From Candidatus Omnitrophota bacterium (GTDB lineage Bacteria > Omnitrophota > Gorgyraeia > Duberdicusellales > 4484-171): a stretch of 64,000 bases of DNA. The notes under the pieces are model-generated. The model saw only the letters and a program-made list of their open reading frames with translations, was not told the DNA's origin and searched no databases. Both the position numbers and the translations under genes were made by a program. Where the stretch lies: NCBI GenBank assembly GCA_043823745.1, contig JBDRAN010000044.1, positions 853-64,852 of the forward strand, in the 5' to 3' direction. Shown one piece after another: positions 1 through 64,000 of the stretch (positions are counted from its first letter, which is position 1; each line of letters begins with the position of its first letter).

Positions 1-16
1 AAAGGCAGAAGCATAT

Positions 17-817
17 TTGAAAGATGATGTTAATAATTTATTAGCATTTACTGATTTTGCTTGCATGGAAGCACTGAAGGGTGGCGTTTTATCTAATATT
101 AGAAATTCTTTGGAAATAGTTGCAAAATATGCCAACCAAATTCTAATACTGAAATGTTTACCTGAAATTATGAAAGTTGATTACAATTTAGAGAATTTTA
201 AAGAGACGTTTATCGATGCAGATCAAACCTTAACTTTTCCAAAATTCTGTATTAAAATCGTTAAGTCGAATGGCTCTGATTCCGAGTTCGAAAAAGACTT
301 ATTAAAAAGAAGCCAAGAGGCAACAGAATGCTTAGATGAAAAAAGAAAAGGAGCCGCTTTAGTATTTGAAGGTATAGCAGCTTTTAACCAACAAATGGAT
401 CAAAAATATTTGAAATATGTTCGTTCAGGTAAAAAATGGACGATAAACGAATATCAGTATGCCTGCGTCCAAATACTAAAAATGTGCGAAATATTATTTG
501 AAAAGAATATTAACAATACCAAAATGCCGGAAAAGGAAAATTTTATAAATCATTACATATTTCGTTACACCTTATCAGGCTATTTACTTGTTTTAAAATG
601 GTTAAAAGACCATGGATGGGAAAGTTATCCAGATGAGAAAAAGAGAAATGACATCATCGATATGTCTTATGTTACTTTTGCCACGTATTTTGATGGCGTA
701 TTGTCAAATGATAAAAAAATAAATTCAATTTATCCAAAGGTCATAAAGTTCATAGAATTTATAAAAAATAATGCGTCTAACAATTCACTCCAGCGGACTG
801 TGCCAGCCATCCGTTAG
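17..817 (+). CDS. Hypothetical protein in AT-rich island. The reading frame is open to the window start and TTG is the first in-frame start, so the gene is probably 5'-partial.
   Basis: 266-aa ORF with no recognisable motif. Very AT-rich codon usage differs from the rest of the window. The frame has no stop back to position 2. Confidence 0.4.
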   Translation: MKDDVNNLLAFTDFACMEALKGGVLSNIRNSLEIVAKYANQILILKCLPEIMKVDYNLENFKETFIDADQTLTFPKFCIKIVKSNGSDSEFEKDLLKRSQEATECLDEKRKGAALVFEGIAAFNQQMDQKYLKYVRSGKKWTINEYQYACVQILKMCEILFEKNINNTKMPEKENFINHYIFRYTLSGYLLVLKWLKDHGWESYPDEKKRNDIIDMSYVTFATYFDGVLSNDKKINSIYPKVIKFIEFIKNNASNNSLQRTVPAIR

Positions 818-869
818 CGCAAGGCACAGCCGCTGAGTTCAAACGTTAGATTAGAAAAAAGGAGAAAAG

Positions 870-1295
870 ATGGATTTTACAAATCTCCCTCCATCAACGC
901 TTATAATTGGAGAGGCATTTTCATTTCTATTGATATTTAGTCGTGCCCTTCTATCCAGTCTATTATTTTCAATACCAATAGTCATTTTTCTTTTGCTTTT
1001 TAAAAAAACTCGCAATTTCAAAGCTGCTTTTATTGTTTTCTATACAGTTATCGGCTACAAAGCAGTAGAATCAATAGTCGGTGGCCATTTTTTGAATTTA
1101 ATTGAAGTGGGACATTCACCACTGAATGCTAGAATTAGCGCCTTCTTTATACTTATTTTTCTTACATCACTATTTTTAGCCATGTCATTGACGGTTTTTT
1201 ATTTCCTCAACAAACAAAAACCATGGAAATATATATTACTCATCGTTCCTTGTTTAATTGTCTATACCGCAACTTGTTTACAGAATCCTCACTAA
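870..1295 (+). CDS. Small hypothetical polytopic membrane protein.
   Basis: 141 aa, predicted 3-4 hydrophobic helices. A strong RBS (aaggag) lies 8 nt upstream of the ATG. Confidence 0.45.
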   Translation: MDFTNLPPSTLIIGEAFSFLLIFSRALLSSLLFSIPIVIFLLLFKKTRNFKAAFIVFYTVIGYKAVESIVGGHFLNLIEVGHSPLNARISAFFILIFLTSLFLAMSLTVFYFLNKQKPWKYILLIVPCLIVYTATCLQNPH

Positions 1296-1310
1296 AGATA
1301 GGGGGGTCTT

Positions 1311-1622
1311 ATGGAATCAAATCCTGCTACAATTATAAAGAATGCTGTGGAAGATTTGTCAAAGAAGATCGAGTTTACTGCAGGAGAGATTGCTACTTTT
1401 AAAGAAGCTTTGTGTGGTATTGGAGAAAAAATGAATGATTCAAGTAATAAATTATTACGGGCTTCAAAATTTTATTTTTGGGGCAGTTTAATTCTTACAA
1501 CCGTAATTGCTTTTGCTATTTTGGTTCAGGCAAAAATAATTAATCTTGAAAAGACAATAAAAAACAAAAATCTAACAAAGCGTTTCCGCTTTTCGAACGC
1601 TTTGTTCGCCTCTTCATCCTGA
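1311..1622 (+). CDS. Small hypothetical protein with one TM helix. Its 3' end runs into the structured GC-rich element.
   Basis: 103 aa with a central hydrophobic helix. The last ~15 codons translate palindromic GC-rich sequence, so the true stop is uncertain. Confidence 0.3.
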   Translation: MESNPATIIKNAVEDLSKKIEFTAGEIATFKEALCGIGEKMNDSSNKLLRASKFYFWGSLILTTVIAFAILVQAKIINLEKTIKNKNLTKRFRFSNALFASSS

Positions 1623-1800
1623 AGGGGAATACTCATAGATGCGTAAGCGAAGAGGCGCTATAGGGGGCGCGCGAACAAATCGTTCGAGCGGAATTGTGCG
1701 TTTAAGGTAGATGCGAGCAAAGCTCGCAGACCTAAGATAAGATTAGGGTAGGTAAGCTCGCTTTACTCGCTTACCTTAATATTCCGCACAATCCGCTCAA
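1577..1800. other. GC-rich multi-hairpin structured element inside the AT-rich island. It could be a MITE/REP-like element or a structured ncRNA.
   Basis: Nested inverted repeats read directly: 1578-1585/1596-1603 (aaagcgtt/aacgcttt), 1601-1609/1671-1679, 1607-1615/1649-1657, 1713-1727 (gcgagc aaa gctcgc), 1750-1757/1769-1776 (aggtaagc/gcttacct), and a long-range pair 1686-1700/1785-1798 (gagcggaattgtgcg/cgcacaatccgctc). Confidence 0.45.
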
Positions 1801-1830
1801 CTCTGCGTTATAAGCAAAAAATAATATTAA

Positions 1831-2121
1831 ATGTTTAATTTCCTGAAAAAGAATAAGAAAATTAGGATCCACACAGATATTACTGCTATTAATCCGTCTG
1901 GAAAAGATACTGTAGAAAATACTAAAATTGAATATTGCTGCAGCAGATTTAAAGAAGCTGTTCAGAATGATGAGATTTGCTTTTCATATTCTAATACAAA
2001 TAAAATAGATGAGACAGCATGGGCTATCGATAAATTATGGCATATTTACTATTGCCCTTTTTGTGGTAAATTTATAAAAGGAGAAGGATTCGGAGATTTT
2101 GATAAGATAAATAATAAATAA
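1831..2121 (+). CDS. Small zinc-ribbon-like hypothetical protein.
   Basis: 96 aa with two Cys pairs (CC...CPFCG). It is followed by hairpin 2144-2177 plus a T-run, i.e. a terminator. Confidence 0.4.
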   Translation: MFNFLKKNKKIRIHTDITAINPSGKDTVENTKIEYCCSRFKEAVQNDEICFSYSNTNKIDETAWAIDKLWHIYYCPFCGKFIKGEGFGDFDKINNK

Positions 2122-2143
2122 AATCGCTTATAACAAAGCAATC

Positions 2144-2186
2144 CAGCGGACCGTAAAGCTGCGCTTTCCGGCCGCTGATTTTTGTG
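2144..2186 (+). terminator. Intrinsic terminator-like hairpin (cagcggaccg...cggccgctg) followed by ATTTTTG.
   Basis: A 9-10 bp stem with an inner aaagc/gcttt stem, followed by a T-run, lies immediately 3' of the 1831..2121 ORF. Confidence 0.5.
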
Positions 2187-2201
2187 TTATAAAGAGAAAA
2201 A

Positions 2202-2714
2202 ATGAAAAAAATAATTTTTACCGCAATATGCTTATTGCTGAGTACGGGAAATGTGTTTGGCCAGATTCAAGAAGAACCGAAATATAAACTAAACCCCAGC
2301 GTAGATAAAGAATCTCCCGCCGGCATTTATATTCCAAAAGATTTAGAAGACTGTTTTAAAGAACTAAGAACCATGCTTGCCCCGGCTTTAATTGAAGAAA
2401 TGAAATCGGGAACAGAAAGCGACATGAACAAATACCATCGCAGCCTGGGAATGTGGTTAAGAAATAACTGGGGCTTATGGTCGGACTCGAGATTAAAGAA
2501 ATATTTCAATGATATAGGAATCCATCATCCTGATGATATGTCCGGCATTATTCTTACCTCATTCTGGCGGCATCTCAACAATAAACCGATACAGCTTCAG
2601 GACCAAATATCCTATTACCGACAATACTGGAAAGATATGGAGACAGACAAAGAAAAAAATCACAAAGCGGAAACGCCGACACAAGAATCGCGAGTAACCC
2701 AGGAGGGGCAATGA
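2202..2714 (+). CDS. Secreted hypothetical protein with an N-terminal signal peptide.
   Basis: N-terminus MKKIIFTAICLLLSTGNVFGQ is typical of a Sec signal. Its end overlaps the next gene by 4 nt (ATGA). Confidence 0.55.
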   Translation: MKKIIFTAICLLLSTGNVFGQIQEEPKYKLNPSVDKESPAGIYIPKDLEDCFKELRTMLAPALIEEMKSGTESDMNKYHRSLGMWLRNNWGLWSDSRLKKYFNDIGIHHPDDMSGIILTSFWRHLNNKPIQLQDQISYYRQYWKDMETDKEKNHKAETPTQESRVTQEGQ

Positions 2715-3097
2715 AAAAATTGATAGCAGTGGCGATACTTGCGCTATTGGCTAGTACGGTAAAAGCAGCGATATACAATCAAGAGATAACAGAGACGGCA
2801 AAAGTTACCTTCTCTTTAAATAAAGAAGGCACATTACAAGCGCTGGTTATCAAACATATTGAAGAAGGCTCGTATCCAAAAAGCGGATGGGTTAATTGCG
2901 CGGTGCAAAATGCGGAAATCGAAAAAAAATACGTGGCCCAGTTAAAAGGTAAAGCTCAAATAGAAGATTATTTTACCGTTACCTATATTATTACCGAGCA
3001 GAATAAACAAAGCCAGATTTTAAGTTACGAAGGAATCGTACTCCAGCTAGAGCCCTGGTCTCCGGTTTTTTTACATAAGGGCTCAGCCGAGCAATAA
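2711..3097 (+). CDS. Secreted hypothetical protein with a signal peptide.
   Basis: N-terminus MKKLIAVAILALLASTVKA. Its start is translationally coupled to the upstream ORF. Confidence 0.55.
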   Translation: MKKLIAVAILALLASTVKAAIYNQEITETAKVTFSLNKEGTLQALVIKHIEEGSYPKSGWVNCAVQNAEIEKKYVAQLKGKAQIEDYFTVTYIITEQNKQSQILSYEGIVLQLEPWSPVFLHKGSAEQ

Positions 3098-3247
3098 AGC
3101 CTTCCCTTGATCAAGCGTCATGCGCCAGATCGATGCTCCGCAAGCAGAGATCGATTATTGCGCGAGCCTTGACGGCACCCATTATGATGTGAATAAGGAT
3201 GGGGGAAATGATGCCGGGGATTATACTCTTCGTAACTGGTAGGTTAG

Positions 3248-3281
3248 CCAAGAAACGCATTTTTCAAATGCATTTCTTGGG
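3248..3281. terminator. Bidirectional terminator-like hairpin between convergent genes.
   Basis: ccaagaaacgcattt / aaatgcatttcttgg forms a 15-bp stem with one G·U pair and loop ttca. It sits immediately 3' of the era stop (3286-3288, minus strand). Confidence 0.45.
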
Positions 3282-3285
3282 TTAT

Positions 3286-4200
3286 TTAGGTGAGCCAGTA
3301 ACCGAGCTCTTGCAGGATGCGAGGTTTGTTTTGCCAATCACTCATAACTTCAACCCAGATATCAAGATAGACTTTTCTTCCGATGATCTTTTCGATACGC
3401 GGCCGAGCCCGCGAACCAATCTCTTTTAAAATAGCGCCTTTGGTGCCCACGATTATTTTCTTCTGAGAAGTCCTGTTAACATACACCACCACCTTGATGT
3501 AGGTAAGCGCTTTTTTCTCCCGTATCTCTTCAACCTCAACCGCCAATGAGTGCGGAAGTTCTTTGCTTAAATGCGTGAATAACTGCTCGCGTACCGCGTC
3601 AGCCACGCGAAACTTAAGCGGAAAATCGGTTGTTGTTTGGGCATCATAAAACGCGGGATTTTCGGGCAAATGCGCAAGGATTACTTTGGTTAGCTCATCA
3701 ACATTTTTTCCCGACTTTGCACAAGTCGGAAGATACGCAACCAAAAGATCTTCAGCAACCCCTTTTTGCGCCAGTAGACTTTTCCAGGCGCTGATATAAT
3801 CAGGCAAGAACTTCCCGCCTAAGTCCATTTTATTAAGCACCATAATAACCTTAATACTCTGGGAACTGAGGAAATTCATCACATCCTGCTCTTCCCGGCC
3901 CAGGCACCGGGAAACATCAGCGACATATAAGAGCAGATCGCAACCATCGACTGATTGTTTTGCAATGGTGTTAAGATGTATGGTCAGGCTATCGCGAAAC
4001 GAGTGAATTCCCGGCGTATCCACAAAAACAATTTGCCCCTCCTCGACGTTAAGAATTCCTTTTATCTGATGACGCGTGGTTTGCGGGATAGCTGAAATGA
4101 TACTTATCCGCGAACCGACAAAGGCGTTTAAGAGCGTCGATTTACCAACATTAGGCCGACCGATAATACCGACAAACCCTGATTTGAATTTTTTTTCCAT
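3286..4200 (-). CDS. era: GTPase Era.
   Basis: G1 motif GIIGRPNVGKSTL, G3 DTPG, NKxD-like NKMD, and a C-terminal KH domain. Length 304 aa. Confidence 0.9.
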   Translation of the reverse strand: MEKKFKSGFVGIIGRPNVGKSTLLNAFVGSRISIISAIPQTTRHQIKGILNVEEGQIVFVDTPGIHSFRDSLTIHLNTIAKQSVDGCDLLLYVADVSRCLGREEQDVMNFLSSQSIKVIMVLNKMDLGGKFLPDYISAWKSLLAQKGVAEDLLVAYLPTCAKSGKNVDELTKVILAHLPENPAFYDAQTTTDFPLKFRVADAVREQLFTHLSKELPHSLAVEVEEIREKKALTYIKVVVYVNRTSQKKIIVGTKGAILKEIGSRARPRIEKIIGRKVYLDIWVEVMSDWQNKPRILQELGYWLT

Positions 4201-4345
4201 TGTTAAAACGCGAATTGCCGCGAATTTATAAACGCTAATTTTCGCGAATATAAAAACATGATTCTATCGTCCCTCGTCCCAGCGAAGCGGTCGTCCTTCA
4301 TCCCTAGTTTCTCAATCTGCAATCTGCTATCTATGCCTCAAACAC

Positions 4346-5479
4346 TTATCGGCCACCCACGTAAGCGTCAAGCTGCTGCACATAATCAATCAGCACATCG
4401 ACTCCTTTATGGAGATTACTCACCTTAACACTCTCGTTTTTAGTGTGGGCGTTACCCTTTGAACCAAAACCAAACGCAAAACTCTCGATGCCTTGTGCCT
4501 CAAGAAAGTTAATCACGGTAGCGCCAAAGCTAGGGCTCAACGCAGAACGGATACGATGCCGGCGTAAGACTTCCCGCAATATCTTTATGGAGGGACTCTT
4601 GGTATCAATCTCTATCGGCTCCTGATGCGCGAGCACGGTAACGCGATACCGTATCTTCTGTTTACGGATCGCCTTTTCAATACGCGTGACAATCGAGTTC
4701 TGCGTCATTGATGGCAGATACCGGATATCTAATTCAAAAAAACAATAACCGGCAACGATATTGACCTTATCGCCTCCCACAAAACGGCCGACATTAATCG
4801 TTGGTTTCTTTAAAAGCGGATGTCTGAGGTAGGAAAATTTTCTATCGAGGATTTCTGTAATAATCGAGACAGCTCGCTCGACCGCGTTCACCCCCCGCTC
4901 CGGATACGCGCCGTGCGCTTCTTTGCCAAAGAGCTCAACACGCAGATGCAGCAGGCCCTTCTGAGCAACAATAATATTAAAATCATCGGCATCGAGGACT
5001 ACCCCGTAATCAATACCGCGTAGCTTCTGCGCAAGAGGTATGATGCCCCCGTAACTTCCCGTTTCCTCATCAGCTGAGAATGCAAAGACCAGATCGAGAT
5101 TACGCAAACGAATATTTTTTTCCCGCAATGAACGGATAAGCGCGAGGCTTACCGCAACATTCGCCTTACAGTCAGTCGCTCCCCGGCCATAAATCCTACC
5201 GGCAAAACGCGTCCCGGAAAGCGCCCCAAAACGCCACCGACCTGTTACCGGTACCGTATCGACATGCGGCGTAAAAATAATGGAACGCTTCCGGTGTAAC
5301 GAAGGTATGGTGCATACGAGGTTCGGCCGGCCGGATTTAAATTCGTAAATCTTCGAAACGATACCATAGCGCACAAGGTAGGTTTTGATGAACTCAATAA
5401 TCGCGGTTTCGTTCCCCGGCGGATTTTGAGAATCAATTCGCACGAGTGACTGCAATAGCCGCGTCACTTCTTCCTTCAT
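4346..5479 (-). CDS. M20 family metallopeptidase (ArgE/DapE-like deacylase).
   Basis: HVDTVP, GRGATDCKANVA and ADEETG metal-ligand motifs are typical of M20 ArgE/DapE enzymes. Confidence 0.8.
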   Translation of the reverse strand: MKEEVTRLLQSLVRIDSQNPPGNETAIIEFIKTYLVRYGIVSKIYEFKSGRPNLVCTIPSLHRKRSIIFTPHVDTVPVTGRWRFGALSGTRFAGRIYGRGATDCKANVAVSLALIRSLREKNIRLRNLDLVFAFSADEETGSYGGIIPLAQKLRGIDYGVVLDADDFNIIVAQKGLLHLRVELFGKEAHGAYPERGVNAVERAVSIITEILDRKFSYLRHPLLKKPTINVGRFVGGDKVNIVAGYCFFELDIRYLPSMTQNSIVTRIEKAIRKQKIRYRVTVLAHQEPIEIDTKSPSIKILREVLRRHRIRSALSPSFGATVINFLEAQGIESFAFGFGSKGNAHTKNESVKVSNLHKGVDVLIDYVQQLDAYVGGR

Positions 5480-7466
5480 ATACCTCCTTCAGCGATACAT
5501 CTAAGTAGTCTGCCGTAAACGGATTATAACCAAAATATGCAATCAAAAAATAGGCGGTTGAGGCAAGTGAGCCTGTCGAATCACCATGAGGGGTACGCCA
5601 GCCATGCCCCGTATCAACGTCGGCACGTGAGGCATAGGGCAGGCACGGATCTTCTCTGCCGATACGTGAAGGGGACGTAATAAGCATTTTCTGCAGTTCG
5701 TTGGAATAAAAAACTGCCTGATCGAGATATTTACGATACTTAACCGGGTCATTGTCTTTATAGTAATCGGCCATAACCTCAAATGATAATATCATCTGCG
5801 CGGTCCATTCCCCTGATACGATACCGCCCCGTGCCATATTTTTGAATTTTGAAAAATCGAATCCGCGAATGGTCACGTCCCCTTCTTTACGCTTAAACGA
5901 TGTCTCTACTTCGCAGGACTGTATCGCAAAATCAAGAATTGTTTCCGGGTTCATCTTAAGCGAAGATAAAACGTCGGGGCCGAAGGTGCTTATTGACCAG
6001 GCATAGGTATCTGTCGCGATCGTCGCATCTCCCTTGCCGCGCTTAACCGGCGCCCCATAACTGGTGTAGGCGTACCGGGAAATCCAGTTTTTTAGCTTCT
6101 CGGCGGCCAGGCGATGCGCAGGGTCACCGTTGACTTGATAGTACAGCGTAAAGAATGCATAGGCATCAAGATTGTGTTCGGTTGAAAACCAAGCGTCGCC
6201 GGGACCGCCGCGTATACCACCTTCACTATCCATCATGCTGGTGAGGAAGGAGGCAACCTTCTGCGCTATTGCAAGGTACTGGCGGTCTCCGGTCTTTTTT
6301 GTGTAATTAAGCACCGCGATACCGATCCACGCGTTCGGGCCACTGTGGACTACCGCCTCGGCGGGTTCGCCATTTGAATAATACGCGTTATAAATACTCT
6401 CATGGCGGCCAGTTTGGGTAAGATAAAAATCAAATATCTGCGCTGCGGCGGGAGCATCATCCATAATAAGAAAAACCGTCGAAGCGAGTGCCTGATCGTA
6501 GGTAAAACAGACTTTATCCAGATTCCTATCTCCTTCAAAACTCATCACAAGGCCTCGCACAAGGTCACGGCGGTTCTGTATCCATTGATAGAGCCCCTGG
6601 ATAATCTTCTGAGAAAAACCGGCGCGCGAGCGCTTCAGGGTATGCACTTTCGCCTCGAGCGCCGCCGACGATGTAACCCGCTCCTGGAGACGCTTGTCAA
6701 AGAATACGCCTTCTTTTTTACGGCGGGCGAGCTCATCTTTAAGGCGCGCAATTTTTTCTTCAAGCTTTTTCGCGACTTCAGTATTATGCGCCGCCTCAAC
6801 AATCGCGTACTCCCGGGTCGCATTGGCGAGGTCCTCTTCGAGGTTTGCAATCGTCTGCGTGATTCCTTGGCGTCGGCGTTCGAACGTCTCGTCGCGGCCA
6901 CGTTCGGCCAACAATGTGTTTTCAAGGGACGACCCACTCTCAATAACGCCGACATAATCACTTACGAGTTTTCTGTTCTCTTGGATGAGCGCGCTTGTTT
7001 TTACGGTCAGAAAAATAGCGGCGAGCGCAAGCCCGGTGACAAGGAAAGCGGTGACTCGAGGAGCGTAGTACTTAAGGAGCGCGAAACGAAAAAGACTTTT
7101 CAGGGATCCGGCGTGTTCCTCGGTAAACTCAAGACCTATTTTATACTGGGTAAAGTCTTTGTTGGTAACTTGAGTGCGCCACGTAATGCGCCCTTTGACA
7201 AAATACGCCTTCCCCAGGCTAAGATTAATCTTAAGTTCTAAGATCCCGTTCGGCGTTGAGCACTTATCCCAGAAACCCCACCATAGGTCATTGATAACCA
7301 GACAAATTCCGCCGCGGCTTATATCCTGCGTAAAACCCTGCAACCAGGGAGTAATACGTTTTCCGGAGGTATCGGCAACAAAAAACTCGACCGGCAACAC
7401 GGTCGCTATTCTAATGTATCGTCTTTTTTCTTGTTGGCGCATAGCGTCAGCGGTATTATCGGGCAC
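5433..7466 (-). CDS. PilZ-domain protein with a TM segment, a coiled coil, and a C-terminal alpha/alpha-toroid (six-hairpin glycosidase-like) domain.
   Basis: The N-terminus RRYIRI...DISRGGICL matches PilZ RxxxR / DxSxGG motifs. A hydrophobic helix (TAFLVTGLALAAIFL) follows, then a long charged coiled-coil stretch. The ~350-aa C-terminus has features typical of a glycoside-hydrolase-like domain (STEHNLDAYAFF, GDPAHRLA). Confidence 0.6.
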   Translation of the reverse strand: MPDNTADAMRQQEKRRYIRIATVLPVEFFVADTSGKRITPWLQGFTQDISRGGICLVINDLWWGFWDKCSTPNGILELKINLSLGKAYFVKGRITWRTQVTNKDFTQYKIGLEFTEEHAGSLKSLFRFALLKYYAPRVTAFLVTGLALAAIFLTVKTSALIQENRKLVSDYVGVIESGSSLENTLLAERGRDETFERRRQGITQTIANLEEDLANATREYAIVEAAHNTEVAKKLEEKIARLKDELARRKKEGVFFDKRLQERVTSSAALEAKVHTLKRSRAGFSQKIIQGLYQWIQNRRDLVRGLVMSFEGDRNLDKVCFTYDQALASTVFLIMDDAPAAAQIFDFYLTQTGRHESIYNAYYSNGEPAEAVVHSGPNAWIGIAVLNYTKKTGDRQYLAIAQKVASFLTSMMDSEGGIRGGPGDAWFSTEHNLDAYAFFTLYYQVNGDPAHRLAAEKLKNWISRYAYTSYGAPVKRGKGDATIATDTYAWSISTFGPDVLSSLKMNPETILDFAIQSCEVETSFKRKEGDVTIRGFDFSKFKNMARGGIVSGEWTAQMILSFEVMADYYKDNDPVKYRKYLDQAVFYSNELQKMLITSPSRIGREDPCLPYASRADVDTGHGWRTPHGDSTGSLASTAYFLIAYFGYNPFTADYLDVSLKEVYEGRSDAAIAVTRAN

Positions 7467-7505
7467 GTTTGGAAGAAATCAACACTCCCGTAAATTATAC
7501 CTCAA

Positions 7506-7889
7506 TCAGCTCTTTTGAATACTCTTTATCTTAGCGAAAAAATTTTTGAAACTCGCGTGCTGGCGCACGTTTTCAAGATCAGGATCCTGAAGAATATACG
7601 AGAACTCGTCATACCCAAGCAATACCGCTTTTTTTAGCTGCGTATATGCCTCCTCCACTTCCCCGAGCAAGGAAAGGCTGCAGGAAAGATTATAATGAAT
7701 AATGGGGTCCTCCGGTTTGAGCTGAACGAGCCGGCGATCGACCGCGAGGCCTTCCTTATAAAAACCCTTGCTGGTATACGCATTACCCAAAGATACGAGC
7801 GCCTGGATAAAGTTAGGCCTTTCTTTAATCAAGCTCTCGTAAAATCTGATTTCAAGGTCTTTTCTCTTGGAAACTCTTTTCTTAGCCAT
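7506..7889 (-). CDS. TPR-repeat protein.
   Basis: 127 aa with 3 TPR-like repeats (ALVSLGNAY..., IHYNLSC...). Overlaps the upstream gene by 8 nt. Confidence 0.6.
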   Translation of the reverse strand: MAKKRVSKRKDLEIRFYESLIKERPNFIQALVSLGNAYTSKGFYKEGLAVDRRLVQLKPEDPIIHYNLSCSLSLLGEVEEAYTQLKKAVLLGYDEFSYILQDPDLENVRQHASFKNFFAKIKSIQKS

Positions 7890-10245
7890 GGCGTTCTAAA
7901 ACAATCTCCTCGCGTAAAAGATACATTACTTCTTCCAAATGTTTTTTGAAATCCTGATATTTCGCAAGCGGCACGAACCGTTCTTTTATAGCAAATTCCT
8001 GGTAAAAATCAAGAGATTTTCCGCCTACCCTGCACGAAGAAATAAACGTGAACCACTCGGTGTCAACCGTATGATTACGCGGTACATACTTGACGGCCAA
8101 CACGGGCGGAAGCGTAACGGTCAACCGGGTAATTTTGCGGGTAATCCCCTCAAGCTCGATAGGAAATACACGCGTCTCTTTGCTTACAAAACCAACATCA
8201 AAGCTGATATCGCCCAACGCAGAAAGAATACGCATGTTATCAGCCGGATTGAGCAGCTTTTGTGCATCAAACGAATACCGCACGGCCATTGGTTTATTAT
8301 AATCCTTCAGATTCTCAACGCTATAATCACGGAGTTTACCCGAAGGATTAATCTGAACAATACGATCCTTAAAACCATCTTCGATATTCTGAGGATGTGT
8401 ATTGGTAAAATAGAAACGCTGTGCGGCAGAAAAAGAACCGGTCGTGGTCACCGTGCGCGTAATGCGCGCGTTTTCGTCTGCATCGATATCCATCCGGGTA
8501 TCGTAGGTGACTTCGTTGGTTCTTATCAGAGGAGTTCGCGCAATCTGATGGCCCTCATCCATACACACGAGCACCAATCGATCCTGGTCACCCGAAGGCA
8601 AATCGCCGAACGATGTTGTAGACGAGGTGGTATCCATAAAGATTAATTGGCCCTCCAGTGAAAGGGCCGCTATGGCATGATTGAAATTTACCGTTGGGAA
8701 ATCTTCGTGAATTGCGTACACCTCACGCGTCGGGATTAAAACAGGGTATGCCGTAAAGCCCGCTTCTTTAAGCAGCGCGACGAGCAATGTTGCCTTATCC
8801 TTACAATCGCCGTAGCGATTAGCAAAGATATCGATTGCCCGATGTGGCTCGTAACCGCTATCACCATACTCGACTGCAACATATCTGATATCCCGGGCGC
8901 AGAATTCATAAATCGCCCGAGCTCTTGCACGCGCGTCCGGACAATCGCGAAGGAGCGTCGCAAGGAACTTTTTCATTTCATCGTTGAGCGCGATTTTATC
9001 TTTATAAAGATTGTACCACCACGCATATACTTGATTCCAAGAAGAAAAACTGGTAATACCGATTGCGGGATTGACTTTTGGAAGCGGTGGCATCCCGGTT
9101 TCCGGCAATATTGGGGCGATATTCTCGAAACTCCACGTGTAGACGGTTCCTTCGGATCCTTGAACCACGACAGGCTCAAGCGCTAAGCCGCCAGCATACT
9201 CCTGATTCCTTTGTTCGATTTGGACGGTTGTTTTCTTCGGTACACTGAGGCGAAACCGTGCGCGTGCCACCGGAAAACGCTCTCTGGCATGATAGAGAAG
9301 ACTAAAATTGCTTTTTGCGACCAGGCGCGAGGAATAGATTTTAGCTTTATATTCGATGATAGCGCCGGTATCAACCGACGGCATTGAAATGATCAGGGCG
9401 CGGGCATTGCTGTAGAGTGGAAAATTTAAGTACTTAGAGACATCGCGGATATTTTCTTTGCCCGCATATACGACACTTCCCTGCGACGTGATGGTACGGG
9501 CATATTCAAGCTCAACTCGCTCATCGGTTGAGTCATAACCGATCTCAACTTCGGCGAGCCCCTTGCCGCTCTCTCTGAGCACCTTTTGGACAATATAAAG
9601 CGTTGAAACAGCGGTATCGTCATCTTTAACTTCGATGGATTCGTCAGCCAAAACAATAACCGCTTCCTCCTTGGTGATAGCGGCAATAAACTGCTCTTTC
9701 TCAGCAAGAAGTGCGGCAAGCTCTGATGGAATTACTCCTTCGACCGAAATACCGATCTTAGCGATACGTTCACGGGCGGCTACGTCATAGGGCGGCTTGA
9801 CGTTACGATAGACGGCAATCGCTTTCGGGAAAAGATTCTTCTCTTCAAGCGTCGCGCCGTACAAATACATATACTCGCTATCATCAAGCTTCCCCACCTT
9901 TTCAAACACATTCAGCGCATCCGCGAAATCTTTAAGATGAAAAGCGGCCTTCGCGTACAGGGCGCGCAACGGCTGCGCGGTCAAACCTTCCGTTAACGCT
10001 TTGACCTTCTGATAATCATGAAAGCGCCAGAAAAATTGCGCCGCCTCCAAACGTATATCATCATTCGCGGGTTCGCGTGCGAGCCGTTCTTCGTAACGGG
10101 CGCACGCCCGCTGGTAAACAGAGAACGCGTCATGCCCCGAAGGATTACATGCGACAACAAAAAGAAACGCAACCAAGAAAATTTCAGGTACTCGATATTT
10201 TTTTTGCATAGGAAGAATGTCCGTGGCAATACCGGATTTACGCAA
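7882..10245 (-). CDS. Transglutaminase-like cysteine-protease-domain protein (DUF3857/transglutaminase architecture) with an N-terminal signal and TPR-like region.
   Basis: YGDCKDKATLLVALLKEAGFTAYPVLI is the canonical transglutaminase-like Cys motif. 787 aa. Confidence 0.7.
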   Translation of the reverse strand: MRKSGIATDILPMQKKYRVPEIFLVAFLFVVACNPSGHDAFSVYQRACARYEERLAREPANDDIRLEAAQFFWRFHDYQKVKALTEGLTAQPLRALYAKAAFHLKDFADALNVFEKVGKLDDSEYMYLYGATLEEKNLFPKAIAVYRNVKPPYDVAARERIAKIGISVEGVIPSELAALLAEKEQFIAAITKEEAVIVLADESIEVKDDDTAVSTLYIVQKVLRESGKGLAEVEIGYDSTDERVELEYARTITSQGSVVYAGKENIRDVSKYLNFPLYSNARALIISMPSVDTGAIIEYKAKIYSSRLVAKSNFSLLYHARERFPVARARFRLSVPKKTTVQIEQRNQEYAGGLALEPVVVQGSEGTVYTWSFENIAPILPETGMPPLPKVNPAIGITSFSSWNQVYAWWYNLYKDKIALNDEMKKFLATLLRDCPDARARARAIYEFCARDIRYVAVEYGDSGYEPHRAIDIFANRYGDCKDKATLLVALLKEAGFTAYPVLIPTREVYAIHEDFPTVNFNHAIAALSLEGQLIFMDTTSSTTSFGDLPSGDQDRLVLVCMDEGHQIARTPLIRTNEVTYDTRMDIDADENARITRTVTTTGSFSAAQRFYFTNTHPQNIEDGFKDRIVQINPSGKLRDYSVENLKDYNKPMAVRYSFDAQKLLNPADNMRILSALGDISFDVGFVSKETRVFPIELEGITRKITRLTVTLPPVLAVKYVPRNHTVDTEWFTFISSCRVGGKSLDFYQEFAIKERFVPLAKYQDFKKHLEEVMYLLREEIVLERHG

Positions 10246-10531
10246 TCAGGGCAAGAATATCCTTAATGATATCACCTTTCTTTATTCCTAAACGTCGCGC
10301 GGCAGGAGTCAATGAATGCACGCGCGCGCGCAGTGCATCCGCAATTGTGGCGACACCGGTAATTTTGACCGCAGCATCGTTACATTTACGTGCAACTGAG
10401 GTATTAAGATACCCGCACATAACATACCCGCGGCTACCCCGCAGCACAATAAGATTTTTACCTTGCAACGGAAATAAAAGCGCTTCTATCGTTTGCGATC
10501 CGGTTTTAATTTTTTTAGTGACCGCAAGCAT
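10238..10531 (-). CDS. Small conserved protein, DUF1805/YunC-like.
   Basis: 97 aa, MCGYLN motif and a Gly-rich middle region. The assignment is from memory of the family only. Confidence 0.4.
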   Translation of the reverse strand: MLAVTKKIKTGSQTIEALLFPLQGKNLIVLRGSRGYVMCGYLNTSVARKCNDAAVKITGVATIADALRARVHSLTPAARRLGIKKGDIIKDILALIA

Positions 10532-10539
10532 ATTCAGGC

Positions 10540-11697
10540 CTATAGTTTTTTAAGAAAGCGTTCGATGCGCACAATCGCCTCTTTCAGGTTATCGAACGAT
10601 GTTGCGTATGACATACGGATATAGGAATCAAATTCCCTGCCGAATGCCGCCCCCGGCACAACCGCCACTTTTTCCTCAAAGAGTAACCGTTTAGCGAATT
10701 CGAGCGAACTTATCTTGAAATTCCCAATTGACGCAAAACAGTAAAACGCTCCCTGGGGCTTACTCAGCAAGAGCCGTAAGCGATTAAGTTCCCTGACCAT
10801 AAAATCGCGCCGGCGTTTATATTCAAGGCGCATCTGGCACACTTCACGTTGGGCTTTAAGTGCCTCCGTTGCGGCAACCTGAGAAACAATCGGAGCGCAC
10901 ATCATCGAAAACGAATGGATCTTAGTCATTGCGTCGATGATTTCTTTATTGGCGCAGGCGTATCCGATACGAAAACCGGTCATAGCGTAAGACTTCGAAA
11001 ACCCATTTAGCAAAATAGTCCTCTGGCGCGCGGCTGGCGCGAGCGTAGCAAACGGCGTGGGTTTACCTGCGTAATTAAGTTCATCGTAAACCTCGTCGCT
11101 GATAACAAGGGTGCAGCTTGGAGCAAGAACCTTCCAAAGCAACGCAAGTTCTTTTGCGGTATAGGTCGTGCCGGTCGGATTAGCCGGATTATTAAAAATA
11201 ATTGCCTTGGGGTTCTCACGAAGAAGCTTTTTTAACACGCTCGGATTAATTTTAAAGCCTTCGTCCTGCCTGGTAACAAGATACAAAACTTTCCCTCCAG
11301 AAATCTCGACGAGGGCCGGATATGCGACAAAATGGGGGCTGGCGACAATAACGGTATCGCCGGGTTCAATGATTGCCCGCAGCGCCAGGTCAAGCCCTTC
11401 GCTTACCCCAACCGTAACAAGAACTTCTTCTTCCGCATCATACGAAAGTGAATACTTCTTCTCAAGAAACGCAGCAATCGCGCGGCGCAAGACGAAAAGG
11501 CCTTTGTTGGATGTATACGATGTCATACCTTCTTCGAGCGCGGTGATCGCTTTCTCCCGCGCGCGCCACGGCGTGATAAAATCAGGCTCGCCCACGCCCA
11601 GAGAGATCACATCAGGCATTCCTAAGACCAGGTCGAAGAACTGCCGTATCCCGGAAGGAGCTAATTGTTCGATATGTTTTGCAATCATAATTATCAA
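10540..11697 (-). CDS. PLP-dependent aminotransferase, class I/II (aspartate/aromatic aminotransferase-like).
   Basis: The PLP-lysine motif SKSYAMTGFRIGY and the NPANPTG motif are typical of class I aminotransferases. Confidence 0.85.
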   Translation of the reverse strand: MIIMIAKHIEQLAPSGIRQFFDLVLGMPDVISLGVGEPDFITPWRAREKAITALEEGMTSYTSNKGLFVLRRAIAAFLEKKYSLSYDAEEEVLVTVGVSEGLDLALRAIIEPGDTVIVASPHFVAYPALVEISGGKVLYLVTRQDEGFKINPSVLKKLLRENPKAIIFNNPANPTGTTYTAKELALLWKVLAPSCTLVISDEVYDELNYAGKPTPFATLAPAARQRTILLNGFSKSYAMTGFRIGYACANKEIIDAMTKIHSFSMMCAPIVSQVAATEALKAQREVCQMRLEYKRRRDFMVRELNRLRLLLSKPQGAFYCFASIGNFKISSLEFAKRLLFEEKVAVVPGAAFGREFDSYIRMSYATSFDNLKEAIVRIERFLKKL

Positions 11698-11823
11698 TAT
11701 TGGTAAGCTGCACGCTACAGGCTACAAGCTACATGCTTTTAGATTTTAAAACCTTGGTCTTGAGGCCCACGGTTTGTAGCTTATGGCTTTGGCTTGCGGC
11801 TTTCGCTACTGGAAGCGAAACCG

Positions 11824-11839
11824 TGCCCCTCTGGGCAAG
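11824..11839. repeat. Left copy of a perfect 16-bp inverted repeat (tgcccctctgggcaag) flanking lrp.
   Basis: An exact reverse complement sits at 12360-12375. A third related copy, ggccctctggcc, is at 11852-11863. Confidence 0.8.
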
Positions 11840-11866
11840 ACGCCAAACCACGGCCCTCTGGCCTGG

Positions 11867-12349
11867 CTAATACGTAATCGCCAAACGGCTGTCCTTTTCC
11901 TTTTCCGCTAAGATAACGCCGTCTTCCTTGTATTTCTTTAACATAAAATGCGTTACCGCGCCTTTCACTGAACTTAACGGTGCTAACTTCTCGGCAACGA
12001 AGCTTGCCACGGTATGAATATCCTTGCCCTCAACCAACAGAAGCAAATCGTATGTTCCCGACAACAGGTAACAACTGGTAACTTCCGGGAATTTATAGAT
12101 ACGTTGGGCCACATGGTCGAAACCAACGTCCTTCTGGGGGCTTACCCGCACCTCAATAAGCGCAACCACGCTGTTGCCGCTTTTGAGCTTTTCCTTATTA
12201 ATAACCGTTTTATACTTAACGATGATACCTTTCTTTTCGTATGCCTTAATTTCTTTTTCGATATCCTTTTTATTTTTTCCAGTTAATTTTGCAAGATCCT
12301 CAAGTGATACACGCGCGTTAGATTCCAAAATTTCTAGCATATCATCCAT
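11867..12349 (-). CDS. lrp: Lrp/AsnC family transcriptional regulator. The start is revised to the internal ATG.
   Basis: N-terminal HTH (MDDMLEILESNARVSLEDLAKLTG) plus a C-terminal RAM domain. A GGAGG RBS lies 7 nt upstream of the ATG at 12349. The longer ORF N-terminus (MPLWARRII) is just the translated inverted repeat and RBS. Confidence 0.85.
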   Translation of the reverse strand: MDDMLEILESNARVSLEDLAKLTGKNKKDIEKEIKAYEKKGIIVKYKTVINKEKLKSGNSVVALIEVRVSPQKDVGFDHVAQRIYKFPEVTSCYLLSGTYDLLLLVEGKDIHTVASFVAEKLAPLSSVKGAVTHFMLKKYKEDGVILAEKEKDSRLAITY

Positions 12350-12359
12350 AATAATCCTC

Positions 12360-12375
12360 CTTGCCCAGAGGGGCA
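12360..12375. repeat. Right copy of the 16-bp inverted repeat (cttgcccagaggggca). It overlaps the lrp RBS and 5' UTR.
   Basis: Exact reverse complement of 11824-11839. Confidence 0.8.
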
Positions 12376-12423
12376 ATACCGACGAAATACCATGAAGCGC
12401 CGGGTATAGCGCAGAAGCTTACA

Positions 12424-12473
12424 CACCTTGCCTATCCTATAAGGCAAGGTGCCGGCCGTTCCAATGCGGCCGG
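12424..12473. terminator. Two tandem perfect hairpins downstream of the exonuclease gene, i.e. upstream of lrp.
   Basis: caccttgcc-tatcctataa-ggcaaggtg is a 9-bp stem. ccggccg-ttccaatg-cggccgg is a 7-bp stem. No clear U-run follows, so the role is uncertain (terminator or regulatory). Confidence 0.3.
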
Positions 12474-12554
12474 GTATCGCGATATCTCATCGATAACCTT
12501 TCGAAACTATCCTCATTGTAAATAACAAACACCTTCTTGTAAAGAACAAACGCG

Positions 12555-13373
12555 TTAGGCGATTTCAATATCGAAAATACGGTTAATATTGATACGCCGG
12601 CTTTCGACTCCGGCGCCTTGATACCAAAGATAAAAGCTGTTGCGCTCCTGAAAAAAAATAAGCGGCCGTATCTTTTCGGTGCGCATCACATTTTCATCCG
12701 CAAAGTAACGAATCTTTAAATATATCTCTTTACTCATTGCCTCCTTAATCGCCACGATCTTAGGCTCCTCTTTCGAGCGAAACACCGTGTTATTGACCCC
12801 AAAAAGCGACACATAATCATCCGCCATCGTAAGATTACGCTCACGCAGCATATCCCGTAACTTCAGGAAAACCTGAAACGTAATCTGCGCATCGCTTATG
12901 GCGCGGTGAAAACCGCCTGCGGTATCAATGCCAAAAAATCGTGCTGCTGATTCAAGTTTATAACGCGTAAGCTTGACTGTCGTACGCGCCATGGAAAGAA
13001 TATCCATAGCCGGAAATTCAACCGCCACGCGGTTTTCACGCCAGGCTTGATGTTTAATAAAGCCTAAGTCGAACTCAGCGTTGTAAGCGCACACAATAGA
13101 ATCCTGCAAAAAATCCTGTACACCGTCAAAGACATCCCGAAAAGAAGGAGCGCTTTTAACATCCTGATCGGATATCTTATGAATCAGGTGCGCCTGCGGT
13201 GGAATACTTTTACCTGGATTAACGAGTGTCTGGAATTGTTTGACAATCGTATCCCCGCGGGTTCTCAGCGCTCCAATTTCGCAAATTGCGTCGCCCTCAA
13301 CAACATCAAGTCCCGTTGTCTCAAGATCAAGAAACACTAAATCAATATCGTCAATCGCACGCTTTAGATTCAT
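12555..13373 (-). CDS. DnaQ-like 3'-5' exonuclease (DEDDh family) with a ~100-aa C-terminal extension.
   Basis: Exo I motif VFLDLETTGLD is present. The Exo III region has H...D (GFHRAISDAQ). Confidence 0.75.
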   Translation of the reverse strand: MNLKRAIDDIDLVFLDLETTGLDVVEGDAICEIGALRTRGDTIVKQFQTLVNPGKSIPPQAHLIHKISDQDVKSAPSFRDVFDGVQDFLQDSIVCAYNAEFDLGFIKHQAWRENRVAVEFPAMDILSMARTTVKLTRYKLESAARFFGIDTAGGFHRAISDAQITFQVFLKLRDMLRERNLTMADDYVSLFGVNNTVFRSKEEPKIVAIKEAMSKEIYLKIRYFADENVMRTEKIRPLIFFQERNSFYLWYQGAGVESRRININRIFDIEIA

Positions 13374-13383
13374 ACCCGACGTT

Positions 13384-13794
13384 TTAACGCATAATTTTTA
13401 CTACTATAGTCCGTTCACGATGCCTGGTGTCAAAATCAATTAATACAATTTGCTGCCAGGTTCCCAAATCAGGCACACCCTTGGTGACTGAAACAAAAAA
13501 GTTTGTTTTTAAGAATGCACTGCGCAGGTGGGAATGAGCGTTATCGTCAGCCCAGGTGGCGTTATGCGCATAGTTTTCCCGGTGCAGCAGGAGCGCCTCG
13601 AACGTTAGCTTAAGATCGCCCATAAGGCCCGGCTCATACTCCATCGTCGTAAGGCCAGCGGTTGAACCAAGCACCGAAAGGAAAAGAATCCCATCGATGA
13701 TTGCCTCCGTACGGATGAGGTCTTGAATATCCGGCGTAATATTGAGAATATCGGTGTTACCGGCAGTATGTACAACGATAGAGCGCGTTTCCAT
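13384..13794 (-). CDS. YjbQ/UPF0047 family protein (secondary thiamine-phosphate synthase-like).
   Basis: 136 aa. The ...AHSHLRSAFL...LGTWQQIVLIDFDTRHRERTIVVKI region matches the conserved C-terminal half of YjbQ. Confidence 0.75.
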   Translation of the reverse strand: METRSIVVHTAGNTDILNITPDIQDLIRTEAIIDGILFLSVLGSTAGLTTMEYEPGLMGDLKLTFEALLLHRENYAHNATWADDNAHSHLRSAFLKTNFFVSVTKGVPDLGTWQQIVLIDFDTRHRERTIVVKIMR

Positions 13795-13803
13795 GAGAGC
13801 CGA

Positions 13804-14124
13804 TTACTTAACAATACTCCCGGGAAGCATATCCCGTTGCGTAGTAAGAATACTCAACGTATCGGCTGATTTAGCGGCAAGCAGCATCCCTTCAGAGACG
13901 ACACCCCTGATTTCCCGAGGCTCAAGGTTTACTAGAATGATGGCAAGTTTTCCTATAAGTTCTTCAGGAGCGTACGCCGGGCGGATCCCTGCGACCAGCG
14001 AAACAGTTTTTTCACCAATGTCAACCTTTAAACAATAAAGCTTATCGGCGTTGGGATGATTGACCGCCTCAAGGATCTTCCCAACACGCAAATCAAGTTT
14101 TGTAAAATCATCGTAACCGACCAT
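13804..14124 (-). CDS. tRNA-binding protein (CsaA/Trbp111 Myf-domain family).
   Basis: FTKLDLRVGKILEAVNHPNADKLYCLKVDIGE is the characteristic OB-fold tRNA-binding motif. Confidence 0.75.
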   Translation of the reverse strand: MVGYDDFTKLDLRVGKILEAVNHPNADKLYCLKVDIGEKTVSLVAGIRPAYAPEELIGKLAIILVNLEPREIRGVVSEGMLLAAKSADTLSILTTQRDMLPGSIVK

Positions 14125-14184
14125 AAATCCTCCCTATCGTTACCGTACCGACGAGCAGTCACAAACCTGCTAGCATTCTAACAA

Positions 14185-15150
14185 TCATTGCCAGGAAAGC
14201 AACTCTTTTACTTCCCACCATATGACATACCCGCATTCGACCTTTTTGATGCGCGCAGGCGGGGAAACCCGAACCGTAAAATCATCGAGATAAACCGTTT
14301 TTGGAAAGCTGTCAATAACCGCTTGGTACACCGCATATTCTCCAACTTCATCAAGCTTCTCGAGCGGTCCAATCAATGTTTTCTGGCGATATAATTGTGG
14401 CTCGGCGCCGTGAGAATCTATGTATACGCGCAAACGAATCGGAATATGCTCATGCGGAAATTGTTGTGCTTTCAGATCAAACTGTTGTGCATCAACGGGA
14501 AAGGTATAGGAAATCACATGCGCATCTCTGGCAAACTCAAGGCCCTCGGGCTTACGCGGGTTGGCATCAACCTGCTCAAAAAGCACATGCCTATCCAGCA
14601 TATACCGGGAGAAAGTCATCATCAAATAGGCAAAACCCAACGATGGCTGCTCATTGTAAAAATAATAGTCGCTGAGATAGAAATACGGCAGGTAATCTTG
14701 AGGGTATAGCGCGCGCGCCGCCTCTAAATACTTTCCCGCCTTCTGCATATCGCGCTGGTTGAGACAGAACCGTCCTGCTTGAAGATGATACACATAATCA
14801 AGTGGGTTAAGCTGCACCGCTTTTTCATACAGTGCTTCTATCGTCTGCGCATCGTATTCGTTAACGGACGGAGCGGTCTCACGAATTTCATTCCAGAGAT
14901 AATCGGCTTTCCTCAGATAATTCAACGCATTATCGGGTTGCGCTAATAATGCTTCCTGTGCGGACGCTTGCGCGTGGCGATAATACCGCTGTTTTTCAGA
15001 GGCAAGCGTTGGTATCGAAACGCCAATCTGTTGCAATGCCAGCTCCGCGCGCACCGAAGCAAGAAGAAATAAAAGGCACAGCAGAATCACCACCGCGGCA
15101 ATTCCTACGGCCACGCGTAATGTTGTTGCGTTTAACTCTTTTTCTTTCAT
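14185..15150 (-). CDS. Membrane-anchored TPR-like protein. It is the last gene of the EPS export operon.
   Basis: An N-terminal TM helix is followed by Tyr/Leu-rich repeats. It overlaps the wzy-like gene by 4 nt. Confidence 0.5.
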   Translation of the reverse strand: MKEKELNATTLRVAVGIAAVVILLCLLFLLASVRAELALQQIGVSIPTLASEKQRYYRHAQASAQEALLAQPDNALNYLRKADYLWNEIRETAPSVNEYDAQTIEALYEKAVQLNPLDYVYHLQAGRFCLNQRDMQKAGKYLEAARALYPQDYLPYFYLSDYYFYNEQPSLGFAYLMMTFSRYMLDRHVLFEQVDANPRKPEGLEFARDAHVISYTFPVDAQQFDLKAQQFPHEHIPIRLRVYIDSHGAEPQLYRQKTLIGPLEKLDEVGEYAVYQAVIDSFPKTVYLDDFTVRVSPPARIKKVECGYVIWWEVKELLSWQ

Positions 15151-16445
15151 TGCTCAAAGTGAGTATGGGCGCACTTATATGTCACCCCCAGTAACAACCA
15201 AAACAAAAAGCATATCGCCGGTATATGAAAATTAAAATCAAAGAAGCTGTGCAGCAGAACCCCCAACAAACCGCATGCACCACCGGCAACCACACCTAAT
15301 ACAAAAGGGTCGTGCCGTTGCGCAAGCTGCTTAAAAAGTGAGTGAAATATCAAAATTAGGAAATAGAAATAACAGCCTGCGGTGATTACTCCTGTTTCAA
15401 GGACAAGCTGAAAATGGTCATTGTGGAGATAGTACCAAAACGAAGGCGATAAGGAGCTCCGGTACATTGTGAAAATGTGATGAAAATTACCCAATCCTAC
15501 TCCCCATAAGGGGAAATCTTTCGCAACTGCGCTTGCATCGCGAAGCACGAGCAATCTCCTCCCCATTGCCATACCGTTTATCAAAAAACGCTCCTTTAGC
15601 GGTTCAAGACCGACAATACCCATCAAGACGACACCGGCGGCGAGGCCGGCAAAGACAACCCACGCCTTTCTTCTAATAACATCATAATGCTGTAACAATA
15701 TAAAGATACCGCAGAGTGCGCTGATAACACTCAATGCTCCTCCTCGTGAACCGGAAAGAAAAATGCTCGCGCAGATGAGGGCTCCCAGAAATAAAAAAAG
15801 AATTTTTTTGAAACGATCCGTACAGGAAATTGCATAGCCTACCGCTAAGGGCGCAACCATCACCATGTAGGCGGCGAAATGATTACGGTTACCAAAGACG
15901 CTAAAAGAATCTGTTAATGTTTTTTCCAAGATTAGATATTTCCGAACAAGGCCATAAAGACATAAAAGTGCTGCCCAGGCAATAATGAAACTACAGAGCC
16001 GTTCGAATTGTTTTTTTCTCACAATCCCGTTCAGTACCATAAAAAAAAGCCCCACAAAACAAACGTACTGCACTAATTCATTCTTAGTATTGAAAGAATA
16101 AATACTCAACGTATGGAGCTGAGTTTGAAAATTATCCGGGCCGTAGTGCTGATAAAGATATGCTGTCTTTGGCGAAAGGGCTGTGAGCAAAGAATTGGGT
16201 AAGGGGACTATTTGTAGCAGAAGTAAGCCGAAAAATATCATGAGAGCAATAATCGCGGCGGGAAATATGATCGTGGGGCGCAACGATACCGCCAGCTTAA
16301 CCAGGAAACCCGCCATCAATAGGAGAATAGCGATTTCAAGGAGGTATCGCGGTAAGGGCAAAAGCGAACCATAAAAAAGAGGGCTTACGATAATGAGGAG
16401 AATGAGGCAAGCCTCAACAAAGTAAGAGAATATCTTTTCTGTCAT
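15147..16445 (-). CDS. O-antigen ligase/polymerase family (Wzy_C) polytopic membrane protein.
   Basis: 432 aa with more than 10 predicted TM helices and one large loop. It sits next to the Wzc-like gene, with 1-nt start/stop coupling. Confidence 0.65.
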   Translation of the reverse strand: MTEKIFSYFVEACLILLIIVSPLFYGSLLPLPRYLLEIAILLLMAGFLVKLAVSLRPTIIFPAAIIALMIFFGLLLLQIVPLPNSLLTALSPKTAYLYQHYGPDNFQTQLHTLSIYSFNTKNELVQYVCFVGLFFMVLNGIVRKKQFERLCSFIIAWAALLCLYGLVRKYLILEKTLTDSFSVFGNRNHFAAYMVMVAPLAVGYAISCTDRFKKILFLFLGALICASIFLSGSRGGALSVISALCGIFILLQHYDVIRRKAWVVFAGLAAGVVLMGIVGLEPLKERFLINGMAMGRRLLVLRDASAVAKDFPLWGVGLGNFHHIFTMYRSSLSPSFWYYLHNDHFQLVLETGVITAGCYFYFLILIFHSLFKQLAQRHDPFVLGVVAGGACGLLGVLLHSFFDFNFHIPAICFLFWLLLGVTYKCAHTHFEQ

Positions 16446-18274
16446 TACGCTTTCTTTGGCGTGTAGTGGTAGTAGGAATAATAGGAGTAGTATCGGTCGG
16501 TTTCAACGCTCACATTATTAAGCACCGCACCGATAATCTTTATCTTTTTACCGAGCAGCTTGCGTACTTCCGTTATGAGTTTCAGCGAGGTCGATGCGGT
16601 TTTTATTACAAAAACAGCACCGTCGCACTTATCCCCAAGCATCAACGTATCAGAAACACCCAGTGCCGGAGGCGCATCAATAATAATTCGCTTAAATCGA
16701 CTCTTAGCAGTTTCTAAAAAAGTAACCAGTTTCTTCGAATTCAAGAGCTCAGCAGGGTTCGGGGTTGATGGTCCCGTCGGAATAAGGTACAAATTAGGCA
16801 CTGACGTAGAAACCACCGCCTCCTCCAACGAGCAAATGCCGGCCAAAAGGCTACTTAATCCGTTTTTTGTCTTTAGTTCAAATATATTCGATAGTCTCCC
16901 GCGACGCATATCAGCATCAATAAGTAATGTTTCCTCGTTGGTCTGGGCAAAACTAATCGCAAGGCTCGTCGAAACAAAGCTTTTACCTTCCTTGGCAATG
17001 GAACTGGTGACCATCAGTGTTTGTAGCGGCCTGTCTTCGGGAAAGGAAAAAATCAACGAGACGCGTAAATTCCTGAACGCCTCGGTGACTTGAGAATAAG
17101 GTTTTAACGCTGTAATTAAGTCTTTGTTTTCGTTACGTCGAGCCTCTCTCCGCGCCGAAGGAATATACGCCAAAAAAGGCATTTTGGTATAGAACTCAAC
17201 ATCTTCGGAAGTTTTCAGGGTTGAGTCGGCATATTCGAGAAAATAACAGAGCCCTATACCGAGCATTAAGCTTGCGATAATACCCTTCAAGATATCTTGC
17301 GTGGGTTGGGGCGAAATCGGTATCATGGGAATTTGGGCCTGATCGATAACCTGCACGTTGGAAGAAACCATTTCTTTGGAGACTTCGAGCTCTTTAATGC
17401 GCTTTAAAAAATCGGTATAGAGATTCTTGTAGATATCAACATCACGTACCAGTATTTTGTAATCCAATGATTTATCCTGCAATGCATACTGAGAATCCTC
17501 TTCTTCTTTTAACTTCTGCTCTACCGCCTCGAGTTGCGATGTCAGCTCAATGAGCTTTGGGTGTTTGTCACCGTATTTTTTCGACGACTCAATGGCGTCT
17601 CTTTCAAGATTGCTCTTTTGCCTCTTTAATCCCTCAATAAGGCTTTCTCGCTTCCCCGCCTCGGGCATATCACCGATACGGTTATCCCTCACAAAATCAT
17701 TGAGCCGCTTCTCTGCCTCTTCAAGTTTTTTCAAGGTAGAATCGAGCTGCTCTCCAAGCCAACTGATACCATACTTCGTCGTTATGAGGCGCTGTTCGAG
17801 ATCGGTCTTAACAAACTCCTCGGACCAGACGTTTGCAATGGAGGTAACCGTTAGAGGTTTGTGTCCTCGCACTCTGATAAAAACAAGGTTGCTTTTGTCT
17901 GGCGCATCAAACCGCACCATCGAAAGAAGCACCCTAACCGGGTCGCGAGCACCAAGAAATGGTTGCTCCGTCCTAAGGTTGAGCCGATCAAGAACTTTCT
18001 CCGCAACAATACGCGAAGTCAATAAATTCATCTGGTCTTCCTTGGACGGCGAACCACCCCTGTATACAATATCTTCTTTACCGGTGACTTTTGGAATGTT
18101 AACTTTAAGAAGTATCTTGGAGGAGGTTTCGTAAATCTTAGGTTGCGAAAAATCGTAAAAAGCAATAATACTGGGTATCACCACAAGCAGCGCCACAACA
18201 ATCCATACGCGGTGCATTATGATGTCTACATAATCTTTAATTGTTAGTTCTCGTACTTCCGGGGGCGGAATCAT
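16445..18274 (-). CDS. Polysaccharide co-polymerase / tyrosine autokinase (Wzc/GumC-CapB fusion type).
   Basis: An N-terminal TM is followed by a coiled-coil periplasmic region, a second TM, and a C-terminal P-loop ATPase domain (SSIAKEGKSFVSTSLA, DADMRR). Confidence 0.8.
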   Translation of the reverse strand: MIPPPEVRELTIKDYVDIIMHRVWIVVALLVVIPSIIAFYDFSQPKIYETSSKILLKVNIPKVTGKEDIVYRGGSPSKEDQMNLLTSRIVAEKVLDRLNLRTEQPFLGARDPVRVLLSMVRFDAPDKSNLVFIRVRGHKPLTVTSIANVWSEEFVKTDLEQRLITTKYGISWLGEQLDSTLKKLEEAEKRLNDFVRDNRIGDMPEAGKRESLIEGLKRQKSNLERDAIESSKKYGDKHPKLIELTSQLEAVEQKLKEEEDSQYALQDKSLDYKILVRDVDIYKNLYTDFLKRIKELEVSKEMVSSNVQVIDQAQIPMIPISPQPTQDILKGIIASLMLGIGLCYFLEYADSTLKTSEDVEFYTKMPFLAYIPSARREARRNENKDLITALKPYSQVTEAFRNLRVSLIFSFPEDRPLQTLMVTSSIAKEGKSFVSTSLAISFAQTNEETLLIDADMRRGRLSNIFELKTKNGLSSLLAGICSLEEAVVSTSVPNLYLIPTGPSTPNPAELLNSKKLVTFLETAKSRFKRIIIDAPPALGVSDTLMLGDKCDGAVFVIKTASTSLKLITEVRKLLGKKIKIIGAVLNNVSVETDRYYSYYSYYHYTPKKA

Positions 18275-18348
18275 AGTTCTTGGTTCCCCTTTACGTTTTT
18301 TCTATCCGTTATGCTTCGGGAGGAAATGCAAAGTTTCAAATCTTCGTT

Positions 18349-19731
18349 CTAAAACCAGCTTTCAGGGACCACAATCGTGTCTCCTCCCTGGAGTATTATA
18401 TCCCGCGATTTATCTCCCGTCTTTAAAATATACCCCATCGGAACTTTAATGGTTTTTTTCCTCTTCTCCTGTTCCCGTATCACCTTGACACCGTTGGTGT
18501 CGGCAACATCAGTAAACCCCCCGGCAGTGCCGATGGCGTCGGTGACAGTCATGCCGAGCGTATAAATATAATTCCCTGGTTTACGCACTTGGCCAAAGAT
18601 TGAGATATCCTGGTATGTTGTAACAATGATACGATCTTCTTCTTTCAAAAAGAAATCAGCGGCCATATTATCTAAAATATTAAGGGTGTATTCTTTCTTT
18701 CCGCCAGCCTCTTGCCGGTTCACGCTCACCGTAGAAAGATCAGCATTATCCACCGCGCCGCCGGCAAGAAAGTTAATCGCGTCCCCAATGGTCAGATCGC
18801 TGCGCTCTAACTTAAATGCGCCCGGATTTTTTACGGCGCCCACAATATAAATTCTCCCATATTTCTCAACAATAATTTTATCAAGCGGTTGCAAATAGAA
18901 GTTTCTCCCTTCTTTCTGCAAATCAAGGATACGCTCTTTGATCGGTCTTATCTCTCCCGGATCCCGGTATACTCTCACAACCTTCACACGGGAAGGATTC
19001 GCTTCCTCTTTAAGGCCACCGGCAAGCACAACAACATCAACAAGCGTAAGGGGCCCTTTAAGCTCGTAGCTTCCGGGCTGATTGACCTCCCCGTAAATAA
19101 AAACCTTCCCATAATCTTCAATAAGAACATTAACCTGGGGATTAAGCATATACCCGTTTTTCAAAAGCCCCTCGATCTTTTTTGAAGCATCGCTGGCGGT
19201 AAGGCCGCCTACTTTAATTTCTCCCAAAAGCGCATAGCGCACCGTGCCATCTTCGGAAACTTTCACCGTCGCCGTCAGATCCGGCTCTCCGTAAACAGAA
19301 ATTTGCAACGTGTCATAAGGAGAAATTTTATAAATAGGGACCTGCCCCGAGGATTGCTCTACGATAATATCCCTCTCGTAAAACACAACGGGACCTTCTC
19401 CGTCGGCCGCCGGTACCGCCTCAAGCGCAGCCACACCGCTGCGATTGATCGTAACCTTAACATCCATGAAATAGTATTGTTTCAGAAGCCCTTCTATTTG
19501 TTTGGCAGCATCCGATGTCGACAGGCCTGCGATTCCGATAACGCCAAGATACGGATACCGCATGGTCCCATCGCTTGCGACTTTAATCGTCTTGCTTAAA
19601 TCAGGCTGCCCCTCAACGGCAATCTGCAATGTATCCGCAGGCTGAATTGCCTCAACGAACGGTGAAGGCTGCGCGCATACAGCCATAACGCCTATCACTA
19701 AAAAAAATAACCCAATAACAATTTTCTTCAT
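18349..19731 (-). CDS. Periplasmic polysaccharide export protein (Wza/Poly_export with duplicated SLBB domains).
   Basis: A signal peptide is present. Two repeated modules share IEGLLK... and GEVNQPGSY-like motifs typical of Poly_export/SLBB. Confidence 0.8.
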   Translation of the reverse strand: MKKIVIGLFFLVIGVMAVCAQPSPFVEAIQPADTLQIAVEGQPDLSKTIKVASDGTMRYPYLGVIGIAGLSTSDAAKQIEGLLKQYYFMDVKVTINRSGVAALEAVPAADGEGPVVFYERDIIVEQSSGQVPIYKISPYDTLQISVYGEPDLTATVKVSEDGTVRYALLGEIKVGGLTASDASKKIEGLLKNGYMLNPQVNVLIEDYGKVFIYGEVNQPGSYELKGPLTLVDVVVLAGGLKEEANPSRVKVVRVYRDPGEIRPIKERILDLQKEGRNFYLQPLDKIIVEKYGRIYIVGAVKNPGAFKLERSDLTIGDAINFLAGGAVDNADLSTVSVNRQEAGGKKEYTLNILDNMAADFFLKEEDRIIVTTYQDISIFGQVRKPGNYIYTLGMTVTDAIGTAGGFTDVADTNGVKVIREQEKRKKTIKVPMGYILKTGDKSRDIILQGGDTIVVPESWF

Positions 19732-21074
19732 TAGAAATCCTTTTCTAATTTTAACGTTACCACATTATTCTTATAGCTTGCCGACCGAATATCCGAAGAC
19801 TGACAGAAGTACACATAATCAAGACCGACAGAAAACTGCTTACGAAACGCGTAGCGGACATTAACACCGCCCTCATATACATCGTCCTTGCGGCCCGTAT
19901 CATACCCTGAGTTGGTAAACCGAATAAACGAACCAAATTTCATACGCTCATGCCCAAACGGCGGCACATACGTTGAGCCAAGCTCAAACTTATTAGTTTC
20001 AACCCAGGTTTCATCGGAAAGCGTTGTCGTGTCGGTATTGCGCGATACCGAGATACCGTGGGAAAGACGCTCGGTCATTCGATATTCAAGATCTGCCTGG
20101 ACGACCTCCGTGTTAATGTTTGTCTTGTCTTCGTTTTCTCTGAATTTATATCCTACTTTCATTGTTCCCCCAACTTTCGAGGTAAGCTTGCCGCGGACAC
20201 CGCCCCAAAATGTATGCGCCGTGCCGTCGGCCCCGTCCACATCGGGGCGCGCGCTGACATCATAATCATACGAGAAGAGAAAGTCCGTCTTTGGCAACAG
20301 CCGAATATAATTTGTCAGGCTAACCCGATCCTCTGACGTGTTTGATTCGCGATACCGTTTTTCATACAAAGAATCTTTATGCGAATACTCCAGTTGAGAA
20401 GGGAGATACCTCCAATCCATCAAAAAAAAAGCTCCGTACCGGCGAACCCAATAATCAATAAGTGACTTAGGAATTATAGCGGATGTCTTAAGCTCTTGTG
20501 TCGTTGAATACGCTCTTGCAAAACCCCCGTCAAAACCCAACGTATACTTTCCCCGCGTATGCGTAAGGGTTACATCCGCTGAGCCTCGGCCCTTGGCAAA
20601 GGTCCCCCGCTTAGTCCTGTGAATATCGGGGCCGGCGGTAATATCGAACTGAAAGGCTGTGTGCCCTTTCTTCCATGCAATCTTCGGTAAATACTTAACC
20701 GCCATATCGATAGAAGAGACAAAGGCTATTTCGCGATCCTCAAGCTTATCGTTCACATGATAAAGATTATCATCATACTTTGTTGTATAGACGATATTGG
20801 TTTTAAAATCCTCGGAAACTTTTTTGATAACTTCGCCTGCCTTCTGAAGCGTTTCTTCCTGCTGTTTCCGGCTCCTCTCGCGGCGCTCTTGCATTAATTT
20901 CGCCGCCTCCGCGTCAAGACGCGCTTTCTCACTGTCGGTTTTAACGCGAAGATCGTAATAATCGAGGTGGCATGAAACGATCTCTTGCCGTGTTACCTCG
21001 GCAAAGACGGCGGGGTAAAAAAATCCTCCCCCCACCATGACAATAAGCAATAATCCCTTGGTTTTTTTAAGCAC
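19731..21074 (-). CDS. Outer-membrane beta-barrel protein with an N-terminal coiled coil (EPS-associated).
   Basis: A signal peptide is present. Alternating amphipathic beta-strand pattern. The C-terminus ends in aromatic F (LKLEKDF), as in OMPs. Confidence 0.55.
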   Translation of the reverse strand: MLKKTKGLLLIVMVGGGFFYPAVFAEVTRQEIVSCHLDYYDLRVKTDSEKARLDAEAAKLMQERRERSRKQQEETLQKAGEVIKKVSEDFKTNIVYTTKYDDNLYHVNDKLEDREIAFVSSIDMAVKYLPKIAWKKGHTAFQFDITAGPDIHRTKRGTFAKGRGSADVTLTHTRGKYTLGFDGGFARAYSTTQELKTSAIIPKSLIDYWVRRYGAFFLMDWRYLPSQLEYSHKDSLYEKRYRESNTSEDRVSLTNYIRLLPKTDFLFSYDYDVSARPDVDGADGTAHTFWGGVRGKLTSKVGGTMKVGYKFRENEDKTNINTEVVQADLEYRMTERLSHGISVSRNTDTTTLSDETWVETNKFELGSTYVPPFGHERMKFGSFIRFTNSGYDTGRKDDVYEGGVNVRYAFRKQFSVGLDYVYFCQSSDIRSASYKNNVVTLKLEKDF

Positions 21075-21129
21075 GGGTATAGTATCCGCTAAACTATGCT
21101 GCGTCTGCGTGGCGTCGCAGGTAACAACC

Positions 21130-21711
21130 TCATTTGCGCGCGATCGCCAAAAGACTCAATGCAATCGAAAAGAGCAAAATCATATTTACAACATTTATCC
21201 AGCTAACCGGCGCAACCGGAACCGTTATATTGATGAAGCGCGCGAGGAATCCTAAAACGGCTCCGATGACTCCGATCAACAAGAAGATAACCGATAATAC
21301 TTTCATAAGCGTGCCTCCTCTTTCCTGGTCTTGTTTTTTCCGAATATCGATAATCTTTTGATCGATAAATACGCTCATATCTTCAGGGAGCCCGTCAAAC
21401 TCGACGCCGACTTCAAATCCACCGAGTTTTTCGAGGAAATTAACCCGTATCACCCGAGCCATGACACGCACGGTCTTGGCATGCGCGGGAAAAGCGATTT
21501 CAAGCTCAAGGATGCTGTTTATGGAAAGATACTCATTCGTAAAAAGCAGGGCTCCGCTTGAGGAGATGTTACGGATAAAGGAAAGCGTGCGGATTTCCTC
21601 GGGCTTTTTGACAATTTTATATTTTAAAAGATGATGAATGCTTAGACGCACACACCGCCGTTTTTCCCGATCTCGCGTGCCGGAAAAATTTGCCACTGAA
21701 TCCTCCCCCAT
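21130..21711 (-). CDS. PilZ-domain protein with two C-terminal TM helices.
   Basis: RRCVRLSIHH...NISSSGALL matches RxxxR / D/NxSxxG PilZ motifs. A C-terminal hydrophobic hairpin follows. Confidence 0.65.
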   Translation of the reverse strand: MGEDSVANFSGTRDREKRRCVRLSIHHLLKYKIVKKPEEIRTLSFIRNISSSGALLFTNEYLSINSILELEIAFPAHAKTVRVMARVIRVNFLEKLGGFEVGVEFDGLPEDMSVFIDQKIIDIRKKQDQERGGTLMKVLSVIFLLIGVIGAVLGFLARFINITVPVAPVSWINVVNMILLFSIALSLLAIARK

Positions 21712-21746
21712 AATAATCTTATTGTACTAAAAAGTTAACTCTTTTG

Positions 21747-23495
21747 CTACAATAATTTTAATTTTTCGCCGATTTGATTCAAAAACTCAGCAACGCGTTG
21801 ATACGCGGGTGATAATTTTTCTACGATCGTAAACTCTTCTTGAGCCTGCCTATAGTCTTTAAGCGTTAAAAATAAGATTCCTAAATTATAATGCGCCTCG
21901 ACGTAATCCGGCTTGATGCTGATCGCCTTTTCAAGATTCACTTTCGCTTCAGCGTATGCCCCTTTGAGCCAGAGCAAATACCCTAAGTTATTGTAGGAGT
22001 AAACAAAATGAGGATTGCGTTCCGCCGCTTTACGCAAATGATCGATCGCCTTTACCAGATCGCTTTTGACGATATAAATTGTTCCCAAATTATAGTGTAA
22101 GAACGCCGACTGGGGAGCAAGCAACATCGCTTTGGTATATTCCTGGACAGCTTCGTCCATCAGCCCAAGGTGATAATAAATAAAAGCCAGATTTGCGAGG
22201 ATCTCAGGGCTTTGGGGCGCCAGCTGGTGCGCACGACGGGCATTCGCGATCGCTTCTTCTTTATTGTCCAGGAAATAGAAAGCCAAGCCTCGGCCGCTAT
22301 GCGCAAACGCGTCCGAAGAATAAAACTTGAGCGCCAACGCAAATTTATCCAGGCTTTCCCTGTACTTAAGCGTGCCTTCTTCCTTTTTATTGTGCCGCGT
22401 AAGCCGGTACCCTTCGGCAAGCAGTTTGAAACCTGCTTCGCGAAATTGTTTCGCTATCGAAGGCACAACATTTGTTTTAAGATGGATGTTAAGACTGCTA
22501 TACGAGAATAAACCACCCGGCTCCATGCCTCTGCGCACGCCGCGACCGCCCATTTCGCGAATACGCTCTTGGCCGGTGGTAATACTGGCCGTTTCGAGTT
22601 TCATAAAGTTATCGTACGCTTTCTGCTGATCGCCTAAATCATATAAGGTAATATACCCGGCACGAAACTGCGAAAGTTGAGCCATCGGCGAAGACGGGTC
22701 TCGCTCAAAAAGAACCTCAAAGGTTCGCGCTGCGTCCTCTTTTCTGCCCATTACATAAAGACAGTCGCCTTCCTGATACGCGGAAAGTTTTCCCAATTCC
22801 TGAGGAAGGTTTTCTTTCGCTTTGGCGAACACTTCCCTGGCTTCGAGTATTTTTCCCTGAAATTTATACACAAAACCTAAATACAGTTGCGCTTTCAGCG
22901 CAAGCTTCGTATCCGGATCTATCTCGATTGTTTTCATAAGAAATTCCTGCGCGTCCTGAAAAGATTTTCCCCGTATGCATAGACGGGAAATCTCAAGATA
23001 CTTCTCCTGTGCGTTGACTCCGACACCAGCGGCGATTTCGCGCTTTAAACGCTCTATTCGCTTTTTAAGATGGCTGGTGTTTTCGGTGCGTTTTCGGGGA
23101 AATATCGTGATAAATAAATTATCGACAGCCTTGGAAAACCAGTTGCTTTTTTCTTCTTTCCGGCGTACAACATCACGTAGAAAAAAGTTCGCGTCGCGTA
23201 GTTGATCCCTATTGTCTGCGGATCCGATGATATTGCCGGCAAATTCTATCTTTGCTAACGACGAAGGATCGATATCCTCCCTGGTAATTTCAAGAATAAG
23301 CGCGCCCTCAAGAACGTCTTTGATGCGATGCGCATCCTTAACGTTTTTGACACTCTCAAGCTGCCTGAGTGAGACCTTTAAGTTAGTCAATGACTTGTCA
23401 AGAAGGTATTGATTGTAGCTTACAAAAAAGATAATCGCCACGGTAGACGCGACGATTAACGGAAGGATATTTTTATTGAAGAATTTGGCATTCAT
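21747..23495 (-). CDS. Large TPR-repeat protein with an N-terminal membrane anchor. It is the first gene of the EPS operon.
   Basis: 582 aa with more than 8 TPR repeats (AHYNLGILF, AFLHYNLGTIY, etc.) and an N-terminal TM. Confidence 0.65.
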   Translation of the reverse strand: MNAKFFNKNILPLIVASTVAIIFFVSYNQYLLDKSLTNLKVSLRQLESVKNVKDAHRIKDVLEGALILEITREDIDPSSLAKIEFAGNIIGSADNRDQLRDANFFLRDVVRRKEEKSNWFSKAVDNLFITIFPRKRTENTSHLKKRIERLKREIAAGVGVNAQEKYLEISRLCIRGKSFQDAQEFLMKTIEIDPDTKLALKAQLYLGFVYKFQGKILEAREVFAKAKENLPQELGKLSAYQEGDCLYVMGRKEDAARTFEVLFERDPSSPMAQLSQFRAGYITLYDLGDQQKAYDNFMKLETASITTGQERIREMGGRGVRRGMEPGGLFSYSSLNIHLKTNVVPSIAKQFREAGFKLLAEGYRLTRHNKKEEGTLKYRESLDKFALALKFYSSDAFAHSGRGLAFYFLDNKEEAIANARRAHQLAPQSPEILANLAFIYYHLGLMDEAVQEYTKAMLLAPQSAFLHYNLGTIYIVKSDLVKAIDHLRKAAERNPHFVYSYNNLGYLLWLKGAYAEAKVNLEKAISIKPDYVEAHYNLGILFLTLKDYRQAQEEFTIVEKLSPAYQRVAEFLNQIGEKLKLL

Positions 23496-23623
23496 CTATG
23501 GTTACTATATTCCTAGTTACCGCCGTTGTCAATACTATCCGTACGGGAATGGGTGATAAAAAGGGATGTTCATACCGGCGAGGTTGCTGGCGCGGTGATG
23601 TTAAGGGAAAGTGACGCGGGTGG

Positions 23624-24088
23624 TTATGTGAGGGGGCGGTGTCGCATGAAGAGACGGCGCGCGCAATAGAGAGTAACGAGGCTATTAAAAACGGTACTGA
23701 TGATAAGAATGGGTCGCGCACCGAGAGAGGCGACGCCTTCCTGAAGTCCTTCGACACGCACCAGAGCCCCGGTACGCGTCAGCGCGCATAGATTATTCAA
23801 TAAAAAGAAACTATGAAAAAAAAGTGCGCACCAGAAACCCCGGGCAGACCCTCGTTTAATAGCGCCATAGAGCCAGAAAAGCAGAAGCGCAAGCGCTGCG
23901 CGTGCCGCAAAAAGCGACGGTCCGCCGACCTGGTGAGTGCCAACAAATGTACGCGTGTAAAACAGATGAGGTGAAATGAGGTGAAAGAAAAGAAGAAAAA
24001 GGTAGAATTTCGAAAGGATTGATAATCCTAACTCATTCTCTATCAATGTCTTACGTTCTATTGACATGGGCTTCTTTTTATGGTACAT
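23624..24088 (-). CDS. Hypothetical membrane protein (weakly supported).
   Basis: 154-aa ORF with hydrophobic segments and no recognisable motif. It overlaps another frame in a 600-bp region without a confident gene. Confidence 0.2.
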   Translation of the reverse strand: MYHKKKPMSIERKTLIENELGLSILSKFYLFLLFFHLISPHLFYTRTFVGTHQVGGPSLFAARAALALLLFWLYGAIKRGSARGFWCALFFHSFFLLNNLCALTRTGALVRVEGLQEGVASLGARPILIISTVFNSLVTLYCARRLFMRHRPLT

Positions 24089-24098
24089 ATAAGTGAGG
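24061..24098 (+). promoter_or_regulatory. Sigma70-like promoter (TTGACA, 17 nt spacer, TACATA) plus RBS for the small secreted ORF.
   Basis: TTGACA is at 24061-24066. The 17-nt spacer is followed by TACATA at 24084-24089. GTGAGG lies 8 nt before the ATG at 24106. Confidence 0.4.
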
Positions 24099-24105
24099 TC
24101 TTTAG

Positions 24106-24351
24106 ATGAAGAAAACAGCGATTATTCTGATGTTGGCAGGTATAGGGGTTATGTGGGGACAGTTCGTTTTAAGCCAGAATAGCGAAGAGCTTATCCCTCG
24201 CGAGAATACTGCCATCTCCCGGGGAACTGTTTCTTCCGCAATCAGCGAAGACGAAAAAGACGAAGATAAGACTGCTAAAGATTACATAATCACCCTGCCC
24301 TTTCCGGCGCTGGATACCAACCTCGCGGTCAGCGAAGAAGCCGTTAGCTAA
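24106..24351 (+). CDS. Small secreted or membrane-anchored acidic protein.
   Basis: 81 aa with an N-terminal hydrophobic signal/anchor and an acidic C-terminal half. A promoter-like sequence lies upstream. Confidence 0.35.
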   Translation: MKKTAIILMLAGIGVMWGQFVLSQNSEELIPRENTAISRGTVSSAISEDEKDEDKTAKDYIITLPFPALDTNLAVSEEAVS

Positions 24352-25661
24352 TCTTTTCGTTGGTCAACAATAAAACAACTACGTCCCTCGCGTTTTGCTT
24401 TCTTCTTTATTTCAGCGGCTATGTTGGTAATTTCGCCATAACTGGTGATGGTGCGATGAACGTTGGTGACCCCCGCCAACGATATCGTCATAATGGGAAA
24501 ACTGCATATTTTACCATCACGCGCGCTCGCCACAATACACCCTTTCTCAAGATCCTCCGCATTATAGAGGCTGCGTATTCTTTTATCGAATTCGGAGATA
24601 ATATAGTTCGCGATCGAATCGGCGTGGTCGGGAGCCGCCAACAAGATAAAATCATCGCCGCCTTCATGTCCGAGAAAATCATGGCTATCGCCCTTATTTT
24701 TGATCGCTTCCCTAAAAATATCAGCTGCTATCTTTATTGCCTCATCGCCTTGATGCACTCCATATTTATCGTTAAAGGCTTTAAAATTATCAAGATCGCA
24801 GTAAATAACCGTAAACTTCTTGCCCTCGCGTATTCGCCGCTCAACTTCTTCCATAATGACAATATTACCCGGAAGTTTTGTCAGCGGATTAGCGTTTTCG
24901 GCGCGATCTTTCATTTTAATTAACTCTGTGGCCATCGAGTTAAATGTTTCGGCAAGCTCTTCAAGCTCATCGCCCGTATTAACGCGTACGCGTAAATCAA
25001 GCCTTCCCGAAGAAATCGTCTTTGCTGCCTCGTTAAAAACCCTAATGGGCCCGATAATCAACCTCGCCAGAAAAATGCCCAGCGCGATGTTGACGAGAAC
25101 CAGGAGAAAGCCGACAAAGAATGCCGGCTGATAGACAGCGCGAAATGCCTTCCAGATATCGCCGAGGTAAAAAAATATTTTAGCGATAAAGAGAATACGG
25201 TCTTTCTCGCGCAGGGGAACATAGATAATTATCAATTTTTCTTTTTTATCAATAACCGTTTCTCCTCGTATAAACTCACTTCGTTTGATTTTATCAAGCA
25301 TTTCATAATCATTATAATCGGCGGGGGAACCAAGCAGTTGTTCGTCGGTTGACGCAACGACTTTTCCTCCGAGATCAAAGATGTACGCTTTTTTGATCTC
25401 TTCCGGGTACTCCTCAACAATTGAATGCAAAACACTACCGAGAAGATTGACCTTTTCTTTGGTCGACTTTGACGCATTAGCGATTATTTCGTTGAGCGCT
25501 TCTTCGATTTGCCGGGAATATTCTTTCGAGCTATATTCGAGGTAACGGCCGGTTACTTCCAAACCATGGGAAAGCTGAATGGTAACAAAAATTCCGATCG
25601 TACAGATCGTAAATATCGTTAAAAGGATAATAATCCGGCTTTTAAGCGTTGATGTTCTCAT
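24348..25661 (-). CDS. Membrane sensor GGDEF-family protein (TM–periplasmic domain–TM–HAMP–GGDEF) with a noncanonical GGDDF signature.
   Basis: A HAMP-like segment is followed by DLDNFKAFNDKYGVHQGDEAIK and HEGGDDFILLA, which align to the GGDEF domain. No RxxD I-site is visible. Confidence 0.7.
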   Translation of the reverse strand: MRTSTLKSRIIILLTIFTICTIGIFVTIQLSHGLEVTGRYLEYSSKEYSRQIEEALNEIIANASKSTKEKVNLLGSVLHSIVEEYPEEIKKAYIFDLGGKVVASTDEQLLGSPADYNDYEMLDKIKRSEFIRGETVIDKKEKLIIIYVPLREKDRILFIAKIFFYLGDIWKAFRAVYQPAFFVGFLLVLVNIALGIFLARLIIGPIRVFNEAAKTISSGRLDLRVRVNTGDELEELAETFNSMATELIKMKDRAENANPLTKLPGNIVIMEEVERRIREGKKFTVIYCDLDNFKAFNDKYGVHQGDEAIKIAADIFREAIKNKGDSHDFLGHEGGDDFILLAAPDHADSIANYIISEFDKRIRSLYNAEDLEKGCIVASARDGKICSFPIMTISLAGVTNVHRTITSYGEITNIAAEIKKKAKREGRSCFIVDQRKD

Positions 25662-25694
25662 TGGTCAATACACTCCTGATACATCGTTAGCCCA

Positions 25695-26810
25695 TCATAG
25701 CTTTTCGGTAAGACCCGTTTTAATGATCCTGAAAAAAACATTGAGTATTTCACGGGAAGCGCCGGGATGCTTTAGGAATTCCCAGAGAAGAAGCGAGTGA
25801 TTTTCAAAATCGCCTTTCTCCTCGATCAATGATGTCTTGCGCTTAATGAATGCGAATATCTTTTTGATATCTTTGTCGGTAAGTGCATTAAAAATTTCCC
25901 TGGCACGCAACGCAACCCGTATCTCGCCGCCGTAATGCTTATGCCACCGCGGCGAGTATTGCGAAAATTTTCCCGACAGCATACAATCCACAAGGATCTC
26001 TGCCCCGCGCATGCCCATATAAATACCGCCATAGCTTAAGGGCTTAACCTGAGAAGCGGCATCGCCTACCAAGAAAATCCGCTCGCGGGAAAGCGTATTG
26101 AAATGAACCCGTGGCACGATCCCGGCAAATTTCTCGATAATATTATTTCCCATCCTTCTCTCTTTGACAAATTCAAGAAGATCCTGGTAGGGATTCTGAG
26201 AAATAACTCCGACCCGGACTTCCTCTGCGCTTTCGGGTATAATCCAATAAAAATACGGACGCTTGATATAGACCTCAACCATATCATGATAGAGTGGAGC
26301 AAATTTCATGCGAAACTGAACTCCCCGCATATATTGTATGCTGTTTTGCTTACGCACGATACTGCGTACCGCCGAATTGGCGCCATCGGCACCAACCAGG
26401 ATATCGGCGGAAAAGTCTCCTTTATCAGTCTCAAGGATATACCGATGCTTGTTCTTTTCAAAACCAAGAAACCGTGTCTCAAAAATTATATTTAAATCTT
26501 TTCCTAAACTCTTATCGAAAAGTTCACGGTTGATAACATAGGCGACTTCTTTGCGCCGCAAGATGAGTTCTTCTTTTCCAAAGTGAATCACGGCGCCATT
26601 GATTGTATTCAAAATGCAGCTCGGGGCAAGCGGCAGGCGCGCCTCCTGAAAAACCTTTTTACCTACAAGGCCGGCGCAATGAATGGGCCTACCCAACTCT
26701 TTATGCTCCTCGATAAGCAAGGAGCTCCTCCCCTTCAATTTCAAAAGTTGGGCAAGATAGCCTCCAACCGGACCTGCACCTACAATAATGATGTCGTACT
26801 TATCCTTCAT
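25695..26810 (-). CDS. FAD-dependent oxidoreductase, geranylgeranyl-reductase family.
   Basis: N-terminal dinucleotide-binding motif IIIVGAGPVGGYLA. Length 371 aa. Confidence 0.7.
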   Translation of the reverse strand: MKDKYDIIIVGAGPVGGYLAQLLKLKGRSSLLIEEHKELGRPIHCAGLVGKKVFQEARLPLAPSCILNTINGAVIHFGKEELILRRKEVAYVINRELFDKSLGKDLNIIFETRFLGFEKNKHRYILETDKGDFSADILVGADGANSAVRSIVRKQNSIQYMRGVQFRMKFAPLYHDMVEVYIKRPYFYWIIPESAEEVRVGVISQNPYQDLLEFVKERRMGNNIIEKFAGIVPRVHFNTLSRERIFLVGDAASQVKPLSYGGIYMGMRGAEILVDCMLSGKFSQYSPRWHKHYGGEIRVALRAREIFNALTDKDIKKIFAFIKRKTSLIEEKGDFENHSLLLWEFLKHPGASREILNVFFRIIKTGLTEKL

Positions 26811-26974
26811 GGCAATGGATGCGATTCTTTATGATGTGCTCGAACCAAACAGAATGAAGAAGATATTTTATTTTTTAATACCCGAGACAATTTCTCTGAT
26901 TCTGTAAGGAAGTTTAGCCTAAATTACAGAAAAAGCAACTGTTTTACGTTGTTCGTTTTTACGCTCCGGAGATA

Positions 26975-28867
26975 TTATCCTTTAGAGCCACTTACCGCAA
27001 ACAATAATTTTTTTGCTTGTTCTTCATCGTAACGAAGGCCGCTGTCACAGACTGCACGTATCTGCTCTAAGATCCCTTCAAGTTTCATGCTTTCTTCCAC
27101 CTTAAAAATTTTATTAAACGTGGTGGTTATTTTCTTTTCGCGATTACTGAATAGTTCTTCCGATGTTTTTTCTCCCTCGCGTTTTCCTATATACACAATA
27201 TCGTCCTCTTTAAGGTGTTTACCATAAAAAAGGGCAATATCATACGCCAAATCTTTTATTTTTACAGGATTACCCATGTCAAGGACCAATATTTCTCCTC
27301 CTTCTCCTGAAGAAATCGCTTGCAGCGTTAACCTTGTTGCCTCGGCCAAACTCATAAAATACCTATTCATCTGAGGGTCGGTAATGGTTAAACGCTCTCC
27401 TTTTTGAAGCTGTTGAGCAAATATCTCGATCACATTGCCGGAAGAACCGATGACATTACCGAATCGTACCGCCATGAATTTTGTTTTCGTTTCTGCATTA
27501 CCACTGAATATTTTTACTAAAAGCTCCCCTGTTCTCTTTGTCGCACCCATAAGCGAAGTTGCGTTAACTGCTTTATCGGTCGAAATATAGCCGAATTTTT
27601 TTACACCAAACTCTTGCGCACATTGCATCATGTTAAGCGTCCCACATACGTTTGTTACTATTGCTTCAATCGGATTATACTCGCACAAAGAGACATGCTT
27701 GAGGGCGGCGGCATGAATGACATAATCGACGGTATGGGCGGTGAATATCCTATCCAGCGCCCGTCTATTCCTGATGTCGGCTATCTTGCAAAGTATTTCT
27801 GTATCCTCCGGGTCAGGCATATCGCCCTGGTGCGTTACGTCATAGGAAATCCTAAAGAGGTTGGTCTCCGATATATCCAATATGACTAATTTACGGGGAG
27901 AAAACTTAAGTAGCTCTTTGCATATGCTTGCGCCTATAGAACCGCCGCCGCCGGTAACCATAATAGTTTTGCCGTAAAAAACATCTCGTATCTTTTCGGT
28001 ATCAAACGTAACCGGTTTCCTATCTAAATAATCTTCGAATTTTATCTCGCGTAAGCTCTTTAAGGTAAACCTGCCATCAACCAAATCAACCATTGAGGGG
28101 GCAATCCTCACCAACGCACCGGTGGCTTGAGAAATCTTGATGATTTGTTTCATTTCTTCATTAGACGCATTATCCACGGCAATAAAAATATAGCGTATGC
28201 CCTTTTCTTGGACTAGCGACGGTATATCGCCAATCGTGCCGACAATGGACGTGGCGTTAATCGTCTCCCCCACACGGTTTTTGTGAAACGTGATGAAACC
28301 CGTCACTCTGAAACGATGACTGTCGTTCTTCAAAATAGTATATTGAAGAGATGCTGCGATATCTTGGTCTCCCACAATCAATACGTTTTCTCTCGTTTTA
28401 CTCAAGCGTTTTACTTTATCAAAAATAATTCGGTACGAAAGCCGCACACCGCTTAAACTCAAAAATAAAATAAAGAGGTTAACAATATAAACTGACCGTG
28501 GAATCTCTATGATAGCGCCGTGCAGCAGCATAAAAGCAACACAAATGCTGAGTCCGTTGCTCACCAAGACTAAAACGCCCGTCCGCTCTATGTCGCGCAA
28601 GCTCGCGTACCTCCATATCCCTTTTGCTAAACCAAAAAAGTAATCGCAGAAAAGAAAACAAACCACAAAGATGAAAATAGTTTTCTTGAATACGGCAAAA
28701 TCATCGGGAGGAACGGCGCCTTCAAACCGTATAAGATACGCAAGCCAGTAACTTGCAACAACCAGCGTCACATCAACGCAATACTTCACCCACAAGAGAA
28801 TCTTATTGAAAGGCGCAAGAAAATTATCGAAACTTATTGTTTTATGATTTTCCATCGAATCACTCAT
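26975..28867 (-). CDS. Membrane-bound UDP-N-acetylglucosamine 4,6-dehydratase (CapD/WbpM/PglF family).
   Basis: Four N-terminal TM helices are followed by the MVTGGGGSIGASICKEL Rossmann motif, typical of CapD/PglF. Confidence 0.85.
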   Translation of the reverse strand: MSDSMENHKTISFDNFLAPFNKILLWVKYCVDVTLVVASYWLAYLIRFEGAVPPDDFAVFKKTIFIFVVCFLFCDYFFGLAKGIWRYASLRDIERTGVLVLVSNGLSICVAFMLLHGAIIEIPRSVYIVNLFILFLSLSGVRLSYRIIFDKVKRLSKTRENVLIVGDQDIAASLQYTILKNDSHRFRVTGFITFHKNRVGETINATSIVGTIGDIPSLVQEKGIRYIFIAVDNASNEEMKQIIKISQATGALVRIAPSMVDLVDGRFTLKSLREIKFEDYLDRKPVTFDTEKIRDVFYGKTIMVTGGGGSIGASICKELLKFSPRKLVILDISETNLFRISYDVTHQGDMPDPEDTEILCKIADIRNRRALDRIFTAHTVDYVIHAAALKHVSLCEYNPIEAIVTNVCGTLNMMQCAQEFGVKKFGYISTDKAVNATSLMGATKRTGELLVKIFSGNAETKTKFMAVRFGNVIGSSGNVIEIFAQQLQKGERLTITDPQMNRYFMSLAEATRLTLQAISSGEGGEILVLDMGNPVKIKDLAYDIALFYGKHLKEDDIVYIGKREGEKTSEELFSNREKKITTTFNKIFKVEESMKLEGILEQIRAVCDSGLRYDEEQAKKLLFAVSGSKG

Positions 28868-29444
28868 TGAGCGTCCCTCCTATGGTCCTTAAGATAATAC
28901 TCAGGTCATCGATAAGATTGGTGCGGCCGCGAAAATACTCTAAATCATATTTAATTTTTCGAGGCAAAACCTCGTTCAAATAAAATTCCATAAGTTCCTT
29001 CTTTTCCAGAAGCCGCTCTTCATGCAGAAATTTTACGGTTGCAAAGGAAGTAAACCCGGGCCTAAAACATAATATTTCCCGCTGCCATGGCGCATAGTGC
29101 ATAACGAGTTCGGGTATTTCCGGCCGCGGACCGACAACGCTCATATCACCCTTTACAATATTAATAAATTGAGGAAGTTCGTCAAAATTGGTCCTTCGCA
29201 ACAGCTTTCCTGCCCTACTGATACGTGCATCGCCGGCGGCAGTAATGAGGCTCCCTGTTGCCATCTTCATAGTCCGGAATTTAAGGATCATGAAAATGCG
29301 CCCATTCTTGCCGACCCTGCGTTGTTTAAAAATAATCGGGCCGGGCGAATCTACTTTTATCATTACTGCGGCAATGATAAATATTGGGAAGGAAAAAAAT
29401 AAAACAACCAGTGAAAAAACAATATCGAATATTCGCTTTGCCAT
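28860..29444 (-). CDS. Small undecaprenyl-phosphate sugar phosphotransferase (PglC/WbaP C-terminal-domain type). It is the initiating transferase.
   Basis: MAKRIFDIVFSLVVLFFSFPIFIIAAVMIKVDSPGPIIFKQRRVGKNGRIFMILKFRTM is the hallmark bacterial sugar transferase motif. 194 aa. Confidence 0.85.
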   Translation of the reverse strand: MAKRIFDIVFSLVVLFFSFPIFIIAAVMIKVDSPGPIIFKQRRVGKNGRIFMILKFRTMKMATGSLITAAGDARISRAGKLLRRTNFDELPQFINIVKGDMSVVGPRPEIPELVMHYAPWQREILCFRPGFTSFATVKFLHEERLLEKKELMEFYLNEVLPRKIKYDLEYFRGRTNLIDDLSIILRTIGGTLNE

Positions 29445-29632
29445 TGAGAAACCTTATGTCTTTTTTTTCGTAAAGGATACCTCGCTCTCGAGTAACTCTC
29501 GCTTATTGCGAGTGCACAAAGTCTTAATTTCATTATAAAGCTTCGGGGTCCTCTCCGGTATAAACACAGGGAAATGCACGGAAAAACCCGCATACCGGGA
29601 ATCGCGTAAAAAATGCTCAAACGTAGGTATAA

Positions 29633-30325
29633 TCATTTTTGTATTACCGTTATGTAGTGTGACCGTAACAATGATATTTTTTCTAACATGTAACATAGCC
29701 TATACGACAGGGGCCCGAGGAACCGGGCCAGCGTAGGTATGAGCGTTAACGCCGTAAAAGAGAGGCGTGTATAACCGCTGAAATACTTCCGAACTAACTG
29801 TTTCGTCAAAGCCCGCACGAAAGGATTAAAAAGGTTGGGGTACCGAACATCGTAAATGATGATTAAACCCCCGGTTTTTAAAACGCGCATTGCTTCACCG
29901 GCGATCTTCTTCGCCATTGAATCATCAAGAATGGAACTAAATACCGTAAAGATGATGATCATGTCAAAAGAGAAATCAGGAAACTCCAGATGTTCTGCGT
30001 CAGCGCAATAAAAGGTAAACGCCGGGTAACGGCTCCGTGCGTCCTCGATTCTCTCGGGAATAAGATCAACACCGTATAGATTTTCTGGTTTGGCGCCCCA
30101 GGTGAGAAATCCGGCTAACGTAGTCCCGCCGCCGCAGCCTATATCAAGAATCTTTCTATCGTGAATCGGAAAAAATCCCTCGTGTTTTAAAATTTCGACC
30201 AGTACCTCCTCCCTTCTGGAAAAGATATATTTATTACCGCTAAGCTCTCCGTCCCATTGGGCTCTACAAACCTTGCTGGCACGATAGCGCTGATAAACAC
30301 TTTTTATGCGATTGGCTTCATCCAT
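29633..30325 (-). CDS. Class I SAM-dependent methyltransferase.
   Basis: Motif I is ILDIGCGGGTTLAG. Confidence 0.75.
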   Translation of the reverse strand: MDEANRIKSVYQRYRASKVCRAQWDGELSGNKYIFSRREEVLVEILKHEGFFPIHDRKILDIGCGGGTTLAGFLTWGAKPENLYGVDLIPERIEDARSRYPAFTFYCADAEHLEFPDFSFDMIIIFTVFSSILDDSMAKKIAGEAMRVLKTGGLIIIYDVRYPNLFNPFVRALTKQLVRKYFSGYTRLSFTALTLIPTLARFLGPLSYRLCYMLEKISLLRSHYITVIQK

Positions 30326-30400
30326 GCGTCACCCCGTCCCGAATTGCTCGAAACCCATTTGACCCTACCTGCATAAATGCCCCATGATATTCATACTCTT

Positions 30401-31795
30401 CTAACGGCCAACCCATTTTGTATACCAAAATACTAAAAATCTCCTTACGGCGGGAAAATTTTTTGTTTTTATATAGAGCGCCCTGATGATTGCTCCGGCA
30501 ATCTTGCTATGAAAACGCATGCCCATAATTTCCGTCGTTGCTTTATCGAGAACGTTGTAATCGATGCCTTTTATTTTCGGTTTGTTCGGAGCGGTTGTAA
30601 GATCGTTGTCGTCTTTGAGCAATGATAAACCATGCGCCACACAATACTCGTACAGATCGCTTCCCGGCATGGGCGTATAATATGAAACGCTGACAATGTC
30701 CGGCTTGATTGCCCTCACCATGTTGACAGTTTTATCGACATCTTCTTTGGTCTCGGTGGGCGCGCCTAACATGATATTTGCTACCGTTCTTACCTTGTAT
30801 TTTTTGCAGATTGCTACCGATGCGATATTTTGCTCGACGGTTGTACCTTTTTGTAAGAAATTCAGCATCTTTTGACTCCCGCTTTCGAGCCCGATAATCA
30901 CCATCGTTAAGCCTATCTCTGAAAGCATACGTATGGCATGTTCGTTTGCGCAAATCTGATCGGCGCGGGCCTGACAGAGAAAGGCAGCTGTAAAGCCTTG
31001 TTCTCGATACTTATGGCAAAACTCTTCGACCCATCCGGGGTTAGAAACAAACGAATAATCATAGAACTTAAAGCTCCTGAAATCATAACGATCCCGCAGC
31101 ATTCGTAGTTCTCCAATCACATTGTCGACGCTGCGATACCTGACACCTTTACCAAAGAGCAACCGACCGCCCGGTTGACAAAAATTGCAATTATACAAAC
31201 AACCGCGGCTTGCCAGCAGCGTTACCATCGGTGCCTTAAATATACCAGAATAATTAGGACGGTTGATTATGGTGCGATACGGATATAATTCCCGATCCTC
31301 GTATGGTAGAGAATCGAGATCCGGAGCAATCCCTCGCATAAGCCTCTCTTTTCCACGGCCCCTGCTCGCTATATCATTCAGCAAGGCAACAAAACTTATC
31401 TCTCCTTCACCGGTCACAATATAATCGATCATGCTTTGCCGCACAACATCCTCAGTCGCTATGGTTGGGTGGACACCGCCGACCACGACGATAATACGCT
31501 CATCAATAGCTTTGACGATTTCAATGGCTCGCATAACAAAACTATAATCGTAACTTCGTATGGTAAAACCTATAACATCGGGGTGGCGCACGGTGAGTGC
31601 TTCTTGGAACGCTTTCCAGCTGCGTAGCTTCCTTACGTCAATAAGGTCACAATCGCCGAATCCATCTGCCTTGGCGCACGCACTCAAAAAGCATAAACCT
31701 TCGTGGTTGATGCTGGTCCAATGTGAGCTGCCGAAGGATCCAAAACTCTTTTCTCCCAGGCCAGGGTCAACGAGCGTAATCTTTAAGTGCTTCAT
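30401..31795 (-). CDS. B12-binding-domain radical SAM protein (class B rSAM). The start is revised to the internal Met.
   Basis: CLYNCNFC is a Cx3Cx2C motif. The N-terminus MKHLKITLVDPG is typical of cobalamin-binding rSAMs. The longer ORF-track start would overlap the next gene by 154 nt. Confidence 0.75.
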   Translation of the reverse strand: MKHLKITLVDPGLGEKSFGSFGSSHWTSINHEGLCFLSACAKADGFGDCDLIDVRKLRSWKAFQEALTVRHPDVIGFTIRSYDYSFVMRAIEIVKAIDERIIVVVGGVHPTIATEDVVRQSMIDYIVTGEGEISFVALLNDIASRGRGKERLMRGIAPDLDSLPYEDRELYPYRTIINRPNYSGIFKAPMVTLLASRGCLYNCNFCQPGGRLLFGKGVRYRSVDNVIGELRMLRDRYDFRSFKFYDYSFVSNPGWVEEFCHKYREQGFTAAFLCQARADQICANEHAIRMLSEIGLTMVIIGLESGSQKMLNFLQKGTTVEQNIASVAICKKYKVRTVANIMLGAPTETKEDVDKTVNMVRAIKPDIVSVSYYTPMPGSDLYEYCVAHGLSLLKDDNDLTTAPNKPKIKGIDYNVLDKATTEIMGMRFHSKIAGAIIRALYIKTKNFPAVRRFLVFWYTKWVGR

Positions 31796-31821
31796 CGAAT
31801 ATATTCTACCACCATGGTATG

Positions 31822-32892
31822 CTACAAAGCACCCGTCGTATGGGTCTGATGGGGCTTGTTGTTTCTTCTGAATCGCCACAAGCCCGTCAAGAATCCAAGC
31901 CCGTAACTTATATGAATAATAGTGAAAACAAAAGGCAGAAAAAACAGCGTAAACGGCAAGCGGCGTGCAACCCACGCACTGAAGATTACATTAAGCACAA
32001 GGTAGGGGCACCCTACAATCAACGCTAAGAAGTTATTCCTTGTCACCAGGCCTACAAGAAAGCTTGCAAGAAGCGCGGCCACAAACAGCGGCGGCACGAT
32101 ATGCCGGAATGAGGGGATTGCATTTCGTTTTTGTATTACACGCACCTTATAAAAACCGTATTGAAAGTATTGCCTCCAGAGGCGCGCCAAGGTACTACGG
32201 CTATAGTAGCGCACCGAAAGCGCCGGGTCGAACCAAATTTTTCCTCCTGCCTGAATAAGCCGAAAATTAAATTCATCGTCCTGATTACGAACAAGCTCCT
32301 CATCAAACATGCCTATCCGCTCGAAAATTACCCGCTGGTACGTGCCCAGATATACCGTATCAACCCATCCGGGTTTGGTTGCATAACGAAAATATGCATT
32401 CCCTGCCCCGAATGGAGAACTGGTAGCCAAAGCAATGGCCTTGCCCACCGTAGTCTCGCTCACCGCGCATTGCATCCCTCCTACGCAATCTGCCCCGGTA
32501 TGTGCTAATAAATCAACACACCGGCGAATGTAGGCACTCGGGATTTCGCAGTGCCCGTCGACACGAACCATAATTGCCCCTTGGGCGTACGCCAAACCGA
32601 TATTAAGCGCTGCGGGCACGATACGAGAAGGGTTATCGAGGAGCGCGATGCGCAGGCGCATGTTGTTTTTGCTCTCGCGATCGATGATTGTTTGTACGAT
32701 TTGCCTGGTTCCATCATCAGACATCCCGTCTACAACAATAACCTCGATTTTTTCTTTCGGATAATCCTGCCGCAGAACCGCGCTGATACTGCGCTCGATA
32801 TATTGCTGTTCGTTACGAATGGGCACGATTACCGAAACACCGGGCTGAGGGGAAGAAAAACTTGACTCTCTACCTTGTGTACTATCAATCAT
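31822..32892 (-). CDS. GT2 glycosyltransferase with C-terminal TM helices (GtrB/ArnC/DPM1-like polyprenyl-phosphate glycosyltransferase).
   Basis: VSVIVPIRNE...VVDGMSDDGT GT2 core, plus two C-terminal hydrophobic helices as in ArnC/GtrB. Confidence 0.65.
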   Translation of the reverse strand: MIDSTQGRESSFSSPQPGVSVIVPIRNEQQYIERSISAVLRQDYPKEKIEVIVVDGMSDDGTRQIVQTIIDRESKNNMRLRIALLDNPSRIVPAALNIGLAYAQGAIMVRVDGHCEIPSAYIRRCVDLLAHTGADCVGGMQCAVSETTVGKAIALATSSPFGAGNAYFRYATKPGWVDTVYLGTYQRVIFERIGMFDEELVRNQDDEFNFRLIQAGGKIWFDPALSVRYYSRSTLARLWRQYFQYGFYKVRVIQKRNAIPSFRHIVPPLFVAALLASFLVGLVTRNNFLALIVGCPYLVLNVIFSAWVARRLPFTLFFLPFVFTIIHISYGLGFLTGLWRFRRNNKPHQTHTTGAL

Positions 32893-32959
32893 AGCGCCTC
32901 AGACATACCATACGGTTTCTCGGCATACAGGGCCGAATGCATCATAAACAATACTAAAG

Positions 32960-33988
32960 TTAAGGCTTACGCGCGAGCGGTTTTCCCTCACGGCAGACTT
33001 GTTCGACCAGATCACACAACGCCTGTTTTCGTGCCGCAAACGAAAAGAGTTCTTTCACTCTTTCTTGTGCCAGAGCGCCTGTCTGCGTATCATCTAAAGC
33101 CTTTATGATGGCGCGCGACAGCTCGCCTGCGTCGTCATACGGCACATAGTAACCGGCCTGACCCACCACTTCAGGAAGCGCTGATGTTGAGGTTACCACG
33201 GGCACGCACCTATGCGCCATAGCCTCAGCGAGAGAGCGCCCGAACTGTTCATGATATGATACCTGGACATATACTGTCGCCCGGGAATAAAACTGGCATA
33301 ACACTTCATTGCTCACCCGGCCGGTTATAATTACATTGTCGGTCACTGAGCCCTGCAGATACCGTGCCATTCGCTTATCAAGGTAACCAACCATAAAAAA
33401 TTTTATTTCCGGAAGCATCGCGGCAGCTTTGATAAACGTTGCCAGCCCTTTCCTTTTCAGATTATTCTCTATGATGTTACCTACGGTTAACACGCTACGC
33501 TCTTTTTTGATATTTTCTGCTCCGCCGCAAGAACACAAGGGAATGCCCTGGTATATCATAGAAATCCTATCGGAAGGAATCTTGCAATTTGTGATAATCT
33601 CTCGCTTGTTGAATTCAGAAACCGCAATAATCCTGTCTGCCAGCGTTATGATGTATCGCGTGATCGCCCTGGTTGGAAAAAACCTCAATCCCTTTCTAAA
33701 CGCTCCATAATTGATTTCAGGCGCGTTTACGCAATCCCACCCGCCGACAACTAAAATTATTTTCTTTTTAAAAAATTTTGCGAACAACAGCGGTATCAAC
33801 GCCGACCGAGACGCAAACCAGCAGAATACGGCATCAACGTTTCGTATGCTGCCTATCCCGCGGGGAATCTTAAAAAACGTATCTTTATAGAAACGTAAAT
33901 CTTCGGCGCAAAAATTATTCTTAAGTATTTCCCAATCGTTTTCTTCGAAACCGGTCCAACCTTGATGCAAAAATAAAATCTTCTTCAT
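32960..33988 (-). CDS. GT4 (GT-B fold) glycosyltransferase.
   Basis: EQFGRSLAEAMAHRCVPVVTSTSALPEVVG is an EX7E-type C-terminal motif. Confidence 0.75.
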   Translation of the reverse strand: MKKILFLHQGWTGFEENDWEILKNNFCAEDLRFYKDTFFKIPRGIGSIRNVDAVFCWFASRSALIPLLFAKFFKKKIILVVGGWDCVNAPEINYGAFRKGLRFFPTRAITRYIITLADRIIAVSEFNKREIITNCKIPSDRISMIYQGIPLCSCGGAENIKKERSVLTVGNIIENNLKRKGLATFIKAAAMLPEIKFFMVGYLDKRMARYLQGSVTDNVIITGRVSNEVLCQFYSRATVYVQVSYHEQFGRSLAEAMAHRCVPVVTSTSALPEVVGQAGYYVPYDDAGELSRAIIKALDDTQTGALAQERVKELFSFAARKQALCDLVEQVCREGKPLARKP

Positions 33989-34018
33989 ACTATACCTGAC
34001 TAAGCCCGTATGGCCCTG

Positions 34019-35221
34019 TTATTTCAAAATGGACTTTACCGCCGCGATAACATCTTCCACGTCAGAAGCGGTAAGCTTGGCGGAAAGAGGAAGCGACAGG
34101 GTTGTATCGGAGACATATTCAGCATTGGGAAAGTCTCCTTTCTTATAGCCGAAATTGTGTTGATAATACGGGCTTAAATGAAGCGCCGTAAAATGAATAC
34201 CGGTGCCGATATTACGTTTATGCAGGCGCTGCTGCATTTCATCGCGCGATATACCCGTAACAGTTTTAGGCACCAGTATCGTGTATAAATGCCGGGCATG
34301 CACCGTATCTCCCTCAACAGGGGCAGGCAGCGTAATCGACAGGCCGGCAAACGCTACGTTGTATCGCTTCCAAATCTTCTCTCTCTTTTTTAAATAGTTC
34401 CCGATTCGTTTAAGCTGATGTATCCCCAAGGAGGCCTGAATATCCATCATATTGTATTTAAAACCCGGGTAAACGACCTGGTACTTGACATGTCCTTTGT
34501 CCGAATACCGATGCCATGCCCCCTTAGACATCCCATGCAAGCCATACATTTCGATACGCTGCGCAAACTCTCTATTATCGGTGGTTACCATTCCTCCTTC
34601 TCCGGTCACTAAATTTTTGGTGGCATAAAAACTAAAACACGTAAGGTCTCCGATAGTTCCGACTTTACGATTCTTATATACACCCTCAATGCAATGCGCG
34701 GCATCTTCAATGACATAGAGATTATATTTCCGCGCGATTGCACGTATCTGCTTCATGTCGCAGGGCCTGCCCGCAAAATGCACAGGGACAATTGCACGCA
34801 GGTGCTTATGCGTTTCTTTATTAACAGGGGAGCCTGTCTTATGGTCAATATAATAATCGCGCTCAATGCACTCATTGATTTTTTGCGGCGATAGATTAAA
34901 CGTCTGGGCATCAACATCAACAAAAACAGGCCGGGCGCCCGTATGTATGATGCTGTTGGCGGTTGCACAGAACGTCAGGGGCGTCGTGATAACTTCGTCA
35001 CCGGGGCCTATTCCAATAGCTACCATTGAGAGATGCAGGCCCGCAGTACAGGAATTAAGCGCCAGGGCGAATTTTGACCCGATGTATTCTCGAAACATTT
35101 CTTCAAAACGATGCACTTTGGGGCCTGTTGATAGCCACCCCGAACGCAACGTAGCCACCACCTCTTTGATCTCTGCTTCCTCGATGCGTGGTGCCCCAAA
35201 AAGTAAAAAATTTTTACGCAT
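34019..35221 (-). CDS. DegT/DnrJ/EryC1/StrS-family sugar aminotransferase (PglE/WbpE-like).
   Basis: FSFYATKNLVTGEGGMVTTD contains the PLP-lysine region. Length 400 aa. Confidence 0.85.
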   Translation of the reverse strand: MRKNFLLFGAPRIEEAEIKEVVATLRSGWLSTGPKVHRFEEMFREYIGSKFALALNSCTAGLHLSMVAIGIGPGDEVITTPLTFCATANSIIHTGARPVFVDVDAQTFNLSPQKINECIERDYYIDHKTGSPVNKETHKHLRAIVPVHFAGRPCDMKQIRAIARKYNLYVIEDAAHCIEGVYKNRKVGTIGDLTCFSFYATKNLVTGEGGMVTTDNREFAQRIEMYGLHGMSKGAWHRYSDKGHVKYQVVYPGFKYNMMDIQASLGIHQLKRIGNYLKKREKIWKRYNVAFAGLSITLPAPVEGDTVHARHLYTILVPKTVTGISRDEMQQRLHKRNIGTGIHFTALHLSPYYQHNFGYKKGDFPNAEYVSDTTLSLPLSAKLTASDVEDVIAAVKSILK

Positions 35222-35307
35222 AAGTTTCTCCTTTATCGTTGATATTGGTGCAATAACCTCATGCCCGTCGCGCCGGGGCGCTCAACAAAGAAATAAACAT
35301 AATCGGC

Positions 35308-36705
35308 TCAGAGACGCTCTTGGGAAGCAGGGTCATTCTCGTTAATCGCAATGACCTCCGCTTCTTCCTCAGGCAAACGCGCCAGCACAAACCCTATTGC
35401 CAGCATAAACCAAAAGGGGACGTAGACTTCCGGAAGGTTAAGATAGCTTTCGATAAAAAATGAGAAGAAAAAACCAAAGAGGCTCGCAAACACCCCTACT
35501 CGATATTCTGCTAATTCGGGATCGCGGGTGCTCCGTATGGATTTACGTAATCGATTGAGAATTTTTATATAAAAGATCATAAATAAAAGTGAGGTAAGAA
35601 TGCCATTGTCGGATGCAAATTGAATAATATCGCTATGAACAAGGCCGCTGCCGGCTAGTCCAATGCCGACAAACGGATGCTCCCTGATGAGCACTAAAGC
35701 TCCTTGCATACGCTCGCGCCGTATGTACGCGCTGGTTCCTACGGCGGATTCCGGATCAAGACCTCTGATGCGGTATTCGATAAACGGAGCAGCAAAATGG
35801 TATGCCATCAATATGAGGCCCAAAAGGATAGTCACTTCCTTCTTCCCCCGATAAAAACTATAGGCCATGAGCCCGGCTAAGACTGCAATCCATATCCCTC
35901 GATAACCCGAAAAAAATATAAATGCGATACAGGAGAGAAATGAAAAAACCATAAAGAACCGTAGAAAACTTGATTTCCTGAAGATATTAAAAAACGAGAT
36001 AATTAAAGGTAAAATCAATGCAAGATATCCGGCAAGCATCGGTCCTCCCCAAAAAGTAGCGGATGCGCGCATAGGCCCGGCTTCTCCCTCTTGCATGATC
36101 GTACCGCCGTACCAGCCTGATAAAAGCGGTATTCGTATCCCGACGTATTCAGCCATTCCCAGCAACGAGTTCAAGAATGCGGTAACAATCAGCACAAAAA
36201 ATATCTTTCTGACGATACCAATATCTTTTACCAAAGCATGTACCACATAAAAAATAGGAAAAGCGCATACTAACAAAATCCCGTATGCGATAGCAAAATT
36301 CATATTCAGGCGGTTCAAGAACGCGGTCACCAGGCCAAACAGTACGCCCAGCAGATAAAGATATCCTGAGGGAAGAAACCACCGTACAAGCGCTCCCGAT
36401 GGTCGTTTTTGAAATATCAAAAGCAATAAAAATAAATATGCGCAAAGAGCAAGGGCGGGGCTAATCCGTATAGCCTGGCCAATATAGATTGTCCGTTGCC
36501 CCAACATAAACATGGCAACACATAAGTAAAGCAGGCTCACAAACGTTTTCTCCTGGGCTTTAACAAATGAAATGAAAATAGCCATACCGATAAAAGCGAT
36601 AATCAAAAATTCTCCCTTGCTAGAAATAGAAAATGCGAAGAAAAGCAGAAGCATGCTGAGGTTGAATAGAAGAGATACCCAGTGAATCTTAATAGGCTTT
36701 TTCAT
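35308..36705 (-). CDS. O-antigen ligase family (Wzy_C domain) membrane protein, WaaL- or PglL-like.
   Basis: 465 aa with about 12 TM helices and a large loop containing conserved R/H residues typical of Wzy_C. Confidence 0.65.
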   Translation of the reverse strand: MKKPIKIHWVSLLFNLSMLLLFFAFSISSKGEFLIIAFIGMAIFISFVKAQEKTFVSLLYLCVAMFMLGQRTIYIGQAIRISPALALCAYLFLLLLIFQKRPSGALVRWFLPSGYLYLLGVLFGLVTAFLNRLNMNFAIAYGILLVCAFPIFYVVHALVKDIGIVRKIFFVLIVTAFLNSLLGMAEYVGIRIPLLSGWYGGTIMQEGEAGPMRASATFWGGPMLAGYLALILPLIISFFNIFRKSSFLRFFMVFSFLSCIAFIFFSGYRGIWIAVLAGLMAYSFYRGKKEVTILLGLILMAYHFAAPFIEYRIRGLDPESAVGTSAYIRRERMQGALVLIREHPFVGIGLAGSGLVHSDIIQFASDNGILTSLLFMIFYIKILNRLRKSIRSTRDPELAEYRVGVFASLFGFFFSFFIESYLNLPEVYVPFWFMLAIGFVLARLPEEEAEVIAINENDPASQERL

Positions 36706-36709
36706 ATTC

Positions 36710-37492
36710 TCATCCTTTTATGCATAACAAATCTTTATAGACAAGAAATTTATTCACGGCGACAAAAAGAGCCCATAACCAACCGCGCCAGCCGTCAATA
36801 AATCCTTTCTTGATGAATAATAGATATATAAAGACACTGCACGGGTATGTGAGAAGCTGATGGGGTTTTATCCTTCGGCCTTCCTGTTTACGCTGAAGAT
36901 ATTCGAGGCGCCGGTATCTGCTCAACTTTTTCCTGATTGTCTCCCAATCCTCAAAACCATAATGCAATACATGTCCCTGCAGCTGCCCGATATTTCCTTC
37001 AACCATTAACTTTTCATGTATCCACGCTCCATTGTATCGGAATTTTTTCTTAAAAAGTCTGATCCTGTTATCAGGATATAAATCGGCGCCCCGCATCCAC
37101 CGGCCCAAAATATGGTTTCGTGTCGGCGTTTTAAAAGCCTCGCACGCACTATCGCCACGGGGCATGATTGCGTTAAGTTCAGACATTAGCTCTTCCGTCA
37201 CGATTTCATCGCTATCAATTTGCAATACCCACTCATTACTGCAGTGTGCTATTGCCCAATTGCGCTGCGTTGAAGGAGATTCGTGTTTATAATAATAAAC
37301 TGCATTGGTATATTCCCGGCAGATGGCAACGGTGTTATCCGAACTAAAACTATCGCACACAACGATTTCCCGAAAGCCCTTAACGCTTGCGAGGCATCGC
37401 CTGATGATCTTCTCATTGTTACAGGTAAGTATAAGTACCGATACGTTATGCATTGCGAATATGACAAAATACGTTCTGTGACTGTGCAGCAT
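36710..37492 (-). CDS. GT2 glycosyltransferase.
   Basis: VSVLILTCNNEKII...CDSFSSDNT GT2 motifs. The true start may be the internal MHNVSV. Confidence 0.7.
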   Translation of the reverse strand: MLHSHRTYFVIFAMHNVSVLILTCNNEKIIRRCLASVKGFREIVVCDSFSSDNTVAICREYTNAVYYYKHESPSTQRNWAIAHCSNEWVLQIDSDEIVTEELMSELNAIMPRGDSACEAFKTPTRNHILGRWMRGADLYPDNRIRLFKKKFRYNGAWIHEKLMVEGNIGQLQGHVLHYGFEDWETIRKKLSRYRRLEYLQRKQEGRRIKPHQLLTYPCSVFIYLLFIKKGFIDGWRGWLWALFVAVNKFLVYKDLLCIKG

Positions 37493-38654
37493 ATTTTTCT
37501 AGAGAGAAGAACTCATTCGCCCTTCGATGCGCATTGCGCCCCATGCGTTTCATTAAGCCCTCATCGCCGATAAAAGTTTCGATGGCCGCGGCAAGCGCGC
37601 TTGGTTGCCCCGGCGGAACCACTATCCCCGAATCAACGTTGATTAATTCGCTTGTCCCCGGAACGCTGGTGGCAACGATAGCCTTCTCCATAGCCATGGC
37701 ATAAATAAGCGTCAAGGGGCAGCCTTCCGGTTCTATCGAAGAATGAACGAATATGTCAATGGCCGCCAACACGCGCGGCAAATCTTCCCGAAAACCCAAC
37801 AAGATAATATCAGTTTCCAAATGTAATTTCTTTATTTCTTCGATAATTAACTCTTTGCATCGAGAGGTTTCAAATATGGTGCCGCCGACTAAAAAAAATT
37901 TAACCCCGGGATGCCTATCCTGTATTATACGAGCGGCCCTAATAAAATCGAGCTGGCCCTTCCAATAGGTAAAACGAGCGATGTGTGCGATAACGATCTG
38001 TTTTTCAATAATACTGAATTCGCTGCGTACGGACTGACGGTCTGCTGTTTCCGGGTTAAATATATCGAGGGGTATCCCGTTGTAAACAAGGGAAATTTTC
38101 TTCCATAAAAATTTATAAAATTGTTCCCGTATCGCTCCGGAACCAACGATAACATGCTCCACGAAGAAATACACCCACATATTGACGCACCAGCGTACCA
38201 CTCCGCATGCTCTGCGTTTATCAATAATTTCCTGCATATCCCATATACACGATGCGGCAACCCCCATGCATGCCAGGCTACCATAAAAATTTGCCATAAG
38301 GCCTTTGGTGCAGACAATCATAAATTTTTCTTTGCGCAGGAAACGGTGATATCGAATCGCGGCATATATAACGGCGAGAAAATTATAGGCAAGCGCAAAC
38401 GGGTTGAACACAATATATTTTTCTCCAAATTGGAAACTCGTAGAAAAAAACCTCGGCCGGGACACGATGCAGTACGGCAGCCGAGCCTGCCTGCATTTTT
38501 CGGTCAGTTTGCCTTCACGCGGGCATATAAACGTGATGGGGAATGTGCTCCGATCGACTCTTTCTGCCAATGCCAGGCTGTTATATTCGATGCCTGCCAT
38601 CTCAGATTCTTGCATCAGGAAAGCGATAGATATCTTTTCGATTATGGTGCTCAT
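37446..38654 (-). CDS. GT4 glycosyltransferase. The start is revised to Met28, which removes a 77-nt overlap.
   Basis: C-terminal GT4 motifs are present (EGCPLTLIYAMAMEKAIVATSVPGTSELI). The ATG at 38654 abuts the stop of the upstream acetyltransferase gene. Confidence 0.7.
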   Translation of the reverse strand: MSTIIEKISIAFLMQESEMAGIEYNSLALAERVDRSTFPITFICPREGKLTEKCRQARLPYCIVSRPRFFSTSFQFGEKYIVFNPFALAYNFLAVIYAAIRYHRFLRKEKFMIVCTKGLMANFYGSLACMGVAASCIWDMQEIIDKRRACGVVRWCVNMWVYFFVEHVIVGSGAIREQFYKFLWKKISLVYNGIPLDIFNPETADRQSVRSEFSIIEKQIVIAHIARFTYWKGQLDFIRAARIIQDRHPGVKFFLVGGTIFETSRCKELIIEEIKKLHLETDIILLGFREDLPRVLAAIDIFVHSSIEPEGCPLTLIYAMAMEKAIVATSVPGTSELINVDSGIVVPPGQPSALAAAIETFIGDEGLMKRMGRNAHRRANEFFSLEKYAAQSQNVFCHIRNA

Positions 38655-38658
38655 TGGC

Positions 38659-39228
38659 TTATTGTTCAAGGCGACGCAACGGCCGTGCAGGCACCCCACC
38701 GACAACGGTATTCTCCGGAACGTCTTTATTAACAAAACTCATAGCAGCCACCAAGGATCTTTTTCCGATGGTAACCCTGCTTTTTATGATTGACCCTGCA
38801 CCTATATATGCATCGTCTTCAATAAGAAGGGGCGCCCGTGCCGGCGGCAAAACGTTGTGTATGCTGCTTTTGCCGGCGTCAAAATGGGTAAGAAGGGTTG
38901 TCCTCATGCCGATAACGACGCGATTACCGATCTTTATTTTGTCCGTAATATCTAAAAACACATCTCTTCCTACATACGCATCATCACCGATTTCCAAGTT
39001 GGCGAAATTATTTTTTGCGTTATGTATTATAAGGGGTGTATGTATCGCAACATTGTTACCGATCGTGGCGCCATATTTTCTTAACGCGGGGACGATAAGG
39101 GACGGAGGGATAAAATAAAAAAGAGCGTTAACGCCATCAAGCTTATAAATTCTATAAGCGATACACAGGAGGCCTTTAAAAAAGAAGGTCATCAAATATT
39201 TCAAGTACGACTTTTTTTCCGTATACAT
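38659..39228 (-). CDS. Hexapeptide-repeat (LbH) sugar N-acetyltransferase (PglD/WbbJ-like).
   Basis: Repeated [LIV]G-x4 hexapeptides are present (IGDDAYVGRDVFL, IGNRVVIGMRTTL). Confidence 0.75.
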   Translation of the reverse strand: MYTEKKSYLKYLMTFFFKGLLCIAYRIYKLDGVNALFYFIPPSLIVPALRKYGATIGNNVAIHTPLIIHNAKNNFANLEIGDDAYVGRDVFLDITDKIKIGNRVVIGMRTTLLTHFDAGKSSIHNVLPPARAPLLIEDDAYIGAGSIIKSRVTIGKRSLVAAMSFVNKDVPENTVVGGVPARPLRRLEQ

Positions 39229-39240
39229 ATCCCCTCCTTT

Positions 39241-40449
39241 TTATTGTTCATATGTCGTATTGCTCCCGGTATCCGGTTGATTTTCTTTTTCTGGCGCATC
39301 CGGTGTTCCTTGAAAAATATGTACGTACCGCGCCGCCATTGCGGTTGCGGTAAAACGGGAAAGAGAACGAGTTGCATTCTGAACCATCGTGTTCCGTAGT
39401 GCCGTATCCTTAAGCAACGTTATTAGTGCCTCAGCCAAGGCTTGAGAGTCATCGTTTTCTACCAAGAGGCCGCTTACGCCATGCTCGATTATTTCCTCGG
39501 GTCCTCCGGAACGGGTTGCGACTACTGTCTTGCCGACGGCAAAGGCTTCAATGATGGTTAAATTAAATGTCTCGTGGCGCGAAGACACAACGACAAACTC
39601 ACATCCGTTCAATAATTGTACTACCTGTGCAGCATTCGCTCTACCAACGAAATGAATCCGGTCGTTAAGGCCCAGCCGATTCACGAGGTGATGCAGAATA
39701 ATTTCGTCTTCCCCTTCGCCGGCGATGATAAGATCAATATGAGGATTAGACCGCGCCACACGGGTAAAGGCCTCAATGAGTACATCTAAGCCTTTATTAT
39801 GGGTAAATCGTGCGTAGGCAAGAAGATATGGCCGCGCATGCACGTACGGCGCCTTATCGTGAAAGGCTTCGGGTTCGATGCCATTATACGTCACGTATGC
39901 TTTATGGGCGACCACGGGATATAATTGGAGAGCGTTCTTCAAAAGAAAATCAGAACAAGCCGTAATAGCGTCTGCGGCGTCAAGAATATTCCTGAGAGCT
40001 ACGATGTTCCTGCCCCTGCGGTGCGCCAAGTAGAATCGTGCAATCTCATCGCCATGCAAGGAGACGATTAGTTTGAATTTTATTTTTTTGTGCGCCTGGA
40101 GCACAAAAGGAATCTGCGCATCGGGAAAATGAATATTAACAACGTCGGGCTTAAAATTCTGTATAAGCATCGTCAATCGGGAAAGCGTCTGGGGATAAAA
40201 ATACCAAGACGCCGCAAAAAGGTCAATACGGCCGTTGAGCAGGTGTCGAAAATCCGGCGATAGAAAAAGCAACCGCGATACCGGCACCCCTTCGATGACT
40301 TCATGCTGCGGCAGAGAACGTGGGTAACGATTAGTCACTACTTCGACGACATGCCCCTGATGCATCAAGGCGCGCGCTAATGTATGCGCTGCATTTTGCA
40401 GGCCACCGAGCACAGGGAGGTATGACGCTGTAAGTATGAAAATACGCAT
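39241..40449 (-). CDS. GT4 glycosyltransferase.
   Basis: ETFNLTIIEAFAVGKTVVATRSGGPEEII is a typical GT4 C-terminal motif. Confidence 0.75.
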   Translation of the reverse strand: MRIFILTASYLPVLGGLQNAAHTLARALMHQGHVVEVVTNRYPRSLPQHEVIEGVPVSRLLFLSPDFRHLLNGRIDLFAASWYFYPQTLSRLTMLIQNFKPDVVNIHFPDAQIPFVLQAHKKIKFKLIVSLHGDEIARFYLAHRRGRNIVALRNILDAADAITACSDFLLKNALQLYPVVAHKAYVTYNGIEPEAFHDKAPYVHARPYLLAYARFTHNKGLDVLIEAFTRVARSNPHIDLIIAGEGEDEIILHHLVNRLGLNDRIHFVGRANAAQVVQLLNGCEFVVVSSRHETFNLTIIEAFAVGKTVVATRSGGPEEIIEHGVSGLLVENDDSQALAEALITLLKDTALRNTMVQNATRSLSRFTATAMAARYVHIFQGTPDAPEKENQPDTGSNTTYEQ

Positions 40450-40455
40450 ACGGTT

Positions 40456-42006
40456 TTATTGCACGCGCCAGACGACAATGCGCGGCTTTGCCTTATTATC
40501 GAATACAGTATACCATCCATGGTGAGTGGCCCGCGCAGATTCGGAATCAAGGAGCCATAGTAAAGAAGGACATTGCCCTGCGCCGTTACGCTCATCAAAG
40601 ACCACCCATTGTATCCCTCGTGTATGTATACTTTGCTCAAAGTTTTCTAACTCCTCCCTGGTAAAACTCTCAAAAAGCTCTCCCGGACGCTGGGCATAAA
40701 AGTAAACATGAGGTTGTGAAGCAAGCACCTTATCATGAGGGCCCGCGTTCGCGTTTAAGAATATGCCGGCCTTTTTAAATTCCATTGCTTGTTCACCTAT
40801 ATGCTCCTTGGTATTTTCGATTGTTGCAAAAATATTAATCAAAAATATCACCGTAAATCCGATAATAATGCCAATCTTTTTATCGTTAACTAACATACGC
40901 CACATGGCAAGGCCCGATGCTAAAACCAAAGGAAGAACGGGCAAAAAATAACGTGGTTCGTCTCTAAAGAATATCGCGCTCAAAAAAGATAAATAGAGCA
41001 TTATACACACGCCCCAAAAGGTTAAGAGACGGCGGTTTTGTTTGCAACGACGAACCGAAAAAATATAACCCGGTACCGCTACATATGCCGGCCAATATGC
41101 TGCGTGTGATATTACGGTCGGTACGTGAACAACAAATCGCTTAATCCATAGGCTGCATAAACGTAACCAGTCTTGTTGACTAATGTTTACATAGGAGGGG
41201 GTGTAAAGGGCACCGTCATACACACCGTTATGAAGCGAAAGCACCACAAGGCGCCAACTATTTATAAACACGGGTGATATCACATTTACGATAATCTGCG
41301 GTAAGCTGCCGATGATAAAGCCAACGCTGCCGATCATAAACTTACGGATAGCCTGAGGTCTATCACCCTTAAGATCGCGTATAACTGAAAAAATAAGTAA
41401 GATAAATATTATATATATATACCTGACCGTAAAACCCAACCCTAAACAAAGACCGGCGAGAAATACTCGTGAATCACGTTGATTGTCCAACAATGCCCAT
41501 AGTGCCATCATCAGAAATGCTGCTGCTAACATGTCGGATTGTGAGAGGGTGCTGTAAAATACAACCGTGGGATTAACAAGCAATAACAATGCTGCCAGCA
41601 ATCCTGTGGAAGGTGCGTACAGTTTCTTTATCACCTTAAGGGAAGCTAGAAGATAAAAAAATCCAGCTACCATAGAAACAAGTTTGCCTGCGGCAAAAGT
41701 ATCGTGCACTATCATATCAAAAAACCGTATCGCAAATACGATTCCTACTCCTGCGCCGAAGATGGGCGGTGAAAAATGCTCGGTAAAAAGCGCTCTGCTT
41801 TTTATCATAAACACGACACCATCGGTTTCGTATCCGGTGATGGGTACGCTGCGAATAGAAAAAAGTATTGTCATGGCGACAATATAGAAAAAGAACAGAA
41901 GGAATACGGCAACTTTCCAAAGAGTGGGATAATGAAAGTAATTTTCCGCGCTGCGCATTGAAGGCGCGCCGGCGGACGAACTGCTGTTATTCCCTAATTG
42001 CATCAC
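40456..42006 (-). CDS. GT-C fold polytopic membrane glycosyltransferase (GT39/GT83 ArnT/PMT-like), paralog A.
   Basis: 516 aa with about 11 N-terminal TM helices. An acidic motif (GYETDG) sits in the first extracytoplasmic loop. A C-terminal soluble domain ends in KPRIVVWRVQ. Confidence 0.6.
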   Translation of the reverse strand: MMQLGNNSSSSAGAPSMRSAENYFHYPTLWKVAVFLLFFFYIVAMTILFSIRSVPITGYETDGVVFMIKSRALFTEHFSPPIFGAGVGIVFAIRFFDMIVHDTFAAGKLVSMVAGFFYLLASLKVIKKLYAPSTGLLAALLLLVNPTVVFYSTLSQSDMLAAAFLMMALWALLDNQRDSRVFLAGLCLGLGFTVRYIYIIFILLIFSVIRDLKGDRPQAIRKFMIGSVGFIIGSLPQIIVNVISPVFINSWRLVVLSLHNGVYDGALYTPSYVNISQQDWLRLCSLWIKRFVVHVPTVISHAAYWPAYVAVPGYIFSVRRCKQNRRLLTFWGVCIMLYLSFLSAIFFRDEPRYFLPVLPLVLASGLAMWRMLVNDKKIGIIIGFTVIFLINIFATIENTKEHIGEQAMEFKKAGIFLNANAGPHDKVLASQPHVYFYAQRPGELFESFTREELENFEQSIHTRGIQWVVFDERNGAGQCPSLLWLLDSESARATHHGWYTVFDNKAKPRIVVWRVQ

Positions 42007-42193
42007 GTATCTCCTTGAAAAATTTATTGCTCATCGGTATTCACCCGCGCGGCGAGGCTCAAAGCTTCGATGAGCGCATCTAAACCTTATGTCTTTCTGT
42101 ATCCGGTGCCCAGCGCCTATATGCACTATATTGTACAAGCCTCCCAATACGGGCAGATAAGAAGCGGTAATGATAAATATGCGCATAGAGTTT

Positions 42194-43747
42194 CTATTGT
42201 ACACGCCAAATTACAATACGAGGTTTTTCCTTATTATCGAAGACGAGATGCCATCCGGTGGCCTGTGCACGCTTTGATTGAGGATTCAGGAGCCAGCGGG
42301 CCGGACGGAATCTTCTTACCGCGTAACGCTCATCAAAAACCACCCATCGTATCCCTAAGTTCTGCACGGTGACAGCGAGAGATCTTAACTGACCGCGGTC
42401 AAGACGCTCAAAAAGCTCCCCTGGGCGGTGCGCATACAATAAAACATGCGGTTGCGAGACAAGGATGCGGTCACCGGGAGAAGCGTGTCTACGCAAAAAC
42501 GTGCCGGCGATTTTAAACTCTGTTGCCTGCGTTTTTAAATAATCCCCGGTATTTTCGATGGTCGCAAAGGTACTAATAGAAAATACCACGAGGAACCCGA
42601 CAATAATGCCGATCTTTTTTTCGCTGACTATGATGCGCCACATTGCCAGGCCAGAAGCTATCACGAGAGGCAAGACAGGCAGGAAATAACGCAGTTCAAG
42701 CTTGTAGGTCGCTGCCAGAGACAAGAGATACATCGTAAGCGCCCCGCCCCAAAGGATCAAGACACGCTTATGGTTCGAAGACCGCAGAAAAAGAAAATAA
42801 CCCGGAACCGCTAGGTATGCGAGCCAATAGGCCGCCGCAAGCAGGCGTTGCGGTATCCAAACAACCACCTGATGAATCCATGAGCTGTATAAGCGGAGCC
42901 AATCATTCAAGGGAATCTGCCCAAGAGATTTAAGCCGATCGGCGGCGTAGGGAACATAAATAGGGTAAGTGACCTGACGCCAGTTATCCGTGTAGAAAGG
43001 AAAGCCAAAAAAAATCATGTTTGTAATAAGCTGGGGAAAGGCTCCTGTCAGAAGACCAAAAGTTCCCATGCATACTGCTTTAATAAAAAAGCCCCGGTGA
43101 CACCTCTGATACACTACAGGAATGATGATGAGCGGCCAAAAGACTATAAAAATGGTCTTCACCGCGAACGCAAACCCCAAACACAGGCCAGCAAAAAAGA
43201 TTTTCAGGAAACTTGTGCGCGTGACGAGAATCCAAATTGCCGTCATAAGAAAAGCGGCTGCCAACATATCAAAGAGCGTCATAGAGCTATAAATGAATAC
43301 GGTGGGATTAACAAAAAGCAGCCAGCCGGTCATAAGCCCTAAGGAAGGCCGATACAGGCGAGCGATTACCTTCCAGGAAGCTAGAAGATAAAAAAATCCG
43401 GCCATCATAGAAACAAGCTTCGCTGCAGCAAAGGTGTTGTGGAGAACTGTATCGAAGAGCCGTATTGTAAGCATCCCACCGATTCCTCCCCCTAAACGAA
43501 ACGCGGCATATGCAGGAAAATGATCGGTAAAGAGAGCCCGACTAAACACCATGTAATAAACACCATCGGTTTCGTGGCCGACCAACGGTACGCTGCGAAA
43601 GCCGGTCATAAACGCCATCGCAGCACTATAGAAAAAAAGCAAAGAAAATAAACCAAGCCCCTGGACAATGCGCCGGTTAAAGCAATTTTCCGGGAACCTC
43701 CGCAAACGCGTGCTCATTAACGAACTAATTGCATACTTCAAACGCAT
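42194..43747 (-). CDS. GT-C fold membrane glycosyltransferase, paralog B. About 55% identical to the 40456..42006 product.
   Basis: Same architecture, with GHETDG in loop 1 and a KPRIVIWRVQ C-terminus. It is a tandem duplicate. Confidence 0.6.
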   Translation of the reverse strand: MRLKYAISSLMSTRLRRFPENCFNRRIVQGLGLFSLLFFYSAAMAFMTGFRSVPLVGHETDGVYYMVFSRALFTDHFPAYAAFRLGGGIGGMLTIRLFDTVLHNTFAAAKLVSMMAGFFYLLASWKVIARLYRPSLGLMTGWLLFVNPTVFIYSSMTLFDMLAAAFLMTAIWILVTRTSFLKIFFAGLCLGFAFAVKTIFIVFWPLIIIPVVYQRCHRGFFIKAVCMGTFGLLTGAFPQLITNMIFFGFPFYTDNWRQVTYPIYVPYAADRLKSLGQIPLNDWLRLYSSWIHQVVVWIPQRLLAAAYWLAYLAVPGYFLFLRSSNHKRVLILWGGALTMYLLSLAATYKLELRYFLPVLPLVIASGLAMWRIIVSEKKIGIIVGFLVVFSISTFATIENTGDYLKTQATEFKIAGTFLRRHASPGDRILVSQPHVLLYAHRPGELFERLDRGQLRSLAVTVQNLGIRWVVFDERYAVRRFRPARWLLNPQSKRAQATGWHLVFDNKEKPRIVIWRVQ

Positions 43748-43804
43748 CGGGTATCTCCGTCGACAGGTACGCGATAATAGAAGAATATAAAACCGGTCCT
43801 CATG

Positions 43805-45250
43805 CTATTTCCTGCCCTCTTCCAGATATTCGGCGTCAATATTAATATTCCACAACACGTACGGAGCCCCCGGCAATTGCAGATAATTTCTCGCGGCAAG
43901 GATCCCGCTCATAAGCGAATGATCCTGATTATTATATTTATGCATGCCGGCGCGGCCGATAGAATAAAAATTATCGAATTGGTTAATCCTTGCTTTTAAG
44001 ACCTCGTAGGGCGCTTCGAAACCAATATAATAAAGGGGATATGCGTACGCTTCTCGGACAACCCAAAATTTATCTATCTCCTCGGCTTTAAGTAACCCCA
44101 TGCGCGATAATTCACTACTCGCTAGTTTTCTTAAAGAATCATCAGATTCGTTCCATAAACCCTGCCCGCGAGAAACAAAATATTCCGCACAGAGGGCTGT
44201 CATACCGGCAAACGGGACCATTGCCTTCGAAAAATTGTTGTAATTAGCTACCCGTGCCGTCTGCACTTCCGGAGAATGAACGTATATCCACTGGTCAGGG
44301 AATACATTTTCTCTTCGCACCAACAAATTCACCGAGATATGATCACGGTATCGTAGCATAGCTGCGGCCTTTCGTATATATTCTGGTTCCGGCGGATCGA
44401 AGATGGTAAAAAAACGAGCCATGGGAATACTACTGAAAAAATGTTGAGCCGTGATCGTTACCACGCGGGAATCCGGTTCCATAATATCTACGGAAACGAC
44501 CCTGGTATCTGAGCGATTGAGTTTGATAACCGTATGGTCAAGCATCAGCGTCGCCCCGCGCGACAGCACTTCGTCGCGCATAGCCTCGTACATCTGGCCT
44601 GAACCTAATACGGGGAAGTCGAATTCTTCGACCAACGTCTTAATTGTTGTATGCCGCCGGCCGCGCAACGCACGAACGATAACCGCAAGGCCGTCTAATC
44701 CTCTAATTCTCTGCGCAGCCCACTCTGCGCTGATCTGGCTGCAGGGGATTCCCCAGACTTTCTCCGTGTATGTTTTGAAAAATATTTCATAAAGTTTTCG
44801 CCCAAACCTTTGGCATATCCAATCCTCAAAGCTGGCAGAATCGCCATGCCTGTGGATTTGTGAAGAAAAAAAAGAGAGGGCCGCGCTCAACGATTCCTGA
44901 ACCCCCAACTTACGGAATACATCGGCGGCTTCTACCGGATAGTTAAAATATCGATTCTTATAGAATATGCGCGTCAGGCGCGATACGGGCCTGAAGTCTT
45001 TTCCCAGCATTTCATGCCATATCGTGTTAATCTCATTATTTTTCGTAAAAAAACGGTGGGGGCCGACGTCAAATCGTACCCCGTCATAAATTTCGGTCCT
45101 GGCAACTCCGCCCACGTATACATTCTTATCGATAATAAGGATATCCGTAACACCATGCCTGACTAGTTCCAAAGCCGCGCCCAACCCGGCAGGGCCGGCG
45201 CCGATAATGCAGCATTCATAATTCTTTTTATTTTCTTTCATGTGCTGCAT
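43805..45250 (-). CDS. NAD(P)/FAD-dependent oxidoreductase (amine-oxidase / UDP-galactopyranose-mutase-like fold).
   Basis: The N-terminus CCIIGAGPAGLGAALEL is a dinucleotide-binding motif. Length 481 aa. Confidence 0.6.
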   Translation of the reverse strand: MQHMKENKKNYECCIIGAGPAGLGAALELVRHGVTDILIIDKNVYVGGVARTEIYDGVRFDVGPHRFFTKNNEINTIWHEMLGKDFRPVSRLTRIFYKNRYFNYPVEAADVFRKLGVQESLSAALSFFSSQIHRHGDSASFEDWICQRFGRKLYEIFFKTYTEKVWGIPCSQISAEWAAQRIRGLDGLAVIVRALRGRRHTTIKTLVEEFDFPVLGSGQMYEAMRDEVLSRGATLMLDHTVIKLNRSDTRVVSVDIMEPDSRVVTITAQHFFSSIPMARFFTIFDPPEPEYIRKAAAMLRYRDHISVNLLVRRENVFPDQWIYVHSPEVQTARVANYNNFSKAMVPFAGMTALCAEYFVSRGQGLWNESDDSLRKLASSELSRMGLLKAEEIDKFWVVREAYAYPLYYIGFEAPYEVLKARINQFDNFYSIGRAGMHKYNNQDHSLMSGILAARNYLQLPGAPYVLWNINIDAEYLEEGRK

Positions 45251-45356
45251 CGCCGCGGCGGCGGATATTTTTGTGCGGATCTTTTCTTAATAATCTATAA
45301 CGGCTGCTGGATGGAAGCTGCATTGTGGTACCGCGGAAACAATATAAACTGTTTTA

Positions 45357-46892
45357 CTATTTTTTCCGTGCAACAAAAATCACATGCCCGGCAAACTCCA
45401 ACGGCATAACGGTAGTAATCCACTCCATGCTGAAACCATCCCCCCGGCCCAGGCGAAACCAAACAAAACTTATGAAATAACGTATAAACGCCAACGGCAG
45501 AAGCCAGAGGCGCGTAAGCGGAAGCGCTAAATCTGAGAGCGTCTTTCCTCCGTAACGCTGCAAGAATGTCCAGAGGATAAGCGCAAATCCTGAAATATCG
45601 GGAATAAGCACAATATCGGAAAATCCTTCGTCCTTAAGTATACGCTCAAGCACGACGTAACTCATACCGTATGTTGAATGGCCGTGGACCGGCTCCAGAA
45701 AAGAACTCGATCCGCACAGTACCCCTCCTGGTTCAAGCACGCGATAAATTTCTTTGAACGCGCAGGAGGGGTTGTTAAGAAGTGAGGTGACGGTCCAAAA
45801 AATAACACACGCTACTTTTTCTGAACCTATAGGAAGCGTATGGGCATCGCCTGCAATATGGAAGTGCGTTTGAGGATAGTCGAGACCGAACCATGTATAT
45901 CCCGCTTCTATTGCGGCCGCCCTATGCGGCCCCGTACCACAGCCAACATCAAGACAAATACCGTTTCCCGCAGGAAGAAAGTCACGGAGGTCATTCCATT
46001 GCAGGCTTCTTGAAAAAACTTTAAAATCTCTCAGGCGCCACCGGCGGTGCGATACCCCAAAGGGTGACGCGGGCTGGGAAACGATTGTATCATAACGCGC
46101 AGGGACTGTGTTCACTTCCCATATACGCTCAGCGGCTACACCTTTTCCTATATATACGGCATACTGCTTTAAACGCTCCCGGGCCTTCTTTTCCGTACCC
46201 CCCCACAAGCCGATTTGCGATCTGTAGCACAGAACCGCTTGTGCTTTAACGGCGAGGTTAATCGGGAACACGGAAGGCTTCCATAGATGAGCATCCTGAC
46301 GCAAGGAATATTTTTCTACACCGGGCCATGGGTCGTAATGACGAATATGTATGTCTGTACCGGTAAGCCGAGATACTGCCTGACAAACCAGGGCATGGTC
46401 AACGTGGCCGAAAGAATCGATGGGTAGATAGACAAAAGGAGTAAAATTCTCGATGCGTATCCGTTCAATACGCCGCTCCAGGAAAGAAATTATCTCAGCG
46501 GTCAACGCTCCATCATCATCCAAGGGGCACCCCGCAAGAACATCATAGGCACAATAGAGGGGCCTGCCCTCGTGTGTCCGCCGATACGGCGCCTCAATGA
46601 AATTGCAGTGCTCAAAGGAAACGCCAAGAAGGTTACACGCACGCATATCTTCTTCCTGCCGGCAACGGGTAACACTCCTGTTCCCTAAACCCCATTGTGC
46701 ATGAAGATGCCGGGCGAATGCACTCAAAGAAGGACTATCGGCACCTTGTGCAAATAGAGTAAGAACCGTAACCGCTTCGCCCTGCTGGCGTTGCGAATAC
46801 ATAAGCCCTCCGCAGGAAAGTATGGCGTCATCAAAATGAGGAGAAAGATACAAATGATACGGTCGGCGAGAAGAAACATGTTCTGTCATCAT
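45357..46892 (-). CDS. Fusion protein: N-terminal PIG-L/LmbE-family deacetylase plus a C-terminal class I SAM methyltransferase.
   Basis: HLYLSPHFDDAILSCGG is the PIG-L zinc-binding motif. CLDVGCGTGPH is MTase motif I. Confidence 0.7.
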   Translation of the reverse strand: MMTEHVSSRRPYHLYLSPHFDDAILSCGGLMYSQRQQGEAVTVLTLFAQGADSPSLSAFARHLHAQWGLGNRSVTRCRQEEDMRACNLLGVSFEHCNFIEAPYRRTHEGRPLYCAYDVLAGCPLDDDGALTAEIISFLERRIERIRIENFTPFVYLPIDSFGHVDHALVCQAVSRLTGTDIHIRHYDPWPGVEKYSLRQDAHLWKPSVFPINLAVKAQAVLCYRSQIGLWGGTEKKARERLKQYAVYIGKGVAAERIWEVNTVPARYDTIVSQPASPFGVSHRRWRLRDFKVFSRSLQWNDLRDFLPAGNGICLDVGCGTGPHRAAAIEAGYTWFGLDYPQTHFHIAGDAHTLPIGSEKVACVIFWTVTSLLNNPSCAFKEIYRVLEPGGVLCGSSSFLEPVHGHSTYGMSYVVLERILKDEGFSDIVLIPDISGFALILWTFLQRYGGKTLSDLALPLTRLWLLPLAFIRYFISFVWFRLGRGDGFSMEWITTVMPLEFAGHVIFVARKK

Positions 46893-47011
46893 AGCATATC
46901 CTCACAATTTTTGGTTTACGTGCTGTACTCAATATATTATTTTATCACGCAGGACGCAAGGAAAAATTGGCTACAACGTTACTTCGGAAACCGCTCGGCA
47001 ATGCGGTCTCA

Positions 47012-47040
47012 CGCACGCATGATATATTCTCATGCGTGCG
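47012..47040. other. Perfect 11-bp stem hairpin (cgcacgcatga/tcatgcgtgcg) 3' of the GT4 gene.
   Basis: The sequence was read directly. The loop is tatattc. No U-run follows on the coding (minus) strand. Confidence 0.4.
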
Positions 47041-47064
47041 CATACACCATGACAAACGATATGT

Positions 47065-48258
47065 TTATTTTTTAAGATGTTCATAAAGCGCAAGCATCTG
47101 GGCACAGATTTTTTCTGGAGTAAAATTGGTCATGACGTGCGTGCGGCCGGCCTGGCCCATACGTTGGCGAAGCTCGCGATCGCTCAACAGGCGCACTATC
47201 GCGCGAGCCAATTCCTGCACATTTTTTGGTGGCACCAGTATGCCGGTAACATTATCAAGGACTGTTTCGGGCAAAGCTCCGGATGCAGCCGCCACAACCG
47301 GCAAGCCAAAAATCATTGCCTCGATGCATGATATCGAGAATGTTTCAAAATATGACGGCATGACAAAAATCAACGAATTTTGATAAAGCTCGAAAACCTT
47401 CGACCATGCAAGATGGCCTCGAAGATCAAGGTAGGGTGCAATGCCCAGTTCCTTAATAGTTTTCTGCAACGTTTGCTGCGTTAAAGACATATGCCGGCCG
47501 CCCGCGAAGATAAACTTTACATCAGGATATTGCTCAATAACATAGGGGATGGCCCGCAGGAGGCATAGTATTCCCTTTCTATATTCCAGTCTGCCCGTAT
47601 AAAGAACCGTGGGTGCGCCATTGGTGGGCGACAGGGAGCGTGATACATGCGGAAGAAAATCCGCGTCTATCGGGTTTGGTATAACGCGTACTTGTTGTTC
47701 TGGGATACGCAGCTCACCAGCGATCTCACGTGCCTGGAAATGACTCGGCGCAACGATACAGGCGCATTTCCGTAAACACCAGCACTCTATCATTCTCGAT
47801 AGTTTATGGCCGAGGTATATCGCTTCGCCGCTGAATTTGCTCATCGTGACATACGATCCGTGTGTTTTAATCACCAGGGGTATTTTCTTTATAAAAAGCG
47901 TAATCAATAAATTTCCGGTTTCTGACGACTCGATAACATCAATGGGATGTTTTTTTAAAATCTTTCTGAGGGCAAACCAGGCGCTTAATGCCCACTCAAG
48001 CTGGCAAATGATTGCCGATATTCTTTTTCCTATAACGGGAACCTTATGCACATAATAGTGTATGTTGCCAAAGGGAACGCTATAGACTTTTACGCCCGCA
48101 GGATCGGAAAACACATGTTCCCCGGCAAAAGCTTTCGCGATAATTATGACGTTGTGTCCTGAGGAAACAAAATTTTGTGAAAGGGTTTTAAGATATGATG
48201 CTATCCCTCCCCCTCCTTCTGTCCGGTGATAATCAATAGAAATATAACAGATATTCAT
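47065..48258 (-). CDS. GT4 glycosyltransferase.
   Basis: FETFSISCIEAMIFGLPVVAAASGALPETV is an EX7E-type motif. Confidence 0.75.
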   Translation of the reverse strand: MNICYISIDYHRTEGGGGIASYLKTLSQNFVSSGHNVIIIAKAFAGEHVFSDPAGVKVYSVPFGNIHYYVHKVPVIGKRISAIICQLEWALSAWFALRKILKKHPIDVIESSETGNLLITLFIKKIPLVIKTHGSYVTMSKFSGEAIYLGHKLSRMIECWCLRKCACIVAPSHFQAREIAGELRIPEQQVRVIPNPIDADFLPHVSRSLSPTNGAPTVLYTGRLEYRKGILCLLRAIPYVIEQYPDVKFIFAGGRHMSLTQQTLQKTIKELGIAPYLDLRGHLAWSKVFELYQNSLIFVMPSYFETFSISCIEAMIFGLPVVAAASGALPETVLDNVTGILVPPKNVQELARAIVRLLSDRELRQRMGQAGRTHVMTNFTPEKICAQMLALYEHLKK

Positions 48259-48542
48259 AGCGTAGTAGGGGGAGTGTGAGTATCTTTGGTAATAATGAAA
48301 AAATAGTGCCCCGATAAGAAAAGCTTGACGGCGTTGATCCGCGCCGGGGAGCTAGCGCATAGACGACCTAAAAAATAAATAAGCTTATTAATAATCGTCT
48401 CTCGGTTTACAGTGACAAAGCGTTTACATCGAAAAAGGGAGATACCGAGTATTAAGGAAAAACAATCGATGCCGGGCCTGATTTCCTTGACGTTCAAAGA
48501 AGCGTTCTTGGCTAACACCCATAACCCATACGGCGTAATATT

Positions 48543-48974
48543 TCATAAGCTACGGGAGCGATAGGGTTCAAGTTGAGAAACCGATCCTATCACATAACCA
48601 TTATGTTTTAAAACCCGGGATAGTTCAGATAAAACAATGTGTGGCTTCTCAATATGCTTCAGGACATGGTCCAGCACTACCATATCAAAGCACTCGTCAG
48701 GAAACGGCAATCTCGTGCCATCGTACACAACAAACGATGCATCGAGCCTGCGCCGGACGGGGCTTTCAGGAGAAGCAAGAATATCGCACCCCACATAGGT
48801 TGACGGTATGTTCTTGAAAAAATCTACATACTTTCCTTCACCACATCCTAAATCGAGGATCCGGGGGCTGGTCATGTTTTTCAAATACCCGTGGAGAATA
48901 TCACGCACGGATTCTATGCGCGCGCAATCATCGCGAACAAGGTCTCTTATCTCGGTATCAAGAAAATTAAACAT
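48543..48974 (-). CDS. Small class I SAM-dependent methyltransferase.
   Basis: ILDLGCGEGKY is motif I. Length 143 aa. Confidence 0.7.
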   Translation of the reverse strand: MFNFLDTEIRDLVRDDCARIESVRDILHGYLKNMTSPRILDLGCGEGKYVDFFKNIPSTYVGCDILASPESPVRRRLDASFVVYDGTRLPFPDECFDMVVLDHVLKHIEKPHIVLSELSRVLKHNGYVIGSVSQLEPYRSRSL

Positions 48975-49009
48975 GCTTTTCCTCTACAATCAAAAAACGC
49001 ATAATCAAA

Positions 49010-50062
49010 TTAACAATTCAGTATAAACTTCAGCTCATGGACATATGTCTTGTCGTATTGGCCATCCATATCCTTAAGAGCATCGTAAGCGTCTTTGGCA
49101 ACACGCGCGCGTAACGGTGGATTTTTCTTTAGCAATCTTTTAGCCGACGCATCATAACCGAATTCAATTATGTCCGCGCCGATTTCTTTTGCTTTTCTGA
49201 TAAATAAGGCGATTTCATGAAGGTTTTCAGGCACGATAGTCATATGAAAAAGAACTTTACAATCTTTATTCAGGGCTTTCGCTATTCGTTTTATCATGAC
49301 GATATTCGCTAATACCTTTTCGAAACAAGAACCTCGATTAATTTTCTCGTGAGTTTCTTTTGTTGCCGCGTTAAGAGACACATTATACGATTTTGAATAC
49401 TGCACGATCATCCGTGCGAGGCGCTCATTCATGATTGTCCCATTCGTAATAAAGGAAACATCGCACCCCTTCTCTCCATAAAACCGAAATGCCTCTATTG
49501 CGCCCGGCATAAATAAAGGTTCGCCTCCCTGTATTACGACTGTCGTCGCGGCTGTCACCGGTATTTTATCTTTAATTTTCTCAAAGTCTAAAACCGGTAT
49601 GCTTGTATCCTGGCCCCGCTGCGGACACATAATGCAACTAACATTGCAACGTTCGCCGAACAAAAGCCAGATTTTGCGTAACTTGTCGGGCGCTACGCTC
49701 AAGGGAGGGCGCTGCGGCAAATCATACTGCCGCGAAGCAATGTAACATGCGCGCCGACAATGAAGCGCGCCGGCCAAACACCTCTTCCGAGATATTTTCA
49801 TCCTGCGAGAGTTCCATATTTCTGCCCACGAGTCTCGATAAATATTCCCGACGATCTCGGGCATATAATGGCAGCACGCATACACGTCGCCTAAGTAATT
49901 GATAAAAGTTTCTTCCCAGAGATGATGACAATATCTAATCGTATCTGGTTTCAGATAATACCGTAATCTCCAAAAATCACGAATATACCGTAAGCAGACA
50001 ATGAGGGGTTTATTCTTTTTCAAAATAAAAACTAATTTATTCTGTACGCGCTTAATCTGCAT
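49010..50062 (-). CDS. Radical SAM protein with an N-terminal Cys-rich region.
   Basis: ERCNVSCIMCPQ is a Cx3Cx2C motif. It is preceded by about 130 aa containing 7 Cys (CHH..., ACCHY, CLAGALHCRRAC). Confidence 0.65.
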   Translation of the reverse strand: MQIKRVQNKLVFILKKNKPLIVCLRYIRDFWRLRYYLKPDTIRYCHHLWEETFINYLGDVYACCHYMPEIVGNIYRDSWAEIWNSRRMKISRKRCLAGALHCRRACYIASRQYDLPQRPPLSVAPDKLRKIWLLFGERCNVSCIMCPQRGQDTSIPVLDFEKIKDKIPVTAATTVVIQGGEPLFMPGAIEAFRFYGEKGCDVSFITNGTIMNERLARMIVQYSKSYNVSLNAATKETHEKINRGSCFEKVLANIVMIKRIAKALNKDCKVLFHMTIVPENLHEIALFIRKAKEIGADIIEFGYDASAKRLLKKNPPLRARVAKDAYDALKDMDGQYDKTYVHELKFILNC

Positions 50063-50156
50063 GGTTCTTACGCTGTATATTCGTGCAATAAAAATTATGG
50101 AAACATCACGGTGACGGACACCGTATGTTCAGGACGTGCAAGAAATAACCCGACCT

Positions 50157-52103
50157 TTACTTAGTATATGGTTCATGGGACAAGCGCGCAAAGAGACGAC
50201 GAAACCATGTATATAGCGCCCTTACCGTCGCATACCTGTCCGCGATACGTTTTAATGTATATCGTAGGTATTTGTTTTGCAACGTTTCTATTTCTTCTGC
50301 GGTCCAATGCCCCATTTTCAACTCGCAGCCAAGACAATCAAAGTATGGCTTTTTACGATTTACATGCCTACGGACACCTCTAAATTTCTTAGTATTCCAG
50401 AGAGCAATAAATCGTTCTCTCCCCGTCTTAAGTTTTGCGAGGTCGAGCTCTCTGCAACAACAGGAAATAGTACCGCGGCTATCAATGGCCACGCACGTCC
50501 ACGGTAAATAGCAAGCTATTAATTCCTTACGTGCGACGCCGATGCCGCTATTCTTCTTTTCGGGATTATACTTGTCTTTAAAAGTTATCGTTATCGGTAT
50601 TCCTGTCTGTTGAGATTTTTCCTCAAACTTTCTTATATAGGAAACGGTCTTCTGGGGGTCCTGCCAGAGGCACTCCCTCTCTTTCTCCTTTGTGAATGCT
50701 GTAAATTCTCTAAACAGAATTTTATCGACACCTATGTCTTTCAGGGCAAACACATCCATTAAATTCTCAAGATTACTCAGCATAACGCAAATAGCCAGAA
50801 CGATAAACGGCTTATTTTTTTTCTTTTCTTTTCGGTACTCCGCGATCAGTTTTATATTTTCTGCAATCTTTTCCCAAGGAAAATGCCTCGTTCTTGAATA
50901 AGCCTCGCCTATTCCCTCAACACTTATCTCCAGCGCATCAACATTCTCAGCAATGATATCTGCTTTTTCACGATCAAGCAGAGTAAGATTGGTAATAAGC
51001 GAAACCTCTTTTAGATGAGCATTATTTTTCCTGTCCAATATCTTAAAAAAATACTTAAAATCTTTGGAGAATAAGGGTTCCCCTATGTCCGCCCCCCCAA
51101 TTCTTACGTATTGACAATGAACCAGGATATTCTTCACGATATATTCCAAGAACTCTCGTGGCATATCCGTTGCTATGCCCGGCCGATCAGCTTCTGAGCA
51201 ATGCCAGCAACACAAGTTGCATCGTGAAGTGAGCGAAATCATTGCCTTTTCAGGGTAATCATACGAAAACGTATTGCCTGAATCATATTTTTGATTATAC
51301 TGCTGTGCCCAAAATTGGGGTTCATTGTTAGTCGTCGTGGGTGCAGCAGATAGCTGCATACGTTTCTCGCATTTTTGAGATCCATAAAAATACCGGCGTA
51401 TTCTGTGTGTAATTTTCTTTACCAAGGTAACCATTTCTCCTTTATATACATGCCTGGTTGCAGAATACAGTGCCCGGAAACGGTGAGCACCACCTGCGTT
51501 CTGATGTAGCGAATTACGCATAACAAACGATTGTTGATGAAACTCCCTGCTATGACTGCCCTCTGCTCTTTTGGTGAAGATAGCAGCTCGCTGAGGTATG
51601 CTTTTAATTAATTTCCACTCAGCTTCCAAACAAAGGAATTCCTCCAAGACTTTGCCTGTCCATATGTTCGTATCATCAACGATCAAGATGCCGCCGGTTT
51701 TCAATCCTGATGAAGCATAATACCAGTCGATAAAGGGGGTAGGAAATGCATGGCGACCGTCGATAAGTACCAAATCAAGATCTTTAAGTTGTAAGTGCGG
51801 CAATGCGTCTTCTGATTTTTGTACCTGAAAATTGATCTTTTCAAGTGAAATATTTCTGTTTTTACAATAGGTCACAATATTGATAACCTCTTTTTCATTC
51901 GGCGTAATACAGATATGGTGTGTCCCTCGAAGCGCAAAAACAATCGTACTAAGCCCTGCACCGGTTTCCAAAGTTTTTGAGGTTTCATCCACCGCATCAT
52001 AAATATATTGCGATAATGCGCGCACCAATTTGAAAGGAACAGGACTATCCGGCATGTCGCCTGGCAGGGCATACATCTCGTTTAAAAATTCATCAATGTT
52101 CAT
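50157..52103 (-). CDS. Fusion protein: N-terminal class I (TylF/MycF-like) SAM methyltransferase plus a C-terminal radical SAM domain with a SPASM-like Cys cluster.
   Basis: The N-terminus has TGAGLSTIVFAL ... LIDGRHAF. A mid-protein SRCNLCCWHCSE motif is Cx3Cx2C. The C-terminus has SCCCREL and FDCLGC. Confidence 0.65.
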   Translation of the reverse strand: MNIDEFLNEMYALPGDMPDSPVPFKLVRALSQYIYDAVDETSKTLETGAGLSTIVFALRGTHHICITPNEKEVINIVTYCKNRNISLEKINFQVQKSEDALPHLQLKDLDLVLIDGRHAFPTPFIDWYYASSGLKTGGILIVDDTNIWTGKVLEEFLCLEAEWKLIKSIPQRAAIFTKRAEGSHSREFHQQSFVMRNSLHQNAGGAHRFRALYSATRHVYKGEMVTLVKKITHRIRRYFYGSQKCEKRMQLSAAPTTTNNEPQFWAQQYNQKYDSGNTFSYDYPEKAMISLTSRCNLCCWHCSEADRPGIATDMPREFLEYIVKNILVHCQYVRIGGADIGEPLFSKDFKYFFKILDRKNNAHLKEVSLITNLTLLDREKADIIAENVDALEISVEGIGEAYSRTRHFPWEKIAENIKLIAEYRKEKKKNKPFIVLAICVMLSNLENLMDVFALKDIGVDKILFREFTAFTKEKERECLWQDPQKTVSYIRKFEEKSQQTGIPITITFKDKYNPEKKNSGIGVARKELIACYLPWTCVAIDSRGTISCCCRELDLAKLKTGRERFIALWNTKKFRGVRRHVNRKKPYFDCLGCELKMGHWTAEEIETLQNKYLRYTLKRIADRYATVRALYTWFRRLFARLSHEPYTK

Positions 52104-52201
52104 TGGATTTATAATTTTTTAACGAAAAATTCCATATTACGGGGCATGGCGCGGTAAAATATGAGTTATATCAATGGAAACGCAGGATGCCTCGTCGAGT
52201 C

Positions 52202-54292
52202 TCACTTCGATTCCATACTATGCGCGCCAGAAAACAGCTCGCGCCGAAGGAATAAAGACCTTTTTGTGAAAGGAACTTCTAATTTTAAAAATCCCGCCGC
52301 ATTCGGATTATCGAGAAATTCTTTGCGTTCACTGGCTTCAAATCGTATGGATTGTTTTAGAAGCCCGGTTGCCAATACCATATTTATTTCATGTTGCTTC
52401 ATAAAAGCAGTAAAAGACTCATTCGTACCGACTCCCATGAGGCTTGTATAATTATCTCCTACGTAAATATCGAATTTACCTTCTGCCGTCAGTAAATTGA
52501 CTTTATCGCGTATCCGCAGTAACTTTATAAACTCTAGTGTCTTTAGATTGCCCTGCCAGTCATGATGCATTCTTTGCGTAGTTATCTTTTTTGGCATCAA
52601 ACCAAAGGAATATCCTACGCCTGAGGGATGCTCCACAATCGGATACGGCGTGAGTAATACTATACAAAGGCCTGTCGCAAAGGCTTTGACTACCCCCGGC
52701 CGCTGCATACAAACATTTTTGTTAAAAGCATGTGAGGCGAAATACGCGATAAGAATTATTATAATCGTGAGTTGCAAAATAAGGTAATGCTCTCGGGGAT
52801 AGACTACGAACGCTGACAGCATACTAGCCGCGGAGACCAGCAGCAAAACAACACCAAGATGTTTAAGGAGAGTATAATCGATGGTTCGAACAATACGTCT
52901 TCTCGCGACTACCAAACAGATACCAAGCGCCCCCAGAAAGAGGACATAGAATAACCGCATCACGGTATCCAGCGGCCGCCAACAGGAAGGATTGGGCTTT
53001 ATTAATAGCAATTGCATCAACGTTGGAGTATACCGATATACGTTATAGAAGACATGCCGCAAAAATTCTTTCGGATTATTCAATATTGCCGTAACAACAG
53101 TATTGGCATTACCAAAGGCACTTTTTGTAATGTCTACCCAGACCTCCCACGGGTCAACCAGACTATGGTGCCGCTGAACATAATTGATACTGAAATGCTG
53201 GGCAAATGACAGCCAGCTTTTGGCAATGGTAGTATGATCGCCTGTCAAACGTATCGGTTCATACGGCTTAGACTCCCACAAGGGATTACCAAAAATAGCA
53301 ATCATCGCGACGCCGATCAAGACAAAAGAAAATATTTTACTCAGGTGCAGACACGGCTTTCCAGATATTTTCACCGATGCTCGTAAATACCAAAACAGCG
53401 CAAGCGCACCCAGAAGAAGAAGTGAAACAAAATATTCTGGCCTAACGAAAGAAACCGTTAAGATGCCCAATCCCAGTATATAGTAATAATTTTCCTTTGA
53501 TGTGGTGAAGGTGGCAAGGATAAGGAACAGGAGAAAGATCGACAACGCATAAAGGGTAACCCACGTATTATCCCATCGAAAAACTCCTGACATCAAGAAT
53601 AAGAAAGAAGCAAGGGCCGAGATGAAAGGCATGACGTGGAGCCGTCTCAGGTAAATATAGAGCAACAGCGTTGTCGAAGAAACCAAGATTTTAAAATTCA
53701 TATAATAGAGTTGCACATAATCTTTACTGAAAAAAGACAATACAAAATACCAAACCGCATACAAAGGCGCCCACTGCGCATGCGGTAGCCCCTTAATCGG
53801 CAGCTTGATGCCTCTTTGTAAATAATACGTCTCATCCCAAAGGCTGATATCCATGATCGCTTCAGCGGAGTAGGTATATTTCATTACCGCAAGCATAAGA
53901 AATAAAAAGACAATTATGTCGACGCCTAATATCTTAACCATTGAACGCCGCTCCGGTGTAACGGACACCGCAGCACCATCGATGTCTACCGGGCCCCCAT
54001 GGCAGGAGGTTTTAACGGTACGCAAGAAATAAAGAATCATACATAGAAAAAAATAGACATAAACACTTACGAAAAGCGCCTGCTGGCATATCTCATCTCC
54101 TATCGCATAGTAATGTTCCAACGAATACAGCAACTGCGCTTCAATGACCCTATTCAAGAAACCAAACGACTCGCCGTGATACATCGCGGCGATGAGTTTA
54201 TGGCCAAAGCAGAGATATAAAAACCATCCCGTCAAGAGCAACGCAAGTAACGGCGACAGAGGGAGCGCTAATTTTTTTTTATCGTTGAACAT
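52202..54292 (-). CDS. Large polytopic membrane protein of unknown function (possible GT-C-like or polymerase).
   Basis: 696 aa with more than 12 predicted TM helices and an acidic motif (DISLWDETYY) in an early loop. There is no soluble catalytic motif. Confidence 0.4.
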   Translation of the reverse strand: MFNDKKKLALPLSPLLALLLTGWFLYLCFGHKLIAAMYHGESFGFLNRVIEAQLLYSLEHYYAIGDEICQQALFVSVYVYFFLCMILYFLRTVKTSCHGGPVDIDGAAVSVTPERRSMVKILGVDIIVFLFLMLAVMKYTYSAEAIMDISLWDETYYLQRGIKLPIKGLPHAQWAPLYAVWYFVLSFFSKDYVQLYYMNFKILVSSTTLLLYIYLRRLHVMPFISALASFLFLMSGVFRWDNTWVTLYALSIFLLFLILATFTTSKENYYYILGLGILTVSFVRPEYFVSLLLLGALALFWYLRASVKISGKPCLHLSKIFSFVLIGVAMIAIFGNPLWESKPYEPIRLTGDHTTIAKSWLSFAQHFSINYVQRHHSLVDPWEVWVDITKSAFGNANTVVTAILNNPKEFLRHVFYNVYRYTPTLMQLLLIKPNPSCWRPLDTVMRLFYVLFLGALGICLVVARRRIVRTIDYTLLKHLGVVLLLVSAASMLSAFVVYPREHYLILQLTIIIILIAYFASHAFNKNVCMQRPGVVKAFATGLCIVLLTPYPIVEHPSGVGYSFGLMPKKITTQRMHHDWQGNLKTLEFIKLLRIRDKVNLLTAEGKFDIYVGDNYTSLMGVGTNESFTAFMKQHEINMVLATGLLKQSIRFEASERKEFLDNPNAAGFLKLEVPFTKRSLFLRRELFSGAHSMESK

Positions 54293-54311
54293 AGAGCGAT
54301 ACGTATCGAAG

Positions 54312-55439
54312 CTAGAAATTTGGATTGAAAACCTTCATCATACGTATTATTTCCCGGGAAACAATGATATTGATGAAATGCTTTAATTGTATTATCCACT
54401 TGCTACAGAATTCTTCCGTGGTCATCAATGTTCCCCCCACCATGATCATTGATGTGCCGACGGGTAAACTATCTTTCATAGAGAGAGCCTTGAGAACATG
54501 CTTCGGCAATATTTTCTCCATACAGTTTTGCTTTGTCAATCCTTTCTCGCACAATCGGAGTCTATATGATCTCTGGCATGGGCTGCACGACGTTGACGAA
54601 GTAATCGAAATAGATTTACCCTCTCTGCCTACCCAGGGATGCAGCAGAACGGGAGAAGAAGTGCCGTGTAATGAAATAATCGGCACTCCGCTGACTGCGG
54701 CAATATGCATTGCGCCGTGATCGGTGGTGATGAGCACATTGAGCTGTTGACATAAGCCGATAAATTCTTGTATCGAGGCCGTACGTTGGTATGAACAGCC
54801 CGTTAATGACACTATTTGTTCCATATTCGACCAATCACATGCTGCCCCCACGACGACAACATTTTCTTTGCCGAGTGAAGCAATAAGCGTTTGCCAGTGG
54901 CCCAGCGGCCAGCTTCTATTCTTTTTTGCCTGGAATTCAGTTTGCGCCGTATATATGCAACAACCTATTTTATTTTTATGTTCGGCGAACAAAGCGTAAG
55001 ATGGACGGGGGCAATAAAGCGCAGGGGTCTCGCCCGTATAGCCGATACGCCTGAGGAGCTCCATATTCAATTCTACCTGGTGCTTCTCAAAAAGCATATG
55101 CCGATACGCTGCAGTGACTTTTTTCTTCCAGCGTTGCGGTTCAGTCGGATACAAATGGCTCAATTCTATATAGCATTTGGCCTTTTTAGCGCATTCCTTG
55201 ACTGCGTCGGCACAGGAAAAAACCGGCATTACCGCCATATCATAGCCGGAAAGATCGAGTCCATCGGTAAATACAGCCGTGTGATCAAAAAGATTAATTC
55301 CTTCAAGCACCGGGTGATTGTTTCTTTCAGAAACTACATCGAGCGTTTCCTGAGGATACAGCCTGCGCAATGCGGCATACAACGGAGTTGCCATAATCGT
55401 ATCGCCGATCTCTTGAGGCGCAAAGGTAACAATCTTCAT
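54312..55439 (-). CDS. GT9 glycosyltransferase (LPS heptosyltransferase family).
   Basis: The N-terminus has MKIVTFAPQEIGDTIMATP. The ITTDHGAMHIAAVSGVPIISLHG motif matches the GT9 consensus D-[ST]-G-x-M-H-[IL]-A-A. Confidence 0.75.
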   Translation of the reverse strand: MKIVTFAPQEIGDTIMATPLYAALRRLYPQETLDVVSERNNHPVLEGINLFDHTAVFTDGLDLSGYDMAVMPVFSCADAVKECAKKAKCYIELSHLYPTEPQRWKKKVTAAYRHMLFEKHQVELNMELLRRIGYTGETPALYCPRPSYALFAEHKNKIGCCIYTAQTEFQAKKNRSWPLGHWQTLIASLGKENVVVVGAACDWSNMEQIVSLTGCSYQRTASIQEFIGLCQQLNVLITTDHGAMHIAAVSGVPIISLHGTSSPVLLHPWVGREGKSISITSSTSCSPCQRSYRLRLCEKGLTKQNCMEKILPKHVLKALSMKDSLPVGTSMIMVGGTLMTTEEFCSKWIIQLKHFINIIVSREIIRMMKVFNPNF

Positions 55440-55499
55440 CGTGGATTTATACGTTTAACGAGCACATAATACTGTGCCCTTTCATGCTTTACCATAGCT

Positions 55500-56483
55500 T
55501 CAGAAGATTTTTTTGCTGCTGTTTTTCTCTTTCGGTGAAGCTCGGTTTTGAACGATCAGCATACGAATTTCTGTTATGGCGCGGCCTATCGCCCGTATGC
55601 TTTCCAAAAAATTGACAGCTGCCTTTTTGCCATTCACGATCGCATAGAACAATCCTTTCCCGCTATACCACAACGAACATCGCATGTCATAAAGCGCTTT
55701 TTTAAAAAGCGCGATATTGTCGGTGCATTCATTTCCAAAATCAAGATAGACCTCTGTTACGCCGTCCCAAAAAATCCGTTTAGCCAGCCATGTTAATCGT
55801 TGCCGCTCTTGCGGAACTACATGATATACTATTTGTTTTGGATTGTAATAAATCTTTGCTCCCGACGCATAAAGCCTATGGTACATATCATTGTCCTCTC
55901 CGGAAAGAAGGCATGTCCCTTTCCTGCCTAGATATGTTCTAAAGCCGCCCGTACGCAAAAAGAATTCCTTATGAAAAGCCGCATTTACCGTGATCAGATA
56001 ATCATCTGCCCCGAGATAGCAGGGCTCATTGCCAAAATCATATTTACCTACTATAGTTTCATATTCGACAGGAAATTGCTTGCGTCGGGCGCCTTCCCAG
56101 GCAAGCTCCACTTTCCCCACTACGCAGGCGGGACTAGGTTGTACGGTCGTAAAAACCTGGACAATCTGAGTAAGCCATTCCGGTCCTGGTAATGCATCAT
56201 CATCAATGTATGCGATATATTTCCCACAAGCTTCATAAGCGCCGCGATTACGGGCATAGGCGATACCTTGCTGTTTTTCGAGACAATACGTAATGGCTAC
56301 CTGTGTTTCCTTGCGTACCGTTCCTACAACATCCCGCGTCGCATCGCTTGAATTATTATCAACAACAAGAATATCGAAACAGAAATCAGCCTTTTGTGCG
56401 GCCAATTCTTTGAGCAAACGCTCAAGGAACATAGAGCGGTTATACGTACAGATAATTATAGTAGTTAAAACATCCTGTTCCAT
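55500..56483 (-). CDS. GT2 glycosyltransferase.
   Basis: LTTIIICTYNRSMFLERLLKELAAQ, with ...VVDNNSSD and DD motifs. Confidence 0.75.
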   Translation of the reverse strand: MEQDVLTTIIICTYNRSMFLERLLKELAAQKADFCFDILVVDNNSSDATRDVVGTVRKETQVAITYCLEKQQGIAYARNRGAYEACGKYIAYIDDDALPGPEWLTQIVQVFTTVQPSPACVVGKVELAWEGARRKQFPVEYETIVGKYDFGNEPCYLGADDYLITVNAAFHKEFFLRTGGFRTYLGRKGTCLLSGEDNDMYHRLYASGAKIYYNPKQIVYHVVPQERQRLTWLAKRIFWDGVTEVYLDFGNECTDNIALFKKALYDMRCSLWYSGKGLFYAIVNGKKAAVNFLESIRAIGRAITEIRMLIVQNRASPKEKNSSKKIF

Positions 56484-56666
56484 AGCAATTATGACGGTAC
56501 AGCGACGTGCCGGGTCTCGAGAACCTTTTCAATAAATTCTTTGGAACCAACCATAGATCATTCTTCTTTCTTACTAGCTTTTTTGTAGCCGACTGATTTT
56601 AAGCCGTTGCACACACCGTTCTCGATACTTCGCAGATCAGGGCGCACTACCAAGTGTTACGTGCTT

Positions 56667-58229
56667 CTAATGTATCCGTAGATATCTCGATTTCATTTTG
56701 CAAAGAATACCATCGATATACGAAAATCTGATGACTTTCCGCAGCGGTTCATACATAACAAAAAAACTCAGTATGCTTATGGCGGAATTTGCAAGCAGGG
56801 GCAACCGTTGGTTGATGAATCGATAAAACGCAATACAGGAATCGGTGACCAATGCTCTCGGCACATAACCGATTCTGAAATCATTGGCATCGCCTTCCAT
56901 TAGTAATATTATCCAATGGAACAATTTATGTGGTAGCGCTTCCTCTTTAAGAATCAAATATCCGACGGCAGAACCTGTGTGTTTGATTCGCGTGCGCACA
57001 TGAAGGCCCGCAGCATGCGCACGCTCATACAACTTTGTTCCCGGATAAAACGCCAAACTATTATGATAGAGGTAAAAAGGAGGCGGCAGCCTTTTTATCA
57101 ACTGGATGGTAGCAACAATATCTTCCTCGCGTTCAAACGGATTCATTCCGATAAAATCATAATAAATCTGTATAGTACGATATCGGGAAAGCGTTCGTGC
57201 TACCTCCAGAATTTTTCCAGTCGCTATGGGACGATCATAGATCGCACGATTGGTATGCTCGCTACCGCTCTGCACACCGACAATGACTTCACTCATCCCT
57301 GCCTCAAGAGCAAGCTTTAGCTTTTCCTCATCGAACGTCCAGGGCGAAATAAGAATAAGAAAAGGCTTATGGATTGCCGATGGGTACATGCGGACAAACT
57401 CCGCAAGTTCGTAAAAACCTTTGTCGAAAAAAGTATCGTCACTAAACCAAAAACTTTCTATTTCAGGGTAATGATTGCATATTTCCTTTAAATGATTAAT
57501 AATGTAATCGACCGAATAATGCCGGACCCGCGCGCGCCAGGGAAAACGTTCCTTAAGCGTCTGGTTCGAACAGTAGGCGCATCGATGCGGGCAGCCGCGT
57601 GAACCTTGGATAGGAAAATGTATGTACTCAGCATGCCAGGAGCCGCTTTTCTGTGCTTTCATGGGTATGAGCCGATTGTTTTCGAGGATAAACTGGTGAG
57701 ATATATCATAATCAGGAAATGGATAATCGTTAATATCTCTCTGAAGCGGACAGGCCTGATTCCTGATAATATCATTGTGTTGTTTTATCCATAAGCCCGC
57801 AACATCCTGGTATGATGCGCCGTGACATATGCGCTCTGCCAATGTTACGAGCATATCTTCGCCTTCGCCGCAACAAACCAGATCAAAAAAGTTCAGAAGA
57901 CTCTCCGGGTCTGCCGAAGCGTGAGCCCCACCGACAATGATGGGAGCCGGTAATTCTCTTTCAAGAATTTGTTTTACTTCAATCGCCTTCGCGACGCTAT
58001 GCGTCATGCATGAAATTCCTATAAGGCAGGCATCGCTACATATTTCCTTAAGATCATTCCAATGAAACCCATTATCGCCTGGCGCAAACGTCTGCATAAA
58101 CACAATCGTGCTGCTGAATCCCGCCTGAAGAAGGCACGAAGAAAGCGTCCGTACGCCGGTACCGGTGATGCATTCATCGGTACTTATGAGTACAATGCTC
58201 CGTGATTTTTTTCTCGGGTCCATATTCAA
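56667..58229 (-). CDS. B12-binding-domain radical SAM protein (class B).
   Basis: SRGCPHRCAYCSN is Cx3Cx2C. An N-terminal Rossmann-like cobalamin-binding region is present (IVLISTDECITG). Confidence 0.75.
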   Translation of the reverse strand: MNMDPRKKSRSIVLISTDECITGTGVRTLSSCLLQAGFSSTIVFMQTFAPGDNGFHWNDLKEICSDACLIGISCMTHSVAKAIEVKQILERELPAPIIVGGAHASADPESLLNFFDLVCCGEGEDMLVTLAERICHGASYQDVAGLWIKQHNDIIRNQACPLQRDINDYPFPDYDISHQFILENNRLIPMKAQKSGSWHAEYIHFPIQGSRGCPHRCAYCSNQTLKERFPWRARVRHYSVDYIINHLKEICNHYPEIESFWFSDDTFFDKGFYELAEFVRMYPSAIHKPFLILISPWTFDEEKLKLALEAGMSEVIVGVQSGSEHTNRAIYDRPIATGKILEVARTLSRYRTIQIYYDFIGMNPFEREEDIVATIQLIKRLPPPFYLYHNSLAFYPGTKLYERAHAAGLHVRTRIKHTGSAVGYLILKEEALPHKLFHWIILLMEGDANDFRIGYVPRALVTDSCIAFYRFINQRLPLLANSAISILSFFVMYEPLRKVIRFSYIDGILCKMKSRYLRIH

Positions 58230-58284
58230 AATACGTTTCCCTATGCCGCTTAAGCCCGCTCGGCAGTGCCGCGGTTGCTGTACA

Positions 58285-59769
58285 CTATCGAGGCTTCAAG
58301 AAAGCCCACGCCTTATGCCAGAGCCGCGCGACAAATTCCATGGGATTGCTCACCAGAAGTCCGATTCGCCTCTTAAAAACCTTCCTTCGATAATTTTTTT
58401 CTTTATCGCTATCAAGTTTTACCTGTATTTTTTTAATTATCTGTATCAGCGTATCGTATGCGATATTTTTCGTTAAACCCATTTTCGGTGAATGGTGGAA
58501 AAAGTTTGACCACTCACCGGTGCTGGGCAATATACCATTGCACGAAGCATAATCATATAATTCAGTACCAGGATACGGTGTCACGATACAAAAACATGAA
58601 AAATCGCTTTTGAGCTTATACATCAGCTTAGTGGTGTCATGAACCTGCTTAAGCGTTTCGTTAGGAAAACCGATCATGAAATAGGCTAATGATTCTAACT
58701 TTGCTTTTTTAACCATGGCAAAAGCTCTGCGAACCTGTTTGGGGGTAATATTCTTCTTTATGTAATTTAAGATTTCCGGGTTCCCGGATTCTACTCCGAT
58801 GTTGACCCTGAAACAACCCGCCGATTTCATGGTCTGAAGAATTTCGGGAGTGCATAAATCTGCCCGAATGTCGCACATCCATTGTATAGTTAGCTGAGCA
58901 TTCTTTATTTTCTCACAAATCTCCATTACCCTATTTTTATCGAGGATAAACGTATCGTCGGCAATCCGATACGTAGATGCTTTAAAACGTTGTGCGGTAT
59001 ATATCAGTTCGGCAAGCACGCGGTCTGCTGACATAAAACGAGTCTTTCTGCTCCATATTTTGTTGCTCGCACAATACGTACATTGGTATGGGCACCCTCG
59101 TGATGTAAAAAGTATCCCAAAGCTATCGGGAGGATGTTGCGTGCCTTGATAGGTGCAATCCCACGCGGGAAAAGGTAAACTATCAAGATCCTGTATATAT
59201 GGTCGATTCTGATTTTCCCGGATAGCGCCATTGCACTTAAATGCGATACCGGCCACATTCTCAAGGGCTGATTTTTTTTCGATAGCGTTCACCAGCTCTA
59301 AAAAAGTCAACTCACCCTCATGTTTTACCACTACATCAATCGAGGATTCTTTAAGGGTTTCCAGGGGCAAGATGGTCGGGTGAGGACCGCCGGCAACGAT
59401 AATAACCTGAGAAAATTCATTTTTGATATGATTTGTTATTTTAACGACAATCGCATACTTTGCTGTTGGCATGGTAATACCGACGATATCGGGTTTGAAG
59501 TCACCGATAATGGTTCGTATGGTATGCCATGTTTTCTTCCAGATAGGGCTGTTTTCTTCTAAGTTCGAAAGATAAAGACCGAAATTTGTGATTACATCTT
59601 GTTTGAAATGGTCTTCTGCTACCAACCCAAACTCCCCATTGTACAATATGCACTCATGTCGATTGTTTCGTAAGACTGCCGCACACGAAGCAAGGCCATA
59701 GGAAACCTTGTTATAGCTGACGTTTTGCAAAGCATACCACGGAGGATCGATTAATAAAACTCGTGCCAT
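58285..59769 (-). CDS. B12-binding-domain radical SAM protein (class B).
   Basis: The N-terminus is MARVLLIDPPW. SRGCPYQCTYCAS is Cx3Cx2C. Confidence 0.8.
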   Translation of the reverse strand: MARVLLIDPPWYALQNVSYNKVSYGLASCAAVLRNNRHECILYNGEFGLVAEDHFKQDVITNFGLYLSNLEENSPIWKKTWHTIRTIIGDFKPDIVGITMPTAKYAIVVKITNHIKNEFSQVIIVAGGPHPTILPLETLKESSIDVVVKHEGELTFLELVNAIEKKSALENVAGIAFKCNGAIRENQNRPYIQDLDSLPFPAWDCTYQGTQHPPDSFGILFTSRGCPYQCTYCASNKIWSRKTRFMSADRVLAELIYTAQRFKASTYRIADDTFILDKNRVMEICEKIKNAQLTIQWMCDIRADLCTPEILQTMKSAGCFRVNIGVESGNPEILNYIKKNITPKQVRRAFAMVKKAKLESLAYFMIGFPNETLKQVHDTTKLMYKLKSDFSCFCIVTPYPGTELYDYASCNGILPSTGEWSNFFHHSPKMGLTKNIAYDTLIQIIKKIQVKLDSDKEKNYRRKVFKRRIGLLVSNPMEFVARLWHKAWAFLKPR

Positions 59770-59849
59770 CGTTATACCACCTTCTTAATGCGTTTCGTTC
59801 TCATACAACAATGTAGTTTAAACGTTATAGGTAATGACCCCGGACACGG

Positions 59850-61091
59850 TCATTGCCCTCGTCTATCATGAATATGTTCGTCAATAAGCTTAATGACCTG
59901 CGCTGGCTTTATTTTCTTTAAACACTCCATCTTTTCTGCGCGGGCGCAAGGCTCATCCAGGCTCAACAGTAGCATGGATTTTCTACAGGGAATACATTCG
60001 AGGTCAGAGGTGACGATAAAATGCTTTTTGTGCGTGCGCGCCAAGAAAGCGCTATTCGTCGGCCCGTAAATGGCGATAAGCATCGTACATTTAACTGCGG
60101 CGGCCAGATGAACGACGCTGGTATCGTTGCTAATGCATATATCGGCCTTCTCTATTAACGCCGCAAGCTGCTGAAATGTCAGCTGATTACAGAGATTATA
60201 GCTGTTGCCGATTTCTTTATGCACAAAATCGCATACCTCGGCATCATGCGGGCCCATGCCTGAAATAAAAACATAATAGTTTTTTTTAGCCAGGTGGGCG
60301 ATGACTTCTCGATAATACTCAGCCGGCCAACGCCTTGAATTATGATGCGGGGTCCCTCCGGGATGCACAACCGCTATAGGATGGTTTACGTCAATGCCGA
60401 CTATTTTTTTTAAAATACGTTGCAGCTGGTCTCTACTGCTTCTATCGACTTCGAAATACAGCTCAGGAGACGAGACAGAATCAATGTCGAAATACGTAAG
60501 CAGATTAAGATAAAAAGACGGGCCTACAAGATCAAACTCATTAACCGTATGATGTTGCATTGCCAGAACTGCCTCATCAGGCCTATGAAAACCGACTATC
60601 GCGGGAATCGCTAAAACGTTAAGCAGGGCACCCTCGAGCATAACGGTCCAGGGAAGTTGTCCGCAATTAATGCCTGCTCCATAATTACGCCGCGATAATG
60701 TTAGATATTCTATCGGGTAATAACAAAGCGCTTTGAATATAGCCTGCCTGCGAGAATGTGTATGGGCAAAATGCCGGGCGCAGGAAAAATCGACATAATA
60801 AATATTTTTGTATATGGATTGTTGTGCGAGCGCTGCGGCTCGTTCCGGATTATTTGATACAAGGTCAACCTCATATTTCTTTGATAATTCCCGTACCAAT
60901 GAAGACATCATTAAGAGGTCGCCAAGGCCACCCGTATTCGTAATCAAGATCCTCCGAGGATTTTTTTTGACGGCACGGCGACATGCAAAGACAAACAATG
61001 CTACCGGCAACAATAGTATATGGTGATACCGTAGCTGTTTCCAGCGAAATAGAAACAATTTTATCGTCTGGAATAATCTTATCAGAATCAT
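59850..61091 (-). CDS. GT9 glycosyltransferase (heptosyltransferase family).
   Basis: ILITNTGGLGDLLMMSSLVRELSKKY plus a C-terminal DTSVVHLAAAV motif. Confidence 0.75.
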   Translation of the reverse strand: MILIRLFQTIKLFLFRWKQLRYHHILLLPVALFVFACRRAVKKNPRRILITNTGGLGDLLMMSSLVRELSKKYEVDLVSNNPERAAALAQQSIYKNIYYVDFSCARHFAHTHSRRQAIFKALCYYPIEYLTLSRRNYGAGINCGQLPWTVMLEGALLNVLAIPAIVGFHRPDEAVLAMQHHTVNEFDLVGPSFYLNLLTYFDIDSVSSPELYFEVDRSSRDQLQRILKKIVGIDVNHPIAVVHPGGTPHHNSRRWPAEYYREVIAHLAKKNYYVFISGMGPHDAEVCDFVHKEIGNSYNLCNQLTFQQLAALIEKADICISNDTSVVHLAAAVKCTMLIAIYGPTNSAFLARTHKKHFIVTSDLECIPCRKSMLLLSLDEPCARAEKMECLKKIKPAQVIKLIDEHIHDRRGQ

Positions 61092-61117
61092 GTGTAATAC
61101 ATTGCAACAAAAATTAT

Positions 61118-62164
61118 TTATGGACGGCTATGCGTTCTGCATCGAATGTTCCTGAAAAAGTCTCTAAGACTGCGAAGGTATTTCTTTATGCGTACCTTAT
61201 AATAGTGCTTCAATCTATACTCAAGAAACTCTTCCTTTGGCGTATCAAACCAACCTGGTCCGCTGCCAAATCTACCGCGTACAGAATCTACCGCTCCGCG
61301 TATAATCAACACTATCGCTGTTATCCGTAAATAATATTGATGGGTAAATAACTTTTTAATATCATGCATGATCCACATAATAAGCTCTTTGGGGATTCTC
61401 TTTTTTACGAATCCGTGCTTTTTCGCGAATAAGAGCCTGTTCCGAGAAAGATAATAATAAATGCCGGGGTGAGCAGCGTTATCGGTCGAGGCGGCGACTT
61501 TATGGCGTACACGTGCCGCCGGAACGTAGATGTTGCGTAAGCCTGCGTTCTTTATCCGTAGGCCAAAATCAGTATCTTCCCAATACAAAAAGAAGCGCTC
61601 GTCAAAGAATCCGACCTTCTCGATAGTAGAACGGCTCAAGAAAATAGCTGCACCGGTAATATAATCAACTTGGGCGATTGTATCGTATTGTCCGCAGTCT
61701 TGCTCGCGTTCCCCGCGATTGAAGGCATGCATAATAGACTTATCCGTAATGATGCCGCCGGCATGCTGAAGGCGGCTTGAATCTTCGTAGTAAACTATTT
61801 TACACCCCAATGATCCTGCGTTTTTCTCATTGAGCGCGGCGGCAACGAGAACGGACAGGATTTCTCGATTAACAAGCGTATCGTTGTTGAGTATAAAAAT
61901 ATAATCGGCGCCGCTTTTAAGAGCATACCGTATGCCGACATTGTTGCCGCCGGCATACCCTAGGTTTGTATGGTTTTCTATAAGAACTATCTCGGGGAAT
62001 AATTTTTTGATTACCTTTGAGGAGCCATCGGTCGAAGCATTATCGACAACAATAACCTCATAATTTGAATAGTCTATAGCGCCGATAGACGTAAGGCATG
62101 CGGGCGTATACCGCAACCCATTCCAATTAAGCAGTACGATAAATATTTTTGGTTGGTTTATCAC
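61118..62164 (-). CDS. GT2 glycosyltransferase (rhamnosyl/galactosyltransferase-like, soluble).
   Basis: FIVLLNWNGLRYT...VIVVDNASTDGS, with DxD (WEDTDF). Confidence 0.8.
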   Translation of the reverse strand: MINQPKIFIVLLNWNGLRYTPACLTSIGAIDYSNYEVIVVDNASTDGSSKVIKKLFPEIVLIENHTNLGYAGGNNVGIRYALKSGADYIFILNNDTLVNREILSVLVAAALNEKNAGSLGCKIVYYEDSSRLQHAGGIITDKSIMHAFNRGEREQDCGQYDTIAQVDYITGAAIFLSRSTIEKVGFFDERFFLYWEDTDFGLRIKNAGLRNIYVPAARVRHKVAASTDNAAHPGIYYYLSRNRLLFAKKHGFVKKRIPKELIMWIMHDIKKLFTHQYYLRITAIVLIIRGAVDSVRGRFGSGPGWFDTPKEEFLEYRLKHYYKVRIKKYLRSLRDFFRNIRCRTHSRP

Positions 62165-62263
62165 ACGCCCCTACAACTTGATCATACGTTTCATGCTCAC
62201 TGGAGAATACTACGAGCACAAGATCTCGTGATTCTAGGGTATATACGGAAACAATGGCTCCGG

Positions 62264-63505
62264 TTAGGATAAAGAGAGCAATTTCTGTGCTGCCGCTTGC
62301 ACCTCCTCTACGGTAACCTGTAAAATACAGTGGGGCGTAAGACTGACACAGCCGTATTTACAAACATCATCTGGTTTTTTAGGGCCAAGTTGGATGTGCG
62401 GCACTTTCCATGGCTTAAAAGCCTGCGGTGTATTGAGGCTCATGGGAAAACTTGTGTTTCCAAACGGAGAAATTTCTACGACTGGTATGCGCAGCGCCGT
62501 TGCTATGTGCTTTAAGCCGCTATCGCTACCGATAGAAAGAACACAAGATTTTAGCAATGCTGTTGCCTGCCGAAGCGTGGTCATCCCAATAATATTAACC
62601 ACCGATTCTCCTAAATCCCTGCTCAGCTCTTCTCCCATATCTTTCTCCAGAGAATTACCCAGAAGAAGTATCCGAACATTATAGTTCTTGTGCAGCCACA
62701 TGCCCAGTTGCCGAAATCGTTCAGGCGGCCACCTTCTTCTTGGTACACTGGCTCCCATACAGAAGCACACAAGCAGATCATGGGGCTTGACGCCGTGACG
62801 CGTAAGTGTCTCCTCAGCAAAATGAATATCCCGTTCATCAATCCAAACCTCTAAGGCATCATCCGTAACGCTGCCGCCAAGAAATTTTACTACCTCTAAA
62901 TTCCTTTCTACCTCGTGCCTAAGCGTTGTGTCTAAAATTACGTCCGTAAACAGCCTATCGCATCCTTTATTCCCCTTTTGCTTGTCGACGTGGACGCGTT
63001 CGGAATAGGCAACGCGCCGGGCTGCGCCGCTTACATAGGTCAACAATGAGCCATAATAGCCCTTATCAAGGTGCCACACAGGTAAGACTGCCACATCGAA
63101 CTTTTTTGCCCATAAATGCCTGGCCGCAAAAGTTACGATCTGAAAATAGTGTGTTAATGTTTTGTGGCAGCCTGTTGCTTTTGGTTCAAACGTTAATATT
63201 TCATCAACATAGGGACACATCTCTACCAGATTATAGATCTCCGGCTTTACGATAAGCGTGATCCACACACGCGGCATATTCTTTCGCAATTCCCTCAGAA
63301 AGGGAGTGATTAAGATCACGTTGCCGATTTCATCTAAACGCGTGACAAGGACTCTTCTTGCCAGAAGAATAGGTATCGATCTATTTCGATGACGAAACCC
63401 AAAAAGCCAAAAGATCGGCTCACCCACAAAACGAGTTATGCGGAGCACCAAACGTACCGGTTCGATCATATCCGCAATAAAGGTAAATAAAGTTGTTGGT
63501 TTCAT
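62264..63505 (-). CDS. GT9 glycosyltransferase.
   Basis: VLVTRLDEIGNVILITPFLRELRK plus a C-terminal SDSGLKHIATALRIPVV motif. Confidence 0.7.
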   Translation of the reverse strand: MKPTTLFTFIADMIEPVRLVLRITRFVGEPIFWLFGFRHRNRSIPILLARRVLVTRLDEIGNVILITPFLRELRKNMPRVWITLIVKPEIYNLVEMCPYVDEILTFEPKATGCHKTLTHYFQIVTFAARHLWAKKFDVAVLPVWHLDKGYYGSLLTYVSGAARRVAYSERVHVDKQKGNKGCDRLFTDVILDTTLRHEVERNLEVVKFLGGSVTDDALEVWIDERDIHFAEETLTRHGVKPHDLLVCFCMGASVPRRRWPPERFRQLGMWLHKNYNVRILLLGNSLEKDMGEELSRDLGESVVNIIGMTTLRQATALLKSCVLSIGSDSGLKHIATALRIPVVEISPFGNTSFPMSLNTPQAFKPWKVPHIQLGPKKPDDVCKYGCVSLTPHCILQVTVEEVQAAAQKLLSLS

Positions 63506-63521
63506 TTGTTATTGATGCATA

Positions 63522-64000
63522 CTAGCGCATCTCTTTTGCATTATCAATGCGGGTTCCGACAAGAAGACGAAAGAGCAGTGCCACATGGTTTCGACATGGC
63601 GCATTCACCGACAACAACAGCAGTGAAACAAACCCATACTGTAATGCCAAGTACCGATGGCCTAATCTATATTGTTCTTCCGCGCGCGCGTAAAAGGAGA
63701 GTGATTTTTTTTGCCACTGCACTTTATTAAACGAATACCAATAAAAGTAATACGCCGGCGTCAACATGCTACCCCAGTATTTCTGACTGATTCTCATACG
63801 CTCAGCGAACCATTTTTTTTCAGCGGTTTGACTTAATTGCAATATTGATTTCGATGAAGAATGAAATCGATATACCGCTAAAACTCTATCCAGATAACAG
63901 AAACGGTACCTGCTGCTTAATCGTATCCATAAATCATAATCCATAGAGTAATGCAGCGTTTCATCGAGAAGGCCCACGTTATCAATAGCTTCCCTGGAAT
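63522..64000 (-). CDS. GT2 glycosyltransferase, C-terminal part only. The gene continues beyond the window end.
   Basis: The DYDLWIRL motif is typical of the C-terminal region of GT2 enzymes. The frame is open to the window edge. Confidence 0.5.
   Translation of the reverse strand, partial: SREAIDNVGLLDETLHYSMDYDLWIRLSSRYRFCYLDRVLAVYRFHSSSKSILQLSQTAEKKWFAERMRISQKYWGSMLTPAYYFYWYSFNKVQWQKKSLSFYARAEEQYRLGHRYLALQYGFVSLLLLSVNAPCRNHVALLFRLLVGTRIDNAKEMR

Follow-up and report, generated by a model that had tools for sequence, protein, structure and literature searches.

Five radical SAM enzymes, three with B12-binding domains, in a glycosyltransferase gene cluster of a Candidatus Omnitrophota bacterium: probable tailoring enzymes of a surface glycan

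Why does a cluster of glycosyltransferase (GT) genes carry five radical SAM (rSAM) enzymes, and what do these enzymes modify? The question is raised by a metagenome-assembled genome (MAG) contig of an anaerobic Candidatus Omnitrophota bacterium, of which 64,000 nucleotides, hereafter the window, were analyzed. The original prediction had proposed that five rSAM genes, three of them B12-binding, are embedded among GT genes and form a candidate undescribed pathway. All five open reading frames were found on the minus strand, at 30401..31795 (A), 49010..50062 (B), 50157..52103 (C), 56667..58229 (D), and 58285..59769 (E), and all were intact with full catalytic motifs.

The Pfam Radical_SAM scores were 60.8 (A), 68.5 (B), 58.7 (C), 64.9 (D), and 89.2 bits (E). 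Each protein carried a clear Cx3Cx2C motif: CLYNCNFC at residues 199-206 of A (464-aa form), CNVSCIMC at 139-146 of B, CNLCCWHC at 295-302 of C, CPHRCAYC at 211-218 of D, and CPYQCTYC at 226-233 of E. With 58.7-89.2 bits against a gathering score of 29.5, the motifs did not prove fortuitous. An N-terminal B12-binding domain was detected in A, D, and E (66.7, 49.8, and 58.0 bits; gathering score 32.1), together with the GG and GE motifs that have been named as cobalamin (Cbl)-binding motifs (PMC9204698); the B12-binding domain assignment of these three was thus confirmed, and they may use cobalamin. The SPASM model (gathering score 21.5) matched B at 40.8 bits, N-terminally at residues 45-94, and C at 20.3 bits, just under the threshold; in C, the Cys pattern could be recognized by eye. 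Pairwise identity among A-E was only 25-29%, indicating that they are not recent duplicates. None of the five reached any NCBIfam family cut-off, and therefore no reaction could be transferred by homology. A, C, and E had strongly cationic amphipathic C-terminal helices, and cationic amphipathic tails were also present in 29 of 30 E-family members.

The rSAM genes are interleaved with approximately 14 GT genes, comprising four GT2, four GT4, and three GT9 genes (11) plus three GT-C-like membrane proteins (Pfam). All cluster genes are co-directional on the minus strand, mostly with gaps of less than 100 nt, and the Pfam content and packing confirmed the proposed embedding. The priming and amino-sugar end (26975..30325; Pfam, NCBIfam) contains a PglF/CapD-like membrane UDP-HexNAc 4,6-dehydratase (26975-28867), a small phosphoglycosyl transferase (Bac_transf, 28860-29444), and a class I methyltransferase adjoining rSAM A (29633-30325). 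Between A and B, Pfam and NCBIfam identified a GT2 (31822-32892), a GT4 (32960-33988), a DegT aminotransferase (34019-35221), Wzy_C (35308-36705), a second GT2 (36710-37492), a GT4 (37446-38735), a hexapeptide acetyltransferase (38659-39228), another GT4 (39241-40449), tandem GT-C-like PMT_2 genes (40456-42006 and 42194-43747; Pfam, with paralogy judged from the sequences), an FAD oxidoreductase (43805-45250), a PIG-L deacetylase::methyltransferase (45357-46892), and a GT4 (47065-48258). Directly downstream of B in transcription order lies a class I methyltransferase (48255-48974; Pfam Methyltransf_11 on the first 143 aa) with an in-frame TGA at 48543-48545, past which methyltransferase-like sequence resumes in the same frame. 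Directly upstream of C in transcription order is a 696-aa membrane protein (52202-54292) with about 11 hydrophobic segments in a hydropathy scan and no Pfam or NCBIfam match. D and E are flanked by a GT9 (54312-55439) and a GT2 (55500-56483) on one side and by a GT9 (59850-61091), a GT2 (61118-62164), and a GT9 (62264-63505) on the other (Pfam Glyco_transf_9 and Glycos_transf_2). Against the NCBIfam models for LPS heptosyltransferases, whose cut-offs are 135-185, the GT9 proteins reached 72-84 bits and are therefore not canonical WaaC/F/Q. In total, the cluster contains four to five class I methyltransferase domains (Pfam). A geranylgeranyl-reductase-family gene abuts the cluster.

On the same strand, at lower coordinates, lies a polymerisation and export module (15147-21074; Pfam) of Wzy_C (15147-16445), a Wzc-like protein (Wzz/GNVR/AAA_31, 16445-18274), Wza (Poly_export/SLBB, 18349-19731), and an outer-membrane beta-barrel (19731-21074). 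The best reading of this gene content is a surface-polysaccharide cluster of at least 37 kb, primed by the phosphoglycosyl transferase and of the Wzy/Wza/Wzc type; it is probably under c-di-GMP control. Neither a cobalamin riboswitch nor cobalamin genes were found within the 64-kb window. The rSAM genes make up 5 of approximately 31 cluster genes; in anaerobe genomes, their typical share is an estimated few percent. Because they occupy three separate positions between GT genes, lie on the same strand, and have GC and GC3 values within the range of their neighbours, the data support the view that the rSAM genes form an integral part of the glycan cluster and did not enter it as a separate operon. 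No transposase or integrase was detected among the scanned cluster genes (Pfam).

Among the class B type enzymes, E belongs to a large family of bacteria and archaea, with 2527 homologues at E<=1e-20. All seven inspected contexts were glycan clusters. Homologues of 39-63% identity lie directly beside GT genes in Omnitrophota (L002/L003, L004), Methanobacterium ferruginis (L005), Chloroflexota (L007), and metagenome contigs (L006, L177, L178). Next to the E homologue in L004, another Omnitrophota genome, is a B12::rSAM::GT2 fusion (12518-14719), which ties a B12-type rSAM to a sugar-transfer step. The AF2 model of E (pLDDT 91.9) had fold matches to MgmA, AprD4, OxsB, TsrM, CysS, and TokK and matched class B structures over its full length, and its GGPH and EGE motifs aligned with those of TokK, CysS, and MgmA. 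A has a GT2 gene on one side and a class I methyltransferase gene on the other, and it carries GGVH (106-109) and GEGE (129-132); its start at 31795 is the NCBI start, and the longest reading frame extends to 31975. Its nearest PDB sequences were MgmA-type 9ccb (1.6e-13) and AprD4 (8.7e-11), and its one strong homologue (L053) adjoins a sortase and an LppX/LprG-type lipoprotein. D (518 aa from the NCBI start) is the most divergent of the three, with a Radical_SAM_N2 match (30.6 bits, Pfam), GGAH and GEGE motifs, and no PDB relative at E<=1e-3. In both contexts found, the gene that comes immediately after a GT9 gene in a full glycan cluster is a D homologue (49-53% identity), which overlaps the GT9 gene by 23 nt in L090 and abuts it in L091.

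The two remaining enzymes are of a different type. B is small, with a twitch/SPASM-like Cys domain N-terminal to its core (Radical_SAM at residues 135-289). Its family alignment keeps C45-x12-G-x4-CC...C102-x3-C106 together with C139/143/146, from which one auxiliary Fe-S cluster is predicted. The AF2 model (pLDDT 89) best matched BlsE, SkfB, DesII, and viperin. B homologues occurred in glycan clusters in 3/3 contexts: beside a B12-rSAM, sulfotransferases, a methyltransferase, a GT4, and an epimerase (L094); between a UDPGDH::GT2 fusion and GT2 genes in Methanocella paludicola (L095); and with three GT2 genes, Wzm/Wzt, and a pyruvyl transferase (L096). C combines Methyltransf_24 (class I methyltransferase-like, 45-145), radical SAM (289-430), and a SPASM-like C-terminus (531-593). 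Among 5.8e9 proteins, this three-domain fusion was otherwise found only in a partial copy of C itself and is so far unique. The family of its rSAM-SPASM half is rare, numbering 29 representatives among 1.84e9 at E<=1e-30. The closest homologue, the standalone P0122 (45% identity), adjoins PMM and mannose-1-P guanylyltransferase genes. Homologues of the Methyltransf_24 domain of C are elsewhere fused to GT2, sulfotransferase, TPR, or other methyltransferase domains.

In unrelated bacteria and archaea, relatives of three families (B, D, and E) thus recur within glycan clusters, and for these a co-occurrence with GT genes was seen in the inspected contexts; at 28-39% identity it was only a trend. 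GT2 was the most frequent immediate neighbour of 80 distant relatives (12/125), followed by methyltransferases and NDP-sugar epimerases/dehydratases. Glycan genes accounted for 8-10% of genes within 5 kb of relatives at 28-39% identity versus 3% beyond 8 kb (Fisher p approximately 0.07-0.1), a mild enrichment. The high number of rSAM genes, which the original prediction had considered unusual, is real here but not unique, since loci in other anaerobe MAGs contain 4-9 such genes within 20 kb. The genes inside these arrays are headed by GT2, methyltransferases, and CobD/CbiB. Given arrays of up to nine genes in other anaerobe MAGs, the window exemplifies a broader theme that appears to be undescribed. 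No paper was found that links cobalamin-type rSAMs to cell-surface polysaccharide synthesis, and no characterised family claims A-E. In Omnitrophota, rSAM and sugar-metabolism domains occur together in giant proteins, and polysaccharide cassettes are reported to be hypervariable and rich in mobile cargo (preprint 10.64898/2026.06.07.730766).

On the basis of gene neighbourhood, we consider it likely that A-E are tailoring enzymes of a large surface-polysaccharide pathway. A, D, and E would cleave SAM reductively at the Cx3Cx2C [4Fe-4S] cluster, and their modification of an unactivated sugar carbon would rely on a cobalamin bound in the Rossmann domain (GG/GE). By analogy with GenK, GenD1, Fms7, and MoeK5, the likeliest reaction would be C-methylation; deoxygenation or ring rearrangement, as in AprD4, OxsB, and HpnJ, would be less likely. 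The substrate may be a nucleotide sugar or, on the cytoplasmic side of the membrane, an oligosaccharide linked to undecaprenyl-PP, and the cationic tails of A, C, and E fit the membrane option indirectly. B and C may oxidise, epimerise, decarboxylate, or dehydrate a sugar, a redox-type conversion that would draw on a 5'-deoxyadenosyl radical and an auxiliary Fe-S cluster and that C would couple to conventional methyl transfer. With the four to five class I methyltransferases added, one would expect a glycan with heavy methylation and an unusual chemistry. A further point for this proposal, by analogy, is that the structurally solved enzymes closest to E (AprD4) and to B (BlsE and DesII) have sugar substrates. 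The recurrence in glycan clusters of many anaerobes points to uncharacterised radical chemistry on cell-surface sugars.

The B12-type enzymes might instead methylate or rearrange a lipid moiety, such as the polyprenyl carrier, lipid-A-like acyl chains, or the head group of a membrane glycolipid, rather than polymer sugars. HpnJ, HpnR, and HpnP on hopanoids and other B12-rSAM lipid enzymes are precedents, and HpnJ (179.6 bits for E), HpnR, and the ladderane-type lipid B12-rSAM TIGR04072 are among the best NCBIfam matches, but all scored far under cut-off. Decoration of LPS core and lipid A typically involves GT9 and ArnT-like PMT_2 proteins, the abutting reductase-family gene and the amphipathic tails would suit action at a membrane surface or on lipids, and the Omnitrophota rSAM literature mostly concerns lipid enzymes. 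The homologues, however, neighbour GT, NDP-sugar, and methyltransferase genes rather than lipid-synthesis genes, and the GT2 fusion links such an enzyme to sugar transfer, making a lipid substrate unlikely. A glycolipid head group would itself be a sugar substrate, and to that extent this alternative overlaps with glycan tailoring.

SPASM/twitch rSAMs are best known as peptide maturases, and the rSAMs, especially B and C, could act on an unseen peptide (RiPP) or on a pathway protein, for instance a glycoprotein acceptor or the cofactor site of an enzyme. Weak NCBIfam matches to sactipeptide, ranthipeptide, and tungsten-enzyme maturases and to ApyD, and YydG as the sole PDB sequence match of C (1.6e-4), would agree with this, as would the fact that the PMT_2 and GT9 families include protein glycosyltransferases. 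The RiPP-family scores were nevertheless 3-8 fold under cut-off, and the short intergenic gaps contain only small ORFs that are neither Cys/Gly/Thr-rich nor precursor-like; no RRE/PqqD, protease, or peptide ABC exporter was found within 24-64 kb. B-family genes elsewhere lie in glycan clusters, and the best matches of B include the sugar enzymes BlsE and DesII. The suggested peptide substrate was thus not borne out and appears very improbable. It is also quite improbable that the rSAMs are unrelated or non-functional passengers of a hypervariable island, their number being without pathway meaning. The reported cassette variability, the in-frame stop in one cluster methyltransferase, the commonness of rSAM paralogue arrays in such MAGs, and the weak enrichment for distant relatives would favour such passengers; against this, all five reading frames are unbroken and keep their catalytic motifs in full, the glycan association recurs for three independent families in other phyla, fusions with GT2 and with a glycan-type methyltransferase domain exist, and neither a compositional break nor, among the scanned genes, a transposase or integrase was seen.

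Radical tailoring of a surface glycan can be compared with several known systems. B, in which a twitch-type auxiliary-cluster motif is present, resembles the BlsE, DesII, and BtrN-type enzymes (twitch/SPASM or related), which have a similarly small rSAM core and act on (nucleotide-)sugars; BlsE was its best PDB sequence match (1.3e-6). The Cys-rich domain, however, is N-terminal in B and C-terminal in those enzymes, TM-scores were only about 0.45, and the NCBIfam BlsE model gave 34.5 against a cut-off of 400. The twitch domain also precedes the core in NF033640 (N_Twi_rSAM, 'twitch domain-containing radical SAM protein'), a family whose function is, to our knowledge, uncharacterised. NF033640 was the second-best NCBIfam match of B (61.7 bits) and the third-best of C (54.7 bits), which are therefore not members by the curated threshold of 170.

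For E, AprD4 (PDB 6fd2), an rSAM 1,2-diol dehydratase of apramycin biosynthesis acting on an aminoglycoside sugar, was the best PDB sequence match (4.6e-31) and a top fold match (TM 0.68-0.77), although its NCBIfam model gave 119.6 against a cut-off of 500. AprD4 reportedly has the same fold without using cobalamin, and cobalamin use by A, D, and E may be questioned because of this match. The sequence match is confined to the rSAM core (query residues 186-426) and excludes the Rossmann domain, which aligns with Cbl-binding TokK, CysS, OxsB, and MgmA rather than with AprD4. MgmA/QCMT (PDB 9ccb), TokK, CysS, TsrM, and OxsB matched the E model over its full length (E-values 1e-25 to 1e-16) and share its GGxH and (G)EGE motifs at 14-21% identity, but they act on proteins, carbapenems, tryptophan, and nucleosides, and no glycan cluster encodes any of these five enzymes.

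HpnJ, a B12-rSAM that acts with the GT2 HpnI, remodels the glucosamine head group of a hopanoid glycolipid and thus offers a similar pairing of GT2 and B12-rSAM on a membrane-bound amino-sugar. It was among the top NCBIfam matches of A, D, and E, which reached 79-180 bits where the cut-off is 577.6; the window contains no hopanoid genes (hpnH, shc). HpnJ, Fom3, and MoeK5 fall into one similarity cluster (PMC9204698). GenK, GenD1, and Fms7 (aminoglycoside) and MoeK5 (moenomycin) are cobalamin-dependent rSAM C-methyltransferases on sugars and single-methylation class B enzymes (PMC9204698). They share with A, D, and E the Rossmann Cbl domain with GG/GE motifs joined to an rSAM core and a place within a GT-built pathway, and the MoeK5 substrate is a lipid-linked saccharide. 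They belong to actinomycete secondary metabolism, whereas A, D, and E, as putative methylases, lie in a Wzy/Wza/Wzc-type surface cluster of an anaerobe.

The five minus-strand radical SAM (rSAM) genes of the glycan cluster, here called A to E, were compared with Pfam. All five products exceeded the gathering threshold of Radical_SAM (PF04055; 58.7-89.2 bits against 29.5), and each carried Cx3Cx2C at the start of the rSAM core. A (30401-31795, 464 aa from the NCBI start), D (56667-58229, 520 aa, or 518 aa from the NCBI start) and E (58285-59769, 494 aa) also contained an N-terminal B12-binding domain (PF02310) scoring 66.7, 49.8 and 58.0 bits, respectively, against a threshold of 32.1. These scores and motifs confirmed every element of the original prediction, which had recognized five rSAM enzymes, three of them with a B12-binding domain. 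In B (49010-50062, 350 aa), a SPASM-type Cys-rich domain (PF13186, 40.8 bits against 21.5) occupied residues 45-94, N-terminal to the core at 135-289, and C45, C63, C64, C102, and C106 were conserved in the family alignment. C (50157-52103, 648 aa) joined Methyltransf_24 (45-145) to Radical_SAM (289-430) and a borderline SPASM tail (531-593; 20.3 bits against 21.5), in which C531/C537...C548-550...C590xxC593 was visible. Pairwise identity among the five proteins was only 25-29%, indicating that they represent five distinct lineages and no recent amplification. The C-terminal ends of A (30401-30540), C (50160-50290), and E (58288-58420) were strongly cationic amphipathic helices, with a hydrophobic moment of 0.5-0.6 and a net charge of +6 to +9 over the last 45 residues. 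The tail kept its positive charge in 29 of 30 members of the E family, and the tails of A, C, and E suggest peripheral membrane binding by the predicted proteins.

The region from 24 to 64 kb was a single long run of minus-strand genes with short gaps. In addition to four GT2, four GT4, and three GT9 glycosyltransferase (GT) genes assigned by Pfam, it encoded a PglF/CapD-like membrane 4,6-dehydratase, a DegT-type aminotransferase, a small phosphoglycosyl transferase, a WcaF-like acetyltransferase, and a Wzy_C protein. Methyltransferases were encoded as a fusion with a PIG-L deacetylase and as two separate class I proteins, one of them with an in-frame TGA. The region also encoded an FAD oxidoreductase similar to UDP-galactopyranose mutase and a membrane protein with about 11 transmembrane segments and no assigned family. 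A second Wzy_C protein, a Wzc-like protein, Wza, an outer-membrane barrel, PilZ and TPR proteins, and a HAMP-GGDEF protein were encoded upstream on the same strand. As judged from its predicted products, this gene set is the signature of a Wzy-dependent exported polysaccharide. Two PilZ-domain proteins and the HAMP-GGDEF diguanylate cyclase (5433-7466, 21130-21711, and 24348-25661, minus strand) flanked the Wza/Wzc/Wzy module, suggesting that the polysaccharide is under c-di-GMP control. Two tandem paralogous GT-C-like (PMT_2/ArnT-like) membrane proteins with nine transmembrane segments and near-identical C-termini were found at 40456-42006 and 42194-43747 (minus strand); only the first scored in Pfam. 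The three flanking GT9 proteins belonged to the Pfam GT9 family, and a reading of these genes as LPS-core genes was rejected, as the WaaC/WaaF/WaaQ equivalogs of NCBIfam scored 71.9-83.5 against cut-offs of 134.6-185.3. The proposal of a complete PglFED-type di-N-acetylbacillosamine priming set was softened because the hexapeptide transferase was WcaF-like, not PglD/NeuD-like, and the dehydratase and aminotransferase fell under the PseB/PseC cut-offs. A geranylgeranyl-reductase-family flavoprotein (25695-26810, minus strand; TIGR02032, 174.6 bits against 158.8) adjoined the PglF-like gene and might saturate a polyprenyl carrier or lipid.

The rSAM genes lay at three distinct sites among the GT genes, a pattern that speaks against insertion as a separate operon, and their GC and GC3 were in the same range as those of their neighbors. 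An unrelated insertion, which the original prediction had named as a way of being wrong, was therefore rejected. The order GT9-E-D-GT2 was identical in an earlier fragmentary assembly. Beside B, a class I methyltransferase gene (48255-48974, minus strand) was broken by an in-frame TGA at 48543-48545, after which methyltransferase-like sequence resumed in the same frame. TGA is the ordinary stop in 12 of 42 genes here, making genome-wide recoding unlikely; the break marks a pseudogene or a sequencing error, and selenocysteine is less likely. At the start of the window, the first ~2 kb had a GC content of 0.335 versus 0.42-0.49 elsewhere, and the first ~3.1 kb (1-3100) carried plus-strand ORFs, one of them DUF6794; DNA of foreign or mobile origin may lie at this edge of the contig.

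The gene context of homologues was inspected family by family. The E family comprised 2527 homologues at E<=1e-20, and all seven inspected contexts of homologues with 39-63% identity were glycan clusters in which the rSAM gene lay directly beside a GT gene. These contexts came from Omnitrophota (L002/L003, with Wzm/Wzt, and L004), Methanobacterium ferruginis (L005), a Chloroflexota MAG (L007), in which two B12-rSAM genes alternated with GT4 and methyltransferase genes, and metagenome contigs (L006, L177, and L178). Next but one to the E homologue of L004, a single 733-aa protein (L004:12518-14719) combined B12-binding, Radical_SAM, and GT2 domains, a fusion that is a Rosetta-stone-type link between the predicted B12-rSAM class and sugar transfer. 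The D family was rare, with four metagenome loci found. In two of them, a D-like gene (49-53% identity) came immediately after a GT9 gene, with a 23-nt overlap in L090 and end to end in L091; L090 was a complete glycan cluster that also contained an E-like rSAM gene and then a methyltransferase gene. Matches to B numbered 71, typically of 315 aa with five conserved N-terminal cysteines, and all three inspected contexts were glycan clusters. One B-family gene, MCP_0950 of the cultured Methanocella paludicola, lay between a UDP-glucose dehydrogenase::GT2 fusion and more GT2 genes. One strong homologue of A was encoded on a short Anaerolineae contig, where a single gene separated it from an E-like gene and its neighbors were a sortase and an LppX/LprG-type lipoprotein.

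The three-domain fusion of C was seen in this organism alone. Its rSAM-SPASM half belonged to a small family (29 representatives at E<=1e-30 among 1.84 billion), the closest member of which adjoined phosphomannomutase and mannose-1-phosphate guanylyltransferase genes. In other proteins, the fusion partners of its methyltransferase domain were GT2, sulfotransferase, TPR, or further methyltransferase domains. A 180-aa gene upstream of P0122, a standalone C homologue, was unrelated to this domain, indicating that no conserved gene pair corresponds to the fusion at the P0122 locus. Distant relatives of the rSAM-SPASM module formed the C-termini of four proteins of 1431-1927 aa (P0264, P0269, P0298, and P0302), which may be related to the giant multi-domain proteins reported for Omnitrophota. 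In addition, a B12-rSAM gene directly beside a small class I methyltransferase gene recurred across unrelated clusters (A with 29633-30325; L007, L090, L177, and L178); these methyltransferases were only weakly similar to one another. In L177, the glycan cluster with a 47%-identical E homologue encoded, at 10615-17181, a Fom1-like PEP mutase::nucleotidyltransferase, a TPP decarboxylase, Fe-ADH, LicD, and a CDP-alcohol phosphatidyltransferase; such a gene set resembles a module for phosphonate decoration, where the predicted B12-rSAM enzyme could, by analogy, take the part of Fom3.

More distant relatives of E (28-39% identity) were found at 80 loci from a very wide range of anaerobic lineages when one genome per species was scanned. 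Among 125 immediate neighbors, the commonest were GT2 (12), methyltransferases, and NDP-sugar epimerases/dehydratases, and further rSAM/SPASM proteins, GT4, polysaccharide deacetylase, DegT, and Wzx were also common. Glycan genes made up 8-10% within 5 kb versus 3% beyond 8 kb, a difference that was not significant with a detector of low sensitivity; with a trend this weak, the glycan association rested on the closer homologues. The expected co-occurrence of rSAM and glycan genes thus stood for the closer homologues of B, D, and E and was no more than a weak trend for these distant relatives. Judged from such neighborhoods, the glycan link applies to the nearer relatives, whereas over the superfamily as a whole it is just a theme.

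Ten of the 80 loci had 4-9 rSAM genes within 20 kb. These B12-rSAM/SPASM tandem arrays (L018, L023, L046, L049, and six other loci) came from Bathyarchaeia, Omnitrophota, Elusimicrobia, and DPANN MAGs; GT2 and methyltransferases led among the genes between them, which included CobD/CbiB cobalamin-synthesis genes. Five rSAMs in one glycan cluster, considered exceptional in the original prediction, are remarkable against textbook pathways, but they are one instance of a pattern that recurs in uncultured anaerobes. At least 499 predicted viral contig stretches (IMG/VR; L097-L176) also encoded B12-rSAM relatives with 24-33% identity to E. Glycan-type genes were present in 40 of the 80 predicted viral loci examined, and a compact module recurred in the order DegT or GT2, B12-rSAM, NDP-sugar 4,6-dehydratase, and nucleotidyltransferase; examples among these contigs are L131:6217-11596, L142, L128, L139, L159, and L122.

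The GG and GE motifs are named as cobalamin-binding motifs in a review of class B rSAM enzymes (PMC9204698). They were present in A (GGVH/GEGE), D (GGAH/GEGE), and E (GGPH/EGE), and those of E aligned with the motifs of TokK, CysS, and MgmA. AprD4, which reportedly works without cobalamin, has the same fold as E, but its Rossmann domain showed no sequence alignment with that of E. These motifs and alignments favor real cobalamin binding by the predicted class B enzymes. Rfam gave no match to a cobalamin riboswitch or any other RNA in the 64 kb window, and the window contained no cobalamin genes.

We tentatively propose that anaerobic bacteria, archaea, and their viruses make widespread use of radical SAM chemistry as a hitherto undescribed layer in building cell-surface glycans. 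The cobalamin-type families A, D, and E, the N-terminal-twitch family B, and the rare SPASM family C would introduce non-classical changes into the sugars of capsule, EPS, LPS, or S-layer-type polymers, among them C-methyl branches, radical deoxygenations, epimerisations, or ring rearrangements, and C would represent a novel type of enzyme, either bifunctional or methylating by a radical route. Taken as a whole, we regard this reading as possible rather than probable. As the likeliest mechanism, reductive SAM cleavage together with cobalamin would let A, D, and E functionalize an unactivated carbon of a sugar. The analogy with GenK, GenD1, Fms7, and MoeK5 (listed in PMC9204698) makes C-methylation the best candidate reaction, and an AprD4-like deoxygenation or an HpnJ/OxsB-like rearrangement might occur instead. 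The substrate could be a nucleotide sugar, as suggested by the predicted viral modules in which nucleotidyltransferase, 4,6-dehydratase, and aminotransferase genes accompany distant B12-rSAM relatives, or a lipid-linked oligosaccharide, in keeping with the GT2 fusion, the pairing of GT9 and D genes, and the amphipathic tails. For B and C, the predicted reactions are redox conversions of sugars that an auxiliary cluster would assist, coupled in C with conventional methyl transfer.

The cationic amphipathic helices of A, C, and E would also fit enzymes that act on lipids, with an activity of the HpnJ, HpnR, or ladderane type. This explanation is unlikely, as the homologue neighborhoods held sugar genes and no lipid genes, and a glycolipid head group would itself be a sugar substrate. 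A peptide (RiPP) substrate, the other option of the original prediction, is highly improbable: no plausible precursor was found in the intergenic gaps between all cluster genes or among the small ORFs of 46.8-50.2 kb, and the genes around the rSAMs included no RRE, protease, or exporter. That the rSAM genes are mere passengers in a variable cassette is very doubtful in view of their intact motifs, the fusions, and the same association arising independently in three families.

If sugar tailoring by these enzymes is correct, a large share of anaerobic microbes, most of them uncultured (including Omnitrophota, Chloroflexota, Bathyarchaeia, DPANN archaea, and methanogens), make surface glycans with sugars beyond standard pathway prediction. 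These glycans may depend on cobalamin supply, and the very many class B rSAMs now listed as of "unknown function" would be explained in part. The families also offer enzymologists several compact, defined targets, two of them with cultured archaeal members (B in Methanocella paludicola, E in Methanobacterium ferruginis).

None of the five proteins reached an equivalog or subfamily cut-off in NCBIfam, so function cannot be transferred from known families. A, D, and E matched about 25 B12-rSAM families, including HpnJ, BchE, ApyD, PhpK, AprD4, the ladderane lipid enzyme, and MgmA, at ~80-180 bits against cut-offs of 250-750. The following identities were rejected for E, A, and D, respectively: the hopanoid enzymes HpnJ (TIGR03471; 179.6, 130.1, and 78.6 against 577.6) and HpnR (TIGR04367; 93.9, 86.5, and 23.2 against 650), AprD4 diol dehydratase (NF033070; 119.6, 51.2, and 22.8 against 500), and BchE anaerobic cyclase (TIGR02026; 177.1, 129.1, and 57.4 against 481). 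No chlorophyll genes were found near A-E. No match in the libraries searched could be traced to the C-methyltransferases GenK, GenD1, Fms7, MoeK5, or Fom3, and the PhpK family (TIGR04479) gave 138 for E against 600. RiPP maturases were likewise rejected (ApyD, NF050148, 182 for E against 750; TIGR03975, 98 against 282; StsB, PapB, and AlbA, all far under cut-off). B and C matched many SPASM maturases and the "N-terminal twitch" family NF033640, all far under cut-off, and membership of the latter (N_Twi_rSAM) was rejected at 61.7 for B and 54.7 for C against 170.

By sequence, the nearest PDB entry to E was AprD4 (4.6e-31, rSAM core only), followed by MgmA, OxsB, CysS, and TokK; A was nearest to MgmA and AprD4, B to BlsE, and C, weakly, to YydG, and D had no match in the PDB sequence search. 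The AF2 model of E (pLDDT 91.9) superposed over its full length on AprD4 and on all solved class B enzymes (MgmA, OxsB, TsrM, CysS, and TokK). The best Foldseek matches of the B model (pLDDT 89) were BlsE, SkfB, DesII, and viperin, whose near-equal E-values and TM of ~0.45 did not discriminate among them.

A few antibiotic pathways (gentamicin, apramycin, moenomycin, and blasticidin) are known to tailor sugars with radical SAM enzymes. A full-text literature search found no description of cobalamin-type rSAMs in surface-polysaccharide or glycan synthesis; Arcobacter and Geobacter papers that it returned were irrelevant. Two recent reviews of cobalamin-dependent rSAMs, one of them PMC9204698, leave polysaccharides unmentioned. 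A 2026 preprint (10.64898/2026.06.07.730766) reports hypervariable polysaccharide cassettes and Omnitrophota giant proteins that group rSAM with sugar-metabolism domains, and contains no analysis of the A-E families. With antibiotic tailoring already known, what would be new is a role for radical SAM sugar tailoring in assembling cell-surface glycans, by way of uncharacterised families and a fusion that is unique.

Follow-up and report, generated by a model that had tools for sequence, protein, structure and literature searches.

Tandem ArnT/PMT-like GT-C glycosyltransferases and an ExoA/WbgV-like GT2 in a surface-glycan locus of a Candidatus Omnitrophota bacterium

A large surface-glycan locus

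The window (the whole 64-kb stretch of DNA that was analysed) represents most of one contig of a Candidatus Omnitrophota MAG, an uncultured bacterium, and a single, very large surface-glycan locus lies on the minus strand of the window (Table 1). The three open reading frames on which a preliminary description had centred (31822-32892, 40456-42006 and 42194-43747) are all present on that strand at these coordinates. The first encodes a GT2 glycosyltransferase and the other two a tandem pair of GT-C proteins, copies A and B; the GT2 gene and the pair belong to one long glycan operon and are separated by 7.5 kb and seven genes. The NCBI model of copy A is 515 aa, which fits a start one codon downstream, at 42003. 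As for the immediate neighbours of the pair, the NCBIfam model matched by the FAD-dependent oxidoreductase has a cut-off of 389 bits, and the GT4 downstream of copy A has a BshA-like model as its top NCBIfam match, which at 121 bits is under the cut-off.

Table 1. Genes of the glycan locus, in order of their coordinates in the window
Product	Coordinates	Strand	Annotation and supporting matches
Membrane-anchored Polysacc_synt_2 (PglF/WbpM/CapD-type) nucleotide-sugar 4,6-dehydratase	26975..28867	-	PF02719 E 1.4e-99
Small priming phosphoglycosyl transferase (Bac_transf), Und-PP-sugar primer maker	28860..29444	-	PF02397 E 2.7e-53; TIGR03025 201 bits
ExoA/WbgV-like membrane-anchored GT2, 356 aa	31822..32892	-	PF00535 E 8e-24; PF13641 residues 17-241
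GT4 glycosyltransferase adjoining ExoA-like GT2	32960..33988	-	
DegT/PglE-type sugar aminotransferase	34019..35221	-	PF01041 E 1.6e-125
Wzy_C-family polytopic protein (O-antigen polymerase or ligase type)	35308..36705	-	Pfam PF04932 33.7 bits
Soluble GT2, 260 aa, without predicted membrane helix	36710..37492	-	
GT4 glycosyltransferase	37446..38735	-	
Hexapeptide-repeat acetyltransferase (WcaF-like), conserved block member	38659..39228	-	
GT4 glycosyltransferase, immediately downstream of copy A	39241..40449	-	Pfam GT4/GT1
GT-C paralog A, 516 aa from GTG start	40456..42006	-	NCBI name 'glycosyltransferase family 39 protein'
GT-C paralog B, 517 aa; more divergent copy	42194..43747	-	NCBI name 'hypothetical protein'
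FAD-dependent oxidoreductase (PRK07208 family), directly upstream of GT-C pair	43805..45250	-	NCBIfam NF005548 545 bits
PIG-L de-N-acetylase fused to SAM methyltransferase	45357..46892	-	Pfam PF02585 + PF08241

The GT-C gene in related loci

Comparison with seven related loci (L001, L002, L005, L006, L007, L008 and L009) revealed a conserved operon block that has the GT-C gene as a constant member and occurs on a few contigs of uncultured lineages. A GT4 gene follows the GT-C gene in all seven loci and another precedes it in six, and the stop and start codons around the GT-C gene often overlap. Whole or in part, the block reads GT4, GT-C, GT4, acetyltransferase, Wzy_C, GT2 (~255 aa), GT4; the acetyltransferase, Wzy_C and GT2 that come after the initial GT4, GT-C, GT4 are usual but not constant. 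Among the neighbours seen in the window, the GT4 adjoining copy A is conserved in every related locus, the soluble GT2 has 32-39% identical homologues in all of the longer loci (L001, L002, L005, L007, L008 and L009), and the Wzy_C-family protein has homologues in L001, L002, L005 and L007. In L001, L006, L007, L008 and L009 a homologue of the PIG-L/methyltransferase precedes the GT-C gene at a distance of one to three genes, and is fused to a GT4 in all of these loci except L006; in L002 only the methyltransferase part of the gene lies upstream of the GT-C gene. The FAD-dependent oxidoreductase has a 72.5% identical ortholog at the corresponding position in L006 and is absent next to the GT-C gene in the other related loci.

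Fold and conservation of the GT-C pair

Copies A and B are paralogs, as previously described, and match one another over their full length (BLASTP, E 9e-156), although the identity over that length is 48% and not the ~55% estimated earlier. The acidic loop-1 motifs (GYETDG and GHETDG) and the shared C-terminal endings (KPRIVVWRVQ and KPRIVIWRVQ) that had been pointed out were both found. Against Pfam PMT_2, which has a gathering score of 26.1 bits, copy A passes with 44.1 bits and copy B fails with 19 bits; the latter was assigned to GT-C because it is homologous to copy A.

The proposal that the two proteins are GT-C enzymes with an ArnT-like layout agrees with both the AlphaFold model of copy A (pLDDT 92.2, pTM 0.91) and its Foldseek matches in the PDB. 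The 27 matches at E <= 1e-3 all belong to GT-C enzymes, headed by STT3, ArnT (5f15), ALG12, AglB, DPY19, PglB, AftB and Pmt4, with Und-P-bound ArnT (5f15) giving the best TM-score (0.62/0.59). Transporters matched the model only at a Foldseek probability < 0.3, and modelling as a transporter or polymerase, the outcome that would have spoken against GT-C, did not arise. The model also contains the C-terminal soluble domain noticed earlier, a ~115-aa alpha/beta domain after the last membrane helix, and lysines preceding that helix in the sequence place this domain outside.

Across 62 GT-C family members, which are 16-72% identical to copy A, conservation reaches 90% or more at loop-1 residues E59 and D61 as well as at D157 and R351. 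In an alignment with ArnT, D157 of copy A falls on the 'TLDM' Asp, and copy B keeps the equivalents of all four residues (HETDG, FDMLAAA, ELRYFLP). We infer that E59/D61, D157 and R351 make up the active site. Given the conservation of E59 and D61, the sequence features of the pair are far beyond chance. Judged by the modelled fold and this conservation, both tandem proteins are ArnT/PMT-like GT-C-fold glycosyltransferases, in which a polytopic membrane domain is joined to the small periplasmic C-terminal domain; the pair is real but ordinary in kind, GT-C enzymes of such sort being already known.

The presence of STT3, AglB and PglB among the leading Foldseek matches would also suit oligosaccharyltransferases or ligases that transfer a completed Und-PP-oligosaccharide en bloc to protein, lipid A-core or a growing chain. 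The GT-C gene belongs to the assembly operon as an obligatory member under translational coupling and is no add-on, and both an Und-P-sugar synthase and a dedicated small flippase are lacking; these observations point the same way. We nevertheless consider en bloc transfer decidedly unlikely: the size and layout of the proteins are closest to ArnT (~515 aa with a ~115-aa C-terminal domain, and 5f15 giving the best TM-scores), this domain is far smaller than the periplasmic domains of STT3, PglB and AglB, and candidates for a Wzy_C-family ligase or polymerase are already present in the loci.

A related question is whether both copies work. In an NJ tree copy B occupies a longer branch, sister to copy A plus the L006 ortholog, and L006, the closest relative, has no copy B at the corresponding position. 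Together with its score below the PMT_2 gathering score, this could indicate that copy A alone works, copy B being a duplicate in decay or without catalytic activity. Such a loss of function is very improbable, however, since the copy B ORF is intact and full-length and retains all family-invariant residues, with R194 -> K as the sole change.

The membrane GT2 is related to ExoA and WbgV

The GT2 core assigned earlier to the 31822-32892 product is borne out by its Pfam matches. The protein does possess membrane helices, the absence of which would have argued against the earlier proposal; hydropathy and the AlphaFold model predict three of them at the C-terminal end (262-284, 288-311 and 319-342) rather than two, with an interface helix (235-255) in front of them. 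The assignment as an ArnC/GtrB/Ppm1-type synthase, on the other hand, is not supported: resemblance to ArnC, GtrB and DPMS is generic and confined to the N-terminal part, whereas homology to ExoA and WbgV extends over the full length. In tblastn the GT2 is 28.5% identical to the annotated S. meliloti exoA over residues 21-343 (91%) and 31.6% identical to S. sonnei wbgV over residues 1-340 (96%), and ExoA is also the JGI name for homologues that are 54-61% identical. A profile of the GT2 family matched PcManGT (1.9e-20), ArnC (2.4e-7), GtrB (3.4e-5) and DPMS (4.6e-5), the last three only within the first ~120-140 positions, that is, the nucleotide-binding half. Alignment to E. coli GtrB by hhalign covered residues 19-138 only, and the score with the NCBIfam ArnC model was 25 bits, the cut-off being 529.

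Gene neighbourhoods were examined at three loci carrying the closest GT2 homologues (53-57% identical): DegT, Bac_transf and Wzy_C genes are each present at two of the three, and a GT-C gene at none. A further homologue (P0096) is a fusion of the GT2 to a Bac_transf priming phosphoglycosyl transferase. The GT2 therefore probably extends an Und-PP-linked primer in the cytoplasm, judging from these homologies, and is not an Und-P-sugar synthase.

Several observations would instead fit a non-canonical, PcManGT-like polyprenyl-phosphate sugar synthase, the Und-P-sugar of which, once flipped, would feed both GT-C copies. The ExoA-like protein is the only membrane-embedded GT2 in the window and the related loci, and in four of the six longer related loci (L001, L007, L008 and L009) no more than 10 kb separates its gene from the GT-C gene; GT-C enzymes require a lipid-linked donor, for which no alternative synthase can be seen. 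That the membrane part of the GT2 is functional is shown by invariant residues in its third membrane helix (H327, Y330, G331, G333, F334 and G337). Furthermore, the best structural match, PcManGT, is reportedly dolichyl-phosphate-dependent, so a lipid-phosphate acceptor is possible for this GT2 subgroup. We regard a synthase as unlikely all the same, given the full-length homology to ExoA and WbgV, the generic nature of the N-terminal likeness to ArnC, GtrB and DPMS, the lack of any GT-C gene in the loci of the closest homologues and the fusion of one homologue to a priming transferase. In addition, L002 and L005, both of which bear a GT-C gene, have no ExoA-like GT2 gene in the parts that were sampled, and the search for a flippase in the window and the related loci came up empty.

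Supply of the lipid-linked donor

The preliminary description had combined the GT2, a flippase and the GT-C pair into a three-part module. Of this module the GT-C part stands, the GT2 was probably misassigned as the synthase, and a search of the 64-kb window and the seven related loci turned up no GtrA-like flippase. Flippases of the ArnE/F, MATE and Wzx types are likewise missing from this DNA, as are UbiA-type synthases, and the window lacks an ABC exporter and arnB/C/A/D/E/F genes. Periplasmic transfer is thus left without a visible supply line within the 64 kb, and the genes for the donor synthase and flippase needed by the GT-C enzymes must lie in another part of the genome.

The lack of a Wzx, MATE or ABC exporter in the window could also mean that one or both GT-C-like proteins are mainly flippases for lipid-linked glycans, replacing the missing Wzx/ABC transporter in the manner of archaeal Agl23. 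Copy A weakly matches TIGR03663, 'flippase activity-associated protein Agl23' (E 1.1e-4, 21 bits), and Agl23 has been reported to carry lipid-linked oligosaccharide across the membrane of proteoliposomes (PMC11182771). To this possibility we give the least credence of all: the L001 and L007 orthologs coexist with a Wzt ABC transporter, and the strictly kept acidic loop-1 residues, D157 and R351 fit catalysis. The TIGR03663 match is also far under the 126-bit cut-off and of a sort that related polytopic PMT-like proteins are expected to give; this model shares N-terminal similarity with Pfam PMT.

Proposed working of the locus

On balance, we lean towards ArnT-like periplasmic transferases acting on the glycan of this locus, together with an ExoA/WbgV-type GT2 and with a donor synthase and flippase located elsewhere. 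The PglF-like dehydratase and the DegT aminotransferase would supply an amino-sugar precursor, from which the priming transferase (28860-29444) would make an Und-PP-linked primer, and the ExoA/WbgV-type GT2 would most likely add the second sugar to this primer at the cytoplasmic face. The GT-C acceptor would be the glycan, or a lipid-linked or LPS-type acceptor, built by the operon's cytoplasmic GT4, GT2 and GT9 enzymes. Established GT-C enzymology suggests that both copies draw their sugar, at the periplasmic face, from a polyprenyl-phosphate-linked donor; since STT3-type oligosaccharyltransferases rank as high as ArnT in Foldseek, the donor could be either an Und-P-monosaccharide or an Und-PP-oligosaccharide. 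The two copies may serve different acceptor positions or linkages, and a duplication for two acceptors or linkages is a reasonable suggestion.

Comparison with known systems

The closest structural parallel to the GT-C copies is ArnT (GT83, the lipid A L-Ara4N transferase; PDB 5EZM/5F15), which shares the GT-C fold, a similar length, a small C-terminal periplasmic alpha/beta domain, an acidic loop-1 residue and the Asp aligned to D157. Unlike ArnT, the copies match no ArnT equivalog model, their sequence similarity to it is marginal (hmmsearch E 1.6e-3; hhalign probability 15%), and the gene lies among GT4 genes of a glycan-assembly operon, not in a lipid A modification operon. The eukaryotic and actinobacterial PMT enzymes (GT39), the family after which NCBI named copy A, likewise combine acidic loop-1 residues with a GT-C fold; however, the copies have neither a PF02366 (PMT) match nor a MIR domain, and Pmt structures match copy A only partially (TMq 0.3-0.42).

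For the GT2, the best solved relative is PcManGT of Pyrobaculum (PDB 6YV7; phmmer 1.7e-13, Foldseek TMq 0.59 over the whole length). PcManGT has three antiparallel membrane helices (PMC10569066), and the GT2 also has three; the D-x-H and FDEE of the GT2 align with the DxD and catalytic-base regions of PcManGT. Identity is only 21%, however, and PcManGT, the chain of which aligns from residue 41 onward, has an N-terminal membrane helix that is missing in the GT2. In S. meliloti succinoglycan synthesis, the glucose residues that follow the ExoY priming step are added by a set of glucosyltransferases to which ExoA belongs (PMC1403797). The GT2 is homologous to ExoA and the O-antigen GT2 WbgV over 91-96% of its length, membrane part included, and is encoded near a priming phosphoglycosyl transferase, like exoA in the exo cluster, although identity is just 28-32%.

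Similar to the three-component systems GtrA/GtrB/Gtr-type GT-C, ArnC/ArnEF/ArnT and PPPRS/MATE/GT136 (PMC11127046), the GT-C copies presumably act after export on a cytoplasm-built glycan. Unlike those systems, the synthase here is not identifiable, the candidate GT2 being ExoA-like, and the window and related loci have no GtrA, ArnE/F, MATE flippase or UbiA-type synthase.

RgtA and RgtB of Rhizobium are ArnT-like GT-C enzymes whose donor, polyprenyl-P-GalA, comes from a synthase encoded elsewhere. In the LPS core, each of them attaches GalA to the outer Kdo, so that two related enzymes serve distinct acceptor positions on one glycolipid (PMC4402001). The same logic, a duplicated GT-C with a remote donor synthase, is what we propose for this locus.

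The glycan locus and its genes

From about 14 kb to its end, the minus strand of the window forms one long glycan-biosynthesis locus, the main features of which are collected in the table. In addition to export and priming sets it contains an assembly and modification set with five radical-SAM, five GT4, four GT2, three GT9 and two Wzy_C genes, together with methyltransferases, a DegT aminotransferase, a hexapeptide acetyltransferase, a fusion of a PIG-L de-N-acetylase to a methyltransferase, and an FAD oxidoreductase. No GT9, GT4 or Wzy_C gene of the window scored above the curated NCBIfam cut-offs, and for the hexapeptide transferase a role like that of PglD was considered and dropped, its best matches being WcaF-type O-acetyltransferases. 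The PilZ and GGDEF genes hint at c-di-GMP control of the glycan.

The density of radical-SAM genes is unusual and points to C-methylation, or another kind of radical chemistry, acting on the sugars; three of the products are B12-binding, two have SPASM domains and one is a methyltransferase fusion. The same rSAM/SPASM genes lie upstream of the GT-C gene in L006, one of seven related loci (L001, L002 and L005-L009) that carry a homologue of this gene. As listed, the 524-aa radical-SAM ORF next to the GT2 gene overlaps it by 154 bases, but only through the choice of an upstream GTG as its first codon, and its product likely begins at an internal Met about 60 codons in (MKHLKITLVDPGL; MKHLKITL...). 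Just before the dehydratase and priming-transferase genes lies a gene for a 371-aa FAD_binding_3 protein, which by eye resembles enzymes of the geranylgeranyl-reductase type and may act on the polyprenol carrier to modify it. The start of the window is low in GC (33.5% in the first 2 kb versus about 45% elsewhere) up to the point where the minus-strand housekeeping genes start, and may be foreign DNA.

Features of the window and, in the last four lines, fusions in related loci (positions within each locus)
Feature	Position	Strand	Remark
Low-GC stretch	1-3100	+	small ORFs
ORF, N-terminus PilZ-like by eye	5433-7466		
Wzc-like	16445-18274	-	export
Wza-like	18349-19731	-	export
Beta-barrel protein		-	export
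PilZ-domain membrane protein	21130-21711	-	between export and assembly genes
HAMP-GGDEF diguanylate cyclase	24348-25661	-	between export and assembly genes
FAD_binding_3 protein	25695-26810	-	
PglF/CapD-type dehydratase	26975-28867	-	priming
Small priming phosphoglycosyl transferase	28860-29444	-	priming
Radical-SAM enzyme	30401-31975	-	as listed, overlaps GT2 gene
GT2	31822-32892	-	356 aa
GT-C copy A	40456-42006	-	516 aa
GT-C copy B	42194-43747	-	517 aa
FAD oxidoreductase	43805-45250	-	
PIG-L/methyltransferase	45357-46892	-	
Radical-SAM enzyme	49010-50062	-	
Radical-SAM enzyme	50157-52103	-	
Polytopic membrane protein	52202-54292	-	696 aa
Radical-SAM enzyme	56667-58229	-	
Radical-SAM enzyme	58285-59769	-	
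PIG-L/methyltransferase-GT4, L001	6119-8854		
PIG-L/methyltransferase-GT4, L007	6052-8796		
PIG-L/methyltransferase-GT4, L008	2345-5101		
PIG-L/methyltransferase-GT4, L009	2170-4257		

Both paralogs belong to the GT-C superfamily

The observations of the preliminary description were largely right: the GT2 gene and the two tandem GT-C genes are where it placed them, and both ~516-aa proteins carry the loop-1 motif (GYETDG or GHETDG) and the KPRIV(V/I)WRVQ ending. Copy A, labelled 'glycosyltransferase family 39 protein' by NCBI, passes the gathering threshold of Pfam PMT_2 (PF13231; 44.1 bits against 26.1 bits). Copy B alone, at 19.0 bits, falls below it, but aligns with copy A from end to end (E 9e-156) at 48% identity, a value lower than the 55% first given. 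An AlphaFold model of copy A, built on a 62-sequence alignment (pLDDT 92.2, pTM 0.91), consists of a polytopic helical domain followed by an alpha/beta domain of about 115 residues; together with hydropathy, it describes a polytopic protein, in a class with about 8-13 helices, that has the fold of solved GT-C enzymes.

All 27 Foldseek matches to the PDB with E <= 1e-3 were GT-C enzymes (STT3, ArnT, ALG12, ALG9, AglB, DPY19, PglB, AftB and Pmt4), and the top TM-scores (0.62/0.59) were obtained with Und-P-bound ArnT (5F15). Transporters occurred among the matches at probabilities below 0.3 only. The paralogs thus do not model as transporters or polymerases, the outcome that the preliminary description had itself named as contrary to its view. 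We regard a role of the pair as Agl23-like flippases as highly unlikely. An OST- or ligase-like role with an Und-PP-oligosaccharide as the donor would agree with STT3, AglB and PglB among the matches; the best-scoring structure is that of ArnT, and such a role appears quite improbable.

In the alignment of 62 sequences, conservation reaches at least 90% at ten residues (E59, D61, F103, S110, D157, G184, R194, P235, G312 and R351), and both copies keep all of them, save for R194, which is K in copy B. The acidic residues of loop 1, E59 and D61, are invariant in the seven closest sequences, both copies included, and a profile-to-PDB alignment places D157 on the Asp of the ArnT 'TLDM' segment, which we take to be the catalytically required Asp of that enzyme. 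We offer E59, D61, D157 and R351 as candidate catalytic residues. That copy B is non-functional might be read from its low PMT_2 score; with the conserved positions retained as described, we consider this very unlikely. In the predicted topology the loop-1 motif directly follows TM1 and lysines precede the last helix, which suggests that the pair may draw on polyprenyl-phosphate-linked sugars as donors at the outer membrane surface of the cytoplasmic membrane.

Neither copy matched the NCBIfam ArnT equivalog model, the arn operon context (ArnB, C, A, D, E, F) was not found around the pair, and E. coli ArnT, ArnE and ArnF gave no tblastn match in the window. By hhalign, the family matched the single E. 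coli ArnT sequence at 15% probability, so that the relationship rests on the fold search, sequence similarity being otherwise marginal. Pfam searches found neither the PMT domain PF02366 nor the luminal MIR domain in the pair. Taken together, these results indicate that both copies are members of the GT-C superfamily (ArnT/PMT/STT3-like), not orthologs of ArnT or PMT.

The GT2 is ExoA-like

The GT2 product had been read as an Und-P-sugar synthase of the ArnC, GtrB or Ppm1 type from its GT2 core and two C-terminal TM helices. The core is present (PF00535, PF13641); hydropathy and the AlphaFold model (pLDDT 88.5) both predict three membrane helices rather than two (262-284, 288-311 and 319-342), preceded by an interface helix (235-255). 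Since ExoA/WbgV/PcManGT-type enzymes share this layout, a GT2 domain with C-terminal membrane helices is insufficient to call a synthase.

More than 7,000 homologues were found at E <= 1e-10, and many of those 54-61% identical to the GT2 are ExoA in the naming of JGI, which applies the ExoA-type class as KEGG K16557. In tblastn searches of plasmids, the annotated exoA of S. meliloti pSymB matched residues 21-343 (28.5% identity, E 2e-31) and wbgV of the S. sonnei O-antigen cluster matched residues 1-340 (31.6% identity). Once ExoY has primed the lipid carrier with galactose, glucose residues are added by glucosyltransferases that include ExoA (PMC1403797); in the window, the priming transferase lies 2.4 kb from the GT2. 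The best match among solved structures is PcManGT, both for the single sequence (1.7e-13) and for the family profile (1.9e-20), and the AlphaFold model matches it over its whole length (TMq 0.59). PcManGT has three antiparallel membrane helices (PMC10569066), the number predicted for the GT2. The other structural matches (CgT, TarP, TarS, RmlT and WrtF) are GT2 enzymes with glycan or polymer acceptors. Within the family of this GT2, D-G-H is invariant at the DxD position, as is F-D-E(-E), aligned to the PcManGT catalytic-base region (PMC12595478), and the third membrane helix also contains invariant residues.

The family profile did match ArnC (2.4e-7), GtrB (3.4e-5) and DPMS (4.6e-5) in the PDB, over profile positions 6-141 at most. 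E. coli GtrB was aligned by hhalign to residues 19-138 only, the NCBIfam ArnC model scored 25 bits against a cut-off of 529 over residues 19-146 only, and the ArnC tblastn query matched only the N-termini of GT2 proteins. An alignment confined to the first 120-140 positions is expected for any GT2. With the acceptor half and the membrane helices unmatched, the assignment as a synthase is not supported, and the original proposal, recast with the GT2 as a non-canonical synthase feeding the GT-C pair, is unlikely. Its full-length homology and its location in a cluster for Und-PP-glycan assembly that also encodes a priming transferase mark the GT2 as ExoA-like rather than ArnC/GtrB-like, with a putative catalytic role.

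In P0096, a 538-aa homologue of the GT2, the ExoA-like part including its membrane helices is fused C-terminally, via a basic linker, to a Bac_transf priming phosphoglycosyl transferase. Such a linker would place the end of the membrane region on the cytoplasmic side, which is hard to square with three full crossings; the strongly basic C-terminal tail of the GT2 and the cytoplasm-type linker of P0096 suggest an even number.

The steady partners of the GT2 are primer-making genes, not GT-C. In the three loci with its closest homologues (53-57% identity) we found GT4 in 3/3, DegT, Bac_transf and Wzy_C each in 2/3, Wzx in 1/3 and GT-C in none. Of six GT-C loci, four (L001, L007, L008 and L009) have an ExoA-like GT2 within 10 kb of GT-C, whose counterpart is absent from L002 and L005 as far as these were sampled.

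The GT-C gene occupies a fixed place in an assembly operon

In all seven related loci the GT-C gene is followed by a GT4 gene, and in six of them a GT4 gene also lies upstream; stop and start codons frequently overlap around it. The order that recurs runs GT4, GT-C, GT4, hexapeptide acetyltransferase, Wzy_C, GT2 (about 255 aa), GT4, and parts of this block are missing or rearranged in some loci. On the upstream side, the neighbour found most constantly with the GT-C family is PIG-L/methyltransferase, at a distance of one to three genes in five loci and fused to a GT4 in four of them; L002 has the methyltransferase part only. This conserved neighbourhood argues that the GT-C gene is an integral, fixed element of an operon for assembly rather than a mobile module added on. 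The FAD oxidoreductase directly upstream of the pair is kept in that place only in the closest relative, L006; with 545 bits it exceeds the curated cut-off for PRK07208, an uncharacterised family, and it has N-terminal similarity to UDP-galactopyranose mutase.

The preliminary description had joined the pair to the GT2 in a three-part module of Und-P-sugar synthase, flipping and GT-C transfer on the outer face. No genes for GtrA, ArnE/F, MATE, Wzx, an ABC exporter or UbiA-type proteins were found in the 64-kb window, and none of the GtrA, MATE or Wzx families in the seven related loci. A synthase of this kind would be expected to be linked genetically with a small flippase and with GT-C; no GtrA, ArnE/F or MATE gene was found, and the closest GT2 homologues lie in loci without GT-C. 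In the window as in the related loci, GT-C is the one component of the module that can be identified, and this third of the interpretation stands.

The export route differs around the conserved glycosyltransferase block, with a Wzt-type ABC transporter in L001 and L007. The window has Wza, Wzc and two Wzy_C genes, yet no Wzx, MATE or ABC exporter. The 696-aa membrane protein, with some 12 hydrophobic segments and a soluble part at its C-terminus, had no Pfam or NCBIfam match, and hhalign aligned only its C-terminal half with the GT-C family (26% probability). It may be the exporter that is missing, or else another, divergent GT-C-like protein. Large PMT-like proteins (682-706 aa) lie at the edges of related loci.

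A rare subfamily with a tandem duplicate

A word-indexed search of 5.8 billion clusters returned seven proteins at E <= 1e-5, counting copies A and B, and a profile search of 1.84 billion cluster representatives returned 40 at E <= 1e-30 and 412 at E <= 1e-10. The source organism was named in two cases only, both Omnitrophota, and a pattern scan of GTDB species genomes gave a single locus, the same as L006. The L006 ortholog is the nearest relative, 71% identical to copy A; its locus has the PIG-L/methyltransferase and FAD oxidoreductase genes upstream as in the window, but a single GT-C. In a neighbour-joining tree of the family, drawn without support values, copy B is sister to copy A plus the L006 ortholog, on a longer branch. 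Together with the single GT-C of L006, this indicates that copy B is an older in-family duplicate, retained only here or lost in L006.

Further PMT_2-like genes in L005, L007 and L009, all only distantly related, indicate that several GT-C genes per locus are common in such settings; the second PMT_2 gene of L007 was rejected as a copy B ortholog, the relationship being distant. Promoter and terminator sites between 28 and 47.5 kb were no more frequent than in shuffled sequence and are uninformative on the 187-bp gap between the paralogs.

A model for the GT-C pair and its relation to known systems

The locus thus encodes two intact paralogs of the GT-C fold, which keep the putative catalytic residues and have a fixed place in the operon, and an ExoA-type GT2. 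In the model that we favour, the priming transferase would form an Und-PP-amino-sugar primer in the cytoplasm, the ExoA-like GT2 would add the next sugar, and GT4, GT2 and GT9 enzymes would extend the chain. After export, each GT-C copy would add a sugar from a polyprenyl-phosphate donor in the periplasm, the two at different positions, with the donor synthase and flippase encoded elsewhere in the genome. As a whole, we give this mechanism somewhat better than even chances.

A more speculative reading makes the GT-C protein an obligatory outer-face step instead of an optional decoration: GT4 would add GlcNAc, the PIG-L-family enzyme, in many cases a fusion with this GT4 and a methyltransferase, would de-N-acetylate it, and the flipped intermediate would be extended by GT-C. 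The order of steps would formally parallel the assembly of the GPI-anchor core (PIG-A, PIG-L, PIG-M) or of mycobacterial PIM. Hints in this direction are the PIG-L/methyltransferase, GT4, GT-C arrangement kept in most related loci and GPI mannosyltransferase 1 as the best PDB sequence match of the GT-C family profile (E 1.1e-4). If true, this would mean a new class of bacterial glycolipid or glycan in Omnitrophota-like lineages, but we think it a long shot.

If the model of periplasmic additions by the two copies is right, it gives a first functional placement to a rare GT-C subfamily, one tied to an operon for surface glycans that is conserved in uncultured lineages. That GT-C enzymes glycosylate in the periplasm is, as a general mechanism, well established, so the gain is incremental: the pair represents a subfamily, new and rare, within a well-known class of enzymes, and the locus is typical, though very large. 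Nothing that we found is at odds with current understanding, and the proposed periplasmic step, which is modelled on ArnT, the RgtA/RgtB pair and three-component systems, would follow the same logic as these.

Follow-up and report, generated by a model that had tools for sequence, protein, structure and literature searches.

A single open reading frame joining a class I methyltransferase to a Twitch-type radical SAM enzyme in a surface-polysaccharide locus of an uncultivated Omnitrophota bacterium

The window, by which we mean the whole stretch of 64,000 nucleotides analyzed here, contains a co-directional surface-polysaccharide locus of about 50 kb that includes export genes (Table 1). The genes in this locus include Wza, Wzc, two Wzy_C, Bac_transf, Polysacc_synt_2, DegT, a hexapeptide acyltransferase, and PMT_2, together with more than ten glycosyltransferases (GT4, GT2, and GT9), several class I methyltransferases (MTs), a PIG-L+MT fusion, and three B12-radical SAM genes. 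The radical SAM enzymes of the locus number five in all. One of the genes encodes an MT half followed by a radical SAM half, and it is flanked by spacers of 94 and 98 nt. The next gene downstream is a circularly permuted paralog, in which Pfam SPASM is found at aa 45-94 and Radical_SAM at aa 135-289. BLASTP aligns its core (110-301) with aa 266-464 of the fusion protein and its N-terminal region (45-102) with aa 531-593. The permuted paralog also adjoins the ortholog in L008, the closest relative.

Table 1 Positions of the polysaccharide locus, the fused gene, and its parts within the window
Feature	Window positions	Strand	Details	Source
Co-directional surface-polysaccharide locus, including the fused gene	14185..63977	-		Pfam scans of 40 ORFs; ORF map
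Next downstream gene, circularly permuted paralog	49010..50062	-	Twitch/SPASM-like Cys motif first, radical SAM core second	
Whole fused gene	50157..52103	-	648 codons + stop, one product of ~75 kDa	ORF list
Class I SAM methyltransferase domain, aa 1-198	51510..52103	-	Methyltransf_24 subfamily	Pfam PF13578
Native MT-family C-terminal helical tail, aa 199-245	51369..51509	-	Basic, amphipathic	
Fusion junction, aa 246-262	51318..51368	-	KCEKRMQLSAAPTTTNN-EP	BLASTP of L009 pair vs fusion
Radical SAM core, aa 263-520	50544..51317	-	CX3CX2C, C295/C299/C302	Pfam PF04055
Twitch-type domain (putative auxiliary cluster), aa 521-600	50304..50543	-	C531-x12-G544-x4-C549-C550 ... C590-x2-C593	
C-terminal long basic amphipathic helix, aa 601-648, + stop	50157..50303	-		AF2

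The fused gene is an uninterrupted open reading frame (ORF) that starts with ATG, and neither a frameshift nor a stop codon is present between the two halves. Among minus-strand ORFs of at least 60 aa, only a single out-of-frame ORF of 66 aa is otherwise found within it, and the GC contents of the two halves are alike (0.419 and 0.415). The full 648-aa product is deposited at NCBI (MFH1876759.1, on a 65,204-bp contig; 100% identical), where PGAP calls a single CDS and the annotation is just "radical SAM protein". In a second assembly (GCA_018827245.1), a 2425-bp contig spans the junction (window 53359-50935) with zero gaps, and all six of its mismatches fall in the opening 51 nt, where the contig ends; the partial copy of the fusion protein in this assembly is MBU2102925.1. 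The sequence-only reading had proposed a single polypeptide and had raised, as the alternative, two separate genes split by an unnoticed frameshift. One frame, two deposited assemblies, and one PGAP CDS bear out the former and speak against the latter, and the strings quoted in that reading are all present in the translation: ETGAGLSTIVFAL (aa 46-58), LIDGRHAF (113-120), CNLCCWHC (295-302), SCCCREL (547-553), and FDCLGC (588-593). We regard it as highly probable that the fused gene is genuine, intact, and derived from an uncultivated Omnitrophota bacterium.

The MT half is a class I Rossmann methyltransferase of the Methyltransf_24 subfamily. Pfam Methyltransf_24 (PF13578) matches aa 45-145 (E 3.7e-8; 34.6 bits against a cutoff of 26.3) over profile positions 1-105 of 105. 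The recognizable motifs are motif I TLETGAGLST (aa 44-53), IDGRH (114-118), and VDD (142-144). All 14 invariant columns of the family are kept (E46, G48, G50, H63, S97, D115, G116, H118, F120, P121, D126, G138, D143, and W163), the first three of them in the Gly-rich LETGAGLST of motif I. The AF2 model of this half (pLDDT 88.6) has a seven-stranded Rossmann fold (strands 43-47, 62-67, 90-94, 109-114, 134-143, 163-169, and 173-178), and its best Foldseek matches are nearly all SAM-dependent methyltransferases (TrmR, Rv0187, CCoAOMT-type O-methyltransferases (OMTs), and MeT1). The last of these, mycobacterial MeT1 (6G80), is a sugar O-methyltransferase. The model and these matches settle in the affirmative whether the N-terminal half folds as a class I enzyme. 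The earlier assignment to a TylF/MycF-like class I methyltransferase holds for the class and fails for the family, since TylF PF05711 gave no match up to an E-value of 1 and TylF/MycF are absent from both the PDB profile matches and the top 50 Foldseek matches. A scan against NCBIfam matched no model.

The MT half is closest to the cation-dependent CCoAOMT/Rv0187/TrmR-type O-methyltransferases, and cation dependence is predicted. The MT family profile matches 6JCL in the PDB (E 1e-4), and Pfam PF01596 (Methyltransf_3) scores 14.9 bits, under its cutoff of 22. In the profile alignment to 6JCL, D115 corresponds to the first Asp of 'IDAD' and D143/D144 to 'DN', candidate counterparts of the CCoAOMT metal triad (Asp/Asp/Asn). 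This subfamily has no evident acidic residue where strand 2 ends, a position at which the closest solved OMT does have one. Fusions also occur among relatives of the MT half, with GT2, sulfotransferase, TPR, or other MT domains as partners.

The second half is a radical SAM enzyme that bears a CX3CX2C site and a Twitch-type domain. Pfam Radical_SAM (PF04055) matches aa 289-430 (E 1e-15; 58.7 bits against a cutoff of 29.5), and the CX3CX2C site, C295-NLC-C299-WH-C302 (window 51198-51221), is kept in at least 90% of 24 relatives. The earlier recognition of a radical SAM core is borne out. A further core motif, IGGADIGEPL, lies at aa 335-344, and the family alignment conserves C295, C299, H301, C302, G336, G337, and E342. 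The confident AF2 model (pLDDT 89.6, pTM 0.85) predicts a radical SAM barrel and a Cys-rich C-terminal domain, with Foldseek matches to SuiB, anSME, SkfB, BlsE, DesII, viperin, MoaA, and BtrN, many at a probability of 1.00. None of the NCBIfam models attains its cutoff with this half. The best NCBIfam match is W_rSAM_matur TIGR04317, the tungsten-cofactor oxidoreductase maturase; this identity was rejected, as the score of 92.5 bits is far under the cutoff of 380 and the core alone is matched.

Full SPASM domains (PF13186), which hold two auxiliary clusters, carry a seven-Cys motif, CX9-15GX4C ... CX2CX5CX3C ... C. Across 24 members of the family of the radical SAM half, C531, C549, C590, and C593 do not vary, and C550 is kept in 90% or more. 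The CX2CX5CX3C block is absent: past C531-x12-G-x4-C549 there is only the CX2C of C590 and C593, with no CX5C or CX3C. Pfam SPASM at aa 531-593 (E 6.8e-4) scores 20.3 bits, just below its 21.5-bit cutoff, and on these two grounds a two-cluster SPASM identity was discarded. [quoted passage not shown] What had been read as a SPASM-like Cys cluster thus keeps its auxiliary-cluster motif and loses the second cluster.

Both halves are encoded as separate genes in another Omnitrophota genome (MAG GCA_028713415.1, L009), where contig JAQTOI010000027.1 carries a 245-aa MT24-like MT followed by a 389-aa radical SAM protein (MDD5194876.1) in the same order and orientation, within a similar glycan locus (PIG-L+MT, B12-radical SAM, GT4, and hexapeptide transferase). 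The MT is 51% identical to aa 1-240 of the fusion protein without gaps, and the radical SAM protein is 52% identical to aa 263-637; that both halves have diverged almost equally is consistent with their co-evolution. Unlike the one ORF of the fusion, the pair is interrupted: the MT gene ends in a stop codon, and a spacer of 63 nt with a strong Shine-Dalgarno motif of its own (AGAGGAGA) follows. The BLASTP matches of the pair to the fusion stop at aa 240 for the MT and start at aa 263 for the radical SAM protein, so that the junction stands in place of the stop codon, the spacer, and the first codons of the split ortholog. The tail of the MT half aligns gap-free with that of the separate MT through aa 240 and is also present in standalone members of the MT family. 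For the most part, the linker between the halves is the helical tail with which MT family members end, plus about 17 new residues. AF2 places helices at aa 199-220 and 224-252 in this region, the latter with a hydrophobic moment of 0.61 and a net charge of +7. At the other end of the protein, a single helix is predicted at residues 342-382 of the C-half (aa 602-642; hydrophobic moment 0.54, net charge +5). The fusion protein as a whole has no transmembrane segment. As judged from these alignments, the fusion arose from two formerly adjacent genes.

It is improbable that the fusion exists in name only, through recent loss of a stop codon, a MAG consensus artefact with two proteins still made, or decay of one half. 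Two products could result from internal initiation, for example at Met249 (ATG 51357-51359), which lies within the junction about where the old radical SAM start would fall and is possibly a relic of it. The fusion is also limited to one species-level population (two near-identical records, to which the database searches added no more), and the gene of the closest relative (L008, 65%) ends at a contig edge, with an in-frame stop 5 codons from that edge. However, the two separately deposited assemblies match base for base over the junction, the invariant residues of both families are all intact, and GC is homogeneous. Further, the junction is in frame, and the spacer and its Shine-Dalgarno motif are gone. 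No Shine-Dalgarno-like motif precedes Met249, which is not decisive because several bona fide genes of this genome also lack one. The net difference from the split pair is about 36 nt, and the change is therefore not a single point mutation.

Neither a word-indexed search over 5.8 billion clusters nor exhaustive HMMER searching of 1.84 billion representatives turned up a second protein containing both halves, and the 90% clusters of the ten closest radical SAM relatives contain no other fused copy. The architecture, previously described as uncommon, thus has no other example in the billions of sequences searched. Orthologs of the radical SAM half were also compared by gene context. Carbohydrate genes are present in five of seven informative contexts. 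A class I MT is fused or directly adjacent in four of the seven, and three have no adjacent MT. The MTs paired with this radical SAM clade belong to three different MT Pfam families. Since MTs are common in these loci, chance alone would give four of seven about 5% of the time (a rough estimate). The case that both halves would act on a common substrate is strengthened by the split but adjacent ortholog pair in a related genome.

The radical SAM family profile identifies BtrN as the best solved relative in the PDB (E 2.4e-13, covering core and Twitch). BtrN, a Twitch radical SAM enzyme, serves butirosin biosynthesis as the 2-deoxy-scyllo-inosamine dehydrogenase. It oxidizes a carbohydrate-like aminocyclitol and has one Cys4-ligated auxiliary cluster (PMC9012708, PMC10337720). 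In a single-sequence PDB search the E-value of BtrN is 0.56-0.62, such that the match is significant at the profile level only. Foldseek ranks BtrN 46th, at 12% identity, below the peptide-modifying SPASM enzymes SuiB, CteB, anSME, and SkfB. Because BtrN is remote and these enzymes rank above it, the carbohydrate substrate class stays putative. Orthology to BtrN as a DOIA dehydrogenase was rejected, given the remote, profile-level match and the absence of aminoglycoside genes from the window in Pfam scans of the ORFs.

The Foldseek ranking raises the question of a peptide or protein maturase of the RiPP type, in which the radical SAM half would crosslink or epimerize a peptide and the MT half would methylate it. 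The best fold matches are indeed RiPP maturases (SuiB, CteB, and SkfB), YydG/EpeE is the best single-sequence PDB match, and many NCBIfam near-matches are peptide maturases. However, the family profile favors BtrN above every peptide maturase, no RRE (RiPP-recognition) domain precedes the radical SAM core, and no precursor-peptide ORF, protease, or RiPP transporter lies nearby, the flanking spacers being short. All neighbors are polysaccharide genes and the ortholog contexts are rich in carbohydrate genes, making this function very unlikely. Scarcely more probable is a non-glycan envelope or small-molecule target, for instance a lipid or a metabolite that resembles a cofactor, for a gene merely embedded in the polysaccharide locus. 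One ortholog (P0038 in L005) is surrounded by unrelated genes, Twitch radical SAM substrates are very diverse, and a lipid substrate could suit the amphipathic helices. These points are set against the operon-like, tight co-directional packing with glycosyltransferases, the synteny with the same tailoring genes in L008, and the similar gene content in L009.

Taken as a whole, the evidence is best explained by a bifunctional glycan-tailoring enzyme made by fusing adjacent genes, to which we assign a probability of roughly 0.55; glycan tailoring as such is a likely role of the protein. In the proposed reaction, the radical SAM half would reductively cleave one SAM, and the 5'-deoxyadenosyl radical would take a hydrogen atom from one of the carbons of the sugar. 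The radical so formed on the substrate could then pass an electron to the auxiliary cluster, so that a secondary alcohol is oxidized by two electrons to a ketone in the manner of BtrN. Alternatively, the near-invariant Cys550 could return a hydrogen atom, resulting in epimerization. The MT half would use a second SAM to O-methylate, by polar chemistry and probably with the help of Mg2+, a hydroxyl of that sugar residue, with D115/D143/D144 as candidate metal ligands. The short tether (about aa 253-285) would set a 1:1 stoichiometry and pass the intermediate between the sites, and the two basic amphipathic helices may keep the enzyme at the membrane surface, the site of lipid-linked glycan assembly. 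The specific radical reaction is doubtful in this form.

A stronger version, which we consider a long shot, is an obligatorily coupled radical and polar change of a cell-surface sugar, in which the Twitch radical SAM half would oxidize, epimerize, or in some other way activate a sugar carbon of a lipid-linked or polymeric glycan and the Rossmann domain would at once trap or complete the product by methyl transfer; its extreme would be a B12-independent radical C-methylation with a Rossmann methyl relay. As a function in its own right, cobalamin-independent radical C-methylation would have the Rossmann domain charge Cys550 or a substrate oxygen, for example, with a methyl group, which the radical SAM half would then place or shift by radical chemistry on a sugar carbon that is not activated. 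Such an enzyme would be compatible with the presence of two SAM sites in a single chain, the near-invariant extra Cys adjoining a cluster ligand, and the repeated pairing of this clade with class I MTs of three families. Yet the idea is pure analogy, and we know of no enzyme that works in this way. The three B12-radical SAM genes of the locus could already carry out C-methylation, and an adjacent MT is absent in three of seven orthologs, leaving this extremely unlikely.

While the fusion is real and rare, its chemistry is something that we infer. Hardly any studies address radical SAM enzymes within O-antigen, capsule, or EPS loci, and a literature search on them and on the MT-radical SAM architecture found nothing. 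The fusion and the split pair together constitute Rosetta-stone evidence that an uncharacterized Twitch radical SAM clade cooperates with an uncharacterized Methyltransf_24 clade. For experimenters they provide a ready bifunctional construct, its two-protein control, and a handful of residues to mutate. Were the coupled reaction true, this would be the first family of Twitch radical SAM enzymes to be assigned a part in assembling surface polysaccharides, and it would open a new way of making rare methylated sugars. If the chemistry is ordinary, with independent O-methylation and oxidation, it is a neat but minor case of gene fusion. In Omnitrophota, modules of sugar metabolism and of radical SAM chemistry tend to be joined within multi-enzyme proteins (bioRxiv 10.64898/2026.06.07.730766), and the fusion is a small, tractable further example of this tendency.

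Among known systems, BtrN (PDB 4M7T/4M7S) and the radical SAM half both have a CX3CX2C site whose last Cys follows an aromatic residue, and the only four Cys in the matched BtrN residues 163-245 (C169, C187, C232, and C235; 4m7s_A alignment) align with C531, C549, C590, and C593. The stretch before the Twitch domain is about 260 residues in the radical SAM half versus 150 in BtrN, a much longer barrel, and the fusion protein, unlike BtrN, has a further conserved cysteine (Cys550), a C-terminal helix of 40 residues, and the N-terminal methyltransferase. The N-terminal half has its Rossmann fold and motif I in common with Rv0187 (6JCL), SafC (5LOG), TrmR (5ZW3), MeT1 (6G80), and, distantly, TylF/MycF. 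However, His118 is found at the position of the catalytic Lys of the CCoAOMT type, and the family has its own two-helix C-terminal tail. Another Omnitrophota MAG (JBAZJY010000003.1, 7948-9894) encodes a protein, also of 648 aa, in which a GT2 glycosyltransferase is fused to a related radical SAM core (24% identity). This gene is in a glycosyltransferase-rich locus, two genes from an ortholog of the radical SAM half with a Methyltransf_25 gene between them. It differs from the fusion in having a glycosyltransferase, not a methyltransferase, as the partner and in its C-terminal Cys pattern. Cobalamin-dependent (class B) radical SAM methyltransferases, of which the locus has three, likewise use SAM as both methyl donor and radical source on one chain. 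They do so with a B12-binding domain and one active site, whereas the fusion protein has no B12 domain and carries a complete, independent Rossmann methyltransferase.

The proposal from the sequence-only reading, a methyltransferase (MT) of TylF/MycF type fused to a SPASM-like radical SAM (rSAM) domain, is supported overall, with revisions to the MT type, to Twitch versus SPASM in the auxiliary domain, and to the linker, which is mostly a native MT tail. The protein is encoded by a single reading frame with Pfam matches in both halves, and all strings originally quoted were recovered: ETGAGLSTIVFAL at residues 46-58, LIDGRHAF at 113-120, the CX3CX2C motif CNLCCWHC at 295-302, SCCCREL at 547-553 and FDCLGC at 588-593. 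A 2425-bp contig (L001) from GCA_018827245.1 ('Candidatus Omnitrophica bacterium') matches window positions 53359-50935 without gaps, and its six mismatches are confined to the contig end (first 51 nt), so the sequence from MT through the junction to rSAM is identical in both. A full 648-aa product with 100% identity is present at NCBI (MFH1876759.1, annotated merely 'radical SAM protein'), and GC content is alike in the two halves (0.419 and 0.415). On the strength of these agreements the fusion is not the product of a hidden frameshift; a pseudo-fusion yielding two products is unlikely.

Coordinates of the fusion gene, its Pfam domains and other genes discussed (window positions unless stated)
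Feature	Position	Strand	Details
Fusion gene	50157-52103	-	one ORF, ATG start, 648 codons
Methyltransf_24	fusion aa 45-145		E 3.7e-8, above cutoff
Radical_SAM	fusion aa 289-430		E 1e-15
SPASM	fusion aa 531-593		E 6.8e-4, 20.3 bits, slightly below the 21.5-bit cutoff
Permuted rSAM paralog	49010-50062	-	350 aa, directly downstream of fusion gene
PIG-L-type de-N-acetylase + Methyltransf_11 fusion	45357-46892	-	511 aa
B12-binding rSAM	30401-31975	-	
B12-binding rSAM	56667-58229	-	
B12-binding rSAM	58285-59769	-	
Polytopic membrane protein	52202-54292	-	696 aa, ~11 hydrophobic segments
Polytopic membrane protein	42194-43747	-	517 aa, ~8 hydrophobic segments
FAD/NAD(P)-binding amine-oxidase-like protein	43805-45250	-	NCBIfam NF005548 (PRK07208), 545 bits vs cutoff 389
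GT2-rSAM fusion	L012 (JBAZJY010000003.1, Omnitrophota MAG) 7948-9894	+	648 aa

The likely precursor arrangement is preserved in the Omnitrophota MAG GCA_028713415.1 (L009), where MT and rSAM are separate neighbouring genes in the same orientation. The MT (245 aa, Methyltransf_24-like) is 51% identical to fusion residues 1-240 without gaps, the rSAM protein (389 aa) is 52% identical to residues 263-637, and a stop codon and a 63-nt spacer carrying a strong Shine-Dalgarno sequence (AGAGGAGA) lie between them. Since this MT aligns as far as residue 240, the 'linker' of the fusion is mostly the native C-terminal tail of the MT family, which is also present in standalone members and forms two helices (199-220 and 224-252) in the AF2 model of the fusion. 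Judged by these alignments, the newly acquired residues number only about 17 (246-262), and Met249 may be a relic of the former rSAM start. The closest relative of the rSAM half (P0032, 65% identity) is in the syntenic locus L008 (JAQUOR010000070.1), its gene truncated by the contig end. At L008 positions 1-15, it has an in-frame stop at the position of Cys330, 5 codons from the contig end, which could be a contig-end error or mark a pseudogene.

Across 5.8 billion 90%-identity clusters, searched by word index, both Pfam domains were found in one protein only in the cluster that covers the fusion. When 1.84 billion 50%-identity representatives were searched exhaustively with HMMER, none of the 150 best matches (all E 9e-33 or better) had both halves; each matched one. 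Among these were about 24 standalone rSAM-half proteins (216-476 aa) and many Methyltransf_24-type MTs, mostly standalone (150-340 aa) and some joined to other domains. Short representatives in such searches may hide longer members, as a 390-aa one does for the 648-aa fusion; for the ten closest rSAM relatives, no longer member was present in the 90% clusters. Scanning GTDB species genomes and JGI metagenomes added 31 loci, mainly from Omnitrophota; across the scanned loci the MT subfamily is next to rSAM only in L009 and L011 and fused only in L001. The fusion is an undescribed, lineage-restricted joining of a pre-existing gene pair, with both domains from known superfamilies.

The 14-64 kb portion of the window is a single polysaccharide locus. 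It includes genes for export and assembly (Wza (Poly_export/SLBB), a Wzc-like GNVR + P-loop protein, two Wzy_C), initiation and sugar precursors (Bac_transf, Polysacc_synt_2 dehydratase, DegT aminotransferase, hexapeptide transferase), glycosyl transfer (five GT4, five GT2, three GT9, PMT_2) and tailoring (three B12-rSAM, several class I MTs, the PIG-L + MT fusion and the permuted rSAM paralog). The genes across 3286-63977 (~60 kb) are all encoded on the minus strand, separated by short spacers. Along the window the cumulative GC skew declines steadily, plus-strand ORFs are limited to its left end (17-817, 870-1295, 2202-3097), and positions 1-2000 have a GC content of 0.335, against 0.42-0.49 in the remainder.

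Five rSAM enzymes are encoded in the locus, three B12-binding and two Twitch-type. The paralog beside the fusion is circularly permuted, with a Twitch/SPASM-like motif (C45-x12-G-x4-C63C64 ... C95, C102, C106) ahead of the CX3CX2C core (C139/C143/C146); by BLASTP its core matches fusion residues 266-464 and its N-terminus 531-593. It scores 61.7 bits against NCBIfam NF033640 'N_Twi_rSAM', under the cutoff of 170, and is kept beside the ortholog in L008. The three B12-rSAM genes all score below every NCBIfam cutoff, with HpnJ, BchE, ApyD and PhpK-like as the best partial matches. The first of them (GTG start) overlaps the upstream GT2 ORF (31822-32892, minus strand) by 154 nt, and its true start is probably downstream of the first in-frame start codon. 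The PIG-L + Methyltransf_11 protein is found again, at 510-511 aa, in L008 and L009, two related Omnitrophota loci, making it a second, conserved tailoring-enzyme fusion. Neither of the two membrane proteins, both amid glycosyltransferases, is matched by Pfam or NCBIfam; they may be GT-C or polymerase-like proteins that have gone unrecognised. The amine-oxidase-like protein, whose model is still named 'hypothetical protein', has an N-terminus similar to UDP-galactopyranose mutase and is kept in L008.

Seven contexts of rSAM orthologs (identity at least 37%) were informative. Carbohydrate genes are present in five. A class I MT is fused or directly adjoining in 4/7, with partners of the Methyltransf_24 (window and L009), Methyltransf_23/11 (L006/L007) and Methyltransf_25 (L012) types; this pairing is suggestive, with a rough chance probability of ~5%, since MTs are common in polysaccharide loci. 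In L012, a GT2-rSAM fusion (GT2 at residues 13-139, rSAM core at 319-455, CNLSCRHC at 323) is two genes downstream of a 47%-identical rSAM-half ortholog, with a Methyltransf_25 gene in between. A 2026 preprint reports that Omnitrophota often have long multi-enzyme proteins in which Pfams of sugar metabolism are joined to radical SAM ones (10.64898/2026.06.07.730766).

Most likely, the fusion enzyme is bifunctional and tailors glycans. Its rSAM half would take a hydrogen atom from a sugar carbon, and the substrate radical would be resolved either via the auxiliary cluster, in a BtrN-like oxidation, or by hydrogen return from Cys550, giving epimerisation. O-methylation of a hydroxyl on that same sugar residue would fall to the MT half, and fusing would secure both the stoichiometry and the passing of the intermediate between the halves. 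The fusion contains two amphipathic helices, both basic (hydrophobic moments 0.61 and 0.54, net charges +7 and +5), and no transmembrane segment, which would fit a peripheral membrane enzyme with lipid-linked glycans as substrates. A RiPP-type maturase, a radical C-methylase with methyl relay and an enzyme with a substrate other than a glycan are each unlikely. The chief worth of the fusion lies in pointing, in the manner of a Rosetta stone, to radical SAM chemistry in the tailoring of surface polysaccharides.

The METHYLTRANSFERASE half is a seven-stranded Rossmann domain in the AF2 model (pLDDT 88.6) and retains 14/14 invariant columns of its subfamily. Its Foldseek neighbours are TrmR, Rv0187, CCoAOMT-type plant OMTs, a Leptospira OMT and Mycobacterium hassiacum MeT1, and the family profile matches Rv0187 (6JCL), SafC (5LHM/5LOG) and an 'OMT family 3' protein (E 1e-4 to 3e-3). 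The TylF/MycF label holds only for fold and clan; neither protein is among the matches, and the half is Methyltransf_24/CCoAOMT-like. Aligned to Rv0187, D115 falls on the 'IDAD' motif and D143/D144 on 'DN', whose Asp/Asn positions we take to be the CCoAOMT metal triad; these residues would then equal that triad, with H118 in place of the catalytic Lys. In other proteins, relatives of the MT half are joined to GT2, sulfotransferase (PF13469), TPR and other MT domains; the half acts like a tailoring module that is mobile.

The rSAM half is modelled confidently by AF2 (pLDDT 89.6, pTM 0.85). Foldseek matches it to the SPASM/Twitch enzymes SuiB, CteB, anSME, SkfB, BlsE, DesII, MoaA, SpeY and BtrN at TM 0.45-0.6, none of them standing out, and every NCBIfam model falls well short of its cutoff. 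In an alignment of 24 family members, the core C295, C299 and C302 are conserved, C531, C549, C590 and C593 of the auxiliary domain are invariant, and C550 is present in at least 90%. The auxiliary pattern is C-x12-G-x4-CC ... CxxC, and the CX2CX5CX3C block of full SPASM domains was not found in the fusion. Among solved structures, the family profile matches BtrN best (E 2.4e-13, the two matched stretches spanning core and Twitch), although the fusion is not filed as its ortholog. The four invariant auxiliary cysteines align to the sole four cysteines in BtrN residues 163-245. BtrN is a Twitch enzyme with one Cys4-ligated auxiliary cluster that carries out a two-electron oxidation with 2-deoxy-scyllo-inosamine as substrate (PMC9012708, PMC10337720). 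Given the cysteine pattern and this alignment, the domain is assigned to the Twitch type rather than SPASM, probably with one auxiliary cluster.
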